Below are positions 1 to 64,000 of a stretch of DNA of 64,000 nt, one piece after another (positions within the stretch are counted from its first letter, which is position 1; every line of letters begins with the position of its first letter). The notes under the pieces are model-generated. The model was not told the origin of the DNA and made no database searches. It saw nothing but the letters and a program-made list of their open reading frames with translations. Both the position numbers and the translations under genes were made by a program. The DNA comes from Candidatus Sulfotelmatobacter sp. (GTDB lineage: Bacteria; Acidobacteriota; Terriglobia; Acidiferrales; UBA7541): assembly GCA_035487095.1 (NCBI GenBank), contig DATHMM010000063.1, positions 42,769-106,768 of the forward strand, read 5' to 3'.

Positions 1-1734
1 AAGACAGACTATTACATTAGCCTCGATGAGTCTGAGAAGGCGCCGTACACCACTCTACCGTCACCGACACTGAATTTTTCGCCCAGCCCCGACGCCTCGA
101 TCATCGGTTTTGCCACGGAGCCGCCTCCTTTTCCCACGGCCACTCCGACCGCTGTGTTAGCGGCGATCGAGCCGTCTTTGGAAACCGCCGATCTCGGCCT
201 GCTGACCACTGGTGCTTCTGGCGAAAACAATACTTTTGTACTTACGCCCGTTCCGGACTTCGATACCCGAGTGGCGAATTTCAACAATTTGTCGAATGGA
301 CCATTCCCACTGCAGGGGCCGAATCTCCCCTACGATTCCTACACGGGTGATACGACACACCGGCTCTTCGAGATGTGGCAACAATCGGATTGCAATATCA
401 AGAACGCCACGCGGCACAACCCTTCGGGCTGCCTGAACGATCTCTATCCGTTTGTCATCACGAACTATACGAATCAGATCGATCCGTTTGACACGCCTCC
501 GGCGATCGACGACAACGGCGGCGGCAATTCCATGGGCTTTTACAACATGCAGGAAGGGGACGTCCCGGTTCTGAAGAAGCTGGCCGATGAATACTCGATG
601 AGCGACAACTTTCACCAGTCGGTAATGGGCGGGACCGGAGCCAATCACGTGATGCTTGGCACCGGCGACGCCATCTTCTGGTCCGATGGCAATGGCAATC
701 CCACGATGCCGCCCTCGCACCTCGCGAACCCCGATCCGCTACCGGGCACGAATGACGTCTACACCGTTGACCTGTTCTTCGACGGCAACTTCAGCGAGTG
801 CGCTGATCCTACGCAGCCCGGCATCAAGCCGATTCGCGATTACTTGGAATCCCTGCCATACCATCCTGGGCCCAATTGCGAAACGGGACGCTTCTACATG
901 GTCAACAATGACAACCCGGGCTTTCTGCCCGACGGCACTGTCGACACGGCGGGGATCGCCAAGGGCGGTTCCGTTCCTCCGACCAATGTGCGTACCATCG
1001 GCGATGAGCTCAGTGATGAGAAAATTTCGTGGGCTTATTACGGAGGGGCTTACAACGCGGCGGTTGCTCTTCAGCAGAATCCCGGGAACCCGGATCCGGC
1101 CGTGCAAATTGGCAGAGCCTACTGCAACATCTGCAACTTCGAATCCTATTCAACGTCCATCATGGGCAATACAGCTCAACGAACCGAGCACATCAAGGAC
1201 GCCACCGATTTTTTTGCCGCCGTGGACAACGGCACTTTGCCTGCGGTCTCCTTCGTGAAGCCGGATGGCCTGCTGGACGGCCACCCAGCGTCTTCAAAAG
1301 AAGACCTGTTTGAGGGCATGGTTAAGAAAATCATGGACCACCTCACCGCCAATCAGGAGCTCTTTGCTTCCACCGTTTTGTTTATCACCATGGACGAGGG
1401 CGGCGGTTTGTATGACTCAGGCTACATTCAACCGCTGGACTTCTTCGGCGATGGGCCGCGCATCCCGCTAATCGCTGTGTCGCCATTTACGCGGGGTGGC
1501 CACATCAGTCATACGTATACCGACCACGTGTCGATCCTCAAGTTCATCGAAAGGAACTGGAACTTGAAGCCACTCACGCATCGCAGCCGCGATAACTTCC
1601 CGAACCCCATCGCGGACGATGAAAATCCCTATGTACCTCTCAATAGTCCGGCCATCGGCGATCTCTTCGACCTGTTCGATTTCGGGAACCACCACGGTGA
1701 GCAGGGCGGCGACGACCACGGCGGCGACCGCTAA
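1..1734 (+). CDS. Phospholipase C / acid phosphatase AcpA-like phosphoesterase (5' truncated by window edge)
   Basis: Frame is open from base 1 to TAA at 1734. Motifs SMGFYN, SDNFHQSVMGGTGANH, LPAVSFVKP..DGHP, DEGGG.YD, GDGPRIP, DHVSILKFIERNW. Confidence 0.9.
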   Translation, partial: KTDYYISLDESEKAPYTTLPSPTLNFSPSPDASIIGFATEPPPFPTATPTAVLAAIEPSLETADLGLLTTGASGENNTFVLTPVPDFDTRVANFNNLSNGPFPLQGPNLPYDSYTGDTTHRLFEMWQQSDCNIKNATRHNPSGCLNDLYPFVITNYTNQIDPFDTPPAIDDNGGGNSMGFYNMQEGDVPVLKKLADEYSMSDNFHQSVMGGTGANHVMLGTGDAIFWSDGNGNPTMPPSHLANPDPLPGTNDVYTVDLFFDGNFSECADPTQPGIKPIRDYLESLPYHPGPNCETGRFYMVNNDNPGFLPDGTVDTAGIAKGGSVPPTNVRTIGDELSDEKISWAYYGGAYNAAVALQQNPGNPDPAVQIGRAYCNICNFESYSTSIMGNTAQRTEHIKDATDFFAAVDNGTLPAVSFVKPDGLLDGHPASSKEDLFEGMVKKIMDHLTANQELFASTVLFITMDEGGGLYDSGYIQPLDFFGDGPRIPLIAVSPFTRGGHISHTYTDHVSILKFIERNWNLKPLTHRSRDNFPNPIADDENPYVPLNSPAIGDLFDLFDFGNHHGEQGGDDHGGDR

Positions 1735-1756
1735 GAATCTCTTCACGATCACCAAC

Positions 1757-1788
1757 AAAGAGAGCGGCCTCACGGGCCGCTCTTTTTT
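1757..1788 (+). terminator. Rho-independent terminator
   Basis: Hairpin AGAGCGGCC-loop-GGCCGCTCT followed by a T run, just after the stop codon. Confidence 0.85.
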
Positions 1789-2029
1789 CATTTCTTTTAC
1801 ACTTTTGTCGTAAATTTTGAAAGCAGGCCAAAACCGAGTGCACGAGAATGCTGAAGTTGTGGGCAAATACCCTGTCAGTGCCTGGTAAGTCGTGCCAGCC
1901 AAGCAGACAAGTTCTGTACCATTACTTAAATTGTATCTAGGGCACCCGTTTATCGCATCTGTTGTAGTAAGTGCCTCCGACAACCTGCGCGAGGCACCCA
2001 CCGGGGTGGCTGGAAGGAAGGTGATTCCT

Positions 2030-3094
2030 ATGTACGTTGCTCGTTTCGGTTCTTTGCTTCTCGCATCTCTGCTTCTTGCCGCCGTAGCTTCTGCGCAAAT
2101 TGACGCGCCTTCCAAGGCGCTGATTCCGACCACCCAAGTTACCAACGACATGATTCATCTGGATGTCGTAGTGACTCCCAGATCGGGTCCGCCGCTTGCC
2201 GGACTTCAGCAACAGGATTTCACCGTTTTGGATAACAAAAAGGAACAGCCCATTAGTTCTTTCAAAGCCGTTCGTGGGCGCGATGCGGACGTTCACATCA
2301 TTCTGGTAATCGATGATGTGAATACCGGCGTCGATCACATCGCGTATGAACGGTCCGAACTCGACAAATTCTTGAAAATGGACGAGGGCCACCTTGCCCA
2401 CCCCATGGCACTAGCGTTCCTGACGGATAAGGGCCTTCAGGTGCAGGATTCCTTCTCGACCAATGGGAATGCGCTGCGTGCTTCGCTCGACCAAACCTCC
2501 GTCGGATTGCATTCTATTCTCCGGTCTGGTGGCATCTATAGTGCGGAAGAGCGCTTCGAAGTTTCGCTCAAGGCTCTGTACGAACTGGCCAATCGAGAAG
2601 CAGCTCTGCCCGGCCGCAAGTTCCTGATCTGGCTCTCCCCGGGATGGCCAGTGCTCTCGGGCCCGGGCGTCCAGGAACAGCTCGATAACAAGCAACGCGA
2701 GCAAATCTTCCATGACATCATCAGCGTTTCTAACCTTTTGCGCAGTGCCCACGTTACGCTTTACAGCATCGATCCGCTGGGCGCTGCGGACTTCGGTACT
2801 CGCGCCTTCTGGTGGAAGGAATATGTGGGCGGTGTGGATAAGCCCAACGACGCGAACTTGGGCAACCTCGCGTTGCAAGTCCTCGCGGTCCAAAGTGGCG
2901 GGGTGGCCCTGACTGTGAGCAACGATATCGCTGCGGAAGTGCAAAAATGCGTTAACGATGCCGAGGCTTACTATGAACTTTCGTTTGCGCCGCCCTTGGA
3001 CCAGAAACCAAACGAATTAAATAAAGTGCAGGTGCGGGTGAACAAGCCCAGCGTGGATGTGCGCGCCGGCCAGGTCTATTATTGGCAACCCTGA
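2030..3094 (+). CDS. VWA domain protein (VWFA-related acidobacterial family), secreted
   Basis: RBS GGAAGG before ATG 2030. Signal peptide; LDVVV..G.P..GL...DF.VLDN; PGRK.LIW.SPGWP; LAVQSGG; YYELSF.P. Confidence 0.85.
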   Translation: MYVARFGSLLLASLLLAAVASAQIDAPSKALIPTTQVTNDMIHLDVVVTPRSGPPLAGLQQQDFTVLDNKKEQPISSFKAVRGRDADVHIILVIDDVNTGVDHIAYERSELDKFLKMDEGHLAHPMALAFLTDKGLQVQDSFSTNGNALRASLDQTSVGLHSILRSGGIYSAEERFEVSLKALYELANREAALPGRKFLIWLSPGWPVLSGPGVQEQLDNKQREQIFHDIISVSNLLRSAHVTLYSIDPLGAADFGTRAFWWKEYVGGVDKPNDANLGNLALQVLAVQSGGVALTVSNDIAAEVQKCVNDAEAYYELSFAPPLDQKPNELNKVQVRVNKPSVDVRAGQVYYWQP

Positions 3095-3389
3095 AGGCTT
3101 ACATGACTGTCTCAGTCCTCTTGGCGCTAACCTTTTGGAGCGAAGTTCACCTGCACTTCCAGCTGAACGGAAACCGGCTGGCCGTTTGGAGCAAGTTCAA
3201 GGCTGCTCAGGAGCAACGACCTGTTCAATTTCGGGTGGGAAGGTTTTACCGCTGCAATTAGAGAACACCCTTTCCGTAAAGGTGCTCGACCATAACTGCA
3301 GCCTAGTTCAACCTTGTGCGTCTCATCGTTTTGGCGGAATATGAGACATCCGCCCGGGAAGATTGGCACTCTCGCAGAGCACAACCAAA

Positions 3390-5156
3390 ATGCATAAATT
3401 TTGGCGGTCAGCCGCGGAATTTCTAGTTGCCTGCCTGGCGCTGGCATTACTTACTATTATCTGCGGACGACTGCATTGTAATCTCACTACGTCCGGTTTC
3501 CTTTATGTGGTTGTCGTCGTACTGGTATCCCGCTTCGGGAACTTTGTTTCATCAATCGTGACCTCCATCATCGCGGCTCTGTGCTTGGCATACCTTGCTC
3601 CCCCCGGTTTCAGTTTTCGAATTGACGATCCACTTGATGTGGTGGCGGTCGCTACCTTCTTGATCGCTTCAGTGACTATCTCAGGCCTGGTATCCAAAGT
3701 GCGCAAGCAAGCGGAGCATAAACTGCGAGATAGCGAGGAGCGGTTACGGCTAGCAGTACAAGCCGGAAGGATGTACGCGTTCGAGTGGGACATGGCAAGC
3801 GATGTGATCGTGCGAACCGGACGGTGCGGAGATATTCTGGATTGGATGGACGATCCCACGCGTGATAGGGGTCGCCAATTTGTCGACCGAATTCACCCCG
3901 ATGACCGCGAGACGTATTTATCTCCAAAGACTCGGCTTACCCCTGAGAGTCCTAACTATCGAATTGATTATCGGCTGTTACATCCGAACGGTAATGTAAT
4001 TTGGCTGGAGGCAACCGGGTGCGTCTTCTTCGACGGTAAAGGCAGGAGACTGCGCATCATAGGCCTGGTGGTGGATGTAACCGAGCGCAAGCAGGCGGAA
4101 GCCGCGCTTCGCGAGACCGAAGCGCGGTTCAAGTTGGTGGCAGATACCGCTCCTGCGTTGATTTGGATGTCAGGAATAGACAAGTTATGCACCTTTTTCA
4201 ATAAGGGTTGGCTGGACTTCACTGGGCGATCCATTGACTTGGAACTTGGGAACGGCTGGACGGAAGGCGTTCACCCTGAGGACTCGCAGGGCTGCTTTGA
4301 CACCTATATTCGAGCTTTTGAAGCGCGTCAGAAGTTCACGATGGAGTATCGGCTCCGGCGCTACGACGGCGAATATCGCTGGGTTCTCGACATTGGGGTG
4401 CCGAGGTTCAATCAAGATGGCTCATTCGCTGGTTTCATTGGATCATGTATGGATATTACGGATCTCAAGCTTGCCGAAGAAGCCCTCTCAGGCGTCAACT
4501 GCAGGTTGATTGAAGCCCAAGAGCAGGAGCGCACCCGGATCGCGAGGGAGCTTCACGACGACATCGGTCAGCGTATCGCGTTGCAGACACTGAATCTTGA
4601 AAGCTTGAAAGACGCTGTCCCCGCGTCGGCAACCGAATCGCGTCGTCGCATCGGTGAAATCCAGGATCAAATCTCGGATCTTGGAACGGATATTCAAGGA
4701 CTGTCGCACCGCCTGCATTCCTCGAGGTTGGATGATCTCGGCCTTGAAGTGGCGGCCGCCGGATTCTGCAAAGAGTTATCTGAACGGCAAGGAGTGGAGA
4801 TTGATTTTCGTTGCAAAAACCTTCCGAAAAGGCTCTCTGAAGAGATTTCGCTTTGTCTCTTCCGCGTCATGCAAGAAGCCCTCCAGAATGCGATCAAGCA
4901 TAGCGGTTCGCGGCACTTCGACGTGTCGTTCGGCGGTGGTCTGAATGAGGTCCAGTTGACGGTGCGTGATTCAGGGATTGGCTTTGATCCCGAGAAGGCC
5001 GTGGGTGGAGCCGGGCTTGGCCTAACGAGCATGAAGGAGCGGCTGAAGTTAGTCGATGGAAAACTCTCCGTAAATTCCCAACTCCTTGTGGGCTCGACGG
5101 TCGATGCCCGTGTGCCGCTCAATCCTAAAATCAGGTCAGTGGGTGCACGAGATTAG
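3390..5156 (+). CDS. Sensor histidine kinase: DUF4118-like TM region, 2 PAS/PAC, HisKA_3, HATPase (NarX/UhpB class)
   Basis: N-terminal TM helices, PAS motifs (IHPDD, VHPED), ERTRIARELHDDIGQ H-box, QEALQNAIKH, D.GIGFD, GLGL.SMKER. Start could be 3363 or 3390. Confidence 0.9.
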   Translation: MHKFWRSAAEFLVACLALALLTIICGRLHCNLTTSGFLYVVVVVLVSRFGNFVSSIVTSIIAALCLAYLAPPGFSFRIDDPLDVVAVATFLIASVTISGLVSKVRKQAEHKLRDSEERLRLAVQAGRMYAFEWDMASDVIVRTGRCGDILDWMDDPTRDRGRQFVDRIHPDDRETYLSPKTRLTPESPNYRIDYRLLHPNGNVIWLEATGCVFFDGKGRRLRIIGLVVDVTERKQAEAALRETEARFKLVADTAPALIWMSGIDKLCTFFNKGWLDFTGRSIDLELGNGWTEGVHPEDSQGCFDTYIRAFEARQKFTMEYRLRRYDGEYRWVLDIGVPRFNQDGSFAGFIGSCMDITDLKLAEEALSGVNCRLIEAQEQERTRIARELHDDIGQRIALQTLNLESLKDAVPASATESRRRIGEIQDQISDLGTDIQGLSHRLHSSRLDDLGLEVAAAGFCKELSERQGVEIDFRCKNLPKRLSEEISLCLFRVMQEALQNAIKHSGSRHFDVSFGGGLNEVQLTVRDSGIGFDPEKAVGGAGLGLTSMKERLKLVDGKLSVNSQLLVGSTVDARVPLNPKIRSVGARD

Positions 5157-5302
5157 AATGGCTGACGAATACGGCCGGAGCGTCCAAATCACGTTGGAGC
5201 TACGACTTTGTACAACACGTTGCGCCCGCACTCGGCGCTGGGTTACAGGCCGCGTGCCCCCGCGGCTTGGCAATCAATCCGCCGAACACTCATCGGTAAA
5301 AT

Positions 5303-5318
5303 TCAGGTAAATACCTGA
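5303..5318. promoter_or_regulatory. Perfect 7-2-7 palindrome TCAGGTA-AA-TACCTGA, candidate response-regulator binding site
   Basis: Perfect inverted repeat in an intergenic region; a near-identical site lies at 32172-32187. Confidence 0.45.
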
Positions 5319-5551
5319 TGGCATCATTCTTGCCACCAACGTACAGTCGCTTCTAGCTAAGTCCAGAAATACATCTGGCTGGGACGCTCTTCCTCCGAGG
5401 GGCGTCCCTCCATGAATCCAGCCAACAAACCAGCAGAGCAAGCCCAGTCGGTGTAGTTACCCTCAGGGCAAGTTCCATTGCCGGCTTCAGCCCCAAATGT
5501 TTTCTAGAAGAGAGCGCTGTCGCTTGCAGAAGCGTTCGGCGAGAGGTGCGA

Positions 5552-6736
5552 GTGCACAGGATGAAGCTCCAATGGGAAGCGGGCAAAGGGCAGGGTTTTG
5601 CCGTTGCTTTGGGCCTGGTGTGCCTGATGGGCGTGGCGTCGGCAAAGGCGCAAAACGCCGATGCGCCCCAGGACAAGCCCTCCGCTACACGGTTATTGAC
5701 GGTGGAGGAAGGGCGCTCCATCGCAAATGCCGCGCTGCAGCAAGAGCAACCAACGCGCGGGTCGCAGGATTGTTCGCACCTGATTCATGAGATTTACGGG
5801 AGCGCCGGATTTGAATACCCGTATGCCAGTTCGTTCGAGCTGTTTGCCGGGAACGGGGACTTTGCTCGCGTCCGGTACCCGCACGCCGGAGATTTGATTG
5901 TGTGGCCGGGGCACGTTGGCATTGTCGTCGATCCGGTGCAACACAGTTTTTCCAGCCTGGTGAGCACGGGATTCGATGTACAGGATTACGAAGGAGCGTA
6001 TTGGAAGTCGCGGGGCCGGCCGCGCTATTACCGCTACAAGGTGCAAAATGGCGGTGCGTTGACCGCAGCGAAGGCTCCTGCATCGAGACAAGTCTCGAAT
6101 CCGCACCGGCCGCCCAGCGATGGCACGCTGATCGAAGAGCGATCCGGGGAAGGAAATTCCGCCTTGAGCCAGCCTACAAAGGCGGCATCTGAAAGGTCGG
6201 TGTTGATCTATGGGCCGGCGGCGCCCGAGGAAGTGTCCGAAGCGAGCGCTCCATTTGAAATCCCTACGAGCATGATTGTCGCGGCGGGAGGCAAGTCGCC
6301 AACGCGCGAGGAAGTGTCCGAGGCCATTTCGGAATTGAGTGACGCGGCGGGGAATTTGCTGCGCAAGGATGATCCGTTCAAAGCGAGCTCGCCAGTGGTG
6401 ATCGTGGAACAGTTCAGCGTGGTGCGGGTGGAAATCAAGCGCGACCATGGCTGGGCGCGCCTGCAGGTTGAGTCCAAGGTATCCCTCGACGGCGGAAAGA
6501 TTCAACGGAAACCCCGGCGAGAGAATGTCCGCTGGGAGTTGCGGCGTGTGCCGGCGGGTTGGGAGGTCGTTACTCCGCAGGATCGGACGTATATACCCCA
6601 TGACGTGGCGGTGAAGGATTTGGCGGCGCAGCTTTCGCAACTGACGCAGAGCGTGGGCGCCACCGCTGACCAGGCGATGGTTGTCCAGCAGGAATCGCAC
6701 ATCGCGAATCTACTTAACGCGCTGCTGGTCCAGTAA
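5552..6736 (+). CDS. NlpC/P60 (C40) cell-wall peptidase domain protein with uncharacterised C-terminal domain
   Basis: Signal peptide, then QDCSHL (catalytic Cys) and GDLIVWPGHVGIV (catalytic His). Start is approximate (5546/5552/5561). Confidence 0.8.
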   Translation: MHRMKLQWEAGKGQGFAVALGLVCLMGVASAKAQNADAPQDKPSATRLLTVEEGRSIANAALQQEQPTRGSQDCSHLIHEIYGSAGFEYPYASSFELFAGNGDFARVRYPHAGDLIVWPGHVGIVVDPVQHSFSSLVSTGFDVQDYEGAYWKSRGRPRYYRYKVQNGGALTAAKAPASRQVSNPHRPPSDGTLIEERSGEGNSALSQPTKAASERSVLIYGPAAPEEVSEASAPFEIPTSMIVAAGGKSPTREEVSEAISELSDAAGNLLRKDDPFKASSPVVIVEQFSVVRVEIKRDHGWARLQVESKVSLDGGKIQRKPRRENVRWELRRVPAGWEVVTPQDRTYIPHDVAVKDLAAQLSQLTQSVGATADQAMVVQQESHIANLLNALLVQ

Positions 6737-6865
6737 TGCCTCAACATGTCCGGCGGCGTTTTCCCGGACTTGAGAATATCTGCCAGTAAATCCAATTCTG
6801 TTTTCGTTATTTGTATTGCGAAAGCGCCCAGCTGGCAAATGCGTGCCACGCGGTAGTCTCGCCGA

Positions 6866-6976
6866 TTGGGGAACACGGGACGGGAACAGGGAACCTTTTC
6901 ATTTGCTTTCCCTACCTCTGTTTCAATTTCCAGGCTAGCGGTAGAAGATCCTTAAAGATCTCCAAGTGTTCCCCAA
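6866..6976. repeat. Dispersed inverted-repeat element, copy 1 (REP/MITE-like)
   Basis: TTGGGGAACAC (6866-6876) and GTGTTCCCCAA (6966-6976) form an inverted repeat. Core 6897-6936 matches 18821-18860 at 33/40 ungapped positions. Confidence 0.65.
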
Positions 6977-7070
6977 GTTCCCGAGCGTGGCCGCGAGGGG
7001 GAAGTTCCGTATCGGAAAATGAGTTTTATTTCTTGATTGAAGCTACACTTGGCGCGACAAAGGAGGCTTC

Positions 7071-7646
7071 ATGCCAAGAATCGTCTTCGCTCTCTGTGTG
7101 TTCCTGATGGCTGCGAGCGCGTTTCGCGTCTCCGCGCAAGTGTATCCATACAGAGACGGAACTCCCGGCGTCGCCGGATACCGCTCGGAAGTGATGGCCG
7201 AGGTCATGATCCAGGAAAGCGAATTCGTCCGCATCGCCGAAGCGATCCCCGCCGATAAATATACGTGGCGCCCTTCCCCGGACGTTCGCACCATCGCCGA
7301 AGTTTTCCTGCACGCCAGCGCCGCCAACTTCAACCTTTACAGACTTGTGGGCACTCCCACTCCGGCCGGGGTCGACACGAAAACTCTCGAGCAGTCCACC
7401 ACCGACAAAGCAAAAGTCATCGCCACGCTCAAGGCTTCCTATGCCCACGCCAAAGCAGCCATCCGTGCCATGCCGGATGCCGACCTCGAAAAGGTTCTCG
7501 ATTGGAACGGTGGGAAGATCACCGAACGCGGCGTGCTGCTCTACATCGTTCAGCACATCGCACAGCACCTCGGTCAGCAGATCGCTTACGCGCGCTCGAT
7601 CGGCGTCGTCCCACCGTGGACAGTCGATCCGCCGCGGAAGGACTGA
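7071..7646 (+). CDS. DinB family protein (secreted)
   Basis: RBS AAGGAGG. Signal peptide; AEAIPADKYTWRP..VRT..EVFLH; H...HLGQ.IAYAR..GVVPPW. Confidence 0.9.
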   Translation: MPRIVFALCVFLMAASAFRVSAQVYPYRDGTPGVAGYRSEVMAEVMIQESEFVRIAEAIPADKYTWRPSPDVRTIAEVFLHASAANFNLYRLVGTPTPAGVDTKTLEQSTTDKAKVIATLKASYAHAKAAIRAMPDADLEKVLDWNGGKITERGVLLYIVQHIAQHLGQQIAYARSIGVVPPWTVDPPRKD

Positions 7647-7681
7647 CCACGGAGCATCTCAGTTCAGGCGAGGAAAGCGTC

Positions 7682-8347
7682 TCAAGCCAAAAGTGATTCT
7701 GATTTGCGAGCGGCGCAGGTGAATTTCCGGATCGCTTGTCGTTTCGGGGGAGATGACGAGGTAAGGGACATCCCGGCTTTCCGGGCGCGTTCAAATCGAT
7801 GCGCAGAGTCAATACATCCAAATACAACCGGCATTTTCAAACACCACGCGCCGTTTTCTTTATGTGCGTAGACCGATCCTCCCTTTCCGCAAAGACCGCC
7901 ACAAACATCCATGACGGCAAACAGGGCTTTGTCATGAGCGCGATTGAACGCGACTCGCGAAAAGCCTACCCACTTGAATTGCAGGCGTTCCTCGGGAATG
8001 AGTTCCCATTCGTCAGCGACCTTATAATTCCAGGGAATTATCAATTTCTTCTTTGGGTAATCGAAATCAAGCCTGTATTGAGCATCGCCCAATTCCCGCA
8101 GCGGGTTGATTAGAGACAGGGGAACGCCTGCTTTTTGCATCATTTTGTTTGTGCATCCACCGGATTCAGTAGGGAACTCGAAGGTGCGCGACCTTAGATA
8201 GAGATTGCTCGGCGCATGCCTTGAAAAGTAGTGATTCAGCCACGCGGAGTAAATGGCGTACTCATCCGCCGTGACACTATTGGGAATTTGGGTTTTGCAT
8301 CCCGCGAGCGAAGCGATTAAGGCGATAAGTGCGATGCATTTTGTCAT
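7682..8347 (-). CDS. Hypothetical lipoprotein, probably frameshifted near its C-terminus (natural stop probably 7809)
   Basis: Lipobox LAGC; FSRVAFN...ALF....CGGLCG.G motif. The alternative frame gives W-V-F-E-N-A-G-C-I-W-M-Y-stop. Confidence 0.65.
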   Translation of the reverse strand: MTKCIALIALIASLAGCKTQIPNSVTADEYAIYSAWLNHYFSRHAPSNLYLRSRTFEFPTESGGCTNKMMQKAGVPLSLINPLRELGDAQYRLDFDYPKKKLIIPWNYKVADEWELIPEERLQFKWVGFSRVAFNRAHDKALFAVMDVCGGLCGKGGSVYAHKENGAWCLKMPVVFGCIDSAHRFERARKAGMSLTSSSPPKRQAIRKFTCAARKSESLLA

Positions 8348-8486
8348 GGCTGTGGCCACAGTTGAATCGCTGCCAGCTTAGTATATTCGTGGATCTTTTA
8401 AGTTGCCTCTTCGCGGCTCAGCAATCCGGGGGGATAATCTGTTGTGGAAACCCTTGATTTGTCGTTAATCAAGGGCCGGCGGCTAA

Positions 8487-9326
8487 TCACTGCCAAGTCT
8501 TTTCTTGAATAGCAGTTGCGCTCTCTCGGATAACGTCCTTGACTGACTGGACAACCAGTTCCGGTTGATCCTGCTGAATATAGTGGCCGCTCTTTTTCGC
8601 CTCAACAAGCCGCCCGTACTTCGATCGGCCAGCCAAGTCTTTCTGCAGAAGGTGAAACACGATTTCGGACTGTTCTGCCATCGGGTCGGAAGCGGCTGAT
8701 GGCGGCGTCTCTCCATGCTCAATGACGACCAGTGGCCCGTTGAAATGCCACTCCAACCGGTCGTTTCCTGGTAGGAAACCCTGCGCACGCTGTTCGTTCT
8801 CTGGAAATCGGTCGCGAATGCGTTGGGCCCATTGGGGCGAAATCTGTGACACGCGGGCGAATTGCTCTTCGTGCGCGGAGTCGAGCAACACGAGCCCCGT
8901 TACTTCTGTGGGGTGCCGCGCTGCATACTTGCGAACATACATTCCGCCAATCGAGTGTCCGACCATCACGAACGGCGGAGGAATATGAGCGGCCTGAAGA
9001 AGCTGATGGAGGTCGCCGGCAATTTCATCGGCAGTATGAGCAACGGTGGGCCTGTCGCTTTTTCCGAGGCCCAAGCGGTCATAGCTGCACACGTGCGCGA
9101 ATTGCCCGACTTGCTTCTGCACGGCACTCCAAACTTCTGAAGAGTCGCCGGTGCCGGCCTCCAGAATTACAGTTGGCCCGGGTGAATTTCCTGTGCAGTT
9201 CAGGAACATCTTCCTGGTGCTCACTTCAACAAGATGCCCCGTCAGATCATTTTGAGATGCCATCTGCGCGGTCGCACTCGTGCCCAGTACGAGTGCCGCT
9301 AAGGATAAGAATAGGTGCCGGTCCAT
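8487..9326 (-). CDS. Alpha/beta fold hydrolase (secreted)
   Basis: Signal peptide; VILEAG.G, YDRLGLGKSD, nucleophile elbow GHSIGG, catalytic His in SGHYIQ. Confidence 0.9.
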   Translation of the reverse strand: MDRHLFLSLAALVLGTSATAQMASQNDLTGHLVEVSTRKMFLNCTGNSPGPTVILEAGTGDSSEVWSAVQKQVGQFAHVCSYDRLGLGKSDRPTVAHTADEIAGDLHQLLQAAHIPPPFVMVGHSIGGMYVRKYAARHPTEVTGLVLLDSAHEEQFARVSQISPQWAQRIRDRFPENEQRAQGFLPGNDRLEWHFNGPLVVIEHGETPPSAASDPMAEQSEIVFHLLQKDLAGRSKYGRLVEAKKSGHYIQQDQPELVVQSVKDVIRESATAIQEKTWQ

Positions 9327-9388
9327 ATATTGGTTAGACACCGCTAAACCGGGAAAGTGGCGGGTAGTGGTCTGGCGGGAACTCCGGG

Positions 9389-9646
9389 CTACTTTTGATG
9401 AAGTTGCCGGTTAACCCTGGCGTCGTCCTTTTGTGCCGCCTTCAGCGACTTTTTTTGCTCCTTGGCTGCTCGCTTCAGGATTTTCCGCTGCTGCTTGGCG
9501 TTTTTCTTCGCCAATTTTTGTTGCTTCCTGGTCGCTTTAGCGGAATTGCCCTGATATTGCGCCGCGGTCATCTGAGCGCACAGCGGGATCGCGCACGAAG
9601 CGGTTAATCCCACGAGCAATACGGGAACAAGAAGGCGCTTCAGCAT
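9389..9646 (-). CDS. Small secreted Lys/Gln/Ala-rich hypothetical protein
   Basis: Signal-peptide-like N-terminus (MLKRLLVPVLLVG...CA) followed by a basic helical low-complexity region. Confidence 0.65.
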   Translation of the reverse strand: MLKRLLVPVLLVGLTASCAIPLCAQMTAAQYQGNSAKATRKQQKLAKKNAKQQRKILKRAAKEQKKSLKAAQKDDARVNRQLHQK

Positions 9647-9812
9647 AAGATTGGGTTCGGCATCAAAACTCAAGTTTATACCAAGAGGTGGGGGTTGAGT
9701 GGTCGCGATTCTGGCCGCAGGACTTGATCGGTTGAGTCACAGCTAGATTTGATGCCGGGACCCGCCCGGCCGGTTGCGGGGTGAATCAGGGATTGAACCG
9801 GATTTCCTCAGC

Positions 9813-10112
9813 TCACAACGAAAGAGGTGTGCCCAGGGTTGGCTCGCCGTCGGGCAGGTCTCTCACTTTGGCGACGCACATCATGGCGACAGGAATATCC
9901 GGCATCTTTTCCGGATCGTAGCCGTTAATGGCCGTGATGCTTCCCAGTTGCATGACTTTGAAGAGCATGGGAGCGCCATATCGCCGGACAAGCGCGGCTT
10001 CATACCGCTCGACGTTGAAGCCTTCGCCGGAGCCCGGAATCGTTCCGGAATACGCGGTCACCTCTTTGCCTCGAATGGTTCCCCAGTAATATTCGTTGTT
10101 GGTGTAGTTCAC
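9813..10112 (-). CDS. Hypothetical protein
   Basis: GGAG RBS upstream of GTG 10112, protein-like composition, directly downstream of the PilZ-like gene. Confidence 0.6.
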   Translation of the reverse strand: MNYTNNEYYWGTIRGKEVTAYSGTIPGSGEGFNVERYEAALVRRYGAPMLFKVMQLGSITAINGYDPEKMPDIPVAMMCVAKVRDLPDGEPTLGTPLSL

Positions 10113-10139
10113 GTTCGTTTTCTCCGTAGCCCCACGCAC

Positions 10140-10451
10140 CTATGCGGGTGGCGGCATGAATTCATATTCAACTCTGTAGCAAGAATTTCCGTCTTTCGGC
10201 GGCAGCTCTGCCATGACGCGAGCGGTGCGGCGAATTTCCGAAAAGCAACCTTCAGGGGTATCCGCCGGCAAACGCAGCCGGAGAGAAAGGGAATCGCCAA
10301 TCCGGAGCTTGCGGCGGCTGGTGATCACAAATCCATCCGGAAGAATGCTGAGGGCCTGCGTCACATATTCAAAGCGGTCGGAGCCGAATCCCAGGCAGGA
10401 AAAGGCGAGCGGAGTCGGTAGTTGACGAAGCAATGATTGCTCAGAGTTCAT
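10140..10451 (-). CDS. PilZ-like domain protein (degenerate c-di-GMP motifs)
   Basis: PilZ beta-barrel pattern (G..I.S...L.IGD.L.L.L.LP ... ARV ... Y.V.Y); RxxxR and DxSxxG are not canonical. Confidence 0.55.
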   Translation of the reverse strand: MNSEQSLLRQLPTPLAFSCLGFGSDRFEYVTQALSILPDGFVITSRRKLRIGDSLSLRLRLPADTPEGCFSEIRRTARVMAELPPKDGNSCYRVEYEFMPPPA

Positions 10452-10691
10452 AAAATGTCTTGATTGAGCTGGAGCGGCGGCTCGCGATTATCGTAGAACA
10501 TGCAGCGCAAGCTCGTCCGTGATGTGCGTCACAACGCGGAGGGGAAAAGCGGTTCCCAGCACCCACTTCGACGTTCAGCCCGTCTATTGGGACGTAAAGC
10601 CTGTTGAAGTAGGGACAAGCTGATTTCGCGCAAAGGGTCTGCGTGGCCCGGTGAATTTTGCAAAGCGGGCCAGGCTGACGCGGCTGGATGA

Positions 10692-11105
10692 TTACGCTTC
10701 ATCGCCCGCCGTCTTGCCGGACGCAGACTCGGCCGGATAGTTGAAGAAGAGCTGATTGCCGTCGGGATCATCGACTACCAGGAGCCGGTAACCCCACGAG
10801 CCATCCTTGACCGAAACGCCCTTGGCTTCGAGTTCCGCTCGCAGCGCGTCCAACGCGGCCGTCGCAGCCTGACGCGTCTGCTGCTCGGCGTTCACGGAAA
10901 TGAACATCAGCCCCTTGCCAATCTTTTCGGGCCATGTGTCGGCCAGGATAAGCGCGCAGCCCTGCCGCTCGACCTGCGCAACGTACGCCCTGCCGTCCTC
11001 ATCGTAGCGCCAGGGATTCGTGAAGCCGAGCCGGTCGACGTAAAAGCGGATCGAAGCATCAACATTCCTCACGTGCAGGACAGGGCGGGCGAACCAGTCT
11101 GTCAT
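10692..11105 (-). CDS. VOC / glyoxalase-bleomycin resistance family protein
   Basis: RPVLHV.NV.ASIRFY...LGF and WGYR...V.DPDGNQL.F motifs. Confidence 0.9.
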   Translation of the reverse strand: MTDWFARPVLHVRNVDASIRFYVDRLGFTNPWRYDEDGRAYVAQVERQGCALILADTWPEKIGKGLMFISVNAEQQTRQAATAALDALRAELEAKGVSVKDGSWGYRLLVVDDPDGNQLFFNYPAESASGKTAGDEA

Positions 11106-11467
11106 AGGCCATATCTCCTCGGATGAAGGCAGCTTCTTCCTGGGCCTTGAATTCTACGGCAATTTAAACGCAATCAGGGGCCGTGAGAGCGAGATTCTTT
11201 TTTAGTTTCACGACAAGTCCGCATAAATGCGAGTTACCTGGAAAGAGGGTCCAATTTCCCACTTGTAGGGCCGGCGTGGTAATCAGGGATTCGGATGCGC
11301 CGGGGTGTCGATTAAGGAGATCGCGTGCCTGTCCGCGCGTTCAGGTTCCAAACTGCGCAAGCGCAAACTTTTTCCCGGTCGTGCGGTTGACCGCATGAAA
11401 CTACAGTAAAGGTCTATTCGGCCTCCCGGCCCGGACTGAATCATCTCTATTTGTCCTGGAGGAACCC

Positions 11468-11932
11468 ATGTGGTCAAAGCAGCAAACGATGAACGAAACG
11501 CAAGCCCCGTCACCCGCTCAGGCAGCAGCATCGAACGCCCCCTTTGCTCCGCCTGCGCCTGCCGCCGCACGCTCGACAATTTCCGCGCCCCGCTCTTCCG
11601 CGCGGCTTGGCTCCAGCCTGCAGATTAAAGGAGAAATCACCGGCTCGGAAGACCTGCAGATCGACGGCATTGTGGACGGCCCCATTTTCCTCGATGGCCA
11701 TGCGCTCACGGTCGGTTCCACGGCGCAACTCAATTCGGAAATTCACGCGGGCGAAGTGGTAGTCTACGGCAAAACTGTCGGCAACATCGATGCCCGTGGC
11801 CGCGTCGAAATCACAAAAGACGGCTCCATTGTCGGCGATATTTTCTGCGCCCGAATCAGCATCGAAGACGGCGCCCACTTCAAGGGCCGCATCGAGATCG
11901 ATCCGGCGAAATATAAAGCGGCGACCATTTAA
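11468..11932 (+). CDS. Bactofilin (polymer-forming cytoskeletal protein)
   Basis: GGAGG RBS; LG.SL.IKGEI.G.EDLQIDG.V.G ... GDI...RISIEDGAHFKG.I. Confidence 0.92.
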   Translation: MWSKQQTMNETQAPSPAQAAASNAPFAPPAPAAARSTISAPRSSARLGSSLQIKGEITGSEDLQIDGIVDGPIFLDGHALTVGSTAQLNSEIHAGEVVVYGKTVGNIDARGRVEITKDGSIVGDIFCARISIEDGAHFKGRIEIDPAKYKAATI

Positions 11933-12163
11933 CTCGTGACGCCGCGATTCGCGCCGAGTCGCGACCATTTACCGAAAACGTGCGATCCGTACAATCTTTG
12001 CCTGCTGGGCTTCAATGGCGAAGGGTGTATCTGCCTTCGCAGACTGGCCGGAAGGTCAGAGTAACGGATACGGTGAGTACCGTACCTGCCGAGCCTCGAA
12101 GCGCGCGATGCAGCGTGGCCTACTACAGTCAACCCAGCGCCCACCCCCAGGAAAGGCGACAGT

Positions 12164-12628
12164 ATGAAATACAAAAGTCTCGTCCTTGGTGCGGCCGGAG
12201 CCGCAATTCTGTTTGGCGCCACCGCCGTGGCCGCGCGTTCCTACAATCCCATGAAGTGGATCAAGAAACCGACCGCCAGCCAGGAGCTTGCGGCGAGCAG
12301 CGCGGAGGAAAAGGCGCTGACGCTGCAGTTGCAAGCGCTGCTGCCGGCGCGCACCACGCTGAAGGACGCTTGCACTCTCTTCAAGACCCTGGACGATTGC
12401 GTTGCTTCGCTTCACGCCAGCGGCAACCTGCAGCTCAAATTCAACTGCCTGAAATGGAATATCACCGCGGTACGCCCGAGCGGTGATATCAAGTCCTGCC
12501 AGGCGCCCCCGAAAGCCCTCAGCCTGGAGAAGGCCATTCTCGCTCTGAAACCGGATGTGAATGCCAGGGGCGAGGCGCGCAACGCCGAGAAGAGCGCGCG
12601 CGAAGACATCAAGAACGCCCGCTCCTGA
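12164..12628 (+). CDS. Secreted hypothetical protein with four Cys
   Basis: RBS GAAAGG, signal peptide, protein-like sequence. Confidence 0.7.
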   Translation: MKYKSLVLGAAGAAILFGATAVAARSYNPMKWIKKPTASQELAASSAEEKALTLQLQALLPARTTLKDACTLFKTLDDCVASLHASGNLQLKFNCLKWNITAVRPSGDIKSCQAPPKALSLEKAILALKPDVNARGEARNAEKSAREDIKNARS

Positions 12629-12925
12629 CGGGGAAAAACATCTCCGCGGTCCGCTTCCTGCTAAGAATCGCGTGGGTGATACTCTGACCACCGATGTACG
12701 CTTGGGGAAAGGCGGTGTCAAGTCCGTGGATTGGGTAAAAATTCCGCTAGCCACGGCGTGAAACGATTCCTGCACCCAAAGAGTTGTGGGAGCGATGATT
12801 CAAATCCATTTGCCTGATAATGCCGGTGGTGAACTATAATCGGCGATTCCAGCGAATCTTGAACAGAGCTCGCCCCGGGAATATGATTTGGCCCCCATTC
12901 CAACTGGGCAGAAAGTGGCTCGACG

Positions 12926-13327
12926 ATGAAAACGGAATTGCTGCGATTCAACGGCGCAGTCGTGCGGGATCCTCCCGTCGATGCGTGGATGAAAGAGCAT
13001 GCAGGTGAATTGGGAGCCATTGCGCGGGAGTGGTTTGCGGTGATGCGAGAATGCGGGGACGAAGTCCGGGAGCTTCTGCATGACGGCTGTCCGGTGGCCT
13101 GTTTGGGAGATGCGCCGTTCGGCTACGTCAATGTATTCACCTCGTACGTACACGTGGGGTTCTTTCACGGCGCAGCCCTGCCGGATCCGGCCCGCTTGTT
13201 ACAAGGCACCGGCAAGTTCATGCGTCATGCGAAGCTGAGGCCGGGAACGGCCACAAACGCAGCCGCGTTAAGCAGCCTCATCGAAGCGGCTTATGTGGAT
13301 ATAAAGGCGAGGGTCGAAAACGGCTAA
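12926..13327 (+). CDS. DUF1801 domain protein
   Basis: HDGCPVAC, PF.YVNVF..HV.VGFF.GA.LPDP..LL.GTGK.MRH.KL. Confidence 0.85.
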   Translation: MKTELLRFNGAVVRDPPVDAWMKEHAGELGAIAREWFAVMRECGDEVRELLHDGCPVACLGDAPFGYVNVFTSYVHVGFFHGAALPDPARLLQGTGKFMRHAKLRPGTATNAAALSSLIEAAYVDIKARVENG

Positions 13328-13429
13328 TTCACAGGAACGCTTTGAGAGGCCGACGCGGATGGATCAGGCGTCCCCCGTCTCCTGCCATTTAGAGTTTTTC
13401 ATTATTGTAGACTGACCATCCTCGCTGCT

Positions 13430-15193
13430 TCACAAATCAACGACGACATCGCTAAGGGGCTGTGAGCAGCAAACCAGAACGTTGCCATCGGCCGGTTTGT
13501 CGAGTGGCTCCGGTCCATAGACGACCTCCCCGGAAACCAAACCACTCTCACAGTTGTGACAAACACCGGTTCGGCACGCCCAACGGACCGGGACATCACA
13601 CGCCTCGGCCATTTCCAGGATGCTCGCGTACCGCGACGCGTCCCAGTGTGCGGAGATCCCACTACGCGCGAACGATACCGAAAGGCCAGTGTTTGCCTCG
13701 TCGCGAGGGGGATGCGGAGTTCGCATCTCCGCGCCGACCACGCCTGGAGTCCTGGACTCTTCGCCGTTGAAAATCTCGACATGAACGCGCTCTCGCGGCG
13801 CACCTAAGGCCGTCAGCGCCTCTTTCATGTCCGCCATGAATCCGGTTGGCCCACAAAGGTAGATATCAGCGTCTTGTGGCAGCCCGAGTTCTTCCAAAAC
13901 CGATCGCGAGAAGCGACCCGTCGCGTTAAAATCCTCTCCCGTTTTGTCGATTGAGTCCGCTCTGGTGTAACAGACGTAGCTGCGGCCGTTCGTTAGCGCG
14001 CGCATGAGGCCGCGCACTTCGCCGGCAAACGGATGATGCTGCCCATCACGGACCGCGTGTAACCAGATGATCTGACGTGTAGAGCATGCCGCCGCGAGTG
14101 CGTGCAGCATCGCCAGAACGGGTGTCCCGCCGATCCCGGCACTGAGCAGTACGATGGGTCGCTCTCCCGGCTGCAGAACAAAACTTCCGCGCGGCGAGCT
14201 GACCTCGAGGCGGTCGCCCACACGGAGATGTTCGCGCAGGTACTTTCCAGCCACGCCATTCGGCTCGATTTTCACGCTAATTCGATAACGCTCGGTTGAG
14301 AGCGGACCCGAGAGCGAGTAGCTGCGAAAAAAAGCCGGGCCGCCGGCGGTGGGCTTAAAACGCACAACGACGTACTGGCCTGGCAGAGCCACGGCGAGTT
14401 GGTGATCGTCAGCGCTCTGCATCGAAAACGAGAGAACATCCGCGGACTCGCGATCAATTGAGGCCACGACGAGCGACTGAAATCCAGGCGAGGCGGGATG
14501 GGCGGCCGCGGCAGGCGTGAGCCCCGCGTTGCCCGTTTCCGCCCCGTTTTGCTGACTCTGGAGCAGCGCCTCAAACGAGGCACGCCATCCGTGCGAAAGC
14601 GCTTCGATGCGCAATGCTCGCTCCAGACGATCGCGCGCGTGATCGGGCAAATAGAGAAGCGCGTTGATCTCAGCGACGGTCATGCGCTCTCCCGCTTCTC
14701 CCACCTTCACGATTTCGTCGCCGGCGGCCACTTCACCTTCACGGAGAACGCGGAAATAGAAGCCCGGCCGGCCGCTGGATGTCAGCAACGACGCCATCCG
14801 GGGTTCGTTCATCCGAATGCCGACGCGATAGCATGTGACGCGAGGTTGAGTGACCTCGAAAAGTGCGGTTCCGATTTGATAACGGTCGCCGATGCATACG
14901 ACATCGTCGGCCAACCCATCGACTGTGAAGTTCTCTCCAAACTGTCCGTTGACGAAATCAGTCCTATTCAACTGCTTCTGCCAATAGCGATAGGATTCAA
15001 TCTGATAAACGAAGACGGCTCGATGTTCCCCTCCATGTCCGGCCAGGTCGCCTTGACCGTCCCCCTGGAGATTCAAGCGGCCCACGCGACATCGGCCAGA
15101 CACCGGATTCTTCCAGACGCCGGTGTGGACAGTGCGGCCTTTCCACGCGATGTCGCGGGGTAAACCGACGTTCACCGATAGCAGCCGAGCCAT
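13430..15193 (-). CDS. MOSC (YiiM-like) + 3-alpha + FAD/NAD(P)-binding reductase + 2Fe-2S ferredoxin fusion
   Basis: MARLLSVNVG; GDGQGDL..HGG; FGENF; QPRVTC (Moco Cys); RSYSLS; SAGIG.TP; YLCGP; CRTGVCHNC...C. Confidence 0.92.
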   Translation of the reverse strand: MARLLSVNVGLPRDIAWKGRTVHTGVWKNPVSGRCRVGRLNLQGDGQGDLAGHGGEHRAVFVYQIESYRYWQKQLNRTDFVNGQFGENFTVDGLADDVVCIGDRYQIGTALFEVTQPRVTCYRVGIRMNEPRMASLLTSSGRPGFYFRVLREGEVAAGDEIVKVGEAGERMTVAEINALLYLPDHARDRLERALRIEALSHGWRASFEALLQSQQNGAETGNAGLTPAAAAHPASPGFQSLVVASIDRESADVLSFSMQSADDHQLAVALPGQYVVVRFKPTAGGPAFFRSYSLSGPLSTERYRISVKIEPNGVAGKYLREHLRVGDRLEVSSPRGSFVLQPGERPIVLLSAGIGGTPVLAMLHALAAACSTRQIIWLHAVRDGQHHPFAGEVRGLMRALTNGRSYVCYTRADSIDKTGEDFNATGRFSRSVLEELGLPQDADIYLCGPTGFMADMKEALTALGAPRERVHVEIFNGEESRTPGVVGAEMRTPHPPRDEANTGLSVSFARSGISAHWDASRYASILEMAEACDVPVRWACRTGVCHNCESGLVSGEVVYGPEPLDKPADGNVLVCCSQPLSDVVVDL

Positions 15194-15398
15194 ACCGTTA
15201 GGATTCCTCCTGCACGAACCTTCCTGTCGTCGAAGGGACGCCGGATAGCCGTCGCAACCTTCATAGGATGCCTCTTGAAGATACCCGGCTACTAGAGAAC
15301 AATTCGAGACAGATGTCCAACACTGGCGGTTTCGAAATGATGCCGCGATGAATATTTCCAGGTGAAGCGGGCCTGTCAGACAGGATCGGGGCATTCCA

Positions 15399-16013
15399 AT
15401 GCAGAAGGCGTTTCATCTCGCTGACGAAGTCCGGCGGCTATCGCGGGCCAGCTTGCCAAGCGACGCGGCGGAGCTGGCCCGATATCTCATCGGGAAAACC
15501 ATTGTGCGCAAGACCGGGCGAAGCAGGATCAGCGGCCGCATTGTCGAGACAGAGGCTTACCCACCGGGCGATCGAAGTGGGCATGCTTTTCGAGGACGAA
15601 CGGCTAGTAACCAATGCCTATTTCTGGACAAGGGGTTTGCCTATGTCTACTTCATTTATGGGACATCCTACATGCTGAACGTGTCGGCGGAAGAACCGGG
15701 GATTGGCGCAGGAGTGTTGCTGCGCGCCATTGAGCCCCTTGAAGGAATTAACCTGATGAAACGGCTCCGCAAAACCGACAAGCTGAAAGATTTGGCGAGA
15801 GGGCCGGGACGGCTTGCCGCTGCATTGCAAATCGACAAGCGGCTGGACGGAGTTGACCTGTGTGCCGAAGGTCCGCTTTGGCTTGGGACTCCGGTTCGAG
15901 AGACTGCGCACGTTAGCACAGCTGTGCGCATCGGCATCACGCATGAGGTGGATCGGCTGCTGCGTTTCTTTGAGGCGGGCAGCCCGTTCGTCAGCGGCCC
16001 CTCAACGAGATAA
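15399..16013 (+). CDS. mpg: DNA-3-methyladenine glycosylase (MPG/AAG family)
   Basis: GRIVETEAY, YVYFIYG, AGVLLRAIEP, GPGRLA.AL.I, RIGI motifs. Confidence 0.92.
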   Translation: MQKAFHLADEVRRLSRASLPSDAAELARYLIGKTIVRKTGRSRISGRIVETEAYPPGDRSGHAFRGRTASNQCLFLDKGFAYVYFIYGTSYMLNVSAEEPGIGAGVLLRAIEPLEGINLMKRLRKTDKLKDLARGPGRLAAALQIDKRLDGVDLCAEGPLWLGTPVRETAHVSTAVRIGITHEVDRLLRFFEAGSPFVSGPSTR

Positions 16014-16129
16014 GCAGACGGCGGGAAGACCTACCTCCAAAATGGATTTTAGTGGGATGAGATCCTGACCGTAGACATTGGTAACAGCCATCGAAGTCTT
16101 CTCTAACAACCAGCTGCTTCGCCGATCGA

Positions 16130-16603
16130 TCACCGCAGTAACTTGCCGGCGAGCCAGTAATCGACACTGAACTTTCCCGGACCAGAGCAGATCAGCCAGA
16201 CAAAGAAGAGCACGTACAAAACTTCCGGAAGGTACAGGAAATCGTCAAGCCAGCGAAGTGGCGAAAGTCCTTTAGGCAGGGTGGAAACCGCGCTGGTCAG
16301 GGTGGCGACAATCATATCGATCAATAAAGCCACAGAGGCCGGGCTCGCAAGAAACCCCACGGTCACCAGGGATCCGCCAACGAACTCGACACCCGACACG
16401 AAATAAGCCATCTGGTGGGGAAACGGGACTTTAGCCTGAACGAGCGTTTCGTAAACAGGTTTCATCCCGCCGGCGACAAACAATTTGTTTGCCCCGGAAA
16501 TGGCGAAGAACAGCCCGATCGAAACGCGCACCAGCAGGATGGCATATTGTTCCAAATCGCTGTTACCCTGCAGCGCAAACTGGAGCAATCGTTTCCAATC
16601 CAT
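16130..16603 (-). CDS. DoxX family membrane protein
   Basis: LLVRV.IGLFF..SG.NKL; VE.VGG; GPG.FS.D; four TM segments. Confidence 0.9.
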   Translation of the reverse strand: MDWKRLLQFALQGNSDLEQYAILLVRVSIGLFFAISGANKLFVAGGMKPVYETLVQAKVPFPHQMAYFVSGVEFVGGSLVTVGFLASPASVALLIDMIVATLTSAVSTLPKGLSPLRWLDDFLYLPEVLYVLFFVWLICSGPGKFSVDYWLAGKLLR

Positions 16604-16661
16604 CGTTTGTCCCTCTATCGGAGGAAATGCTGTAACGATACCCCTTATCCGCGCCTCGAGA

Positions 16662-17075
16662 TTATGGCTCCATCCGTTCGACCCATTGAGCGCGCGATGC
16701 GGGAGCCACGAATGGATCCGCAAAATACTGTGTTTCCCGCGCAACCTTGTCGCCCTGGAACTCCATGACGCTCACGGTGTAGGACGGCTTGCCGTCATAG
16801 GTCAGGATGAATTCGGTGACCCAGAGCTCACCGCTGCCGATGATGCGTCGGATAGAAAACCGCTTTTTGTTCGGCTGACTAGCGCGTTGGTTCTGTATGT
16901 TGCTTCGGCCGCGGGTTCGCTCGCCTGACTGCGGGTATTCCAGCACTGCGTCCTCGTGGTAGATGTGATGTTCCGTTTCAAAATCATTGGCATCGGATGC
17001 CGCCCAATGCTGATCCAGTGCCGCTCGGATTTGTTCCTCTTGCTTGGACTGCTCGGGCTGCGGTTTCGCGCTCAT
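16662..17075 (-). CDS. SnoaL/NTF2-like domain protein
   Basis: YHEDAVLEYPQSGER.RGR.NI; VS.MEF...KV..ETQYF.DPF. Confidence 0.85.
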   Translation of the reverse strand: MSAKPQPEQSKQEEQIRAALDQHWAASDANDFETEHHIYHEDAVLEYPQSGERTRGRSNIQNQRASQPNKKRFSIRRIIGSGELWVTEFILTYDGKPSYTVSVMEFQGDKVARETQYFADPFVAPASRAQWVERMEP

Positions 17076-17262
17076 ATACGCTCTCCTTGCGGAACAAAGC
17101 CCGGAATACCGGTTTTCACCTCATTCGGCCTCTGTCTGCTCTGAAGGTTTCTTTGCTTTAGGGGATATCGGCGTGCGACTTTCCTTTCCGCGTCGCTCTC
17201 CTCGGTTCGCCGCAAAGCGTAGTTTAAAGCCAGGTAGCAGGGCCCGGGCGCTTTAAGGCCAC

Positions 17263-17520
17263 CTAAGGTGGGCACCCATCCGCCATCCATTTTGCGAATA
17301 GTTCGATGCGAGATTGAGGCCAGGGACCTTCTCCTCTTGGCGGTGGCGGCGGCATTACCGCTCCACCGATTCCCCGAATGCGGTCGTAGATGGCGGGCGC
17401 GTGCGCTTTGACGTCATCATAGCTTGCCAGGTTAAACCCCTTGATCATGCCTTGAATGTCTCGCTCCGTAAAAAGCGGGCGAATGTCCGCTTGAAAACTC
17501 GTGAGTTTCGTCATTGACAC
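17263..17520 (-). CDS. Small conserved hypothetical protein (cytochrome-c-like helical pattern without CxxCH)
   Basis: AGGAGG RBS; SF..DIRPLF ... MPP ... W....I.LF..W...G.P pattern. Confidence 0.7.
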   Translation of the reverse strand: MSMTKLTSFQADIRPLFTERDIQGMIKGFNLASYDDVKAHAPAIYDRIRGIGGAVMPPPPPRGEGPWPQSRIELFAKWMADGCPP

Positions 17521-17521
17521 C

Positions 17522-18457
17522 TCATCCTCCTTTTGGAATGAAACCTGGAACGCCAGTCGTTACCACTGGATTCAGCCTCTGTCTGGTCTGAATTCGATTG
17601 ATTTCGTCAAACGCGTCTTCCGGAAGTGCAGAAATGTCGAAATTCTCTCTCGCTCGGGTCGCACTCCTGGGCGTGGTAAGCAAAGCTGTGCCGCGCTGCA
17701 CGGCCCAAGCCAGCAGCACCTGCGCCGGCGTCTTCCCAATTCGCGCGGCGATGACCGAAATGACTGGATCTTCGAGCAGCCCCGGCTTCATCCCATGACC
17801 CAATGGTGCGAACGCCAAAAACACAACGCCCTTCTCCTTGCAGAATGCCAGTAGTTCCGTTTCCGGCAGATACGGATGTGATTCTACCTGTACAGCGGCT
17901 GGCTTGATTCTCGCCGATTCAAAGATGGGTTTCAGTTCGTTTAAAGTAATGTCCGAAAGTCCGATGGCGCGGCACTTGCCATGATCCACGAGACTTTCCA
18001 ACGCTTTCCATGTCTCTAGCAAAGTCACGCCGTGGTCGTAAAGAACATTGCCGTTTTGATCCCGCGGATCCTGGTCGTCACCGGGTTGGAATGCAAATGG
18101 AGTGTGAATGAGATAGAGATCCAGATACTTGAGCCCGAGTCTGTTTAGACTCGCCTCGAAAGCCGGTTCGACGCGCTCGGGCCGGTGATTGGAGTTCCAC
18201 AGCTTCGTGGTAACAAAAATGTCTTCGCGGGGAATCCCTCCAGCGGCAAGTCCCGCCCGCAATGTTTCGCCTACCTCGCGCTCGTTCCCATATCTTTCCG
18301 CGCAATCGAAGTGTCGAAATCCGGCTTCCAGTGCGTCTTTGGTCGCGGTTATCGTCACGGCGGCTTCAGGAATTAAGGTGCCAAAGCCGAGCGCGGGTAT
18401 ACGGCCGGCTCCGTGGCTGAGTGGAATTCTCGTCATCCGCAGATCAGAAGATTCCAT
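17522..18457 (-). CDS. Aldo/keto reductase
   Basis: GFGT, GFRHFDCA..Y.NE, FVTTKLW, DLYLIH.P, AIGLS, QVESHPY. Start 18457 or 18478. Confidence 0.93.
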   Translation of the reverse strand: MESSDLRMTRIPLSHGAGRIPALGFGTLIPEAAVTITATKDALEAGFRHFDCAERYGNEREVGETLRAGLAAGGIPREDIFVTTKLWNSNHRPERVEPAFEASLNRLGLKYLDLYLIHTPFAFQPGDDQDPRDQNGNVLYDHGVTLLETWKALESLVDHGKCRAIGLSDITLNELKPIFESARIKPAAVQVESHPYLPETELLAFCKEKGVVFLAFAPLGHGMKPGLLEDPVISVIAARIGKTPAQVLLAWAVQRGTALLTTPRSATRARENFDISALPEDAFDEINRIQTRQRLNPVVTTGVPGFIPKGG

Positions 18458-18803
18458 GATGGTTAGACCTCTTGCCATTCAGTTGTTTTGAGATAGTTCT
18501 CCACCGGGTTTAGGGTGGCCGAGATTGGCGAATCGCACACCGGGCACTCGAAAAGAAAGGTATGCGCAATTCAACTTGACGCCAATTGCCACTAGTCGGG
18601 AGTGGAAGCGTTGAGGAAAGGAGCGTCAGGTGAAACGAACGCCCGATGCCGGAATGCTACCAGTCCTATTTGGGCGGAGACTGGATACTACTCCACACGC
18701 GCTGGCCCGGCAAGAAGTGTCGGGTCGCCTCCAAACTGGCCGGCGTTTAGCTCCTGATGAATCGTCTTGCCGGACAAATTACTCCCGGAGAATAGGGAGA
18801 ACA

Positions 18804-18897
18804 GGGGGCCAGACGGGACGTTTCACCTACTTTCCCTACCTTCGTTTCAATTGCCGGGCTTACACCAGCAGGCCCGGGGAACGTCCCCTGTGTCCCC
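18804..18897. repeat. Dispersed inverted-repeat element, copy 2 (REP/MITE-like)
   Basis: GGGGGCCAGACGGGACGTT ... AACGTCCCCTGTGTCCCC is an imperfect inverted repeat. Core 18821-18860 matches 6897-6936. Confidence 0.65.
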
Positions 18898-19093
18898 ACG
18901 TTCCATTGCAGAACTCGTCGTCCGCCTGATTGAGATCCGCCTCCTCCCAATCGGCGGTCGAGGACAGCCAAAAAAGAAATCGAAGAGAAGCGGAAAGAAC
19001 GTGAAGAACACTAGCCCAAGCCCGCGATGCCGTAGCGCGCGTAAAGGTCCGGCACCGGAAACCTTGAAACGAATAGCTCTGAGGGCCGCGCCG

Positions 19094-21991
19094 CTAATCA
19101 ACTCGGCCTAGATATTTGTCCAGCCACGCGAGGACATTTTGAATAAGTTCGGCGCGGCGCTCGGTGACATCGTGCGGAGTGTCAAATTCCACGTGGCGTT
19201 TGTCGGCTGGTGGAGTGCCGAGCATTCTGAATAAAGGATCCTGAGCCGTGTCTACGGAGAAGACGTAATCAAAACGGCCATTCACCATCATCACCGGCTT
19301 CTTGAGGCGCGGGGCGAAATCGGCCTGATCGCCACCGGTGGGCGGCTTGTAAAGGAAGTAGCCGCCGTCGAGGAAAACTACCGCTTTTAGCCGATCTTGA
19401 GCAAGCGCTGCAAAAATTACTCCTTCGGCCGAGCCCATGCTGACGCCCAAATAAGCGAGTTTGTTCCGGTCGATGTCGCTCCGGGTTTCCAGATAATCGA
19501 TCGAACGGGCGAGATCTTTATAACGCTCGGTCATATATTTCAAATCCTGGGAAGTTCCTGGGAGCACGCCCTTCACGCGCCGTTCGTAAGTACCCTGGTA
19601 GATCGGGTACAGCACGGCCCGGCCGCTCTGGACGATATAGTCGAAAAACTTTATGTCTCCCAGTGTCTGACTGTCCGCCAAGTCCAGAACTCTAGCGCTG
19701 GGAAAGAAAACCACAGTTTGAAGAGGCGGCGAGACTTTTTTCGGCAGGAAAAGATACGCCGCCATTCGTTCGTTGTTGTAGGCGGTATCGAAGGTAATTT
19801 TTTCCTCCCGCCAGTCCGCGGTATCTTGCACCACGCCTTCCACCTTGGCGTTCAAGGGCGTCTTGTCGTACGCGTAGAGTGTTTCGTAGGCGCGAAAAAC
19901 GTCGTCGGTCGCGGTCTTAACCTTGGAGAAGTCGCGCTCGTAGGTCTTGATGGGAGTCGTCAAATTCCCAGGTACTGGCGTTATGTTCCGGACGCACCGG
20001 ACACCATTTGTGGGCGAGCGATCCCAGGCGGAGAGCGCCTCCGGGTTGTAGTAAAGATAAGTCGGAGACTTCCAGGTTCCCCCGAGTATGAAATAAGTGC
20101 CTGCAGTGGTGGCGTTTTGGACCCACTCGCGCACGTTCCCGGCCATGTCGTAAGTGCCGAACGGTCCCAAGCCTTTAAACGTGCCAACCGGAGCCAGGCC
20201 GGATTCGGAGATGTTGCTTTCTTTGACGATGTAGCCGGCCACATCGGGCGGAGCTGCAACATACCACTGAACAAACGTGGGCAAGCTCTTGCCCGCGAAC
20301 GTCGCGTAGGCAGCGGCCTCGTACCAGCTAACTCCAGACACTGGATAGTCCCCTTGTCCTTCCGGATAATGACCGCCGGCCCAGGTTGAAGGACCGGTGC
20401 GTCCGGTAGTGTCTCGGAACTGGGACTTGGCGTCTTGCCACGTCAGCTCGCGACCGTCGCGCAAAAACTGTTTTGGCCAGTACTCCGGTTTTTCGTATCC
20501 ACCCTTGTCGATGAATTCCTGGTACTGGCGATTGGTTACCTCCAAGCGATCGATGTAGTAAGGCGGCACGTTGTAGGGGCCGACCCAGCCAACGAACGCG
20601 ATCATATCTGCCCACGAGCCTCCACCGACCCAAGTCATTCCTTGGGGAGCCGCCACTGTGGCGTCCAGAGCGAACTGCATAATCTTCTCGGTCGTTGGAG
20701 CAGCGACAGATTCGCCAATACCCGCCTTCGAGACTTTCCAGCGGAAGTAGCCGGTTGGAATCTGCACGCTGGTGAGTGGCGTTGCGCCCAAGCGATACCA
20801 GGCACCATCCGGAGATAGATAATCCTGGATCTCAACCGTCGCGTTCGCGGGAGAGGACGTGACTGAGACGTGCATGGTGTTTTGTTCGGCAAGCCGGGCG
20901 AGCTGCGGGTCGTCGGGCAAGTATTGCTCTGCTTTCTTCAGCAACAGAAATGCCGCAAGGGATTTGTCTTCTGATTTCAGTTTGGCGATCGCCGGAATGG
21001 CTTCCTCGCGCGCCCAATGACGCCGCTCAGAGCGCTGATAGAGCCACATCGCCGAACCCGCGAGAAGCAGCAGCAACACGATGGCGGTGAGGAGAATTCT
21101 CGGCGAAAACCTTGAAGCACGGTCCGCGGGCGGGAGTGAGGGAGCGCTCAGTTGCAGCAAAACGTCGGAAAGATCGCGAGAGATTTCGGAGGCACTCTGG
21201 TAGCGCTTGGACAGATCCTTTTCGAGTGCGTGCGAGACGATCTGATCCGCGCCCTCGGGAGTCTCTGGGCGAATATCCCGTACCGACTTGAGATCCTCTG
21301 TGGTGACCGCACGGAGAATCGCGAGCGCACTCGCTCCCTGAAACGGAGGCTTACCGGCGAGCGCTTCGTAAAGCACCACGCCAAAACTCCAGAGATCGGT
21401 GCGACTGTCGACAAGTTTGCCCTCGGCCTGCTCGGGAGACATGTAGAGCGCAGTGCCAACCGGGCCACGGGTGTCGGCTAAGGACAGAGTAACTTCGGGA
21501 GTGCCAACCGGTTCCAGCAGCTTCGCTAATCCGAAATCCAGAACCTTGGCGTGGCCCTTGGGCGTGACCATGATGTTAGATGGCTTCAGGTCACGGTGCA
21601 CGACTCCTTGCTCATGCGCTTCTTCAAGTGCTCCCGCTACCTGAACGCCAAGGGACAAGATTTCTTTGGCAGGAAGCTGTTGCGAGCGCATTTTTTTCGA
21701 GAGGGTCTCGCCGGGCACGCACTCCATCACGAGGTAGTCCATGCCGTCCTGCTCGCCCACATCGAAAACGGCGGCGATGTTTGGATGGCTGAGCCTTGCT
21801 AATGCGAGGGCTTCTTTGCGGAAACGGCATTTCGCGGGTTCGTCGGAAAGGAGGCCGGGCGGGAGAACCTTGATGGCGACATCGCGTTGCAATCGCTCGT
21901 CACGCGCGCGGTAGACTACACCCATTCCCCCCTGACCAAGAAGGGCAACGATGGTATACGGGCCTAACTGCGTACCTTGCGGTAAAGGCAT
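19094..21991 (-). CDS. Ser/Thr protein kinase - TM - FGE-sulfatase (SUMF1-like) - alpha/beta hydrolase fusion
   Basis: LGQGGMGVVY, VAIK, HRDLKPSN, DFGLAK, YMSPEQ; one TM; EVTN.QY, PVSGVSWYEA, DMAGNVREW; C-terminal GVSMG with Asp/His candidates (GRFD, TPH). Confidence 0.9.
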   Translation of the reverse strand: MPLPQGTQLGPYTIVALLGQGGMGVVYRARDERLQRDVAIKVLPPGLLSDEPAKCRFRKEALALARLSHPNIAAVFDVGEQDGMDYLVMECVPGETLSKKMRSQQLPAKEILSLGVQVAGALEEAHEQGVVHRDLKPSNIMVTPKGHAKVLDFGLAKLLEPVGTPEVTLSLADTRGPVGTALYMSPEQAEGKLVDSRTDLWSFGVVLYEALAGKPPFQGASALAILRAVTTEDLKSVRDIRPETPEGADQIVSHALEKDLSKRYQSASEISRDLSDVLLQLSAPSLPPADRASRFSPRILLTAIVLLLLLAGSAMWLYQRSERRHWAREEAIPAIAKLKSEDKSLAAFLLLKKAEQYLPDDPQLARLAEQNTMHVSVTSSPANATVEIQDYLSPDGAWYRLGATPLTSVQIPTGYFRWKVSKAGIGESVAAPTTEKIMQFALDATVAAPQGMTWVGGGSWADMIAFVGWVGPYNVPPYYIDRLEVTNRQYQEFIDKGGYEKPEYWPKQFLRDGRELTWQDAKSQFRDTTGRTGPSTWAGGHYPEGQGDYPVSGVSWYEAAAYATFAGKSLPTFVQWYVAAPPDVAGYIVKESNISESGLAPVGTFKGLGPFGTYDMAGNVREWVQNATTAGTYFILGGTWKSPTYLYYNPEALSAWDRSPTNGVRCVRNITPVPGNLTTPIKTYERDFSKVKTATDDVFRAYETLYAYDKTPLNAKVEGVVQDTADWREEKITFDTAYNNERMAAYLFLPKKVSPPLQTVVFFPSARVLDLADSQTLGDIKFFDYIVQSGRAVLYPIYQGTYERRVKGVLPGTSQDLKYMTERYKDLARSIDYLETRSDIDRNKLAYLGVSMGSAEGVIFAALAQDRLKAVVFLDGGYFLYKPPTGGDQADFAPRLKKPVMMVNGRFDYVFSVDTAQDPLFRMLGTPPADKRHVEFDTPHDVTERRAELIQNVLAWLDKYLGRVD

Positions 21992-22123
21992 AAACGCCGA
22001 GAGTATAACCCGAAACTGTTTTGGGTGAGTGGTCGGCGATAGCTTGGTCCACCTCCACGTTCGCTGATTCTTGAGGTCGAATTGTTTCGGATTGCTGAGC
22101 GGAAGTTTCTTTTTAAGCGGGTA

Positions 22124-23458
22124 TCAATGGTTTTTTGCGACGGTTCCACCCTTCATCACGAACTTCGCATGTTCCAGTGCCCTTACATCCTTCAAAGGGT
22201 TTCCCGTCACGGCAATGATATCCGCCAATTTTCCGGCCTCGAGCGTTCCGATTTCCTTCTGCATTCCCAATAGCTCTGCGGCATTACTGGTCGCGGCCCG
22301 AATAATTTCCATCGGCGCCATCCCCGCTTCCGCATAGGCCTCGTACATCAATAAGCTCGCCTGCCCGCGCGTCATCCCGGGCATTGTCAGATACATGTCT
22401 GAACCCGAGGCAATTGGCACGCCCAATTTGTTAGCTCGTTTTAACCGGTCTTGCTCCCCGTCCACAAATGGCTTGAACGTTTTCACGAAATCGCTTTTCT
22501 CTTGCGCGCTGGGCACTCGCGTTCCGAACGACATTTCTTCGAAAGTTTGCAGAGTGCCATCGGTGGGAACAAGATAAATATGCTTTTCGGCCATCATTTT
22601 CAGGACATCATCCGGCACAGTATATGCGTGCTCGATTGAATCAACGCCCGCTTCCGCTGCAATTCTCGTCGCCTTGTTGCCGATGGCGTGCGCAGCAACC
22701 TTCACTCCTGAAAGATGTGCTTCTTCCACGATGGCTTTCATTTCTTCCAACGTCACGCTCGCGGGATACCCGTTCACAATTACCTTGATGCAGAGCGCCC
22801 CGTCATACAGCGCTTGACGAACGGCTTGCCTCGCGCTCTCCGCTCCGCGAATTGTGACGTATTCTTCTTCAATCAGCTTCTGGGCTTCCGGGGTCATTCT
22901 GCCAAATTGCCCGCCTTGTGGGGCAAGCGCCCGCGTCGAGGGCACGATCCGAGGCCCCGGGAGCCATTTACTCTCGACGGCATGGCGTAACGCCACATCT
23001 CCGTTCACGCCGGAATTTCCCAAGTCGCGCACTGTCGTGATGCCCGCTTCCAGATCCTCTCGTCCCAACTTCGCTCCCATCAAGGCCCGCTGCGCGGTAC
23101 TCTGCGTTGCCACCACACGAAGCATCTCCGTATCTTGCGCAGCGAGATTGGTCCCATCCATTTCCACTAACAGGTGCGTGTGCACATCAATGAGCCCCGG
23201 CAACAATGTTGCATCACCCAAATCGATCACCGTTGCGTCTGAAGGAATGGCGATTCCTGACCCCACTGCGGTAATCCTGTCTCCCTCCACCAGCACCACG
23301 GCATTGCTCATTACAGCTTCGCTCTTTCCATCAATCAGCCGCGCCGCCCGGATCGCCACTCGCTGAGGTTTCGAACCATTCTCCTGCGCGTCTAAGCAGG
23401 TCGCGGCCGCTAGCAGACTGACGCTCACCAGCAAAACTGTTAGATAACGTTTCAGCAT
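22124..23458 (-). CDS. Amidohydrolase family protein (Xaa-Pro dipeptidase-like), secreted
   Basis: PGLIDVHTH, GITTVRDLG, IK, VAAHA.G, SIEH, GSD, G.LE.GKLADIIA. Confidence 0.9.
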   Translation of the reverse strand: MLKRYLTVLLVSVSLLAAATCLDAQENGSKPQRVAIRAARLIDGKSEAVMSNAVVLVEGDRITAVGSGIAIPSDATVIDLGDATLLPGLIDVHTHLLVEMDGTNLAAQDTEMLRVVATQSTAQRALMGAKLGREDLEAGITTVRDLGNSGVNGDVALRHAVESKWLPGPRIVPSTRALAPQGGQFGRMTPEAQKLIEEEYVTIRGAESARQAVRQALYDGALCIKVIVNGYPASVTLEEMKAIVEEAHLSGVKVAAHAIGNKATRIAAEAGVDSIEHAYTVPDDVLKMMAEKHIYLVPTDGTLQTFEEMSFGTRVPSAQEKSDFVKTFKPFVDGEQDRLKRANKLGVPIASGSDMYLTMPGMTRGQASLLMYEAYAEAGMAPMEIIRAATSNAAELLGMQKEIGTLEAGKLADIIAVTGNPLKDVRALEHAKFVMKGGTVAKNH

Positions 23459-23695
23459 TTCTCACCTCATCGAATTTCCCCGGGCTAACATTCTGGTTCC
23501 TTCACGATGTTCCGTGACTGCGCACTCCTATAGGCCAATCTGTATCTATCACAATCGGTGGTCCAAGGTCCCCATCAACAACAGGGGAGATCCAAGGTAA
23601 GTACTGACGGGAAACACTCCATCAGCTCCGAACGTTAGCGCTGTTATTTGCCGACAACTGGAAAACTTGCCGCCGCCTTGAGAAGCCCCTAACGG

Positions 23696-24964
23696 TCAGG
23701 CCTGATTTTCTTTTGCGCCACTGGTGGTGACGTTGGGAAGAAATGCGGTGAGGATGCCGAGCGCGGGAAGAAACGAGCAGACATGGTAGACAAAGCTGAT
23801 GCTGGTGTGGTCGGCAAGCTTGCCCAGCAGTGCGGCGCCGATACCGCCCAAGCCGAACGCCAGTCCGAAGAAGAGTCCAGAGACGGTGCCGATTTTAGTG
23901 GGGATGAGATCCTGAGCGTAGACGAGGATCGCGGAAAAGGCGGAGGCAAGGATGATGCCGATGATGACGCTCAGAATTTCGGTCCAAAAAAGGCTGGAAT
24001 AGGGCAGAAGCATGGAGAAAGGAAGCACGCCGAGAATGGACCACCAGATGACGAATTTGCGGCCGAAGCGGTCTCCGATCGGCCCGCCGATGATGGTGCC
24101 CGCCGCGACAGCGCCAAGAAAAATGAAAAGGTGGATCTGGGCGCTCTGCACGGAGATATGGAAACGGTCCATGAGATAAAAGGTGTAATACGAGGTCAGA
24201 CTTGCGAGATAAAAGAACTTCGAGAACATCAGGATGATCAGAACACCCATGGTGAGCGCGATTTTGCGCGAAGAAAACGCCGGACGGGGGGCGTGGACCG
24301 ATCCTGTGACGTGCATGCCGATCGGAACGGCTTTAGAGGCGGCTTGACCAAGACGATAGCGGTGCGCCCAATGACCGATTTTGAAAAGCAAGATCATGGC
24401 GATGAGCGCCAGGATCGAAAACCAGGCGATGCTGGATTGGCCGTTGGACAGAACGAACGCGGCTAAGAGAGGGCCCAGCGCGGAACCGGCGTTGCCGCCG
24501 ACCTGAAAGATGGATTGGGCGAAGCCGTGCTGTCCTCCAGAGGCCATGCGAGCGACGCGCGAAGACTCCGGGTGAAAAACGGCGGAGCCCGTACCGATCA
24601 GTCCCGCGGCGATCAGGACGATCGCGTAGGTGGGAGAGACGGAAAGAGTCAGCAAGCCAGTCAGCGTGATGCCCATGCCCGCGGCCAGGAAATACGGTTT
24701 GGGATGACGATCACTGTAGAGTCCGACGAGCGGCTGGAGCAGGGAAGAGGTAAACGTGGCCGTAAAAGCGATCAAGCCAACCTGGCCAAAGTCCAGGCGA
24801 AAAGTGTTTCGGAGCAAAGGATAAAGAGCGGGAAGAAGGGACTGCACGGTGTCGTTGAGGAGATGACAGACACTGACGGCGAGCAGCACTTTGAACGTCG
24901 AACGTTCGGCAGTACCGGTTAACGAGTCGGTGTGCAGCGCGGAGATGTTGGTCTCGGTTGACAT
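23696..24964 (-). CDS. fsr: MFS transporter, fosmidomycin-resistance Fsr family
   Basis: HLLND..QSL.PA.YP.L, LQP.VG...D, G.GSAVFHPE.SR.AR, QS.FQVGGN.GS.LGP. Confidence 0.88.
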   Translation of the reverse strand: MSTETNISALHTDSLTGTAERSTFKVLLAVSVCHLLNDTVQSLLPALYPLLRNTFRLDFGQVGLIAFTATFTSSLLQPLVGLYSDRHPKPYFLAAGMGITLTGLLTLSVSPTYAIVLIAAGLIGTGSAVFHPESSRVARMASGGQHGFAQSIFQVGGNAGSALGPLLAAFVLSNGQSSIAWFSILALIAMILLFKIGHWAHRYRLGQAASKAVPIGMHVTGSVHAPRPAFSSRKIALTMGVLIILMFSKFFYLASLTSYYTFYLMDRFHISVQSAQIHLFIFLGAVAAGTIIGGPIGDRFGRKFVIWWSILGVLPFSMLLPYSSLFWTEILSVIIGIILASAFSAILVYAQDLIPTKIGTVSGLFFGLAFGLGGIGAALLGKLADHTSISFVYHVCSFLPALGILTAFLPNVTTSGAKENQA

Positions 24965-25122
24965 GTTCCTGCCGTACGAAAAGGGCCGCCCTTTAAGCCA
25001 CCACTCTAGGATAGAGGGGAAATGAAAAATCGCGAAATTTGCAATTGGATGGTCAGAGCCCCTGTTTTTGGATCGCAGAACTTGCAGGCGCGCTGGACCG
25101 CCTGGTTCTTCCTGCTTAACTC

Positions 25123-25157
25123 AAAAAAAAGCGGGACGCACTTTCGCGTCCCGCTTT
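25123..25157 (-). terminator. Rho-independent terminator for the FecR-domain gene
   Basis: AAAGCGGGACGC-loop-GCGTCCCGCTTT hairpin; A8 on + gives the U-tail on -. Confidence 0.85.
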
Positions 25158-25179
25158 GCCTCGCAGGAAAGTTCACGGC

Positions 25180-26217
25180 TTAGCGGTGGCCTCCTCCGCC
25201 TCCGCCGCCATGAAACCCTCCTCCACCGAAGTGCCCGCCGCCACCGAAGTGCTCGGCTCCGCCGTGCGCCATCATGCTGTGCGATGCGCTATGCCCGCCG
25301 TTAAAAAGACCGCTGTGCGCATAACCTCCGGCGCCATGGTAGAAGCCGTGCTCCATGTGCGCGGCGTAATGCTCGCCTTCCGCTCCGCCCCAGTGATGCC
25401 AGTCGGGTCCGAAGTGATGGTCGAAGTGCCCATAGAAGCCAAACGGAGCCCAGCCCACGAAGAAGGGAGAATAGAAACCCCAACCGAACGCGCTGTAGAA
25501 AACCCCATCTCCGGGGATGAAGGTGTAGCAGTCGAAGTAGGGATCCCAATCCCAACCGGCGCCGTACCAGCCGCCCAGCGCATAGTTTTGGGCCCGATCA
25601 ACGTTGGCTTCCGCCGTATAGGAGGAGCGCAGGCTGCTCCAGCGGAAGAGATCGTCCTCAGCCTGATTTTCGTTGAATTTCTCCGCGCTCTGCGATCCGC
25701 CGAGCGTAAGTTCATGCTTGTCCTTCACCGTGATATCCCGATTCCCCTCGGGAACGACCGCCTCGCCTTCGAAAACACGGACGAGGCTCTTATCGGCGTC
25801 GAACTCATACAGGCCCGTCTTCACAATACGCACCGTGCCGGCGCGCTGCATGATGACGAGATTATTCTCCGGGTGAAGCTCCTCGACTTCGACCATGGCT
25901 TGGCCTTTTTCCAGCCGAAGTTCCGTATCGGTGAGGCTGGGCGAAAGCATGGTCAGGGAGCTGTTGTCGCCAAGCCGCAAGAAAGCGCCGGGCGTCAAAA
26001 GAATTTCAGCTTTACCGCTTTGCGTATCCAGCGATTGACCCGGCTGCATTTCGGCCAAGCCAATCGCCTTTGCGTCGAGTGCCTGGCCTGCGATGGAGGC
26101 CTGGCCTTCGACATAATTTATGGTTCCTGGGCGTGCGGGGTTTGCGCCAAACGCAGGCGCAGACAGAGACGCAGCCAGGACGAAGCTTGAAACAGCTATC
26201 AACCTTGACTGCAACAT
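25180..26217 (-). CDS. Secreted FecR-domain protein with aromatic/Gly-rich repeats and Gly-His tail
   Basis: GGAGG RBS; signal peptide; PG.INYVEG, G.AE.LLTPG.FLR.G.NS, L..G.A.VEV; tail WGFYSP...GGGHFGGGG. Confidence 0.8.
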   Translation of the reverse strand: MLQSRLIAVSSFVLAASLSAPAFGANPARPGTINYVEGQASIAGQALDAKAIGLAEMQPGQSLDTQSGKAEILLTPGAFLRLGDNSSLTMLSPSLTDTELRLEKGQAMVEVEELHPENNLVIMQRAGTVRIVKTGLYEFDADKSLVRVFEGEAVVPEGNRDITVKDKHELTLGGSQSAEKFNENQAEDDLFRWSSLRSSYTAEANVDRAQNYALGGWYGAGWDWDPYFDCYTFIPGDGVFYSAFGWGFYSPFFVGWAPFGFYGHFDHHFGPDWHHWGGAEGEHYAAHMEHGFYHGAGGYAHSGLFNGGHSASHSMMAHGGAEHFGGGGHFGGGGFHGGGGGGGHR

Positions 26218-26401
26218 TTTTTTGTCCTCCAAACCTTTAGATGCGGACCTGCAAACGCCAGTTACCGCGCGGCGTTTTCGCGCCACGGAGAATTTTGCCG
26301 CGAGGTGAAATACAGACTGGTTGTCTTGCCGGATTCCGGCCCGCGAAACTAATTGGCAGCTTCCGGGTTAGATTGAGGAGGGGCTGTAAATCTGCGCGCG
26401 G

Positions 26402-27157
26402 TTATTGCCCGGCGATGAGTTGTTTCAGCTGGGTGAGATCGGGCGAAGCGACGTCGGAAACTGCGCAGAAAGAAAGTCCGTCCTTCTCCCATGCGAGCCA
26501 GTGGTAGCCCTGGGATTCGCCGGCGCCATTCCAGTAATTTGCCGGCTGCGACTTTTCCACGAACACATTGATGACGTGCTTTCGGCGCCCGTAGACGAGC
26601 GCGGCGACAGTGTGTCCACCGGCGGCATCGAGGCGTCCACCGAGTAAGGGGAATCCATCGCTTGCGAAGTCGCGCACGGGCGGCGCGAAATCGACGCGGC
26701 CGTCGAACCACGGCTTGACGGTGTGCTGGTCGGTGGATTCGACATCGGTGAGATGCCCGGGCTGCAGCGAGCGCAGATGCGCATCCACAAAAGAGGCGGC
26801 CATCAACTGCGCGGCGCTCGGAGTCGTAGCTAGCCGGACTTGCCGCCAGCCGAGGAAAACGGCAAATAGAAGGACGGCGGCAACAGCGAGCCATCGCAAG
26901 GGAAAAACCCGAGCCGCGGGAAACGAACGGACTGCGGGAACGGAAGCCCTAGGGAGGAGTTTGCTGCGCAGAGCCTCGGGAGCGCGTTCGTAGAGGGCCG
27001 CCTGCTTGATGGATTGGCGCAACGCTTCTTCCGCGGCGAGTGTGGCTTTGCAATCAGGGCACGATTCGAGATGCTTCTCAAAATTGGCGGCGCTGAGGGC
27101 GTCGAGTTCGCCGTCAAAATAGCCGTGCAATTGATTCTGGGTATGTTCACACGGCAC
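26402..27157 (-). CDS. Anti-sigma factor (zf-HC2/ZAS, TM, periplasmic domain)
   Basis: C...L.GY.DGEL......FE.HL..C..C; one TM; S.DQHTVKPWF.G; GGRLD; overlaps the sigma stop. Confidence 0.9.
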   Translation of the reverse strand: MPCEHTQNQLHGYFDGELDALSAANFEKHLESCPDCKATLAAEEALRQSIKQAALYERAPEALRSKLLPRASVPAVRSFPAARVFPLRWLAVAAVLLFAVFLGWRQVRLATTPSAAQLMAASFVDAHLRSLQPGHLTDVESTDQHTVKPWFDGRVDFAPPVRDFASDGFPLLGGRLDAAGGHTVAALVYGRRKHVINVFVEKSQPANYWNGAGESQGYHWLAWEKDGLSFCAVSDVASPDLTQLKQLIAGQ

Positions 27158-27680
27158 GGCGGGCCTCCTTGGATCCTGGTTGAGAAAGGCAGTCGCGCAA
27201 TTGGGCGCGCGCGCGGGCGAGCCCGGACATCACGGTGCCAATGGGGCGCGATGTAATCTCCGCAATTTCCTTGTACGAGCAGCCCTCGAGTTCGCGCAAG
27301 ACGAGGATCTCGCGGAAGGACTCAGGAAGGGATTCGAGGGCGCGGGTGAGTTGTTCGCGGTTGCTGTCGGCCAGCGCCAGAGTTTCGGGATTTTCGCTTT
27401 CCTGCGGCATAGTGGTTTCGTCGAACTCCGTGAATTCCGCCGCCATGCGATTCTGGCGCAGCCAGGTGAAGCACGTATTGCGCACGATCTGCAGCAGCCA
27501 GGCACGCGCATTGCCGGAGCGGAAGGTGCCGAACGCGCGGAATGCACGAAATACCGCATCCTGCGTGACGTCTTCGGCGTCGGTCCGGTTGCGCAGCAAC
27601 CAGCGCGCCAGGTTGAAAGCGGCGTCCAGATGCGGCAAGACGGTCGCCTCGAACCGGGCTCTGTCCTCTCCCTCTAACAC
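27147..27680 (-). CDS. ECF RNA polymerase sigma factor (ECF26-like), paralog 1
   Basis: LPHLDAAFNLARWL, DAEDV.Q, AWLLQIVRN, LRELEG.SYKEIA, GTVMS.L.RAR. AAAGGT RBS before GTG 27680. Confidence 0.92.
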   Translation of the reverse strand: MLEGEDRARFEATVLPHLDAAFNLARWLLRNRTDAEDVTQDAVFRAFRAFGTFRSGNARAWLLQIVRNTCFTWLRQNRMAAEFTEFDETTMPQESENPETLALADSNREQLTRALESLPESFREILVLRELEGCSYKEIAEITSRPIGTVMSGLARARAQLRDCLSQPGSKEARRAV

Positions 27681-27709
27681 GGTCACCTTTCTCTTGCCCT
27701 TGTCCTGGA

Positions 27710-27736
27710 TAACCTGGCCGGGCTCGATTTTATTCC
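27710..27736 (-). promoter_or_regulatory. ECF promoter GGAATAAA / GAAT-N18-GTTA (autoregulatory, sigma 1)
   Basis: Minus strand reads GGAATAAAatcgagcccggccagGTTA, about 30 nt upstream of GTG 27680. Confidence 0.65.
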
Positions 27737-27789
27737 CGCCGGGGCAATAAAAGCCAAAAAAAGAAATTGAGCCGAAAACGGGGCAGGGC

Positions 27790-27816
27790 GGAATAAAAAC
27801 CCGTGCGGCAGGGTCT
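27790..27816 (+). promoter_or_regulatory. ECF promoter GAAT-N18-GTCT (metallophosphoesterase)
   Basis: GGAATAAAaacccgtgcggcaggGTCT. Confidence 0.7.
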
Positions 27817-27948
27817 ACCCCAATGAACACGTTCACACACGGCGCGGGCTTGCCCCCCTTTCTCTGTAAGTCCGCGCCATTTTTCCGCCGATGGGCAAAA
27901 CGTGATGGGGATCAAGCGCAAAGATAGAGATTCAAGAGGAGAGAAGCG

Positions 27949-28917
27949 ATGACGGATAAAAAGAAGGACGAAATCCTATACGACCATAATCACGACGGTA
28001 TCGACCGGCGCGGGTTTTTGAAGTGCATGGCGTGGGCTGGCACGGGAACGCTCTGCGTCATCAAGGGGGGAGTGCTGAACTCCTACGCTTTCAATCGGGT
28101 TGCCGAGTTGGATCCCGCGGACATGAAGGGCGAGCTGAGTTTCGCGCAGATCAGCGACAGCCACATGGGTTTCAACAAGCCGGCGAACACGGACGTGGTG
28201 GGCACGCTGAAGGCGGCAGTGGACAGGATCAACGCGCTGAAAATGCAGCCGGAATTTCTGCTGCACACGGGCGACATCAGCCATCTTTCAAAGCCGGAGG
28301 AGTTCGACACCGTCGACCAAATTCTGAAGAGCGCCAACCCGAAAGATGTTTTCTATGTGCCCGGCGAACACGACGTGCTGAACGACGACGGGAAGCAATT
28401 CCTGGAGCGCTACGGAAAGGGAAGCAAGGGATCGGGCTGGTATAGCTTCGAGAAAAAGGGAGTGCACTTCGTCGGGCTGGTGAACGTGATGAATCTGAAG
28501 GCCGGCGGCCTGGGCACACTTGGCCACGATCAATTGGAGTGGCTGGAAGACGACGTAAAACATTTGTCGAAGAGCACGCCGATCGTGGTGTTTGCGCACA
28601 TTCCGCTGTGGTCCATCTATCCGGAATGGGGTTGGGGCACGGAAGACAGCGCACAAGCGCTGGGGTACCTGAAGAAGTTTGGATCGGTGACGGTGCTGAA
28701 CGGCCACATCCACCAGACAATGCAGAAGGTGGAGGGCAACGTGACTTTCCACACAGCGACGTCCACGGCGTTTCCCCAGCCCGCGCCCGGGAAGGCTGAT
28801 TCCCCGGGGCCAATGAAGGTGCCGGCGGAGGAATTGCGCGCGTTGCTGGGAATTACCGACGTGAACTTTGTGCGCGGGCAGCAAGCGTTGGCCATTGTGG
28901 ATTCCAAACTGAGCTAG
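27949..28917 (+). CDS. Tat-exported calcineurin-like metallophosphoesterase
   Basis: DRRGFLK Tat motif; ISDSH, HTGDISH, PGEHD, AHIP, NGHIH. Confidence 0.92.
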   Translation: MTDKKKDEILYDHNHDGIDRRGFLKCMAWAGTGTLCVIKGGVLNSYAFNRVAELDPADMKGELSFAQISDSHMGFNKPANTDVVGTLKAAVDRINALKMQPEFLLHTGDISHLSKPEEFDTVDQILKSANPKDVFYVPGEHDVLNDDGKQFLERYGKGSKGSGWYSFEKKGVHFVGLVNVMNLKAGGLGTLGHDQLEWLEDDVKHLSKSTPIVVFAHIPLWSIYPEWGWGTEDSAQALGYLKKFGSVTVLNGHIHQTMQKVEGNVTFHTATSTAFPQPAPGKADSPGPMKVPAEELRALLGITDVNFVRGQQALAIVDSKLS

Positions 28918-28939
28918 TTCCACGAATCTCATTCAAAGG

Positions 28940-28971
28940 AAAAAAGGCCGGAGCACCCGCTCCGGCCTTTT
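28940..28971. terminator. Bidirectional Rho-independent terminator
   Basis: AAAAAAGGCCGGAGC-accc-GCTCCGGCCTTTT between convergent genes. Confidence 0.9.
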
Positions 28972-28996
28972 GATTTTCTACAGTTTGCTTGCTGGC

Positions 28997-30043
28997 TCAG
29001 CGGCCCCCGTGTCCGCCCGGGTGTCCACCGTTCTCGTGCTCCTTCGGAGGCTGCTGATGATTTTGCTGCTGCGGATGCGACGAGTTCTGGTGATTGGCGT
29101 TGCCGCCCGAATTGTTCGAATGGTTGGCGTTCTGATTGTTCTGAGGCGAACTCTGCTGGGAGTGCTGCGAAAAATTCTGCTGGCCGGTATTCGGCCGGTT
29201 GGAATTGTTCTGATTGGACGAGCCGTTCGAACGCGCGCTGGGCGGACGGTCATTTTGCATTGAGCCGTTGTGATTGTTGTTCGCAGAGGAATTCGGCCGG
29301 TTGCCGTTGGAACCCTCGGAACGCGCCGCTACCACGCCCTGGCCATGGAATTGTCCCGGCCTCGCCGTAGCTGCAACGGCGGGGCTCCCGTGATTCTGAG
29401 AGGCCAGCATGGTGCGATCGCTGCGAGCCATCTGTTCGTGCTGGGTCTGCATAGAGGTGGCCGCGATGTGATGATCATGCTCGGCCGCAAGTTCCGCCGA
29501 GGTAGCGTGCGCCGTAACACCTCCCGCTCCGCCGTTATAGCTGACGCGATTTACGGTGACGTTGTTGTTGAAGACCGTCTTGTTCACATAGGTGTTGTGA
29601 ATCACAGTGGTGTTCACGTTGGTGACGGCCGTGTTGTAGTGGAAGGCCCCGCCGCGCCATTCGCCGCCGACGAATCCGACCCCACCGTAGCCGAAGCCAT
29701 AATTAATCCCGCCATAGAAACCCACGTGCGGGCCCCAATAGCCGGCGTGCCACAGATACGCTCCTCCGGCAAAACCCCAATACCCAGGAGTCCAAAGGAA
29801 GCCGGGCGTCGGCGCGACCACCCAGGTGCCCGGAACCCAGTAGTAACCGTCCGGCCCGTAGCCCCAGTAGCCGGGCGTCCAGATATAGCCTGCGGCAGGG
29901 CAGACCGGTTGGGCGTAAACGGGGAGCGCAGGCGGCCCGATGTGCACGGAAATGCCGACGGCGACCTGTGCGGGCACTGCGGCCGGAACTGCAAGAGAGA
30001 AAATCGCGAGCACAACCAATCCCATTATCTTTTTGATGGACAT
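28997..30043 (-). CDS. YXWGXW-repeat secreted protein with N/Q/H-rich disordered tail
   Basis: Signal peptide; PP.LPVY.QP.CP; repeated YIWTPGYW, YYWVPGTW, FLWTPGYW, YLWHAGYW. Confidence 0.9.
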   Translation of the reverse strand: MSIKKIMGLVVLAIFSLAVPAAVPAQVAVGISVHIGPPALPVYAQPVCPAAGYIWTPGYWGYGPDGYYWVPGTWVVAPTPGFLWTPGYWGFAGGAYLWHAGYWGPHVGFYGGINYGFGYGGVGFVGGEWRGGAFHYNTAVTNVNTTVIHNTYVNKTVFNNNVTVNRVSYNGGAGGVTAHATSAELAAEHDHHIAATSMQTQHEQMARSDRTMLASQNHGSPAVAATARPGQFHGQGVVAARSEGSNGNRPNSSANNNHNGSMQNDRPPSARSNGSSNQNNSNRPNTGQQNFSQHSQQSSPQNNQNANHSNNSGGNANHQNSSHPQQQNHQQPPKEHENGGHPGGHGGR

Positions 30044-30269
30044 GTTCGAATCCTCGCAAAATTGACTGCCGCCGACCGGGTGTGGCGGCTTCGAAAACGT
30101 GCAGTCTTGGTGCTGTTGAGAAGTTTAACACGCAGTCTTGGCAGAAGTTGCAGATCCGAGACTAACGATTGTTGAATCAATAACATGCAAGCAGTGAGGG
30201 GGAGGTCCGCTCCCCGCAAGGAAAGACGGGAGCCGTGGGGCACTTGGTCCTGACCGCCGACCGCGAGGC

Positions 30270-30596
30270 TTAGTCTCCCGTGACAAGGGACTTTCTGAAC
30301 CAGTTGCTAACCTCTCCGTGAAATTCCAACCCCAGGGCAAACCGGCCGTCCAGGAGGCGCTCGCAATAGACGACGCGCGCGTTCGCTTCCAACTCCCCGT
30401 CCGCGGATTTGATCAATATCCGTTCATTCAGCTCCCGGGCGTGCCGGACGAGAACACGCAACCCCAGAGAGCAGATGTTCTCGGTCGTCGAGCGTTCACC
30501 CGCAGACGGTTCCTGGAGGCTGGAAATCCTTACGGGTATGGCCAGCCGAGTCCTTTTTTCAAGTCGTCCAGACCGCAACGGCATTTGGTGACTCAC
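30270..30596 (-). CDS. PilZ domain protein
   Basis: RLEKR (RxxxR), TENICSLG (NxSxxG-like), ARVVYC...G.EF. Confidence 0.85.
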   Translation of the reverse strand: MSHQMPLRSGRLEKRTRLAIPVRISSLQEPSAGERSTTENICSLGLRVLVRHARELNERILIKSADGELEANARVVYCERLLDGRFALGLEFHGEVSNWFRKSLVTGD

Positions 30597-30692
30597 TTTC
30601 CAAACTGCCTTCGGAATTGCTGCACCGGGCTGGACGGGGCTGAAAGACCGAGTTCCTTCGCAGGGTTCTTAACGATAATGAAACATTAAAGA

Positions 30693-31565
30693 TCATGTTG
30701 CCTGGATCGTTTGGAGTACCGCCTCCGGCTCGGAGAGCCTGCTCAACCGGCGCCTCTTCTGCTCGTACATGGCCTGATCGGCGCGGACCATCCATTCTCC
30801 AATCGAAGCATTGCTGCAAATATTGATTCGCACGGCACCCAGGCTGAGATTAATCGCGTAACGGGACTCTCCCGCGTTAGCGGACCGCAGATCCTCGGCA
30901 AGCCTGGCCCGGATCGCCGCTTCACTGTTGTCAGAGGCCTCGATCGCCAGCACGGCGAACTCGTCTCCGCCCAACCGGGCAATCACGTCCGAATCGCGAA
31001 AGGTCATTTTCAGGGCCTTGGCCGTGCGCTTGAGGGTCAGGTCTCCCTCGCCATGGCCGAAGCAATCGTTAATGTGCTTCATGCCATCGACGTCCAGGAA
31101 GAAAAGAAGAATCCCACGCCCGGTGCGATGACCGATCTTCAACTGACGTTCGGCGATGGCCATGAAGCCCCGGCGGTTGCACAAGCCGGTAAGTTCATCG
31201 GTCAGCGCCAGGTTGCCCAGCTCCGCCTGCAGCATGTATTGCTTGGCCGCGCATTGCACCGCGCGCAGAAGCAATTTTTTCATTCGGCCGGCCTGGCCGT
31301 TGTCGAGCAACGGGTCGTCCTGCACTTTGCGCACGTCCTGGAGCAAACTGGCGAGCTCCCGGTTCGCATCGGACAGCAAGGTCTGGAAAATGGTTTCGTT
31401 GGCGATTTCTTCCCCTTGTTCCACAAGGCCGGAAACATCGCGCCGCAACTGCTCAGCGTCTTCCGTCATTCTCAACAACGCCGCGTCAAACGGGTATTTC
31501 TTCGATCGAAAATGTTCGGCCTGCTTGCTTGAGCCGCCGCGAACTTTGGTTTGTCCCTCGATCAT
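30693..31565 (-). CDS. Diguanylate cyclase (GGDEF) with N-terminal helical region
   Basis: TDELTGL.NRRGF, D.D.MK.IND.FGH..GD, RDSD I-site, intact GGDEF, ADQAMY..K. Start inferred from GAAGGA RBS. Confidence 0.9.
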   Translation of the reverse strand: MIEGQTKVRGGSSKQAEHFRSKKYPFDAALLRMTEDAEQLRRDVSGLVEQGEEIANETIFQTLLSDANRELASLLQDVRKVQDDPLLDNGQAGRMKKLLLRAVQCAAKQYMLQAELGNLALTDELTGLCNRRGFMAIAERQLKIGHRTGRGILLFFLDVDGMKHINDCFGHGEGDLTLKRTAKALKMTFRDSDVIARLGGDEFAVLAIEASDNSEAAIRARLAEDLRSANAGESRYAINLSLGAVRINICSNASIGEWMVRADQAMYEQKRRRLSRLSEPEAVLQTIQAT

Positions 31566-31678
31566 CGCGTTTTGTCCTTCAGCCCCGACCATCCTTCGGC
31601 TGGCTGCTCCTGGGCCATTTCCAGGGAAACGTTTCGCACAAAACGCCCGGGAAGCCCTCTTCATGCTCCGTGCGGGAT

Positions 31679-31894
31679 TCAATGGCCCGCTTCCATCTGA
31701 TCTGTCGCCAGCCTGCAAATTCGCCGCAACTCCTCGTAAGTGAAGTACATCTCTTCTTCTCTGCCGGCGCGCTCCAGGTGGCCTATTCCAGTTTCAACGG
31801 AAATTCGGCGCAATTCGGATTCAGGGATGCCCAGCAGATAGGAGGCTCTTGCTTGGGTCACAAATTTCGGGACATCGTTATTCAATTCGTTCAT
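31679..31894 (-). CDS. Small MerR/excisionase-like HTH protein (71 aa)
   Basis: FVT...AS.LLGIP...LRR ... YFTYEELRRI pattern; GAGG RBS. Confidence 0.6.
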   Translation of the reverse strand: MNELNNDVPKFVTQARASYLLGIPESELRRISVETGIGHLERAGREEEMYFTYEELRRICRLATDQMEAGH

Positions 31895-32171
31895 GGCCTC
31901 GCCCAATCCGCACGATTGCAACTGCCCGTCCTGCATGCACCGCGGCTGCACCCTGCCGTGAAACTCGTTACCGCACCTTCTCCCAGTGTCTCGCTCTGCG
32001 AACGTGAGTTGGTCCGCCTCCGTGACTGAGTCGTTCGGTTCTCGGGGTGATTGAGGTGGGAGCCCAATCCACGGAGGCGGCCCGCTCTCGTAGTGACAAG
32101 ATAGCGGGGCGGGGAATAACAACAATTCGGAAATTCACCCATTTCGAAACCCGGTAAACACCCCACACCCT

Positions 32172-32187
32172 TCAGGTGAAGACCTGA
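32172..32187. promoter_or_regulatory. Palindrome TCAGGT-N4-ACCTGA, candidate regulator site
   Basis: Matches 5303-5318 at 14/16. A degenerate copy lies 22 bp away (32150-32165). Confidence 0.45.
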
Positions 32188-32461
32188 CGCGCCGGAAGTT
32201 CCAAAAGCGAGCCGGTGCTGATGAGCATTGCTCTGTTTTGCTCCTGCGGCAGGCCGGGCTGGCCCCCATGTGGACACAAACTATCGCCAGGATTAGAAGA
32301 ACCGGAACCTGGGAATTGGGGGGGGTGGCGAAATCGCCGCCGGCCCCCGGTCAAGCCATAGAAAACAAATGCTCTAAAGGATTGTGCGAAATCCCCGCCG
32401 CCGCCCGCTTCCTGGCCTCCAGAGTGCATCCTTTATTGGTGTTCATGCGGTTGGAGGGACA

Positions 32462-33076
32462 ATGAACAAATACCGCATCACCTGTCTGGCGGGCATCATG
32501 CTGCTCGGGTTAGTTCTGAGCGACACGGCGCGCGCCGACAGCTTTACCTACGACAGCATCGTATTCACGGGCTCGGTTACCAGCACCACCGCAACGTTGA
32601 CGATCCAGTGCACGGACGCCACTGTTTGCAGCGGGTTCTATCTGGGCGATGTGACCCTGAAGGGGTTCAACTATTCAGGATCACCGATCCCGGTTTCCGC
32701 GCCCGCCGGCTACGATGCACTGGCCGGGGGGCAAAACAATAGCGGGGTTGGATCGGGAGGTGGTTGCGATGGGAGCGATACATCTGGCGCTGTCTGCTGG
32801 GATGGGTCGTTGCCGTTGACCACCCAACTCGGAACAGCTCTATACACTTTCAGCGTCAGCATCGAGGACGGCACTGTGAGTGGACCTCTTCACGTTCAGG
32901 CGACGGGATACTCGAACGCCAATGGCATACAACCAGGCGGAGGAAAGGGCTTCGCAGTTTCGAACGACCTTTCGTCCTCCTCGACAACCTCTGCGCCGGA
33001 ACCTGGCACCTTCACGCTGTTTAGCGCCGGATTACTTGCAATGGTCCTGCTTCGCCGCAAGGCCCGTGCAGCGTAA
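32462..33076 (+). CDS. PEP-CTERM sorting domain protein
   Basis: GGAGG RBS; signal peptide ending ARAD; C-terminal APEPGT + TM + RRK. Confidence 0.9.
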   Translation: MNKYRITCLAGIMLLGLVLSDTARADSFTYDSIVFTGSVTSTTATLTIQCTDATVCSGFYLGDVTLKGFNYSGSPIPVSAPAGYDALAGGQNNSGVGSGGGCDGSDTSGAVCWDGSLPLTTQLGTALYTFSVSIEDGTVSGPLHVQATGYSNANGIQPGGGKGFAVSNDLSSSSTTSAPEPGTFTLFSAGLLAMVLLRRKARAA

Positions 33077-33106
33077 CCGGTTTCTCCAATAATTGCTCAC
33101 TCTCCC

Positions 33107-33142
33107 AACCCCGCGCCTTGCACCTGCGCGGGGTTTTCGTTT
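33107..33142 (+). terminator. Rho-independent terminator
   Basis: AACCCCGCGC-loop-GCGCGGGGTT followed by TTCGTTT. Confidence 0.7.
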
Positions 33143-33322
33143 CCATTCTTCGCGTATCGAATTCCGCCGAATTGCATCAAATCAACCGGCCCCATTCAAA
33201 TTCCAGGAATCGAAGAAATGTGCGCGCGAACCATGCCACTGCTGCAGGGCAACGCGGACGTTGTGCGGGCACAGTCTTTTCGCAGAGCGCAACATCGTGT
33301 TATACCGAGGTGAGCCAATAAC

Positions 33323-33787
33323 ATGACGAACTACAACAAGAATCCTGAAGCAATTTCGCAGCTTTCTCCCGAGCAGTATCGTGTGACCCAGCGCGACGGC
33401 ACCGAACGCCCGTTCCAGAACGCTTATTGGGACAACAAAGAGCCAGGTATCTACGTGGATGTCGTCTCCGGCGAGCCGCTGTTCGCTTCGATCCACAAGT
33501 TCGAAAGCGGCACCGGCTGGCCAAGCTTCACGAAACCGCTCGAGTCTGAGAATGTGGTCGAGAACACCGATATCAGCCACGGCATGACGCGGACCGAGGT
33601 GCGGTCAACTCATGGCGACAGCCACCTTGGGCACCTTTTCCCCGACGGGCCGCGCGAGGAGGGCGGATTGCGCTACTGCATCAATTCGGCCTCGCTGCGA
33701 TTCATTCCCCTGGATGAACTTGAAAGCGAGGGCTATGGCGAGTACCTTAAACTATTCGACGCCAGGCAGAAGGGAGCATCGAAATGA
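33323..33787 (+). CDS. msrB: Peptide-methionine (R)-S-oxide reductase
   Basis: [45 protein letters not shown]. Confidence 0.96.
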
Positions 33788-34308
33788 GCGGACCAACCGA
33801 ACAAGCGATTCTTGCGGGTGGTTGCTTCTGGGGAATGCAGGATTTGCTGCGCCGCCACCCTGGCGTGATTTCCACGCGGGTTGGGTACTCGGGCGGCGAC
33901 GTGCCGAACGCAACGTACCGCAATCATGGGACCCACGCAGAGGCGATTGAGATTATTTTCGATCCGCAGAAGTTAAGTTACCGGAAACTCCTCGAGGTTT
34001 TCTTTCAGATTCACGACCCGACCACGCCGAACCGCCAGGGCAACGACCGCGGAACCAGCTATCGGTCCGCTATCTTTTACTCCAGCGACGAGCAAAAACA
34101 GATCGCCAACGACACCATCGCCGACGTCAACGCGTCCGGGCTTTGGCCCGGAAAAGTGGTTACCGAAGTGGCTCCCGCGGGCCCTTTCTGGGAAGCCGAG
34201 CCGGAGCACCAGGACTACCTCGAGAAATTTCCCAACGGCTACACCTGCCATTTCGTTCGGCCTGACTGGAAGCTTCCGAGCCGCGCGGAAACTGCTCGCG
34301 TGAAATAA
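33784..34308 (+). CDS. msrA: Peptide-methionine (S)-S-oxide reductase
   Basis: GGCFWG, HAEA, HDPTT.NRQGND.G.SYRSAIF, AE.EHQDYL, GYTCH; 4-nt overlap with msrB. Confidence 0.96.
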
Positions 34309-34406
34309 GCAGCAAGCGCCCCGGACCAACGCTTAGGACCTCAACCTGCCCGCGAGTTTAGCCGCATGCGGGACTTTCCCCCTCTTGGAATTTCAACTTT
34401 GCGAAT

Positions 34407-34446
34407 AAAAAACGGAGCCGCGACCTTTTGGGTCACGGCTCCGTTT
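34407..34446 (-). terminator. Rho-independent terminator for the TonB receptor gene
   Basis: AAACGGAGCCG.GACC / GGTC.CGGCTCCGTTT long stem; A6 on + gives the U-tail on -. Confidence 0.8.
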
Positions 34447-34481
34447 GGGGTGGGGGTACGCTGAGCGACCCGGTAGGGCCG

Positions 34482-37400
34482 TCAGAAAGTGTATTTCAAA
34501 CCAAACTGAATTTGACGGGCACCCTGTGACGTAAAGATCTCGCCATAGTTCGTGGCGCCCGCTGTGTGCTGCCCGCTGAACTCCTGTCCGAAATTAAAGT
34601 TCGGCGTATTCGTAAAATTGAGGGCATCCATTCGGAACTCAAGAGCATGCCGCTCTGTGAAGTGGAAGTCCTTCGCGATGCTGAGATCGGCGTCTTTGTA
34701 TCCGGGGCCATCGAAAGCGCCAACCGGGCAATTGCCAAACGTTCCTGCCGCAGGGGCCGTTACGGCAGCTGGATTCAGGAAGGTGACACCGCCGGTAGTG
34801 GGGTCAAAGGTCATGGGCACACGAGAGGAGACCCCTTTGACGCAATTCGGGCGCGTCGAGAACCCACCGGTGCCGGAAGTATCGCTGCTGGCAAAAACTG
34901 TTTGCGCAAAGCCGGAGTGGAATACAAAACTGGAGCTTACGCGCCAACCGCCAATCACGTAGTTCAAGGCGTTGCCTACACTACTGGCATAACGCCGGCC
35001 ATGTCCGAAGGGCAGTTCGTAGACCACGTATCCGTTGAACAACGAAGCGATATTCTGCGGACACTTGCCGTAGTCGCCCCCCTGATTATAAGGATTTTGC
35101 GGGAACGCCCAGCCTGCGATGGTTTGCGCTTCGGTGGCAACGTTATCGCCAAACTGGCCGAAGAACCCGGGCGTGTCGCTCAGGCATTTGGACCAGGTGT
35201 AGTTGACTTGCGCCTGCAGGCCGTTGGTGAAGCGCTCCTGAAGGACCAGCTGCAGTGCGTTGTAAGTGCTGATTCCATTGGAGAGGGTATACCGCGCTTG
35301 CCCAACTTCGCCGAGCAATGTCGGATTCAGGAACGGCGAGGGAGTGATGGTGCCATTCGGGTTGAGTTGATTCTGTTGCAGCATGATGATGTTGGACAGG
35401 TGCTGGTTGCTTTGGCCAACGTAGCCGGCTTGAACCGTGGTGGAATTACCGAACTGACGCTGGATATTCAGGTTCCATTGGTAGTGCACGGCGGGGCGAA
35501 GGTTATTGTCAAAGGCGTGGATGTTCACACCCTTGAAGCAAATGGGATCGAAAACAACCGCGAGCGCCAGCGTGCAGCCGGTCGGAAAACCGACAAAGCC
35601 CTGGTCCAGAGTGCTTCCGGGAAGGGCGGTGGTCGGCGCGAAAGTGACGTTGTGCGCGGTCTCAAAAGGTGGATTCTGGGTGAGCAGATTGTTCACGCCG
35701 TTGCTCTCGGTGAAGTTTGACACTCCGAAAGCGGCGCGGATTACCGTATTTTTCAGGAAGTCCGGCTGCCACGCGAGACCGATGCGCGGCTGAAAGTTCG
35801 TGATGCCGTTATACTGCTTGTATAGAGCACCAGACCCATTGTTCGTCGTGGGAGTGATGATTGCCCCGCCAAACAGCCCGTAATTGACCGCGTTGCCTTC
35901 TGCCGCGGCCCGGGGAGTGTTCACCTCCCAACGAAGACCGAGGTTCAAGGTCAAATCGCGGCGAAGCCGCCAACTGTCTTGTCCATAGACGGCATAGATG
36001 CTGTTTTGCATGTGGCGATTTCCCGCTCCTGCGCCAATGCCAAGGTTGTTTGGAAGGCCGAGCAGAAAATCAGCTAGTCCCGCGCCGGGCGCAGTTCCTC
36101 CGGGGCCATTACCGGTGTATTGGCCGTTGAAATTGAAGAAGCCTGCCAAGCCTTCATTGCCGGGATACAGGAAGTTGTCCCGGTAGCGATTGAACTGAAA
36201 ACCAAAATGCAGCTCGTGGTTGTTATATGTCTTTGAGACGGTGTCGCCAACCTGAATGACGGTGTCGGCAAATGTGTTGAACTGGGCCAGGTTGTTGGCG
36301 ATATTGGCCACGTTGCCAAAGAGGCCTTGCAACGAAGGAAGGAAGGAACTGCTCGAGCCCGGAATGCCAAACATCTGCGGCAGGTTCTGGCCGGTCGGAT
36401 TGGTATAACCCTGGCTGACTGGGAAGTAGCTAAGACCCATCCGAAAGTCGTTGAGCAGCGATGGGCTGAGCGTGTGGGTCCAATCGATAACACCGCTGCG
36501 CAACGGGTAGGTAAAGTCCGTGAAACCGTTGTTGGCGAGAAGGTACGTTTGGGTGGTCGGATTGCGAACGGATTGCTGCGAATAGCGGCCAGAGACGTGA
36601 TCCTCATCGGTGGGAACCCAATCAATCTTGAAGTCACCCTGATCGGCGCTGTTGCTAACGCGCTGCTGGTAATTCAAGATGTTAGTTCCCGGGACGCTGG
36701 GCATCGGATAGAGGGCCGAAGTAACGACGGCCACAGCCGCTGGACTGAGCGTCAAGCCGTCAGCCGTCAAATTGTTGAAAGGAATCGCGGCGCGAGCCGC
36801 GGGAGCAACACCAGTTTGAGGAGCATAAAGTTGTTGGGCCGCGTTGGCACATATGCCTGTGGCGCTAAATCCGGCCGTACACAACGCGCCAAAATCGCCT
36901 CCGCGCTCAGCACCGGTCAGGACATTCACGTTCTGCGTGGAGGTAGTCGGGTTGCGCAATCCCTCATAGTCGGCAAAAAAGAAAAGCCGATTCTTGATGA
37001 TTGGCCCGCCAACGAGGGCTCCAAATTGATTGAAACGCAAGGAGGCCCTCGGAATTTGGTTGTTCGGATTGATCTTGTTGCTCCATTCGTTGGCGTTCAG
37101 GCCGCTGTTGCGGAGAAACTCGAAGGCGCCACCGTGGTAGTCATTGGTTCCGGACTTGATGGAGGTATTCAGAATGCCCCCGAGGAAGTTGCCAAATTCA
37201 GCAGACGGGTTCTGCGTGATGAGGTTAACTTCCTGAATGGCGTCCGGACTCGGCGAGTACGCTACTTCATTGTTGTCGTGCTGATTGTTGTCCAGTCCGT
37301 CGAGAATATAGTTGCTGGTCTGCTCGCGGTTCCCGTTTATGTACGGACGGCCGACCTGAAACGTATTTTGTCCGGAAGTGAAAGCTCCAGGATTGGTGCT

Positions 37401-37907
37401 GACGACGCCCGGAGCGAGCAGAGTGAGTTCACCATAGTTCCGCGTGATAAGAGGGATGCTCTCGGTCACCACGTGATCCAGATGCGTGCTCAGTTCAGTG
37501 GTCTCTGTCTGCAGCAGGGGCGTAGCACCGGTAATTTCCACTGTTTCGGAGACCGTGCCGACCACCAACTGCACGTCCACGCGCGCGACCTGATTTAGCA
37601 CCAGTTCGAATGCGGGCCGCACTGAGGTGCGGAACCCTTTCGCTTCGACTTTGATTTCGTATCGGCCGATCGCCAAACGCGTGAGATAGTAAATGCCGTC
37701 CGCGTTCGACTCGGTAGGATAAGTAACGTCACGCGCGACATCGCGCGCCGTGACGCTTGCGCCCGCAATGGGCGAGCCGCTGGGATCGGTTACCGTGCCG
37801 GTGATGGCGGCGGTCACTTCCTGTCCCCAGGCAAGATGTGCGCCGCAGGTGAGCGCCAGCAGCAGCATCACGACAAGTGCTATTCCCACAGCCTTGCTGT
37901 TCTTCAT
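34482..37907 (-). CDS. TonB-dependent receptor (carboxypeptidase-regulatory N-domain, Oar-like), amino-sugar locus
   Basis: GGAGG RBS; signal peptide; ITGTVTDPSG..I.GA.V; DAIQE...T....AEFG; KSGTN.YHG; QD.W; C-terminal RQIQFGLKYTF. Confidence 0.92.
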   Translation of the reverse strand: MKNSKAVGIALVVMLLLALTCGAHLAWGQEVTAAITGTVTDPSGSPIAGASVTARDVARDVTYPTESNADGIYYLTRLAIGRYEIKVEAKGFRTSVRPAFELVLNQVARVDVQLVVGTVSETVEITGATPLLQTETTELSTHLDHVVTESIPLITRNYGELTLLAPGVVSTNPGAFTSGQNTFQVGRPYINGNREQTSNYILDGLDNNQHDNNEVAYSPSPDAIQEVNLITQNPSAEFGNFLGGILNTSIKSGTNDYHGGAFEFLRNSGLNANEWSNKINPNNQIPRASLRFNQFGALVGGPIIKNRLFFFADYEGLRNPTTSTQNVNVLTGAERGGDFGALCTAGFSATGICANAAQQLYAPQTGVAPAARAAIPFNNLTADGLTLSPAAVAVVTSALYPMPSVPGTNILNYQQRVSNSADQGDFKIDWVPTDEDHVSGRYSQQSVRNPTTQTYLLANNGFTDFTYPLRSGVIDWTHTLSPSLLNDFRMGLSYFPVSQGYTNPTGQNLPQMFGIPGSSSSFLPSLQGLFGNVANIANNLAQFNTFADTVIQVGDTVSKTYNNHELHFGFQFNRYRDNFLYPGNEGLAGFFNFNGQYTGNGPGGTAPGAGLADFLLGLPNNLGIGAGAGNRHMQNSIYAVYGQDSWRLRRDLTLNLGLRWEVNTPRAAAEGNAVNYGLFGGAIITPTTNNGSGALYKQYNGITNFQPRIGLAWQPDFLKNTVIRAAFGVSNFTESNGVNNLLTQNPPFETAHNVTFAPTTALPGSTLDQGFVGFPTGCTLALAVVFDPICFKGVNIHAFDNNLRPAVHYQWNLNIQRQFGNSTTVQAGYVGQSNQHLSNIIMLQQNQLNPNGTITPSPFLNPTLLGEVGQARYTLSNGISTYNALQLVLQERFTNGLQAQVNYTWSKCLSDTPGFFGQFGDNVATEAQTIAGWAFPQNPYNQGGDYGKCPQNIASLFNGYVVYELPFGHGRRYASSVGNALNYVIGGWRVSSSFVFHSGFAQTVFASSDTSGTGGFSTRPNCVKGVSSRVPMTFDPTTGGVTFLNPAAVTAPAAGTFGNCPVGAFDGPGYKDADLSIAKDFHFTERHALEFRMDALNFTNTPNFNFGQEFSGQHTAGATNYGEIFTSQGARQIQFGLKYTF

Positions 37908-37994
37908 TGCAAATCCTCCGATTCGCGTGCCGCGGATTCCCAACGGTCCCGCGATCTGTTCGTTTCTCCCCGACAACCGCCTGCACCCTTATCC

Positions 37995-38116
37995 GCTATA
38001 TGGCCCGATGCTGTGTAGCTATATAGCGCCAGATTACAGTTGTCAATAGGAAAATTATGATTTATAAAGGAGCAGCTCATGGTGCACTATAGCGGCATGC
38101 CTTATCGCTCTATATC
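37995..38116. promoter_or_regulatory. Four GCTATATAGC-like operator boxes and a sigma70-type promoter (- strand TTGACA-N17-TATAGC)
   Basis: Boxes at 37995, 38018, 38084 and 38107, two pairs each 23 bp apart. TTGACA at 38046-38041; the -10 overlaps box 2. Confidence 0.65.
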
Positions 38117-38282
38117 ACCATGACCGTTCCACGGGCCCGGCGCCAGGTATCCACGCCGCAGCCCCAGGCCGCCAAGAAGCGGAAACCAGTGCGCGCACGC
38201 AGCCGGTGCAATTTTCCAGCGCGCTTGTGGGCTTGTTTTTGCAGTTCTTGGAGTACGCTAGCCATAATCGTCGGGGGAAAGC

Positions 38283-39005
38283 ATGCAGCGCAAGAGTCGA
38301 AACGCTTTGCCCGCTTACCAGCGGATTCAAAGCATCATCCGTAAGCGCATTGACGCCGGCCACCTGCGGCCGGGGGATGTGGTTGCTTCGGAACGGGACC
38401 TCGCCAAGATCCACGAAGTCAGTTTGATGACCGCGCGCCACGCGCTGGCCTCGCTCGAACGCGAAGGTGTCGTCGAGCGCCGCCGGGGCATCGGCACCTT
38501 CGTTGCTGCGCCCAAAATCCACTTCAACAAGTTGATGAGCTACACCGAGCAGATGGCGAGCCGCAGCCTCACGTCCAGCACCAAAATCCTCTTCGCCAAA
38601 GTCATTGACCACGAGCAGGAAGCCACGGCCCGCCTGTCTCTTCCTCCCACGAGCGCCATCATCAAGCTCGAACGGCTGCGCAGCGCGGTGGACGAGCCCT
38701 TTGCGCTTGAAACTTGCTACCTTTCCCACGCGCAATTTCCCGATTTACTTTCGGCCCCGCTGGGGCGCGAGTCCTTGTTCGCCACGCTCGAGCGCGATTA
38801 CAAAGTAGAGTTGGGCTACGCAGACGAAGAAATTGACGCCACCGCCGCCGACCCGCGGATTGCCGACCTGCTCGCCATCCCGCGGCGCGAACCGCTGCTT
38901 CGCATTCGTCAAGTCATTTATTCCACTCAAGGGAAAGCCGTGATTTATGTGCTGGGCTTCTACCGTTCGGACCGCCACAACCTGGTGATTCGCCGTTTCC
39001 GGTAG
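38283..39005 (+). CDS. GntR/HutC-family regulator with UTRA domain (NagR/DasR-like)
   Basis: P.Y..I...I, SERDLA....VS.MTAR.AL..L..EG...R.RG.GTFV; UTRA C-domain; heads the nag operon. Confidence 0.9.
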   Translation: MQRKSRNALPAYQRIQSIIRKRIDAGHLRPGDVVASERDLAKIHEVSLMTARHALASLEREGVVERRRGIGTFVAAPKIHFNKLMSYTEQMASRSLTSSTKILFAKVIDHEQEATARLSLPPTSAIIKLERLRSAVDEPFALETCYLSHAQFPDLLSAPLGRESLFATLERDYKVELGYADEEIDATAADPRIADLLAIPRREPLLRIRQVIYSTQGKAVIYVLGFYRSDRHNLVIRRFR

Positions 39006-39085
39006 CTCCTGCGGGTGGCTGACGCGCGGTTGTCTCGATGGAGTTGCGAGCTCGATTTGCGGCGCAAATTTCGAAAGGCTCTTGC

Positions 39086-39880
39086 ATGCTGGTGGTTCTG
39101 AAGCGCGATCAGGAAGAGGTTGGCCGCCACGCCGCTCATTTCATTGCGAATGCGATTCGCAGGAAAGCGTCGCTCACGCTTGGCTTGGCCACCGGGAATA
39201 CGATGGTCGGCGTGTACCGCGAACTCGTGCGCCTGCATCGCGAGGAACATCTCGATTTTTCCGGCGTCACCACGTTTAATTTGGACGAATATTTTGGACT
39301 GTCTCCGCAACACGCCGAAAGCTTTCACCATTTCATGCACGAACACTTCTTCTCCCACGTAAACGTCACTCCGCGCAACATTCATATCCCCGACGGCACA
39401 ATCACCGGCGATTGCGAAGAATACTGCGCCGCTTACGAGCAAGCCATTCGTGATGCGGGGGGAATCGATCTTCAGATTCTCGGCATCGGGCGCAATGGCC
39501 ACATTGGCTTTAACGAACCGACCTCGAGCATCGGATCAAGAACGCGCCTCAAAGTTCTGAGCAAGCAAACCATCGAAGACAATCGAAAACTCTTCGGCGC
39601 CGGAGAGGAGATTCCCCAGTGCGCCATCACCATGGGGATTGGAACCATTCTTGAGGCCCGCAGGATTCTCCTGCTCGCATCCGGGGAAGCCAAAGCGGCG
39701 GCCGTCGCAAAATCGATTGAGGGCCCAATCACTTCCTCGGTGACGGCCTCCGCGCTTCAGCTCCATACGGATGTTACTTTTCTCCTGGATGAGGCTGCTT
39801 CCATGGACCTGACGCAGCGCGAATACTACATGCGGGTTTTGGAAATGACGGCAAAGCTCACCCCGAATCGTCTCACGTGA
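39086..39880 (+). CDS. nagB: Glucosamine-6-phosphate deaminase
   Basis: LGLATG.T, TFNLDEY.GL, DLQILGIG.NGHIGFNEP, AITMGIGTI. Confidence 0.95.
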   Translation: MLVVLKRDQEEVGRHAAHFIANAIRRKASLTLGLATGNTMVGVYRELVRLHREEHLDFSGVTTFNLDEYFGLSPQHAESFHHFMHEHFFSHVNVTPRNIHIPDGTITGDCEEYCAAYEQAIRDAGGIDLQILGIGRNGHIGFNEPTSSIGSRTRLKVLSKQTIEDNRKLFGAGEEIPQCAITMGIGTILEARRILLLASGEAKAAAVAKSIEGPITSSVTASALQLHTDVTFLLDEAASMDLTQREYYMRVLEMTAKLTPNRLT

Positions 39881-40019
39881 GCCTTGCCGGGTATGGTGCT
39901 GTTGCAAATGTAAGAAGTTGGGCAAAGAAAAAACCGACGAGTCCCCGGTCATCTTTCGGGCCTCTGCCGGCATCATAGATTTCAAGTTTATTCGATTGGG
40001 AAAGATAGCTCGGCCCTCA

Positions 40020-41036
40020 ATGATCCTGGCTGGCGACATCGGCGGCACAAAGTGCAACCTCGCTCTATTCGAGCAAGCGGGCGCAGCTCTGCGGCCGGTA
40101 TTTCAATCCCGCCTTGCCACCAGGGATTTCTCCAATTGCGAGCTTTTGCTTGGCTCTTTCGTTCAGGCCGCGCACACACATCTCGGGAAAGCGCAGGATA
40201 TTTCCATAGCGGCGGCCGGATTCGGCATTGCTGGTACGGTCGTCGGCGGCCGTTTGCACGCCATCAATCTTCCCTGGCAACTGGAGCCGGCATCGCTCGC
40301 CGGCACCCTGCGTCTCGACAGTAAGAATATTGTTTTCATGAATGATCTGGTGGCCACCGCTTGCGGAATTGATCGACTGGAACCGCAGGATTTTTTTCTT
40401 CTGAATGAAGTCACTCCCCAATTCCAGGCGAACAAAGCGCTGATTGCGGCCGGCACGGGGTTGGGAGAGGCCATGCTTTTCTGGGACGGACAGCGTCACG
40501 TTGCTGCGCCCTCCGAAGGTGGAGCGGCGGACTTCGCGCCCCGCACCGCTCGCGAAATCCGCTTTTTGCAGTTTCTCAAGCAGGACCTCGCCCGCGTCTC
40601 CTGCGAAGAGGTTTTCTCGGGAAGAGGTTTCCGGAGAATGCACGAGTTCCTGAATCCGGCCGTGCGCCACCCCGTATTTGATGAATCTTCCGGTGATTCC
40701 GCGAAAGAGATCACCCAGAACGCGATTTCCGGCGCTTGCAAAGTTTGCGTGGAAACTCTCGATTTCTGGATCGACGCGTTTGGCGCTGAAACCGGGAACC
40801 TGGCCTTGCGCGTTCTTGCCTATGGCGGCGTCTACCTGGCAGGCGGCATCGCTCTTAAAATATTGCCAAAACTCAAGGAAGGCACTTTCTGCCACTCCTT
40901 TGCCGACAAAGCGCCGCTCGATGCTGTGCTTGCCCGCGTGCCCATCTTTGTCATCTTGAATGAGGATGCTCCCTTGCTCGGGGCTGCTTACGGGGCCTTG
41001 GGAACTCTGGACTCTTGCCTGCATGCAAGAACATAG
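40020..41036 (+). CDS. glk: Glucokinase (Glk family sugar kinase)
   Basis: ILAGDIGGTK, NLPW, ND, AGTGLGEA, SEGG, E...SG.G, GGVYLAGGI. Confidence 0.88.
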   Translation: MILAGDIGGTKCNLALFEQAGAALRPVFQSRLATRDFSNCELLLGSFVQAAHTHLGKAQDISIAAAGFGIAGTVVGGRLHAINLPWQLEPASLAGTLRLDSKNIVFMNDLVATACGIDRLEPQDFFLLNEVTPQFQANKALIAAGTGLGEAMLFWDGQRHVAAPSEGGAADFAPRTAREIRFLQFLKQDLARVSCEEVFSGRGFRRMHEFLNPAVRHPVFDESSGDSAKEITQNAISGACKVCVETLDFWIDAFGAETGNLALRVLAYGGVYLAGGIALKILPKLKEGTFCHSFADKAPLDAVLARVPIFVILNEDAPLLGAAYGALGTLDSCLHART

Positions 41037-41144
41037 AATCCCTCTCGCGTTGCAATGCGGCCTGAGGAGGACTTGCATCGCTGTACTTGGCAAGTTCGGC
41101 AGCGCATTCGGCCCATCTGTTTCGAGGTAGCAAAGAAAGGTGCG

Positions 41145-42440
41145 ATGCACAAGGATAGCGTGACGCCTCGGATCCATCCGGCGGCATGGATTCCCACCAT
41201 GTACTTCGCGGAGGGTCTCCCTTTCTTCGCGATTTCCCTCATCGCTGGAATCCTCTACAAGCGTCTCGGCCTTCCCAACGACGTCATTGCCCTGTACACC
41301 AGTTGGCTTCTCCTCCCGTGGTCGTTGAAGCCGATTTGGAGCCCGCTGCTTGAAATGTTCAAGACCAAGAAATTCTTCGTGGTCTTTTTCGAATTTGCCG
41401 GAGGACTGAGCTTGGCCTCGATCGCCCTCTTCCTGCCGCTGCCAAATTTCTTCCGTTACACGCTCGCCCTGTTCGCCGTAGTCGCGTTCTGTTCCTCGAC
41501 ACATGACATTGCCGCCGACGGTTTGTACATCGCCAGTCTTTCCGCGAAACAGCAGGCTGCCTATGCCGGCTGGCAAGGTGGCTTCTACAACGTCGCACGT
41601 TTCTTTTCGCAGGGAGCCCTGGTGATTCTGGCGGGTTTTCTCGAAGCGCGCTTCGATGTGCCGCACGCCTGGATGGCTATTTTTGCCGGCATGGGGCTGC
41701 TCCTCGTGATGTTGAGTCTCTATCACCTGCGCGTGCTCCCCGCGGGCGCGGAGCGGCATTCCGAGAGTTTTCGCGAAATGGCCGCGACCTTCTGGGACGT
41801 CATCGTAAGTTTTTTCAAGAAGCCAAACATTATTTTGCTCCTCGTCTTCCTCCTTCTCTATCGCGCCGGCGAGGGTCAAATCGTCAGAATTGGGCCGCTC
41901 TTTCTGGTGGACAAACGATCCCTTGGCGGCTTGGGTTTGACCACAGATCAGTTCGGCGCCATCTATGGCACGTTCGGAACAGTCGCTTTCATCCTTGGCA
42001 GCATTCTCGGAGGCTACTTCACTTCCTGGCTGGGCCTGAAGCGCGCTCTGCTGCCGCTTATTTGCGTCATGAATCTCCCCATGCTCGTTTACTACTACCT
42101 GAGCACGGCCCTGCCTGCAAATCACGTCGCCGTAACTCTCGCCATGAGCCTGGAAATGTTCGGATACGGCTTTGGTTTCGTGGGTGTGATTCTGCTCATG
42201 ATGCAGGAAATTGCGCCGGGAAAATACCAGACCGCTCACTACGCCTTTGCCACCGCGTTGATGAACATGGGCCTTATGCTTCCAGGGACCGTAAGCGGAA
42301 AAATCGAAGTGGCGCTAGGCTACCGAAGATTCTTCATTTGGGCCCTGATTTCCGCCGTCCCCGCCTTGATTCTTTCGCGGTTTGTCCCCATACGCGGAGG
42401 CGCGATTGCGCCTCCAGAATCCCAGCTTTCCGAAGTCTAA
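41145..42440 (+). CDS. MFS transporter, AmpG-like (GlcNAc/muropeptide permease)
   Basis: YFAEGLPF, LPWSLKP.WSP, S.THDIAADG, TAHYA..TA.M; 12 TM segments. Confidence 0.85.
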   Translation: MHKDSVTPRIHPAAWIPTMYFAEGLPFFAISLIAGILYKRLGLPNDVIALYTSWLLLPWSLKPIWSPLLEMFKTKKFFVVFFEFAGGLSLASIALFLPLPNFFRYTLALFAVVAFCSSTHDIAADGLYIASLSAKQQAAYAGWQGGFYNVARFFSQGALVILAGFLEARFDVPHAWMAIFAGMGLLLVMLSLYHLRVLPAGAERHSESFREMAATFWDVIVSFFKKPNIILLLVFLLLYRAGEGQIVRIGPLFLVDKRSLGGLGLTTDQFGAIYGTFGTVAFILGSILGGYFTSWLGLKRALLPLICVMNLPMLVYYYLSTALPANHVAVTLAMSLEMFGYGFGFVGVILLMMQEIAPGKYQTAHYAFATALMNMGLMLPGTVSGKIEVALGYRRFFIWALISAVPALILSRFVPIRGGAIAPPESQLSEV

Positions 42441-42477
42441 GCATGGCGGTGGGCGCAGAATTCTTGAGGAGCATTCC

Positions 42478-44073
42478 ATGTCCCTGACACTGGAGCAGTC
42501 GATCGGCCAACAATTTCTCTTGAGCTTCACTGGTAAGCGCAAACCTCCTGTCGAGTTGCTTCGTATCCTGCAAAGCCAGCACATCGGCGGCATCGTCCTG
42601 TTTCGCGCCAAAAACATGGGAAGTCTTTCCGAGTTGCGTCAGTTGACTGCGGCACTACAGAAGGCTGCGGTGGAGACCGGCCAACCCCCTCTCCTGATCG
42701 CCGCAGACCAGGAAGGCGGACAACTCATGGCCATCGGAGATGCGACTCCTTTTCCGGGGAATATGGCGCTAGGCGCCACACGCTCTGAAAAGCTGGCCTA
42801 CAAAGTCGGACGGGCTCTTGGACGAGAGGTCGCTGCCGTCGGAGTGAACGTCGACTTTGCGCCCGTCTGCGACGTCAACAACAATCCCGCCAACCCCGTC
42901 GTGGGCACGCGTTCCTTCGGAGAAAGTCCGGCGCTGGTATCGCGGCTGAGCGCTGCTCTCGTTCGAGGATTGCAGTCGGCTGGCGTGGCCGCCACGGCAA
43001 AACATTTTCCAGGCCACGGCGATACTTCCAGTGACTCACACCATGGCGCCCCCGTGCTCCAACACGATTGGGAAAGGGTCCGTCGCGTGGAATTGCCGCC
43101 ATTTCGAGCGGCCATTCAAGCGGGTGTGCGGCTCATGATGACGGCCCACATTGTTTTCCCCGCCCTGAACGGCGGCACAAATCTTCCGGCCACCCTTTCG
43201 CAAAATATCCTGCGCGGCTTGCTCCGCCGCAAGCTGGGCTTCGACGGCCTTATCGTCAGCGACGCGATGGATATGCACGCGATCGAGCAGGGCCCGGGAC
43301 TCGTTGTGGACGCGCTCGCCGCTTTGAAAGCCGGCGTCGATTTATTACTGCTGAATCATGATTTAGACAGGGTTTCTCCCACACATTCCTGTGCAGTTCA
43401 GGCAGCACGTCGCGGTCTTCTTTCGCCTGAGGAAATCCACGCTTCGGCGCGCCGCATTCTCCATCTGAAATCCTGGCTCGGCCGCTCCAAGCAGCCGCCC
43501 CTCAGCGTGGTCGGCTGTCGCGAGCATCGCGCGCTGGCGCGGGAGGTCGCGGAGATGTCCGTCACGCTCGTGCGTGACACGACTCGGCAATTGCCACTTC
43601 AGCTGCATGCCAACGCCCGGATCGCCGTCGTTGTTCCACGTCCGGAAGACCTGACTCCCGCGGACACCTCCTCGCTCGTGGTTCCAGCCCTGGCCTCGGC
43701 CGTTCAGCGCTATCACCGTCAAGTTGACGATTTCACTGTGGGGATGAATCCTTCCGCCGCGGAAATCAGGGAGCGTCGCGCTCAACTCCTTAAATATGAT
43801 CTTGTAATCATCGGGACGATTAACGCCGCGGACCACCCCGGCCAGGCGGCTCTCGTGAACGCGCTGCTGAAGGAAGGGCGCAAGGTCATTGCCGTAGCCC
43901 TGCGGATGCCCTATGACCTTGCCGCGTACCCCGCAGCTCCAACTTACCTCTGCACATACAGCATCCTTCCTCCCGCGATGGAGGCGCTGGCCGACGCACT
44001 CTGGGGACGAATCCTTTTCAACGGGAAGCTTCCCGTTCGCATTCCCGTTAAACACTTATCTCCCGGTCGTTAG
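42478..44073 (+). CDS. nagZ: GH3 beta-N-acetylhexosaminidase (cytoplasmic, two-domain)
   Basis: DQEGG, APV.DVN, KHFPGHGDT..DSH NagZ signature, MTAH, SDAM.M; no signal peptide. Confidence 0.9.
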   Translation: MSLTLEQSIGQQFLLSFTGKRKPPVELLRILQSQHIGGIVLFRAKNMGSLSELRQLTAALQKAAVETGQPPLLIAADQEGGQLMAIGDATPFPGNMALGATRSEKLAYKVGRALGREVAAVGVNVDFAPVCDVNNNPANPVVGTRSFGESPALVSRLSAALVRGLQSAGVAATAKHFPGHGDTSSDSHHGAPVLQHDWERVRRVELPPFRAAIQAGVRLMMTAHIVFPALNGGTNLPATLSQNILRGLLRRKLGFDGLIVSDAMDMHAIEQGPGLVVDALAALKAGVDLLLLNHDLDRVSPTHSCAVQAARRGLLSPEEIHASARRILHLKSWLGRSKQPPLSVVGCREHRALAREVAEMSVTLVRDTTRQLPLQLHANARIAVVVPRPEDLTPADTSSLVVPALASAVQRYHRQVDDFTVGMNPSAAEIRERRAQLLKYDLVIIGTINAADHPGQAALVNALLKEGRKVIAVALRMPYDLAAYPAAPTYLCTYSILPPAMEALADALWGRILFNGKLPVRIPVKHLSPGR

Positions 44074-44229
44074 AGTGCCACGCGCGCCGCGCCAGCACTG
44101 GACAGTCGCGAAGCTCACCTCGCAACCTCAACGAAAACCGACTCGCTGAAACAGGGCAACTATTCCATCATTATTTCGAGTCCAACAGGATCACGCGTGA
44201 CGCTGACTTGAGACGTGGGCACATTCCAT

Positions 44230-44931
44230 TCATCTCTGGGCCTGCTTGAAGTCGAAGTAAGCGAGGTTCATGTTGCCGTTCGTCAATATATGTACGGTGA
44301 GAACGTTTTTCCCGTTGTTGAGGCGAACCTTGAAAAGTTGCGATGCCAGATTCCAGTGGTGCCACTGACGCCAGGCCAGCGGGTCCGCAGGATCATAGGT
44401 TGATGCGATCTCCACGGGCCCCGTCCCATCCTTTCCATTCACATCGACTGATATTGTTCCCCCACGATTCGATGTATACAGGAAATCGGCCTCGTATGTT
44501 CCCGCGTGGGTCACATCTACGGTGATGTTGAACCACTCTCCCGGTTCGGTCCAGCCAACATAGAGCAGGTCTGCAGGAGGAACAACCTTGTTGAAGGGGT
44601 TGTCGTCAATCGGATTTGGCTTGCGCTGAAACTTCGTGTAGGAAGTGTCCACTCCCTCGTGGATGCGAAACTCATTGAGGTAGGTCCCATCGGCCGGGTT
44701 CAGCTCTCCGCTGCCGTGATTCTGAGGATCGCTGTCGTGATACGCGACGCCTTCGCCGCCCAGGTCATAGTAAGCACATATCACCCGTCCCGGTATCTTT
44801 TGTGGGCCGCCCTGATAACGGCCGTCGTGATAAGCCAGGCCTTTATACTGGCTCAAGAATGATTGGGAAAATCCAATTGCCGGCAACATCGATGCCGCCA
44901 AGAAGCATAAGGAGAACGCCTTCTGGATCAT
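44230..44931 (-). CDS. Secreted carbohydrate-binding (CBM6/35-like) protein
   Basis: Signal peptide; IPG.....YD.GGEGVAYHD.D; GW...GEW...TV.V..AG.Y; G.MN...F.F. Confidence 0.8.
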   Translation of the reverse strand: MIQKAFSLCFLAASMLPAIGFSQSFLSQYKGLAYHDGRYQGGPQKIPGRVICAYYDLGGEGVAYHDSDPQNHGSGELNPADGTYLNEFRIHEGVDTSYTKFQRKPNPIDDNPFNKVVPPADLLYVGWTEPGEWFNITVDVTHAGTYEADFLYTSNRGGTISVDVNGKDGTGPVEIASTYDPADPLAWRQWHHWNLASQLFKVRLNNGKNVLTVHILTNGNMNLAYFDFKQAQR

Positions 44932-45018
44932 CCTGCCTCCCGGAGTACCGATAACCTAATCTTCAGTTGCGCAACTCTGCCAATCAGCGGCAGCGACGGC
45001 TCAAATATGTTCTGCACT

Positions 45019-46260
45019 TCAGACTTGGAAAAGTTCGATCCCTTGCGCTTTTCCGAGATTGCGCGAGTACTTCTTGTCTGTCCCATTGTTCCAATGTTCG
45101 TGTACCCCAAGGCTGCGGCATCGGATGCCGTCGCGTTCAGGATCATAGAGAGTCTTCGAAGGCGGGTCATTCGCCAAGGCAGATTCGCGCAGGTAGTTAT
45201 CGGCATTCGTGATATCCGGCAGATCGGGCCATTCCGAGGTGAGAAAATCGAAGCCGACGGAATCGATCGCCACGCCGTCAAACGACATAAAAATGCTGTT
45301 CGGCCAAGCATCATTGAATGGCGCCATCTTCCACTTGCGATGAGGCGGACCATCCACATTGTCGTTTCCATAGAGCCCATCAACGATAAAAAGCGTGGTT
45401 TTCTCGCCGAGGTCTTTGTGACCCAAATAATCCGTGAACGCAGAGTAACTTGCCGAACCATCGTTGTTGTGATGGAAACCGTCGTGCGCGTTCTTGCGCC
45501 AGTCGGGATTGATACTCGTAGCGCCGAAGAGATTCTTCGCGCAAAGTGTCACCCCTGAACTCACGTGCGCTCTCAACACGGCAGCATCAATTAAGTAGGT
45601 GGCTTCAACGACTGTGGTATCGAGTCCCTTAGCGTTGTTGCTTTCAATCGAGAAAGGAATCGCGTTGGGTTTGAACTCGGCCTTTACTCGTCCATCCCCT
45701 CCAATATGATCCACAAACGTGACGCCGGGAAATTCATGGTGAACCTTGTCGTAGAGATTGCCCGGGATGAACCGGCTGGAATCGAAGACGGTGATCGATG
45801 ATTCCGGCACGCGGCCCGGGCCGGTCAGCTGTCGGACGAGGGAAAGGATCAAATGGGACGAGGAGTTCAGGCGTTCGATCGTGCCATGGTCCGTTGTGTT
45901 GTTCAGGTTCGCCTTGATCGCTATCTTCTCCCCAGCACTATATCCAGCTTTGCCGCGCCCATGAGTGCGATTGAAGTATTGAAAGATGGAGTTCCATGCC
46001 TGGGCGTCGCTTTTTTGATTTGTGAGGCCGCGAATGGACCGGGAAACCATGCGATCAATTACAGACTGGTCATTGTGGGCATCGGTCCACCACGAACCTG
46101 TGCCATCCCAGGTCACAGCCGCCGGGTCGTGCGCCCAAGTAACTCGGCCGGGAACGACGCCGCGGGGAACTCCTAATGGGGAAAGCGGCTCGAACAGGGA
46201 GGGTCGCAGATAGGTGGCAGCTGCAAGAGCCAGGGCGAATTCTCGGCGCGTCATGTCCAT
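45019..46260 (-). CDS. DUF362 domain protein, Tat-exported
   Basis: TRREF Tat motif; G..PGRV.W..DP; GEKIAIK.N.N; H...GVTLCAKN.FG; D.VAIDSV. Confidence 0.75.
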   Translation of the reverse strand: MDMTRREFALALAAATYLRPSLFEPLSPLGVPRGVVPGRVTWAHDPAAVTWDGTGSWWTDAHNDQSVIDRMVSRSIRGLTNQKSDAQAWNSIFQYFNRTHGRGKAGYSAGEKIAIKANLNNTTDHGTIERLNSSSHLILSLVRQLTGPGRVPESSITVFDSSRFIPGNLYDKVHHEFPGVTFVDHIGGDGRVKAEFKPNAIPFSIESNNAKGLDTTVVEATYLIDAAVLRAHVSSGVTLCAKNLFGATSINPDWRKNAHDGFHHNNDGSASYSAFTDYLGHKDLGEKTTLFIVDGLYGNDNVDGPPHRKWKMAPFNDAWPNSIFMSFDGVAIDSVGFDFLTSEWPDLPDITNADNYLRESALANDPPSKTLYDPERDGIRCRSLGVHEHWNNGTDKKYSRNLGKAQGIELFQV

Positions 46261-46677
46261 TTTGACTTGCTCCTCTCGCACAAAATTTTGCGGTTTCGTG
46301 GATCATTCTACCCGAAAGCGCAGAAACTGCGGCAGCCTCTTCACAAACAGCAAGGTCTTGCGCTGGAGACCGGTAGTTGCAGCGCGGGAACCTTGAACTG
46401 CCCAGCGAATTGTACCTGACGACGCAAGTAGAATCCTCACTTTGCCTGTCGTTACGCAAGAGTTCGTTTATGACCTTCACTGACATCCTTGCGGGCTTTG
46501 GACTGTCGTTGGTCGGCCCTACGTTGCGCAAGCGGAACAAGAATTCCACGGGGATGCACCACCGATCAAATCCTGGTAGTGGACGGCGGGTTCCTGGCGA
46601 GCGGAGTAAATCAGTAGACGTCTCTCGAATCGAAGAACCGTGAGATACATCAAATCTGCGGAACTCGAAGGGCTTTT

Positions 46678-48291
46678 CTATTCGGGAATAACTTCCATGG
46701 CGCTTATAGATGGGTAGTTTACAGCTGGAGTGAAGTAGATCTCTATTTTGCCTTGGGGTGTGGGTTCAATATGCTGGAAGGACTTAACCAACGGCTTGGA
46801 CCCGGCCTCCCCGAAAATATCAAATCCTTTCAAAAGCATCGATCCGTTGCAAGACACGTCAAACACCCGGCTGCCCACCCCTCCGATGCCGCCATTCTGG
46901 ACGCCAAACCAATGTTCCATGAAGTACAGCCTCAAAGTGTATTTACCTCCCGTCGCGACGGGAACTACGTAACGGAAGTGCCCAAAACGATGCCACTCGT
47001 AAAGTCGACCATCGGTGACTTTAGATAGATCGCCTCCGAAACTACTAACGCGTCCGCCAAAGAAGTACCGGTCCGGCATCCAAACATTGCCATTGGAATC
47101 ACGATAGGGTGAGTGTCCCGCGACGATCCTGACGGGGAGCATGCGATGTGGAGTTCCCGGAAAGATTTCAACTGCATTTACAAATCCCTCTGAAGTGGTG
47201 GAATCAAGATGAATCATTCCGTCGGCCTGCGGCGAAACGTCCGTAATTATTTTTGTGGTTGCTATGTCATCTCCCCCGGCATCGTCCACCACATCCAGGT
47301 TGGCAGGCGGCCCGCCATTGATCGAGAAGGCCACGTTGCGGCTCGCCTCCTGAAGGCCCGAGGTTTCAGCGAACAGGAGATGAACCTCGTAAGATCCCGG
47401 TGGAACTGGAAAATTACATTGAAAGATGCCACGTCGTCCGCTGGCGAAAAGCTGCGGGTCCTCGGTTCCTTGAATAGCGTGGCCATTGACAGAGAATGAG
47501 TTTCCTCCGGAGCAGAAATGATCGGCGTCCCATGAAAAACCACCGCGATCTATGTAAGGGGCCGAAGCATTGCCCATCATGACGCGGAGAATCTTTTCGG
47601 ATGTGAAGGCCGGAGCAGCTGCGACCAGGGTTTGCGAGGAGCTCTCATACCCACTCCTCTTGTTCCATTCTTTCCAAATAAAATCGGAGATGACCAACAA
47701 AGCAATCACAGCGGCAGCGACCGCTATCACCATGCGAGTGCGTGAAGGAAGCTTTATTCCAGGTTTGTCGCCATCGGGACTCGATGTGACTCTGTCGGGT
47801 TTTGGTTGTTCCACTTGGGCGGCAGGACTAACCTGTTGCTGTTCCTGCTGGCCGCTCGCTCTTAAGGCAACGCCATCCTGCGATTGGCCGTTCTGCTTCT
47901 TATCGAGTCTGGACTCAGTCGTTGCTTCCAACTCGCTTGTATGGATGAATTTGGGAACGTAGTGGCCGGGCGGTAGACAAATATGAACGGAATGGTCTGC
48001 GCCCGCGCTCGTATAATAATCTTCTAGCCGTTTTCGCAAAGCGTGGGCAGTGACCCGGACAATGGTGTCCAACTGTGGATCAAAAGACTCCGGGCGCCCA
48101 AGAGCATGCACCGCAATGCTGTACTCTTTGATTTCGTCGACGGCTCCTTCAAAGTACTTTTCACAAACAAATGCCAAAAGTCGAACTTGATTGTTGGTGC
48201 GCCCGAAAACCCCCGATGACAAGACGCCGTCTACCTCAGCCCGCTCGGCCTCAAGTCTGCTGATCGCCGATTGCAAGTGGATACCCCCCAA
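46678..48291 (-). CDS. Membrane-anchored regulator: N-terminal wHTH-like domain, TM, two malectin domains
   Basis: IKEYSIA...LGR...FDP..D.IVRV....LR.RL..YY...G.Y.P.F; TM near aa 187-206; two malectin repeats (G..W..D.F..GG, Y...L.F.E, R.F.V..NG, A.E..P). Start 48291 or 48276. Confidence 0.8.
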   Translation of the reverse strand: MGGIHLQSAISRLEAERAEVDGVLSSGVFGRTNNQVRLLAFVCEKYFEGAVDEIKEYSIAVHALGRPESFDPQLDTIVRVTAHALRKRLEDYYTSAGADHSVHICLPPGHYVPKFIHTSELEATTESRLDKKQNGQSQDGVALRASGQQEQQQVSPAAQVEQPKPDRVTSSPDGDKPGIKLPSRTRMVIAVAAAVIALLVISDFIWKEWNKRSGYESSSQTLVAAAPAFTSEKILRVMMGNASAPYIDRGGFSWDADHFCSGGNSFSVNGHAIQGTEDPQLFASGRRGIFQCNFPVPPGSYEVHLLFAETSGLQEASRNVAFSINGGPPANLDVVDDAGGDDIATTKIITDVSPQADGMIHLDSTTSEGFVNAVEIFPGTPHRMLPVRIVAGHSPYRDSNGNVWMPDRYFFGGRVSSFGGDLSKVTDGRLYEWHRFGHFRYVVPVATGGKYTLRLYFMEHWFGVQNGGIGGVGSRVFDVSCNGSMLLKGFDIFGEAGSKPLVKSFQHIEPTPQGKIEIYFTPAVNYPSISAMEVIPE

Positions 48292-48624
48292 GAGTGGTCC
48301 CTTAGACCTGCCACCCCATCTTTGGGGGGAGTATAACCGAATTTACTCCGCATGGCACTGGACCAAAACACCTGCGATTTCATTGACTTAGAGTTCAAGC
48401 AAAATGACTTAGGTTTCCTCCCGTCAATCCAAATGACGGCGGCACTCTAACAGTGAATTCACGGTTGTCTAACTTCCCAAATACGCGCCATTACTGCTTA
48501 ACTCCATCAACAATTACTTCGATTCACCCTATTTTCGGTGCAGCTCCCTGAACCGCCCTAATGGCGGCCGGTCAGAGGAGCAGTTCGGCAACAGAACTGT
48601 GATGCCGCCCTGGGAGTGTGCGAA

Positions 48625-51600
48625 ATGATGCTTCTGCGCCCGGAAAATCGATTCTCGGCCATTCACCGCGGAACCATAAAGAGACGGCTTCTTTTGGCCG
48701 CGGTCACCAACCTGATGATGATGCTCCTCACCGTGTTGTTATTCACTGGGACGGTTGAGTTCGCTGCTGCGCAGGACATATTCGGTCGTATCGCGGGAAC
48801 GATTACAGACTTATCGGGGGCCGTGGTTCCCAACGCAAGAGTCACCATCTTGAATGAGTCCACGCAAATCGCCCGCATTCTGAACGCAAACAAAGATGGT
48901 TATTTTGTGGCTGATGAATTGCCCGCTGGTACCTACTCCGTCTCTGCCGAACAGAAGGGTTTCAAGACCACAACAAGAAGAGGAAACGCCTTGGCCGCGG
49001 GTGCTCGCCTGACCGTGGATTTGCAACTGGACCTAGGTCAAGTGACGGAACGGGTCGTGGTTGAGGCCGTGGGTGACACTGTGAACACGACGTCCGGTGA
49101 GATTTCGACCACCATCACGCAAGACCAAGTGTTGGACATGGCCTTAAACCAGCGCCACTATGAGTCGCTCGTCGGGCTGGTTCCCGGCGCCGCGCTTCAG
49201 GGCTCTGGCACTAACCCCGCGGCCTTAACCTCGAACTACAATAACAGCGTTGCGGATATCAACGGGCAGCGGCTGGACGGTCAGAATTGGAGCGTGGATG
49301 GCGGGTTCAATTTGGACTCCGGCTCCAACAACAGCGTATTCAATCAAGTGGGCATTGATTTTATCCAGGAAGTGGCTGTTCAGGCTTCGAACTACGACGC
49401 TGAGTTTGGGCGCTCCGCTTCGGCAACCATCAATGTGGTTACCAAGAGTGGAGGAGAGCAATATCACGGCGGGTTTTTTGAATTCGTCCAGAACAATGAT
49501 TTCAATGCCGAGAACCCAGGTACGAAGCTCACCAACCCGACTGCCACGGGGTACGCAGCCGTGCCTCCTTTTCATTTCAACAACTTTGGATGGGACGTCG
49601 GGGGGCCGATTCCGTTTCTCCAGCCGAAGGGCAAACTGTTTTTCTTCGCCGGGCAGGAGTGGAAGAAGTTTCGCGGGGTCTATCCGGGATTAACGGCTGC
49701 CTCGGTGCAGGAAACCTTTCCGACGGCATTGGAGGCCACAGGCAACTTCACGGACGTTTATAACGGCGGTGCCGGGCTCTTAATGAAAACGCCGAGTGTC
49801 ATCCCCGCGAGCTGCGGGGGCGTTCTCTATACCGCGCCCAATGTTATCAACCCCGCCTGCATCACAGGTGACGGCGCGGCTTTTGCGGCGCTCTACACCT
49901 CGGCGGCAAAAATGTCTGTGGCGGGTGCATTACCCACTTCCACCCTCACCAATAATACGACCTTTAACCTCCCCAACCCCCTGAATCTTCGCGAGGACAT
50001 CATCCGGATTGATGAGCACCCCAATGATAAGCACAGTATTTATGTCCGTTACATCCACGACAACGTCGATATCTTTAATCCTTATGGAACGTTCCCCAGC
50101 CTCGCCAACGCTGTCCCCGTCGATCCGGACTTGCGCAATCGCCCCGGATACAACATTCAAATCGGATGGACCTACGTGTTCAGTCCAAGCCTGATCAACT
50201 CCCTTCGATTCAACGCTGATTGGCACAGTCAGACGACTCCGCTTCAAGGCAATGCCTGGATGAAATCTGTTTACGGTTTCCAGTTCATTCCGCCCCTTGG
50301 GAACCCGAGTCAGTTTCCCGGCGGGCTTCCGACAATAACCTTCACAGGTAACCCGAAGTTTCCCACGTCCGGGCCGGCCAGCGTCAATGGACCGGCGCCG
50401 AATTTCCTGGAGTCCCCCACGGCGGATTTAAGTCCGGCGGATCACGTCAGTTGGCAGGTGCACAACCACTCGATAAAGTTCGGATACGAGTTCGCGCGAA
50501 ACCGCAAGACCCAGAACTCACGCACCAACTATGACGGCATTATCAATTTCAGCGCTACTGCGGGCGCGACCAACGGATCCAATTCCACGGGCGATCCGTT
50601 CGCCGATGCGCTCCTTGGAAATTTTAATAGCTTCGGGCAGAACTCGGCCGTCACGACGGGCCAATTCCGCTTCAACGACTCTGAGGCCTACCTCCAGGAT
50701 ACCTGGCGGGTATCGCGCAAGCTTAGCTTGGTTCTTGGTCTGCGCTATATTCACTCCACGCCTACCTATGCGCAGGGCAATAATATGACGAACTTCTCTC
50801 CCTATGCATTCGATCCCGCTCTGGTCCCCACTTTCACGGGCGGACTGGCGACTAGCTCGATTAACCCCGCCTCCCCTGGTCTTTGCAGCGGCCAGCAACT
50901 CAACGTCATCGGCACACCCGTGGTTACTGTCGAATGCAACGGATTGGTACGGCCGGGAGGAGTGCCTTCCGATCAGGTGGGACGGGTACCTGTTACCTTT
51001 GAGAATCCGCAGCTGCTGGCCGCCATTCCCCCAACGGCTGCCCGAGGTTTCTATAACACGGAAAACGTCTGGGCTCCGCGCTTCGGCTTCTCCTATGCAC
51101 CGTTGGGCGAAAAGACCGTAATTCGCGGTGGCTTTGGCATTTTCTACGACCATCCGGAGGGAAATGTCTTGGGCGCTGGCATCAACTCCCAAGGCTATGT
51201 ACCGTGGGCGCAGTCGGCCTCGATCTCGGGGACAAACGCCTCGTTAGCGCAGTTCGATTCCGCTCCGGGTGCGGGTACGGTAGCGGCTCCCTCCACGATA
51301 TCCGGCATCAGCGGCGTCGATCCCAAATTGGTGGTGGCGCGCAGTTACCAGTTTAGCCTCGGAGTGCAGCGGGAACTGCCGCAAGGCATGTTGGTCCAAG
51401 CATCTTATGTCGGAAACCTGGGACGCCACATCCTGCGCGGTCCTGCGGTCAACAACGCCACTTGGACGGACCAGGGATTTATACCGGTCTCCCCGAACCC
51501 CAATACGCTTGCGTGCCCTGCTGGAATAAATGCGACAGCGTATCAATGCTCCGGAGGCTTCGCGCCCACCGGTCTGTCGAAAGACCAGATTCGCCCGTAC

Positions 51601-52467
51601 CTGGGATACTCGACGCTCAACATGGAACTGGGCGACGCCAATTCCAACTATAATGCGCTGCAGCTGAGCCTCACCAAGCGCGCCGGAATCCTTACTGCCA
51701 TGGTTTCCTATACGTACTCGAAGGCCATGGGAGATGGTGGCGGCGCGGGTGACGCCTATAACGAAAATCCTGAGCCGGAATGCCCCTTCACTTGCCTCGT
51801 CAGCACCGCGGCCAACCCAGTCTTGGTCAACGGTCTAACCACTGCGCTGGCGGGCGGAACGCAGTCCGGTGGGGTGATGGAAACTTGGAAACAATTTTAC
51901 TACGGCAAGTTAAGCTTCGACGCAACGCACATCGTGTCCACGGCTTTCACGGTCGAATCACCCTGGGGAAAGAGGATGACTGGCTTCAAAGGTGCACTCG
52001 TGAAGGGATGGTCGCTGAGCGCGCTCATGCACTACCAGAGCGGTTCGCCGCTCACGGCGACAGGCTCGCAAGCCGTGGGCCTTAACGGCTCCAATATTAC
52101 TCGGCGGGCGGGTATCGTTCCGGGTCAATCGCTTGACTTCAGTGGCACATGCGCGAACACAAAAGCAATATGTTGGGTCAACCCAAACGCTTTTGCGCTG
52201 GAGAGCGCACTCGGTGCGGGTGACGCACCTGTGAACAACATCATCGGACCCAACTTCTACCAGTGGGACCTATCGGCGCGCAAGATGTTTCCTCTGTCTT
52301 TCAGGGAGGGTATGAGCGTGTTGTTCCAGGCGGATGCGTTTAATGCCTTCAACCGGGCGAACTGGAATAATCCTACCGTGAATAACGTTGGTGCCGCCTC
52401 TTTTGGACAGATCACCGGCTCGCTCCCGGGTCGCGTGTTACAACTCGGCGGCAAATTCAATTTCTAG
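48625..52467 (+). CDS. TonB-dependent receptor (carboxypeptidase-regulatory N-domain, Oar-like)
   Basis: IAGTITD.SGAVVPNA.V; IQEV......DAEFGR; KSGG.QYHG; QD.WR; C-terminal RVLQLGGKFNF. Start is approximate. Confidence 0.92.
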   Translation: MMLLRPENRFSAIHRGTIKRRLLLAAVTNLMMMLLTVLLFTGTVEFAAAQDIFGRIAGTITDLSGAVVPNARVTILNESTQIARILNANKDGYFVADELPAGTYSVSAEQKGFKTTTRRGNALAAGARLTVDLQLDLGQVTERVVVEAVGDTVNTTSGEISTTITQDQVLDMALNQRHYESLVGLVPGAALQGSGTNPAALTSNYNNSVADINGQRLDGQNWSVDGGFNLDSGSNNSVFNQVGIDFIQEVAVQASNYDAEFGRSASATINVVTKSGGEQYHGGFFEFVQNNDFNAENPGTKLTNPTATGYAAVPPFHFNNFGWDVGGPIPFLQPKGKLFFFAGQEWKKFRGVYPGLTAASVQETFPTALEATGNFTDVYNGGAGLLMKTPSVIPASCGGVLYTAPNVINPACITGDGAAFAALYTSAAKMSVAGALPTSTLTNNTTFNLPNPLNLREDIIRIDEHPNDKHSIYVRYIHDNVDIFNPYGTFPSLANAVPVDPDLRNRPGYNIQIGWTYVFSPSLINSLRFNADWHSQTTPLQGNAWMKSVYGFQFIPPLGNPSQFPGGLPTITFTGNPKFPTSGPASVNGPAPNFLESPTADLSPADHVSWQVHNHSIKFGYEFARNRKTQNSRTNYDGIINFSATAGATNGSNSTGDPFADALLGNFNSFGQNSAVTTGQFRFNDSEAYLQDTWRVSRKLSLVLGLRYIHSTPTYAQGNNMTNFSPYAFDPALVPTFTGGLATSSINPASPGLCSGQQLNVIGTPVVTVECNGLVRPGGVPSDQVGRVPVTFENPQLLAAIPPTAARGFYNTENVWAPRFGFSYAPLGEKTVIRGGFGIFYDHPEGNVLGAGINSQGYVPWAQSASISGTNASLAQFDSAPGAGTVAAPSTISGISGVDPKLVVARSYQFSLGVQRELPQGMLVQASYVGNLGRHILRGPAVNNATWTDQGFIPVSPNPNTLACPAGINATAYQCSGGFAPTGLSKDQIRPYLGYSTLNMELGDANSNYNALQLSLTKRAGILTAMVSYTYSKAMGDGGGAGDAYNENPEPECPFTCLVSTAANPVLVNGLTTALAGGTQSGGVMETWKQFYYGKLSFDATHIVSTAFTVESPWGKRMTGFKGALVKGWSLSALMHYQSGSPLTATGSQAVGLNGSNITRRAGIVPGQSLDFSGTCANTKAICWVNPNAFALESALGAGDAPVNNIIGPNFYQWDLSARKMFPLSFREGMSVLFQADAFNAFNRANWNNPTVNNVGAASFGQITGSLPGRVLQLGGKFNF

Positions 52468-52477
52468 TTTCTCTGTC

Positions 52478-52514
52478 TCGGGGATCGAATGCGAATTCGC
52501 AATTCGATCCCCGA
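52478..52514 (+). other. Strong intergenic stem-loop without U-tail
   Basis: TCGGGGATCGAAT ... ATTCGATCCCCGA, a 13-bp perfect stem. Confidence 0.7.
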
Positions 52515-52545
52515 AAATTTATCGAATACGGACTAAAACCCTTTC

Positions 52546-54381
52546 ATGACTAAACTCCCCCGTTGTTTGACGCTTGTTTTGTGCTTGCTGCTCGTTTCGA
52601 GCCGAGGTGCGGCACAGGTCGCGCCGCTGATCGCGAATATCAATGCGCGTCAGGCGACCAGCTTGAATGGCCAGTGGCAGGCGATCGTTGATCCTTATGA
52701 CGTCGGAGCATTCGACTACCGCGCTCAGCCGCTGAAAAATAACCAGGCGTTTTATAAGAACTACAAGCCACAATCCGAATCGGAACTAGTCGAATATGAT
52801 TTTGACACTGCCGGCCAGCTCCATGTGCCCGGTGACTGGAACACCCAGCGCGATTCGCTACTGTTTTATGAAGGAAGTGTCTGGTACGAGCGGTCGTTCG
52901 ATTACCCAAAACCACCGAAGAACAGGCTATTTCTGCATTTCGGGGCATGCAATTACTTCGCTTCCGTGTATCTGAACGGGGAAAAACTTGGGGAGCACGA
53001 GGGCGGCTTCACCCCTTTTGATTTCGAAATCACGGATCGCGTCAGGGCCCACGGCAACTTCCTCGTTCTCAGAGTCAACGACTCACGCGGAAAGGATCAA
53101 GTCCCCACTGTCAATACAGATTGGTGGAACTACGGCGGGATTACACGCCCTGTGACATTGGTGGAGGTGCCGGAGACCTTCATTCAAGATTATTTTGTCC
53201 AACTGGAGAAGGGATCGACGCGCCAGATTAAAGGCTGGTTGCAACTCAACGGGCCAAAACTTCAGCAGAATGTCACCATTCGAATTCCCGAGGCAGGCAT
53301 CAGCAAAACTTTTCAGACAGATTCCAAAGGACATGCCGAGTTTGCCTTTAGCTCCAATTTGACTCTCTGGTCTCCAGAAAATCCTAAACTCTATAGCGTC
53401 GAGATCGCCAGCGAGACCGACCAGCTCGAAGACCGCATAGGATTCCGCTCGATTGAGGTACGTGGCATGGATATTCTGCTCAATGGGAAACCCCTTTTCC
53501 TGCGCGGAATCAGCATCCATGAAGAGGCCCCCCTGCGGTCTGGAAGAGCTTGGAGCGAGGACGATGCGCAGACGCTCCTGATTTGGGCAAAAGAATTGGG
53601 CTGCAATTTCGTTCGCCTCGCGCACTATCCCCACAACGAAGCTATGTTGCGCATGGCTGATCGAATGGGACTGCTGGTCTGGGGAGAGGTACCCGTCTAC
53701 TGGACCATTCAGTGGGAAAATCCCTCAACGCTGCGCAATGCGGAAAATCAGTTAAGTGAAATGATCGCGCGAGATCACAATCGCGCAGCCCTTATCATCT
53801 ACTCTGTCGCGAACGAAACCCCCGTCAGCGATGCCCGGAATCGTTTTCTGCGGCAACTCATTCAGGATGTGCATTCCGCCGACTCCACGCGCCTGGTGTC
53901 GGCCGCTCTCCAGGCTCACGAAGTCACGGAACGGAACCGCATCACCATTCACATTGATGATCCGATCGCGAGCGACCTCGATGTGCTCGGAAATAATGAG
54001 TACATCGGTTGGTATGTCCGCAAGCCCGCGGATGCGGATGCAATTGACTGGGTCTCAGAGTACGGCAAGCCGCTGATCATGAGTGAATTCGGCGGGGACG
54101 CGCTCTTTGGCTACCATGGCGACGCCCTCTCTCGATGGACCGAGGAGTATCAGGAAAATCTCTACGAGCACCAGATCGCCATGCTGAAACGCATTCCCTT
54201 CCTTCGCGGAATGACACCGTGGGTGCTCAAAGATTTTCGTAGCCCCCGGCGAACGCTCCCTCGTATTGAGGATTATTTCAACCGAAAAGGACTTGTCTCC
54301 GACCACGGGGAGAAGAAAAAAGCCTTCTTCGTACTTCAGAAGTTTTATCGGGAATTGCAGATTGCTCAGCCACCAAAATAG
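52546..54381 (+). CDS. GH2 beta-glucuronidase (secreted)
   Basis: Signal peptide; H.GGFTPF, DW.NYGGI.RPV, RLAHYP, ANE (acid/base), SEFG (nucleophile), NRKG (GUS N-K motif). Confidence 0.88.
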   Translation: MTKLPRCLTLVLCLLLVSSRGAAQVAPLIANINARQATSLNGQWQAIVDPYDVGAFDYRAQPLKNNQAFYKNYKPQSESELVEYDFDTAGQLHVPGDWNTQRDSLLFYEGSVWYERSFDYPKPPKNRLFLHFGACNYFASVYLNGEKLGEHEGGFTPFDFEITDRVRAHGNFLVLRVNDSRGKDQVPTVNTDWWNYGGITRPVTLVEVPETFIQDYFVQLEKGSTRQIKGWLQLNGPKLQQNVTIRIPEAGISKTFQTDSKGHAEFAFSSNLTLWSPENPKLYSVEIASETDQLEDRIGFRSIEVRGMDILLNGKPLFLRGISIHEEAPLRSGRAWSEDDAQTLLIWAKELGCNFVRLAHYPHNEAMLRMADRMGLLVWGEVPVYWTIQWENPSTLRNAENQLSEMIARDHNRAALIIYSVANETPVSDARNRFLRQLIQDVHSADSTRLVSAALQAHEVTERNRITIHIDDPIASDLDVLGNNEYIGWYVRKPADADAIDWVSEYGKPLIMSEFGGDALFGYHGDALSRWTEEYQENLYEHQIAMLKRIPFLRGMTPWVLKDFRSPRRTLPRIEDYFNRKGLVSDHGEKKKAFFVLQKFYRELQIAQPPK

Positions 54382-54501
54382 CCGAAGTCCTTCTTTCACC
54401 GCCCGTTGCGGCTTACTATCCGCTTTGGTTGGCCGGTCCTCTCGAGATTGCGACCGAGTGAGGGCCATCCAGAAACAATCCATTTGCCGGGGATGTCCAC
54501 A

Positions 54502-55269
54502 TTAGCTCTTGGAGATTTGGTTGGTCTGCACGGGATTCTCGGTTGCCCTGTAGTCTCCAAATTCTTCCGTCCGGATATCGTCATCGCTGACGTCCAGGGA
54601 ACGGAGCAGATCTGTCATCGAGGTGACCATTCCAGACGGCCCCGCTACATAGAAGACAGGGCTGTTGAGCCCAGTTAAGTAACGCGAGAGCAGTTGCCGA
54701 TTGATGTGACCTACTTCATGGCGCCAGGCCGAGTATGTCAGCCCGGTGATTGTTGGGATGAGCGTGAAGCGGGGATTTCGCGCCGTTAAGGCTTCCAATT
54801 CTTCCAGAAACGCCGCGTCCACCGCCTCTCGGTTCGAATAGAACAAATATTGCTTGTGGGGCATCCGTTCGTGTGCGGCCCAGTCCAAAATGCTGCGGAC
54901 CGGCGTAATGCCGATGCCGCCTGCGAGAAATACCGCCGGCCTGGCAAAGTCCTTATGCAAGGTAAACGATCCTCTCGGACGGCTGACTCTAAACTTGGTC
55001 CCAAAGGCAGCGCACATCAAAGCAGTCTTAAAACTAGTCTCCCGCATTCGCATCGCGATCATGACCAAGCCTTTGTCATGGGGGGAGTTTGCGAGAGAAA
55101 AGGTGCGTAAATTGTCGCTCTCGTCTCCAGCGGGTGGGTGCAGGAAGGCAAAGTCGGCGTGTTGGCCGGCTCGGAAGTCATAATCGCTTCCGTTCGTGTC
55201 AAACCAAAACGTCATCGTACCCCTGGCGATTCTTTGGCGATCCACTAAAGTCATTTGATAGTCAGCCAC
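54502..55269 (-). CDS. FAD/NAD(P)-binding oxidoreductase (ferredoxin-reductase-like)
   Basis: AGGAGG RBS; F.AGQ, RTFSLA, AGGIGITP..S, YSNR, Y.AGP..MV, EEF. Confidence 0.9.
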   Translation of the reverse strand: MADYQMTLVDRQRIARGTMTFWFDTNGSDYDFRAGQHADFAFLHPPAGDESDNLRTFSLANSPHDKGLVMIAMRMRETSFKTALMCAAFGTKFRVSRPRGSFTLHKDFARPAVFLAGGIGITPVRSILDWAAHERMPHKQYLFYSNREAVDAAFLEELEALTARNPRFTLIPTITGLTYSAWRHEVGHINRQLLSRYLTGLNSPVFYVAGPSGMVTSMTDLLRSLDVSDDDIRTEEFGDYRATENPVQTNQISKS

Positions 55270-55439
55270 GATTCCTCCTTCGCGTGATTCTTACGCGATG
55301 GCCCGCTTGGGGCATCGGCGGCATTTCCACTCAGGTAAACAAGATTCCTTGCAATTGATTCCAACCCGGGACGCCCGAACATTCACCAAGCGGCCAAATG
55401 CGGATAGCCGATCGAAGCGGGGCGTTCCTGGAGGCCCAC

Positions 55440-55913
55440 TCAGTCCCCTCCCGCGATTTCCTCGGCGTACTTCTCTGCCGCGCCAACCACCGGACATGCA
55501 GCAAATTCCCGCCAGGACTCGCGTCCCTTTAACAGCGTATTGGAGTCGTTCCTTTTCAGCAGGACTACACTTTGCACCTTCGCCTGACCGGCAATTTGCC
55601 CCGGCTCGGTAACGCAAACATAGATTCCGGAGGGTCTCTGGTCGAGAACCTTGATCGACAACTTCCTCGTGCCATCCATCGCTTGGATGATGCTTTCCCT
55701 TTCATTCACTTCCTGCGCAGCGAATCCGTAATCCGCAAAAGTTTTCTTTCCTTTTTCCTTCTTCGGCCGGACCGCAGCCGGCAGCGAAGTGACGTCCAGT
55801 TTCGTGACGATAAACTCCGCCACCTTTTCCTTGGGATATACATCCTTATCCCCCGCCACGGTCAGCGGCGCGTGGGACAGCGCTGCGAGCGCCAACACTA
55901 CTTTGATTTTCAT
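55440..55913 (-). CDS. Secreted hypothetical protein
   Basis: AAGGAG RBS; signal peptide MKIKVVLALAAL; two Cys. Confidence 0.7.
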   Translation of the reverse strand: MKIKVVLALAALSHAPLTVAGDKDVYPKEKVAEFIVTKLDVTSLPAAVRPKKEKGKKTFADYGFAAQEVNERESIIQAMDGTRKLSIKVLDQRPSGIYVCVTEPGQIAGQAKVQSVVLLKRNDSNTLLKGRESWREFAACPVVGAAEKYAEEIAGGD

Positions 55914-56055
55914 TTTTGTTCTCCTTTTCTTACTGTGGACTGCTCCCCGCCTGTTTCTTTGCAGGGGCCGCCCGAGTTTCTGTTTTTGCCGGTCTCGCTG
56001 CGGCCTCAACGAATGCCGTCAGAAAATCCCAGGGTTCAGCCGTTTCGGAAAACGT

Positions 56056-56505
56056 CTATCCTGGTCCATTCACTCCAGTGAGAAATCCGCCCAGGTGGCC
56101 CGTCACCGCCACAATTGCTACTGCCACAACCTCGACCGGCAGACGGTATCCGGGCAGAACTGCTCCTCGCTTGCGCTTGGTTCTCAGGTGAATCAGCCAC
56201 ACGATCCAGATCAGCGCGCTCGACATGACGCCGAACACCAAATGGAACAGAAGGATCCCTTTAAGCCGCTGGCCTTCGAGTTCCCATTGCCAGGCGAGAA
56301 TTCCCGTGATCAATACGGGAATGGTTGCGATCGCCGCGGCGAACAAATTGCAATAGGCCGCCGCGGCCAGCACACGCCGCCTGGTCCGATACGCAAGAAA
56401 ATCAAAGAGCACGCCAATGATGAACAGGGCGATCGGGAAATGAATCAGCACGACGTGTTGCGCGTGCTTTGCGAAAATCACCGATTTAATGTCAAACGCG
56501 TGCAA
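56056..56505 (-). CDS. DUF2231 family membrane protein
   Basis: H..LIHFPIAL, TG..AW, H...G, TGHLGG; GAGGAG RBS before TTG. Confidence 0.85.
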   Translation of the reverse strand: MHAFDIKSVIFAKHAQHVVLIHFPIALFIIGVLFDFLAYRTRRRVLAAAAYCNLFAAAIATIPVLITGILAWQWELEGQRLKGILLFHLVFGVMSSALIWIVWLIHLRTKRKRGAVLPGYRLPVEVVAVAIVAVTGHLGGFLTGVNGPG

Positions 56506-56622
56506 GGATTCTCCTCAGCATAAGTAGATCGCTGTTCTTCAAAGACAATCGTTTCTCCTGATGCGCCGCGCCCACGAGTCTTTCTGACTCTTCGCTCGCA
56601 TTTCATGTGCTTCGTCTATCCA

Positions 56623-56649
56623 AGACCGGTACACCAGCCGATTTATTCC
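56623..56649 (-). promoter_or_regulatory. ECF promoter GAAT-N18-GTCT (DUF2231 operon)
   Basis: Minus strand reads GGAATAAAtcggctggtgtaccgGTCT. Confidence 0.7.
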
Positions 56650-56703
56650 AGTCCGGCGGTCAGGCGGGAAGCGCGACCGCACTTCCCTGGCGCGCCACGA
56701 GGG

Positions 56704-56730
56704 AGAATAAAATCGGGCGTTCGGCGGTTC
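56704..56730 (+). promoter_or_regulatory. ECF promoter GAAT-N18-GTTC (autoregulatory, sigma 2)
   Basis: AGAATAAAatcgggcgttcggcgGTTC. Confidence 0.6.
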
Positions 56731-56763
56731 CTACTAATGAGGCCTTACTTTCAGGGGTGAATT

Positions 56764-57303
56764 GTGAGTGAGTTGCAGCTCGAAGAACGGGAGCGCTTTG
56801 AGCAACTGGTGCTGCCGTACGTCGACGCCGCTTTCAACCTCGCGCGCTGGCTGTTGCGCGGGCGCGCTGATGCCGAGGACGTCGCTCAAGAAGCATTGCT
56901 CCGGGCGTGCCGTTTCTTCCGCGGCTTTCATGGCGGCGACGCGCGTGCCTGGCTGCTGCAGATCGTACGCAACACTTGCTACAGCTGGCTGGAGAAGAAT
57001 CGTCCTATGGAACTCAGCATGGAATTCGACGAAGAGATACACCTGCTGGATAGCGCCACGCCAGAAACCCTCGCCATTGCAGGCGATGATCGGGAGCGCC
57101 TCATACTTGCGCTTGAGACGTTGCCTCCGCGTTTTCGGGAAGTCCTTGTCCTTAGGGAGCTCGAAGGCTGTTCCTACAAGGAGATTGCGGCGATCACATC
57201 GCTTCCCATTGGCACGGTTATGTCTTCGCTCTCACGCGCCCGCCGCCAGTTGCATTCGGCGCTGACAAATTCCATTCAGAAGGGGGTCGTCCGTGAAGTG
57301 TGA
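56764..57303 (+). CDS. ECF sigma factor (ECF26-like), paralog 2
   Basis: Close paralog of 27147-27680: DAAFNLARWL, AWLLQIVRNTC, LRELEGCSYKEIA. Confidence 0.92.
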   Translation: MSELQLEERERFEQLVLPYVDAAFNLARWLLRGRADAEDVAQEALLRACRFFRGFHGGDARAWLLQIVRNTCYSWLEKNRPMELSMEFDEEIHLLDSATPETLAIAGDDRERLILALETLPPRFREVLVLRELEGCSYKEIAAITSLPIGTVMSSLSRARRQLHSALTNSIQKGVVREV

Positions 57304-58042
57304 CTTTCGTGACTCTTTGCTCCAGGGCTATTTTGACGGTGAACTAAGTGATCGCAGGGCTGCTGAATTCGAGCGCCACCTGGGACATTGCGACCACTGC
57401 GCGACTGAGCTCGTGGACCTGGATTGGTTGAGCGGTAGACTGCAGCTTACTCCAATCTATGAGCTTGCCCCCGCCTCGCTGCGGCGGACAATTAACACAC
57501 ACCTCCGCCCTATTGCGCCAACCCCTACTGCGTCGCAGCCTCTCCTTTGGCAATGGCTGACTGCCGCGGCGGCGCTGCTTTTCATCGCCTTCATATTGTG
57601 GAGAGTGAGCCCCGAGCTTCGCAGCGACGATTACCAGGCCGAACTTGCAGACGAAATTGTCGAAGCGCATCTGCGCTCACTGCCGCCGGGGCGCACGACC
57701 GAAATCGCCTCCAACGATGAACGTCTCGTCAAAGGGTGGTTCGATGCCAAACTCAAGTTCACTCCCCCGGTTCGTGACTTCGCCGGGGCCGGTTTCGTGC
57801 TGAACGGCGGGCGCCTGGATGTTGTTGAAGACCGCATGGTCGCGGTGCTCGTCTATGAGCATAACGGCCGTTCAATCGATGTATTCGTCTGGCCCACCCG
57901 AGAACCGGACACGTCACCGCGCGCAGGGTCCCGGCAAGGGTTCCAATGGGTTGATTGGCGTAGGGACAAAATGGAATTCTGCGCCGTGGGCGACGCAGCT
58001 CCGGCTGATCTTGTACAGCTCAACCGGCTGATAGCCGAATAG
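57293..58042 (+). CDS. Anti-sigma factor (zf-HC2, TM, periplasmic domain), paralog 2
   Basis: GYFDGEL..FE.HL..C..C; TM; VKGWF; GGRLD; overlaps the sigma stop. Confidence 0.9.
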   Translation: MKCDFRDSLLQGYFDGELSDRRAAEFERHLGHCDHCATELVDLDWLSGRLQLTPIYELAPASLRRTINTHLRPIAPTPTASQPLLWQWLTAAAALLFIAFILWRVSPELRSDDYQAELADEIVEAHLRSLPPGRTTEIASNDERLVKGWFDAKLKFTPPVRDFAGAGFVLNGGRLDVVEDRMVAVLVYEHNGRSIDVFVWPTREPDTSPRAGSRQGFQWVDWRRDKMEFCAVGDAAPADLVQLNRLIAE

Positions 58043-58213
58043 CCACAGTGTTGTTAAGGGTGCAGTCCCACGCGGCACGTGGAGCGCCGCCTCCGCGCGC
58101 CGTTGCGAATCACCCCGAAAGGTTGGTCGCAGAAGCGAGCTCCCTGAACTCTCGCCCCAAAGAATTCCACGCAAGAAGCGGAATCGTGGCTTCTCTCCTC
58201 AAATTTACCGGCT

Positions 58214-60145
58214 TCAATGGCTGAAACCGATGCGGCGCACAAGCTCCTGGAATCGCGGATCGGGTCGGAGGGGATCGAACCCCGGTCGCAGGAGGACACC
58301 CGGATTAAATCGTTCTTCGTAGCCTTTTTGGAGCCAGGTCATTGCCTGGTTCTTGTCACCGAGCGCCGCATAGACCACGGCAATTTCCGAGGCATGAGAA
58401 TAGCCTGGGCTCGAGCGTTTCTTCAGGTCGGCCAGCAGCTTTGCCGCTTCGCTCTTTTTGCCGGATGCGGCATAGGCACGGGCAAGATTAGCCAAGCATG
58501 TCGGGCTTCCCGCGGAAAGTTGCACCGCCTTCTGCAGTTCCGTGATCGCCTCATCGCGCATCTCTTTTTGGAGGTACGCCTGTCCCAGTTGGTTATGCGC
58601 GAGAGCAAAATTAGGATCCATCTCGATCGTCTTGCGGCTCTGGCGTATCGATTCGTCATAAGAACGCGCAAGGAGCAGCAGCTCCGCCAGGTCGGCGTTG
58701 ATGATAAGCGAAAGCGGATCCAGGTTTTCCGCTTTTTCCATTTCCAAGATTGCCTCGTCATACCGACCCAAAAGACTCAAATGCCATGCATACCAATGAT
58801 GTGCGGTCGCGTAGCCCGGGTTCAGTTCAATCGCCCGCTGAAATTCCTTTTCGGCAGCGGGAAAATCCCAGTCGAATCCGTCCAGGCAGAAGGCCAAAGA
58901 GTTGTGCGCTTCGCCGAGCGTGCTGTCCAATTCCAGAGCTTTGATCGCCGCGGCTTTTGCTTTGGGGAGGGCCTCCTTGGGCGTCATCACCCCATACTGC
59001 CAGTCTCCCAGCAACGCATACGTATCTGCCAAGCCGGAATAAGATTGGGCGTATTTGGGATCCTGTTCGATGGCCTGAGTGAAATAGGCCAAAGCAACTT
59101 TCAAACCTTCCGACGTTCGCTTATTCCAGAAATAGCGTCCCTTGAGATAGGACTCATAAGCTTCTGGATTCACAACCCGCACACTTTTCAGTGCAGCCTG
59201 TTCCTGTGCATTCAAATTGATCCGGATTTGATCGGCAATTGCTCTAGCCACTTGGTTCTGAAGCGCCAGGGTGTCCCGCAGTTGACCCTCATAGCTCTGG
59301 GACCATAAGTGCTTGTCAGTCGCGGCTTCGATCAGCTGCGCCGTAATCCGAACCTGGTCTCCGGAACGAAGCACTGTCCCTTCTATCACGGCGTCCACGC
59401 CCAACTCGCGAGCGATCTCCGGCAGTGGCTTACGCGCACGCTTATACGCCATCACGGAGGTGCGCGATATCACGCGCAACGCCCTGATCTGGCCGAGATC
59501 CGAAATCAACTCGTCCGTCATGCCATCCGCGAAGTAATCCTGGGACGCATCGCTCGAGAGGCTCTCCAGCGGAAGGACGGCCAGAGAGCGAATGAGAGGA
59601 GCCGGATGTTTCCAGGAATAAAGTTTCCAAGTGGCGAGAGATACCGCCACCAGAAGCAGTGCCACGATCGCGGTGATCTTCCACGGGATGGAAGGCGCGA
59701 CAGATTTGGGCGTTGTGGGTTTGCCGGCCGGATCCGGGCGCACAGTAGCATCTTTGCTGGGATTAAGCTGAGTGGCGAGTTCCGGACTGTGAACCGGGCC
59801 TGCATCCCCAGCTCTGACCTCCGCGAGGAAGCGATAGCCGCGACGAGAGACAGTTTCAACGAAGCGGGGACTTTCGGCGGAGTCCCCCAAGGCCTCGCGA
59901 ATTTTATTGATCGTCTTGTTGAGCCCGTGGTCGAAATCCACGAAAGTGTCCGCGGGCCAGAGTTTTTTCTGGAGTTCCTCGCGGGTCACGACCTCGCCGG
60001 GATGTTTAAGCAGCGTCGCGAGGACCTGGAAGGGTTGTTCCTGAAGGCGGACCCGCAGGCCGTGCTTGCGCAATTCCCCAGCGCGAAGATCCAGTTCGAA
60101 CACCCCAAAACGAAGCCGCCCGCGATCCTGATGTTCTTCTTCCAT
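58214..60145 (-). CDS. CadC-like wHTH - TM - TolB-like - TPR transcriptional regulator
   Basis: RFGVFELD...GELRK.G..V.LQEQPF, VVTREEL...LW, IETV.RRGYRF-type motif; SLAVLP; DGMTDELI; multiple TPRs. Confidence 0.9.
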   Translation of the reverse strand: MEEEHQDRGRLRFGVFELDLRAGELRKHGLRVRLQEQPFQVLATLLKHPGEVVTREELQKKLWPADTFVDFDHGLNKTINKIREALGDSAESPRFVETVSRRGYRFLAEVRAGDAGPVHSPELATQLNPSKDATVRPDPAGKPTTPKSVAPSIPWKITAIVALLLVAVSLATWKLYSWKHPAPLIRSLAVLPLESLSSDASQDYFADGMTDELISDLGQIRALRVISRTSVMAYKRARKPLPEIARELGVDAVIEGTVLRSGDQVRITAQLIEAATDKHLWSQSYEGQLRDTLALQNQVARAIADQIRINLNAQEQAALKSVRVVNPEAYESYLKGRYFWNKRTSEGLKVALAYFTQAIEQDPKYAQSYSGLADTYALLGDWQYGVMTPKEALPKAKAAAIKALELDSTLGEAHNSLAFCLDGFDWDFPAAEKEFQRAIELNPGYATAHHWYAWHLSLLGRYDEAILEMEKAENLDPLSLIINADLAELLLLARSYDESIRQSRKTIEMDPNFALAHNQLGQAYLQKEMRDEAITELQKAVQLSAGSPTCLANLARAYAASGKKSEAAKLLADLKKRSSPGYSHASEIAVVYAALGDKNQAMTWLQKGYEERFNPGVLLRPGFDPLRPDPRFQELVRRIGFSH

Positions 60146-60419
60146 TTTGGATTACCGCACGCGCAGCGGAGTCTACCACCTTTATAGCTTCCGGGGACCT
60201 GGGGAAGGGACAACTCGATCTAAGCACCGTGCCAACTGCAATTTAGCAGGGGACCCACTTTCCCGTGATGGAGGACTCCCTGTCCATTGTCATTTCCTTG
60301 GCGCCCGCTCAATCTCGCCCGCATGCACCGGCAGGATATTCACCGGCGTCGCCTCAACCTCTTTCAGAGGCAGAGTTTGCGGTTGCCCACGAGGTTCCGG
60401 GGCCATGTGGAGGCGATTT

Positions 60420-60584
60420 ATGGTTCAGGCAAGAGCAATCCGATGCAGTCAGTGCCAACAGCCCATTGCCCCTGGCGAAAGGTTCGTCAGCTTCAAGATT
60501 CCAGGGAAAGAATCCTACCAGTTCTTCCATTGCCGATTGCCGGCCCGAGACTGCTGGGAGGGCCACCTCAAGAGGGACAAGTGA
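60420..60584 (+). CDS. Small putative zinc-binding protein (54 aa, CxxC...H...C)
   Basis: GGAGG RBS 6 nt before ATG 60420; RCSQC..PI..G.RF ... FH.......CW. Confidence 0.6.
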   Translation: MVQARAIRCSQCQQPIAPGERFVSFKIPGKESYQFFHCRLPARDCWEGHLKRDK

Positions 60585-60708
60585 GGCTTCGCGTGCCCGG
60601 CACGTGTGTGTCGCAGCCTGCCAGCGATATCAATCGCACTATCCTTTCGAATTTCGATTGCCAGCAAGAATGGGAAATTGCGAGCAAGCCACTTTCCCGG
60701 AGGCGGCG

Positions 60709-61323
60709 ATGACAGCACAGAATTGGCCCGAGAGTTTTGAGCAGGCTGTCTTACCGCACCTTGACGCAGCTTATAATCTCGCGCGCTGGTTGACGCGCAA
60801 CGAGCAGGACGCTCAGGACGTTGTCCAGGAAGCGTATTTACGCGCTTTCCGGCACTTTCGCGACTTCCGTGGCGGCAATGCGCGCGCCTGGATCCTGAAA
60901 ATTGTCCGAAATACTTGCTATAGCTGGCTGACCGCTAACCGGCCCCTGCAAGACGCAACTGAATTTGACGAAAATCTCTTCGCTCCTGATTTTCGCTCTC
61001 TCAACCCGGAAGAAGTTGTACTCCAAAACAACAGCGGCACTGTGGTACGAGAGGCGCTGAAGAAGCTTCCGGCGAATTTTCGGGAAGTAATCGTTCTTCG
61101 CGAACTCGAAGGGTTGTCCTACCGGGAGATCGCGGATATCACCGGCATGCCGGCAGGCACTGTGATGTCGAGCTTATCGCGCGCAAGGGGCCGCCTCCGT
61201 AAAGTTCTGACAACTTCCATGAACGAAGGTCCGGTGCCAAGTTCGCGAGAATCACCAGTTATGAACACAGCAAAATACGGAACGAATCATCCGAATCCAC
61301 TCAAGACAACGGCTATATCTTAA
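60709..61323 (+). CDS. ECF sigma factor (ECF26-like), paralog 3, with no adjacent anti-sigma
   Basis: GGAGG RBS; LPHLDAAYNLARWL, AWILKIVRNTC, LRELEGLSYREIA; C-terminal extension about 25 aa beyond the paralogs. Confidence 0.9.
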   Translation: MTAQNWPESFEQAVLPHLDAAYNLARWLTRNEQDAQDVVQEAYLRAFRHFRDFRGGNARAWILKIVRNTCYSWLTANRPLQDATEFDENLFAPDFRSLNPEEVVLQNNSGTVVREALKKLPANFREVIVLRELEGLSYREIADITGMPAGTVMSSLSRARGRLRKVLTTSMNEGPVPSSRESPVMNTAKYGTNHPNPLKTTAIS

Positions 61324-61402
61324 CGACTGAAATACTCACAATCTTATTCCCGCTGCTAAAACCATGCAGCATTGGGGAATTATTGAAGGCCGCGCGTAGT
61401 CT
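61324..61402. promoter_or_regulatory. Divergent pair of ECF-type promoters (- strand 61324-61350; + strand 61376-61402)
   Basis: Minus: GGAATAAgattgtgagtatttcaGTCG. Plus: GGAATtattgaaggccgcgcgtaGTCT. Both are GAAT-N18-GTC. Confidence 0.5.
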
Positions 61403-61467
61403 TGCACGGTGTAGACAATGAAATATCGCGCAATTCAAATCCGCTTTTAACCCTGAGGAAGAAGGTC

Positions 61468-62244
61468 ATGCCAGTTACCGCAAATGCCCTACACGCAAAC
61501 TTAGCAATTGGATCCATGGCAAAGCCTGCGGTTGGGAAGCGGCGTTGCCTGGGTTGGGACGCGCGGCGTGGCACGAAATGCCTCTCGAAGGAGGCCGTGC
61601 CGCAACTTTCTTCCCCCGCCTGCGATAAAGAAAACGAGACGGGCATCATTCAGCGAGCTGCCGAGGGCGATCCGGCCGCGTTTGAATGCCTCTACCGGTC
61701 GCATTGCAAGCGAGTGTATGCAATATGCCTTCGCATGCTCGGAAATACGGCTGATGCGGAAGATCTCACTCAAGAGGCCTTCCTGCTGTTGTTTCGCAAA
61801 ATTAAAACGTTTCGTGGGGAATCGGCATTTTCCACATGGCTGCACAGGTTGGTGATCAACACGGTGCTGATGCACCTGCGCAAGAAGTCTTTAGCTATAA
61901 CCTCGATGGAAGCGGGTCCCTCTCCGGATGGTGAAACCGCCCCGTCGAGCGTCGAAATCGCCGCTTCCGACTTGTTACTGGAGGGGTCGATTGACCGAAT
62001 CAATCTCAGCCGCTGCGTCGCGCAGTTGTCAGCAGGCTCGCGCGCAATATTTGTCCTGCACGATATCCGGGGGTACCAACATCGGGAAATCGCGAAAATG
62101 ATGGGACGCTCGGAAGGCGTCTCGAAGTCGCAGTTGCACAGGGCTCGAAAGCGGCTGCGCGAATTGCTGCATGAAATTCAGCGGGAAAAGTATCGCGAAA
62201 AGCGCGTGGCTGCCCAGAAGACACTCTGTACGGATGAGCGCTAG
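61468..62244 (+). CDS. ECF sigma factor (RpoE/SigW-like, a different group from paralogs 1-3)
   Basis: GD..AFE.LY, AEDLTQEAFL, FRGESAFSTWLHR, LHD..GY.H.EIA, SKSQLHRAR. Start is approximate. Confidence 0.88.
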   Translation: MPVTANALHANLAIGSMAKPAVGKRRCLGWDARRGTKCLSKEAVPQLSSPACDKENETGIIQRAAEGDPAAFECLYRSHCKRVYAICLRMLGNTADAEDLTQEAFLLLFRKIKTFRGESAFSTWLHRLVINTVLMHLRKKSLAITSMEAGPSPDGETAPSSVEIAASDLLLEGSIDRINLSRCVAQLSAGSRAIFVLHDIRGYQHREIAKMMGRSEGVSKSQLHRARKRLRELLHEIQREKYREKRVAAQKTLCTDER

Positions 62245-62448
62245 GTTCGAGATTGGCGGAGAGGGGAAGCAGCCAATCGGCCTTGTGCGGTGCAGCACAA
62301 GGCCTTTAAGCCAATGATTCGGGGGGAATGCTTCTCCCTGGTCCCCGCCTACGCCAAAGCCCTGTCTCAATGACTCCGCTGGAGGTTCTCAGGAATTGGG
62401 AACTAACAAGTAGAAAACCAGATTTATTAACTGAATCAAAGTATTCAG

Positions 62449-62475
62449 GGAATATTTTCTTCGATCCCGTGGTTA
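62449..62475 (+). promoter_or_regulatory. ECF-type promoter GAAT-N18-GTTA (haloperoxidase)
   Basis: GGAATAttttcttcgatcccgtgGTTA, about 80 nt upstream of ATG 62557. Confidence 0.5.
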
Positions 62476-62556
62476 GGCAATGGTGAGAGGCCGCGCCGTG
62501 GCTTTGCCACTCCTCCCAAGAAACGTCGACGCCATCGCCATGGGAGAAACTTTTCA

Positions 62557-63888
62557 ATGTTAAACCGTTATCTTCAGCTAGCCCTGCTAGGCGCCAGCCT
62601 TTTGGTGCAAACTTCAGGCTCATATAGCGCCTCGGCAAACGCCAAGGATCCGAAGCCGCAAGACTCCTCGTCTCAACAAGTCAACCAGGTTATTCAATGG
62701 AATAGAACGCTTCTGGTGATTGTCCGCACGCCCGGAGCGCAATCACCCACGGTTCATCCGACCCGCAGCTTTGCGATCATGCACGCGGCGATTTATGACG
62801 CTGTTAACGCGATCGATGGGAAACACCGGCCATACCTTGTGCGCCTTACCAGCGTGCCGCGGGATGCTTCCCAAGAGGCAGCGACTGTGGCTGCGGCGCA
62901 CGAAGTTCTTGTCGCACTGTATCCGACGTTCAAGACCACGCTCGACACTCAACTGCAGCAATCGCTGGCGCAGATTCCCGATGGGAACGGCAAGGCGGAA
63001 GGCGTCCTGATTGGACAAGACGTCGCGGATCGCATTCTGGCTGCGCGAAGCAACGACGGCTCGAACGCCCCGCCGATCCCGTATGTTTTTGGGACTGCCC
63101 CGGGCGACTACCAGTCGACGCCTCCGAATTTTGCTCCTCAGCCGCAATTCACGAATTGGTCGCACGTGACGCCGTTTGCGCTGGAGCGCGCCAACCAGTT
63201 TCGGCCCGGCCCTCCCCCTGCGCTGACGAGCGATGCGTATAGCGATGCATTCAACCAGATCAAATCCCTTGGAATCGCCAACAGCACGACCGCGACGGCC
63301 GATGAGGCGTTGACCGGGCGCTTCTGGAACGGCGCCATTCAAAACTATTGGAACGAGATCGCGCAAACGCTGTCGCTGGCGCGCGGCTTGACGACCGCGC
63401 AAAATGCCCGGTTGTTTGCCCTTCTTAACTTAAGTTTGGCCGATGACGTGATCGCCTTTTATGACGCCAAATACACCTACAATTTCTGGCGTCCGGTGAC
63501 CGCCATTCGGGCTGCCGATCCCGGAATCAATCCTGAAACCGTTGCTGATCCGAATTGGCTCCCGGAAGTCGGCAAAACCACTCCCGACCCATCGTATCCA
63601 GGAGCCCATGGCGTCATAAGCGCCTCCGCTGCAGAAGTGCTGATTTCGTTTTTCGACAGGGATCGCGCCGATTTCAATGTCACGTCGGAGGTTCTCCCGG
63701 GAGTCGAACGTTCCTTCACGAGTATCTCCGCTGCAGCCGAAGAAGCGACGCTGAGCCGCATCTTCGGGGGACAACATTTCCGCACAGACTTGACCACCGG
63801 CCAACGCCTGGGCCGCGAAGTAGCCGACTTTATCTTGGACCACTTTCTGATTTCCTGGCAGCGGAAGGACGACTCCGACGACAAGTAA
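62557..63888 (+). CDS. Vanadium-dependent haloperoxidase / PAP2 superfamily protein, secreted
   Basis: Signal peptide; AI.HAAIYDAVN; K(YTYNFW)RP; PSYPGAH; SRIFGGQHF. Confidence 0.85.
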   Translation: MLNRYLQLALLGASLLVQTSGSYSASANAKDPKPQDSSSQQVNQVIQWNRTLLVIVRTPGAQSPTVHPTRSFAIMHAAIYDAVNAIDGKHRPYLVRLTSVPRDASQEAATVAAAHEVLVALYPTFKTTLDTQLQQSLAQIPDGNGKAEGVLIGQDVADRILAARSNDGSNAPPIPYVFGTAPGDYQSTPPNFAPQPQFTNWSHVTPFALERANQFRPGPPPALTSDAYSDAFNQIKSLGIANSTTATADEALTGRFWNGAIQNYWNEIAQTLSLARGLTTAQNARLFALLNLSLADDVIAFYDAKYTYNFWRPVTAIRAADPGINPETVADPNWLPEVGKTTPDPSYPGAHGVISASAAEVLISFFDRDRADFNVTSEVLPGVERSFTSISAAAEEATLSRIFGGQHFRTDLTTGQRLGREVADFILDHFLISWQRKDDSDDK

Positions 63889-64000
63889 ATTGGAAACATC
63901 GATGCGCGCCCATTTCTGAAGCGCCTCCACTATTCAGCGGCGCATTTGAACTGGGTCGGAAGGGAGGTTAGGCACGGAGATTGATGCTGCAAGATTTGTT

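Follow-up and report, generated by a model that had tools for sequence, protein, structure and literature searches.

Gene content of the three sigma-factor loci

The window, that is the whole stretch of 64,000 nucleotides analysed here, contains three loci built around genes for ECF sigma factors (Table 1). In agreement with the original prediction, sigmas A, B and C are paralogs that share 55-62% mutual identity (62% between A and B) and all possess Sigma70_r2 and r4_2 domains; an alignment shows their -35 and -10 reading regions to be nearly identical. Altogether the genome holds three close and two distant paralogs. Sigma B shares 73-82% identity with the metallophosphoesterase-linked sigma found in most members of the genus, and among solved structures M. 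tuberculosis SigH comes closest to it (4e-24).

Table 1. Genes and candidate promoter sites at the three loci, with positions in the window
Feature	Position	Strand	Site sequence; boxes	Description	PWM score (bits)
Anti-sigma A	26402..27157	-		Pfam zf-HC2 3e-11; gene overlaps the end of sigA	
ECF sigma A	27147..27680	-		177 aa, GTG start at 27680; Sigma70_r2 + r4_2	
Site 1	27710-27736	-	GGAATAAAATCGAGCCCGGCCAGGTTA; GGAATAAAATCG...GGTTA	predicted autoregulatory promoter of sigA-antiA	25.3
Site 2	27790-27816	+	GGAATAAAAACCCGTGCGGCAGGGTCT; GGAATAAAAA...GGGTCT	predicted metallophosphoesterase gene promoter	22.2
Tat metallophosphoesterase	27949..28917	+		322 aa; Pfam Metallophos 6.5e-14; twin-arginine motif DRRGFLK	
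DUF2231 target operon	54502..56505	-		DUF2231 membrane protein 56056-56505; 157-aa ORF 55440-55913, without Pfam match; NAD-binding oxidoreductase 54502-55245	
Site 3	56623-56649	-	GGAATAAATCGGCTGGTGTACCGGTCT; GGAATAAATCGG...CCGGTCT	predicted DUF2231 operon promoter	24.6
Site 4	56704-56730	+	GAGAATAAAATCGGGCGTTCGGCGGTT; GAGAATAAAATCG...GCGGTTCC	predicted autoregulatory promoter of sigB-antiB	18.4
ECF sigma B	56764..57303	+		179 aa; Sigma70_r2 + r4_2 (Pfam)	
Anti-sigma B	57293..58042	+		zinc-binding anti-sigma domain, hydrophobic span, C-terminal domain; Pfam zf-HC2 7e-8	
Winged-helix/TPR regulator	58214..60145	-		Trans_reg_C + TPR (Pfam); divergent from sigC	
ECF sigma C	60709..61323	+		204 aa; C-terminal tail of ~30 aa; Sigma70_r2 + r4_2	
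Site 5	61324-61350	-	GGAATAAGATTGTGAGTATTTCAGTCG	promoter-like; convergent with, antisense to, sigC	20.1
Site 6	61376-61402	+	GGAATTATTGAAGGCCGCGCGTAGTCT; GGGAATTAT...TAGTCTT	predicted promoter of sigD	13.4
ECF sigma D	61516..62244	+		different ECF group, ~30% identical to A/B/C; ORF open from 61402, start codon uncertain	
Site 7	62449-62475	+	GGAATATTTTCTTCGATCCCGTGGTTA; GGGAATATTTTCT...GGTTA	predicted promoter of haloperoxidase-like gene	11.5
Vanadium-haloperoxidase-like protein	62557..63888	+		443 aa, secreted; PAP2 superfamily, Pfam PAP2 1.3e-7	

Anti-sigma A combines an N-terminal zinc-binding domain (C3, H-x3-C-x2-C) with one hydrophobic span and a C-terminal domain of ~145 aa, and its best NCBIfam model is that of the RsrA-type anti-sigmas (2e-13, below the model cut-off). 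The paralogs had been supposed to possess different sensors; this is not supported, as anti-sigmas A and B are full-length homologues with 41% identity and sigma C has no adjacent anti-sigma. Sigma D likewise has none adjacent.

The outputs, in contrast, were rightly anticipated to be exported metal/redox proteins, namely the Tat metallophosphoesterase, the DUF2231 operon and the vanadium-haloperoxidase-like protein. The closest solved relative of the first is a GpdQ-type phosphohydrolase (3e-7), and residues 63-430 of the last match the vanadium-dependent haloperoxidase 4CIT (6e-28). In other genomes homologues of the DUF2231 protein and the 157-aa ORF follow the metallophosphoesterase and a cupredoxin in one divergent operon. 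At the third locus the cluster of regulator, sigC and sigD is kept in two relatives (G025 and G026), which supply the orthologues of sigma C; the regulator and sigC were not found at the syntenic locus of the closest relative, G035.

Seven bipartite sites and their arrangement

All seven sites lie at the positions originally reported for them and read as described there. Promoters that face a sigma gene show the extended GGAATAAAATCG box with mostly GTT, and those that face a target carry GTCT. Site 4 has GAGAAT rather than GGAAT, and sites 6 and 7 have GGAATTA/GGAATAT instead of GGAATAA. The reported GAAT-to-GAAT distances of 56 bp at locus A and 57 bp at locus B (54-55 bp between the 5' ends of the GGAAT boxes) are correct, but they reflect no fixed rule: the 5'-to-5' distance clusters at ~44, 55 and 64 bp across the genus, ranges from 9 to 171 bp across phyla, and at the third locus (sites 5/6) is only 26 bp. 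Placement in divergent pairs similarly stands for loci A and B and fails for site 5, which begins at the sigC stop codon and points into that gene; as sigC is on the plus strand, this site is convergent with it and faces no gene, and no minus-strand ORF follows. Downstream of site 6 is sigD, a fourth ECF sigma gene that had gone unmentioned, and the sequence upstream of sigC contains no GGAAT-type promoter.

Spacing-specific excess and conservation of the sites

The earlier caution that the short motif alone would arise by chance was well placed: bare GAAT-N18-GTY is barely enriched in the window (27 matches vs 17.6 expected). The extended form GGAATWW-N16-GTY has 7 matches vs 0.84 expected from whole-window shuffles, and 6 in the 12.6 kb of intergenic sequence vs 0.175 expected, with at least 6 in 0/1000 shuffles. 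In the genome scan that had been proposed, GGAATAA-N16-GTY has 11 intergenic matches at the right spacing vs 1-3 at other spacings (6 at N15); for GGAATWW there is no genome-wide enrichment beyond this GGAATAA subset. A PWM trained on other genomes only recovered 19 intergenic matches of at least 16 bits at the correct gap vs 0-7 (mean ~3) at ten wrong gaps; in these counts 'intergenic' and 'coding' can only be assigned approximately, because our home-made codon-score gene caller is crude.

Orthologues of sigma A are divergent from a metallophosphoesterase gene in 26 of the 28 loci searched. As at site 1, a motif match precedes the sigA orthologue in 24/28 related loci, with GGAATAAA and GT(T/C) kept and the spacer variable; as at site 2, one precedes the metallophosphoesterase gene orthologue in 25/28 (-10 GTCT in 22/25) and also in a genome from another family of the same class. 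Across ~25 species of the genus, the two genes are separated by a retained back-to-back pair of GGAATAAA-N15-GTCT/GTT promoters whose spacers vary freely. Sites 3, 4 and 7 are kept in G035 amid otherwise diverged DNA: both boxes of site 3 persist with a different spacer, and those of site 4 are identical, the GAGAAT variant included. In G000, G035 and G025 site 5 lies beside site 6 with the offset unchanged at 19 nt; in G026 site 5 is degenerate. The site 6 boxes, GGGAATTAT and GTCTTAC, are kept upstream of the sigD orthologues of G035, G025 and G026 (in the last with a spacer 2 nt longer). GGAAT-N18-GTY, as at site 7, occurs 80-130 nt upstream of 5/5 orthologues of the haloperoxidase-like gene (69-100% identity) and of 0/9 of its paralogues (~40% identity). 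For sites 6 and 7, which have low PWM scores, the support is this conservation in only 3-5 related genomes. Because relatives are not independent samples, all such counts overstate significance; the spacers, however, are saturated, which argues that selection still acts on the boxes. Weak evidence comes from soil metatranscriptome contigs that are sequence-identical to internal parts of sigA, antiA and the metallophosphoesterase gene; they do not span the intergenic regions, and DNA carry-over is possible.

The layout also extends across phyla. A module of sigma, membrane-bound ZAS anti-sigma and divergent metallophosphoesterase-cupredoxin(-DUF2231) operon was recovered from Acidobacteriota, Verrucomicrobiota, Gemmatimonadota and Alpha-, Beta- and Gammaproteobacteria, including Ralstonia, on whose megaplasmid both the arrangement and the boxes are the same. 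Of the best 80 sigma homologues, 73 are followed by a ZAS anti-sigma, 53 are preceded by the motif at 25-200 nt and 37 have a divergent metallophosphoesterase, with both promoters present in 27 of these 37; at 16/80 loci only the sigma-facing motif was matched. The spacing-specific excess, together with retention in orthologous upstream regions in which the spacers vary, supports the view that the seven sites behave as genuine ECF-type promoters.

A predicted regulon and its alternatives

We regard it as likely (probability about 0.85) that the seven sites are promoters for RNA polymerase carrying ECF sigmas of one widespread family that includes A, B and C. Sigmas A and B would each be sequestered by a cognate anti-sigma, a zinc-binding membrane protein with a single transmembrane segment and a domain on the outside, until an envelope, redox or metal signal inactivates the anti-sigma. 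The freed sigma would then drive transcription from GGAATAAA-N15-(G/A)GTCT or GTT promoters; judging from mapped promoters of S. meliloti, transcripts would probably start ~6-9 nt past the GTC/GTT box. The promoter facing the sigma's own operon would provide positive autoregulation, and its back-to-back partner would serve the divergent target operon. The core targets would be the Tat metallophosphoesterase and the DUF2231 protein with its downstream genes, that is exported or membrane metal/redox proteins; targets that do not adjoin sigA, sigB or sigC would comprise the vanadium-haloperoxidase-like and di-haem peroxidase-like proteins and a cupredoxin-DUF2231 pair. The promoter of the same class before the unrelated sigD suggests a cascade, and another may run antisense into the anti-sigma-less sigC.

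The di-haem peroxidase-like and cupredoxin-DUF2231 genes lie elsewhere in the genome; the motif precedes 10/10 orthologues of the former and 0/18 of its paralogues below 57% identity. A similar-looking match upstream of TauE is not kept even in the nearest relative.

That several sigmas converge on one regulon is plausible, given the near-identity of their DNA-reading regions and the behavior of relatives that yielded a single paralog (e.g. G032, G017, G010 and G022). These keep the motif upstream of the di-haem peroxidase-like and haloperoxidase-like genes, and therefore one sigma type can apparently serve all site variants. Gene content, the motif with its spacing-specific excess, and its retention in the genus and across phyla are observed, whereas the pairing of sigmas with sites, the start points, the signal and any cross-recognition between paralogs are inferred. 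It is possible, though we lean against it, that the paralogs are insulated although the promoters are genuine, each sigma reading its own promoter pair without a shared regulon; flanking differences (...AAAATCG after the -35, GTT vs GTCT) would set the pairs apart, and the trans sites would belong to one paralog or to the distant C138 paralogs. ECF systems are generally rather orthogonal, and paralogs retained within one genome usually diverge functionally. The extended GGAATAAAATCG box and prevalence of GTT on the sigma side against GTCT on the target side, and the deviant boxes of sites 6 and 7, could be read in the same way. However, against insulation stand the almost complete identity of the -35/-10 reading regions among the three sigmas, the trans-target motifs of the single-paralog relatives, and the documented overlap in the promoters read by RpoE1 and RpoE4 of S. 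meliloti (PMC3511301).

We consider it unlikely that only the divergent pairs at loci A and B function and that sites 5-7 are chance matches or leftovers. The low PWM scores of sites 6 and 7, the lack of genome-wide GGAATWW enrichment beyond the GGAATAA subset and the unconserved TauE match would fit this, but site 7 has its counterpart upstream of 5/5 orthologues amid unalignable DNA, and the boxes of site 6 are kept in four genomes and those of site 5 in three. Very improbable is the proposal that the GGAATAA boxes, especially the inverted pair 5/6 (TTATTCCC-N24-GGGAATTA), are not -35 elements but sites for a dimeric transcription factor such as the winged-helix/TPR regulator: the inverted repeat at a fixed offset in three genomes, the lack of a gene downstream of site 5, the ~10-11 bp periodicity of divergent box distances (as for face-of-helix contacts) and the retention of the regulator gene beside sigC-sigD speak for it, but every box is followed by GT(C/T) at the exact ECF spacing (at site 5 in 3/3 genomes), the bipartite motif precedes sigma genes of this family across phyla, at 16/80 loci on the sigma side only, G035 keeps sites 5 and 6 where the regulator gene was not found, and distances of 9-171 bp between boxes misfit one dimeric operator.

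Comparison with known ECF systems

Read as ECF promoters, the sites are of the motif type classical for the actinobacterial ECF12 systems (SigR/SigH with RsrA/RshA), where the SigH consensus is GGAA(T/C) and GTT (PMC6338062), and which share autoregulation and a zinc-binding anti-sigma with the present one. SigH_actino is the second-best NCBIfam model for the sigmas and RsrA the best for the anti-sigmas, but the scores fall far under the family cut-offs (96-110 bits vs 251, and 50 vs 62.5). Moreover, RsrA is small and soluble, whereas the anti-sigmas here are membrane-anchored with a ~145-aa C-terminal domain, and ECF12 targets the thioredoxin/mycothiol system rather than exported metalloproteins.

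The motif originally given for ECF26 is borne out by the literature (-35 GGAATA, -10 GT; PMC6180224). The S. meliloti RpoE1/RpoE4/RpoE6 systems with EcfR anti-sigmas resemble the present one in GGAATA/GT(C) promoters with ~17-18 nt from GGAAT to GTC where start sites have been mapped (PMC6180224), in anti-sigmas that join an anti-sigma domain, a transmembrane segment and a periplasmic domain (PMC6180224), and in autoregulation and small regulons of periplasmic redox proteins such as sulfite oxidase, cytochrome c and pseudoazurin (PMC3511301, PMC6180224). Membership in ECF26 is nevertheless not upheld: the sigmas share only 34-37% identity with an ECF gene on pSymA, presumably rpoE6, and the -10 is not CGTTTT. 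The ECF26 -10 is C-GT (CGTTTT/CGTCT), whereas C precedes GT in only 3/94 promoters of the present family, and the neighbours are metallophosphoesterase, cupredoxin and DUF2231 genes rather than sulfite oxidase or catalase/cytochrome b561.

The (G/A)GTCT -10 box fits better the published consensus of ECF207 (-35 GAATAA, -10 GGTCT; PMC13492112 Table 4), a group of ECF classification 2.0/ECF Hub exemplified by Cupriavidus metallidurans RpoO/RsoA (Rmet_0597/0596), which matches GGAATAAA...(G/A)GTCT here; this likeness is judged by consensus and descriptions. RsoA is a ZAS anti-sigma with an unusually RsrA-like anti-sigma domain (PMC3177212), as are anti-sigmas A and B, and among named homologues of the sigmas the nearest, at ~50% identity, belong to the Burkholderiaceae genera Ralstonia, Cupriavidus and Caballeronia. 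No function is known for RpoO, and in C. metallidurans no start sites could be detected at predicted ECF207 and ECF26 promoters under the conditions used (PMC13492112). Both the type of promoter and the arrangement of genes were known in kind before, and the regulon is well supported but fairly ordinary; it differs from the single RpoO in the three close and two distant paralogs of this genome.

Sigma and anti-sigma genes

The window is part of contig C63 in a soil metagenome assembly of 4.9 Mb and 217 contigs, with a completeness of about 80%; the nearest named relatives are metagenome-assembled genomes of Terriglobia/Terriglobales in the Acidobacteriota. As originally predicted, three closely related ECF sigma factors (sigmas A, B and C) are present, with 55-62% pairwise identity. 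They share with a fourth sigma factor of a different ECF group (sigma D, approximately 30% identical to the other three) the Sigma70_r2 and Sigma70_r4_2 domains, ECF sigma factors being marked by regions 2 and 4 only in a protein of about 170-210 residues; scores against the TIGR02937 sigma70-ECF model were 95-103 bits, relative to a cut-off of 42.9. At sigA and sigB a zf-HC2 anti-sigma gene overlaps the stop codon of the sigma gene, and each of the two anti-sigmas contains one hydrophobic span followed by a C-terminal domain of about 145 residues. The two are homologous over their full length (41% identity), which speaks against the earlier idea that the paralogs are coupled to different sensors. 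Sigmas A and B also display the autoregulatory GGAA/GT promoter that, along with the anti-sigma, is expected of ECF systems; sigma C is without an anti-sigma gene, and a search for a GGAAT-N18-GT promoter upstream of sigC found none.

The unusual feature of this genome is the number of paralogs, with five matches at E ≤ 1e-30 as against a genus median of one. In most members of the genus a single locus contains the metallophosphoesterase, a gene-sized gap (a cupredoxin where tested) and DUF2231. In the present genome and its closest relative (G035) this set is divided, with the phosphoesterase at locus A and DUF2231, a 157-residue ORF and an oxidoreductase at locus B. To the metallophosphoesterase-linked sigma factor of most genus members, sigma B (73-82% identity) is closer than sigma A (61-70%), yet it is sigma A that adjoins the phosphoesterase in this genome. 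The pattern points to a split of the ancestral locus, or to replacement of one copy, in the lineage leading to these two genomes. Locus A is flanked by genes for a FecR-domain protein whose tail is rich in Gly and His and a WXXGXW-repeat protein whose long low-complexity tail is rich in Asn, Gln, Ser and His.

Coordinates of the features discussed (window positions unless a locus is named)
Feature	Position	Strand	Remark
FecR-domain protein	25180-26232	-	flank of locus A
Sigma A	27147-27680	-	locus A
Site 1	27710-27736	-	locus A
Site 2	27790-27816	+	locus A
Divergent pair, locus A	27736/27790		GGAAT boxes of sites 1 and 2
a-a-T-GAAAC block and leader	27816-27949		before metallophosphoesterase
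WXXGXW-repeat protein	28997-30043	-	flank of locus A
Rejected match	52364-52389	+	within coding region
Site 3	56623-56649	-	locus B
Site 4	56704-56730	+	locus B; GAGAAT instead of GGAAT
Divergent pair, locus B	56649/56704		boxes of sites 3 and 4
Sigma B	56764-57303	+	locus B
Regulator-sigC-sigD cluster	58214-62244		winged-helix/TPR regulator, divergent sigC, then sigD
Cys/His-rich ORF	60406-60584	+	59 aa; just upstream of sigC
Sigma C	60709-61323	+	
Site 5	61324-61350	-	starts at sigC stop codon
Site 6	61376-61402	+	precedes sigD
Sigma D	61516-62244	+	different ECF group
Site 7	62449-62475	+	before haloperoxidase-like gene
Site 5-class promoter, L177 (G025)	1255-1290		19 nt from sigD promoter
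Site 5-class promoter, L073 (G035)	9716-9745		19 nt from sigD promoter

A shared promoter class

All seven proposed promoter sites read exactly as originally described. The pattern GGAATWW-N16-GTY occurs seven times in the window against an expectation of 0.84, and six times in its 12.6 kb of intergenic DNA against 0.175, a count reached in none of 1000 shuffles. Using spacer variation as a composition-matched control, the predicted genome-wide excess was also recovered: intergenic matches to GGAATAA-Nk-GTY number 11 at k=16, 6 at k=15 and 1-3 at every other k. Likewise, a weight matrix (PWM) trained on sequences of other genomes only gave 30 matches of at least 16 bits with the correct gap, 19 of them intergenic, as compared to means of about 14 and about 3 for ten wrong gaps. 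Every intergenic PWM match of at least 10 bits in the window is one of the seven sites. An eighth window match, below 10 bits on the PWM, falls inside coding sequence, and no counterpart in synteny was seen on the one G035 contig examined. Elsewhere, a match at C17:1392 has a hairpin-like sequence, GGGCGGAC...GTCCGCCC, and is probably a terminator; the other high-scoring matches lie in coding DNA (contigs C22 and C155) or upstream of a glycosyltransferase (C149).

Orthologues of the metallophosphoesterase were recovered in 28 of 61 related genomes, and 26 of these 28 loci encode a sigma A orthologue divergently. Genome G043, flagged as unpublished, underlies none of the conclusions drawn here. 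GGAAT-N18-GTY precedes the phosphoesterase gene in 25 of the 28 loci and, on the other strand, the sigma gene in 24. In the motif-aligned promoters GGAAT is almost invariably followed by AAA and GTC by T, even though these positions lie outside the search pattern, and the 15-nt spacer is essentially randomised. Sites 3, 4 and 7 are retained in the closest relative amid diverged or unalignable intergenic DNA. The haloperoxidase-like orthologues (69-100% identity) all have the motif upstream (5/5), and none of nine paralogues of about 40% identity does. On this comparative evidence we have high confidence that the seven sites represent real promoters. Most orthologous metallophosphoesterase promoters additionally contain a conserved second block, a-a-T-GAAAC, approximately 10 nt 3' of the -10 GTCT, followed in the 5' leader of the gene by a further stretch of about 125 nt. 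A search of window positions 26000-64000, long 5' leaders included, against Rfam recovered no known RNA family.

Divergent promoters across phyla

A scan with an alignment of the sigma factors against one genome per species yielded 80 loci from Acidobacteriota, Verrucomicrobiota, Gemmatimonadota, Methylomirabilota, Binatia, Chloroflexota and Alpha-, Beta- and Gammaproteobacteria. A zinc-binding (ZAS) anti-sigma is encoded downstream in 73 of them, and the motif is found 25-200 nt upstream of the sigma gene in 53. A divergent metallophosphoesterase is present at 37 loci, followed by a cupredoxin in 35 and DUF2231 in 8, and 27 of these 37 display both promoters. The layout recurs, with back-to-back GGAATAA boxes and a -10 of GGTA, on an annotated Ralstonia solanacearum megaplasmid. 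This cross-phylum occurrence indicates that the divergent pair is an old, conserved trait of the sigma family rather than a peculiarity of this genome.

The distances between the back-to-back boxes cluster within the genus at 43-45, 54-56 and 63-65 bp (loci L001-L027), a figure inflated by the relatedness of the genomes. The cross-phylum loci (L094-L173) are weakly periodic at about 10-11 bp (Rayleigh R ~0.37, p ~0.01) but give no signal for periods of 8-9 or 12-13 bp. Both the clustering and the periodicity suggest helical phasing of the divergent promoters.

The sigC-sigD region

Site 5 is directed into sigC, and as that gene is on the plus strand the site is convergent with it rather than facing a gene. 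The arrangement of sites 5 and 6 upstream of sigma D orthologues is conserved with an identical 19-nt offset in G035 and a further genome, G025; in a third, G026, site 6 is retained with a 2-nt longer spacer and site 5 is degenerate. Site 5 may mediate antisense or interference control, or give rise to a small RNA. A promoter of the site 5 class at this distance from the sigD promoter was thus seen in three genomes; in G035 the plus-strand gene upstream of it is a different one, not homologous to sigC by BLAST.

The cluster of a winged-helix/TPR regulator, divergent sigC and sigD is conserved in this genome, G025 (L261) and G026 (L262), and the regulator and sigC were not found at the syntenic G035 locus. 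Sigma C may be under transcriptional control of this regulator instead of an anti-sigma. The small ORF just upstream of sigC encodes a Cys/His-rich sequence (C-x2-C ... H-C ... C-x3-H); it had no Pfam match, tblastn gave no hit to it in G025, G026 or G035, and it may be spurious.

The wider regulon and its interpretation

Beyond the window, strong and correctly placed matches precede two genes for di-haem oxidoreductases (DHOR, putative peroxidases; contigs C60 and C194), a cupredoxin-DUF2231 pair (C165), and a more distant sigma paralog that is divergent from another DUF2231 gene (C138). DHOR orthologues of at least 69% identity have the motif 77-103 nt upstream in all ten cases, and paralogues below 57% identity in none of 18. 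In two relatives (G031 and G032) the DHOR and haloperoxidase-like genes are divergent neighbors with one motif each. A site before a TauE-family exporter (C11, 18.5 bits) was set aside as chance or lineage-specific: the motif is present in only one of 26 homologous upstream regions and absent before even the 91%-identical G035 orthologue. Export by Tat or Sec and the metal or haem content of the target proteins suggest a response to envelope redox or metal stress. Our literature search found no paper tying DUF2231 to sigma factors. Four soil metatranscriptome runs contain short, sequence-identical contigs within sigA, its anti-sigma gene and the phosphoesterase gene, which leave the promoters uncovered and carry no start-site or strand information.

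The anatomy of loci A and B supports a standard ECF circuit, in which an autoregulatory promoter would be combined with a divergent target promoter. It is also plausible that the paralogs recognise one another's promoters, because their DNA-reading regions are nearly identical and relatives in which only one paralog was found keep the targets in trans. A bolder reading, to which we assign a probability of roughly one in four, is that the window represents an expanded version of an experimentally never characterised cross-phylum module, comprising the sigma factor, a membrane ZAS anti-sigma and the divergent Tat metallophosphoesterase-cupredoxin-DUF2231 operon. Here, five paralogs would form a network sharing one promoter class, with sigmas A and B gated by anti-sigmas, sigma C held by the convergent promoter through antisense feedback, a cascade to sigma D, and divergent pairs lying on one helix face. 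The original prediction stands in outline. Of its details, the idea of different sensors and the part given to site 5 do not hold, and the family label is probably wrong as well.

The analysis offers a well-supported and testable regulon for an ECF family common in soil bacteria of several phyla, with a Tat metallophosphoesterase, cupredoxin and DUF2231 as core targets and, in this genus, di-haem peroxidase-like and haloperoxidase-like enzymes in addition. To our knowledge, regulation in Acidobacteriota has barely been studied by experiment, and concrete promoters and sigma/anti-sigma pairs from this phylum are now at hand for use in heterologous hosts. The conceptual gain is small: ECF sigma factors are already known to use this class of promoter, to regulate themselves, to have divergently placed targets and to overlap between paralogs.

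Relationship to known ECF groups

The ECF Hub consensus table distinguishes ECF207 (GAATAA / GGTCT; C. metallidurans RpoO) from ECF26 (GGAATA / CGTTTT) (PMC13492112). The genus consensus, GGAATAAA...gGTCT, has both the -35 and the -10 elements of ECF207. The -10 box across phyla is AGTC, GGTA, GGTC or GGTT; in 91 of 94 promoters across the sigma family, and in all seven window sites, GT is preceded by G or A, which again fits ECF207. The sigma factors are approximately 50% identical to Ralstonia and Cupriavidus proteins, and 34-37% to a pSymA ECF gene at 79 kb that is presumed to be S. meliloti rpoE6 by locus-tag position alone. The anti-sigma of RpoO has been singled out as RsrA-like (PMC3177212), and anti-sigmas A and B score best against the RsrA model.

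The motif and anti-sigma architecture originally attributed to ECF26 are borne out by the literature. The cross-species consensus of that group is -35 GGAATA and -10 GT, with GGAATAGTATGACACGGCGTTCCGTCTC among the promoters mapped in S. meliloti; RpoE1 and RpoE4 of that organism overlap in promoter recognition, and each anti-sigma is built from an anti-sigma domain, a transmembrane segment and a periplasmic domain (PMC6180224, PMC3511301). The -35 element fits the present sites, and the ECF26 anti-sigma layout (ZAS, transmembrane, periplasmic; COG5662 type) is compatible with the zf-HC2, hydrophobic span and C-terminal domain seen here. The -10 element of ECF26 is CGT(C/T), whereas G or A stands before GT here, which makes the ECF26 label less likely. 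As for ECF12 (SigR/SigH), GGAA(T/C)/GTT is the classical SigH/SigR motif too (PMC6338062) and the closest solved structure is M. tuberculosis SigH, but the NCBIfam SigH_actino and RsrA scores fall short (96-110 bits versus 251.55, and 50.2 versus 62.5) and its anti-sigma is soluble, unlike the proteins here with their membrane span and large C-terminal domain. On balance, we somewhat favor an ECF207-like group for these sigma factors; membership in ECF26 is a possible though less probable placement, and any other group appears unlikely.
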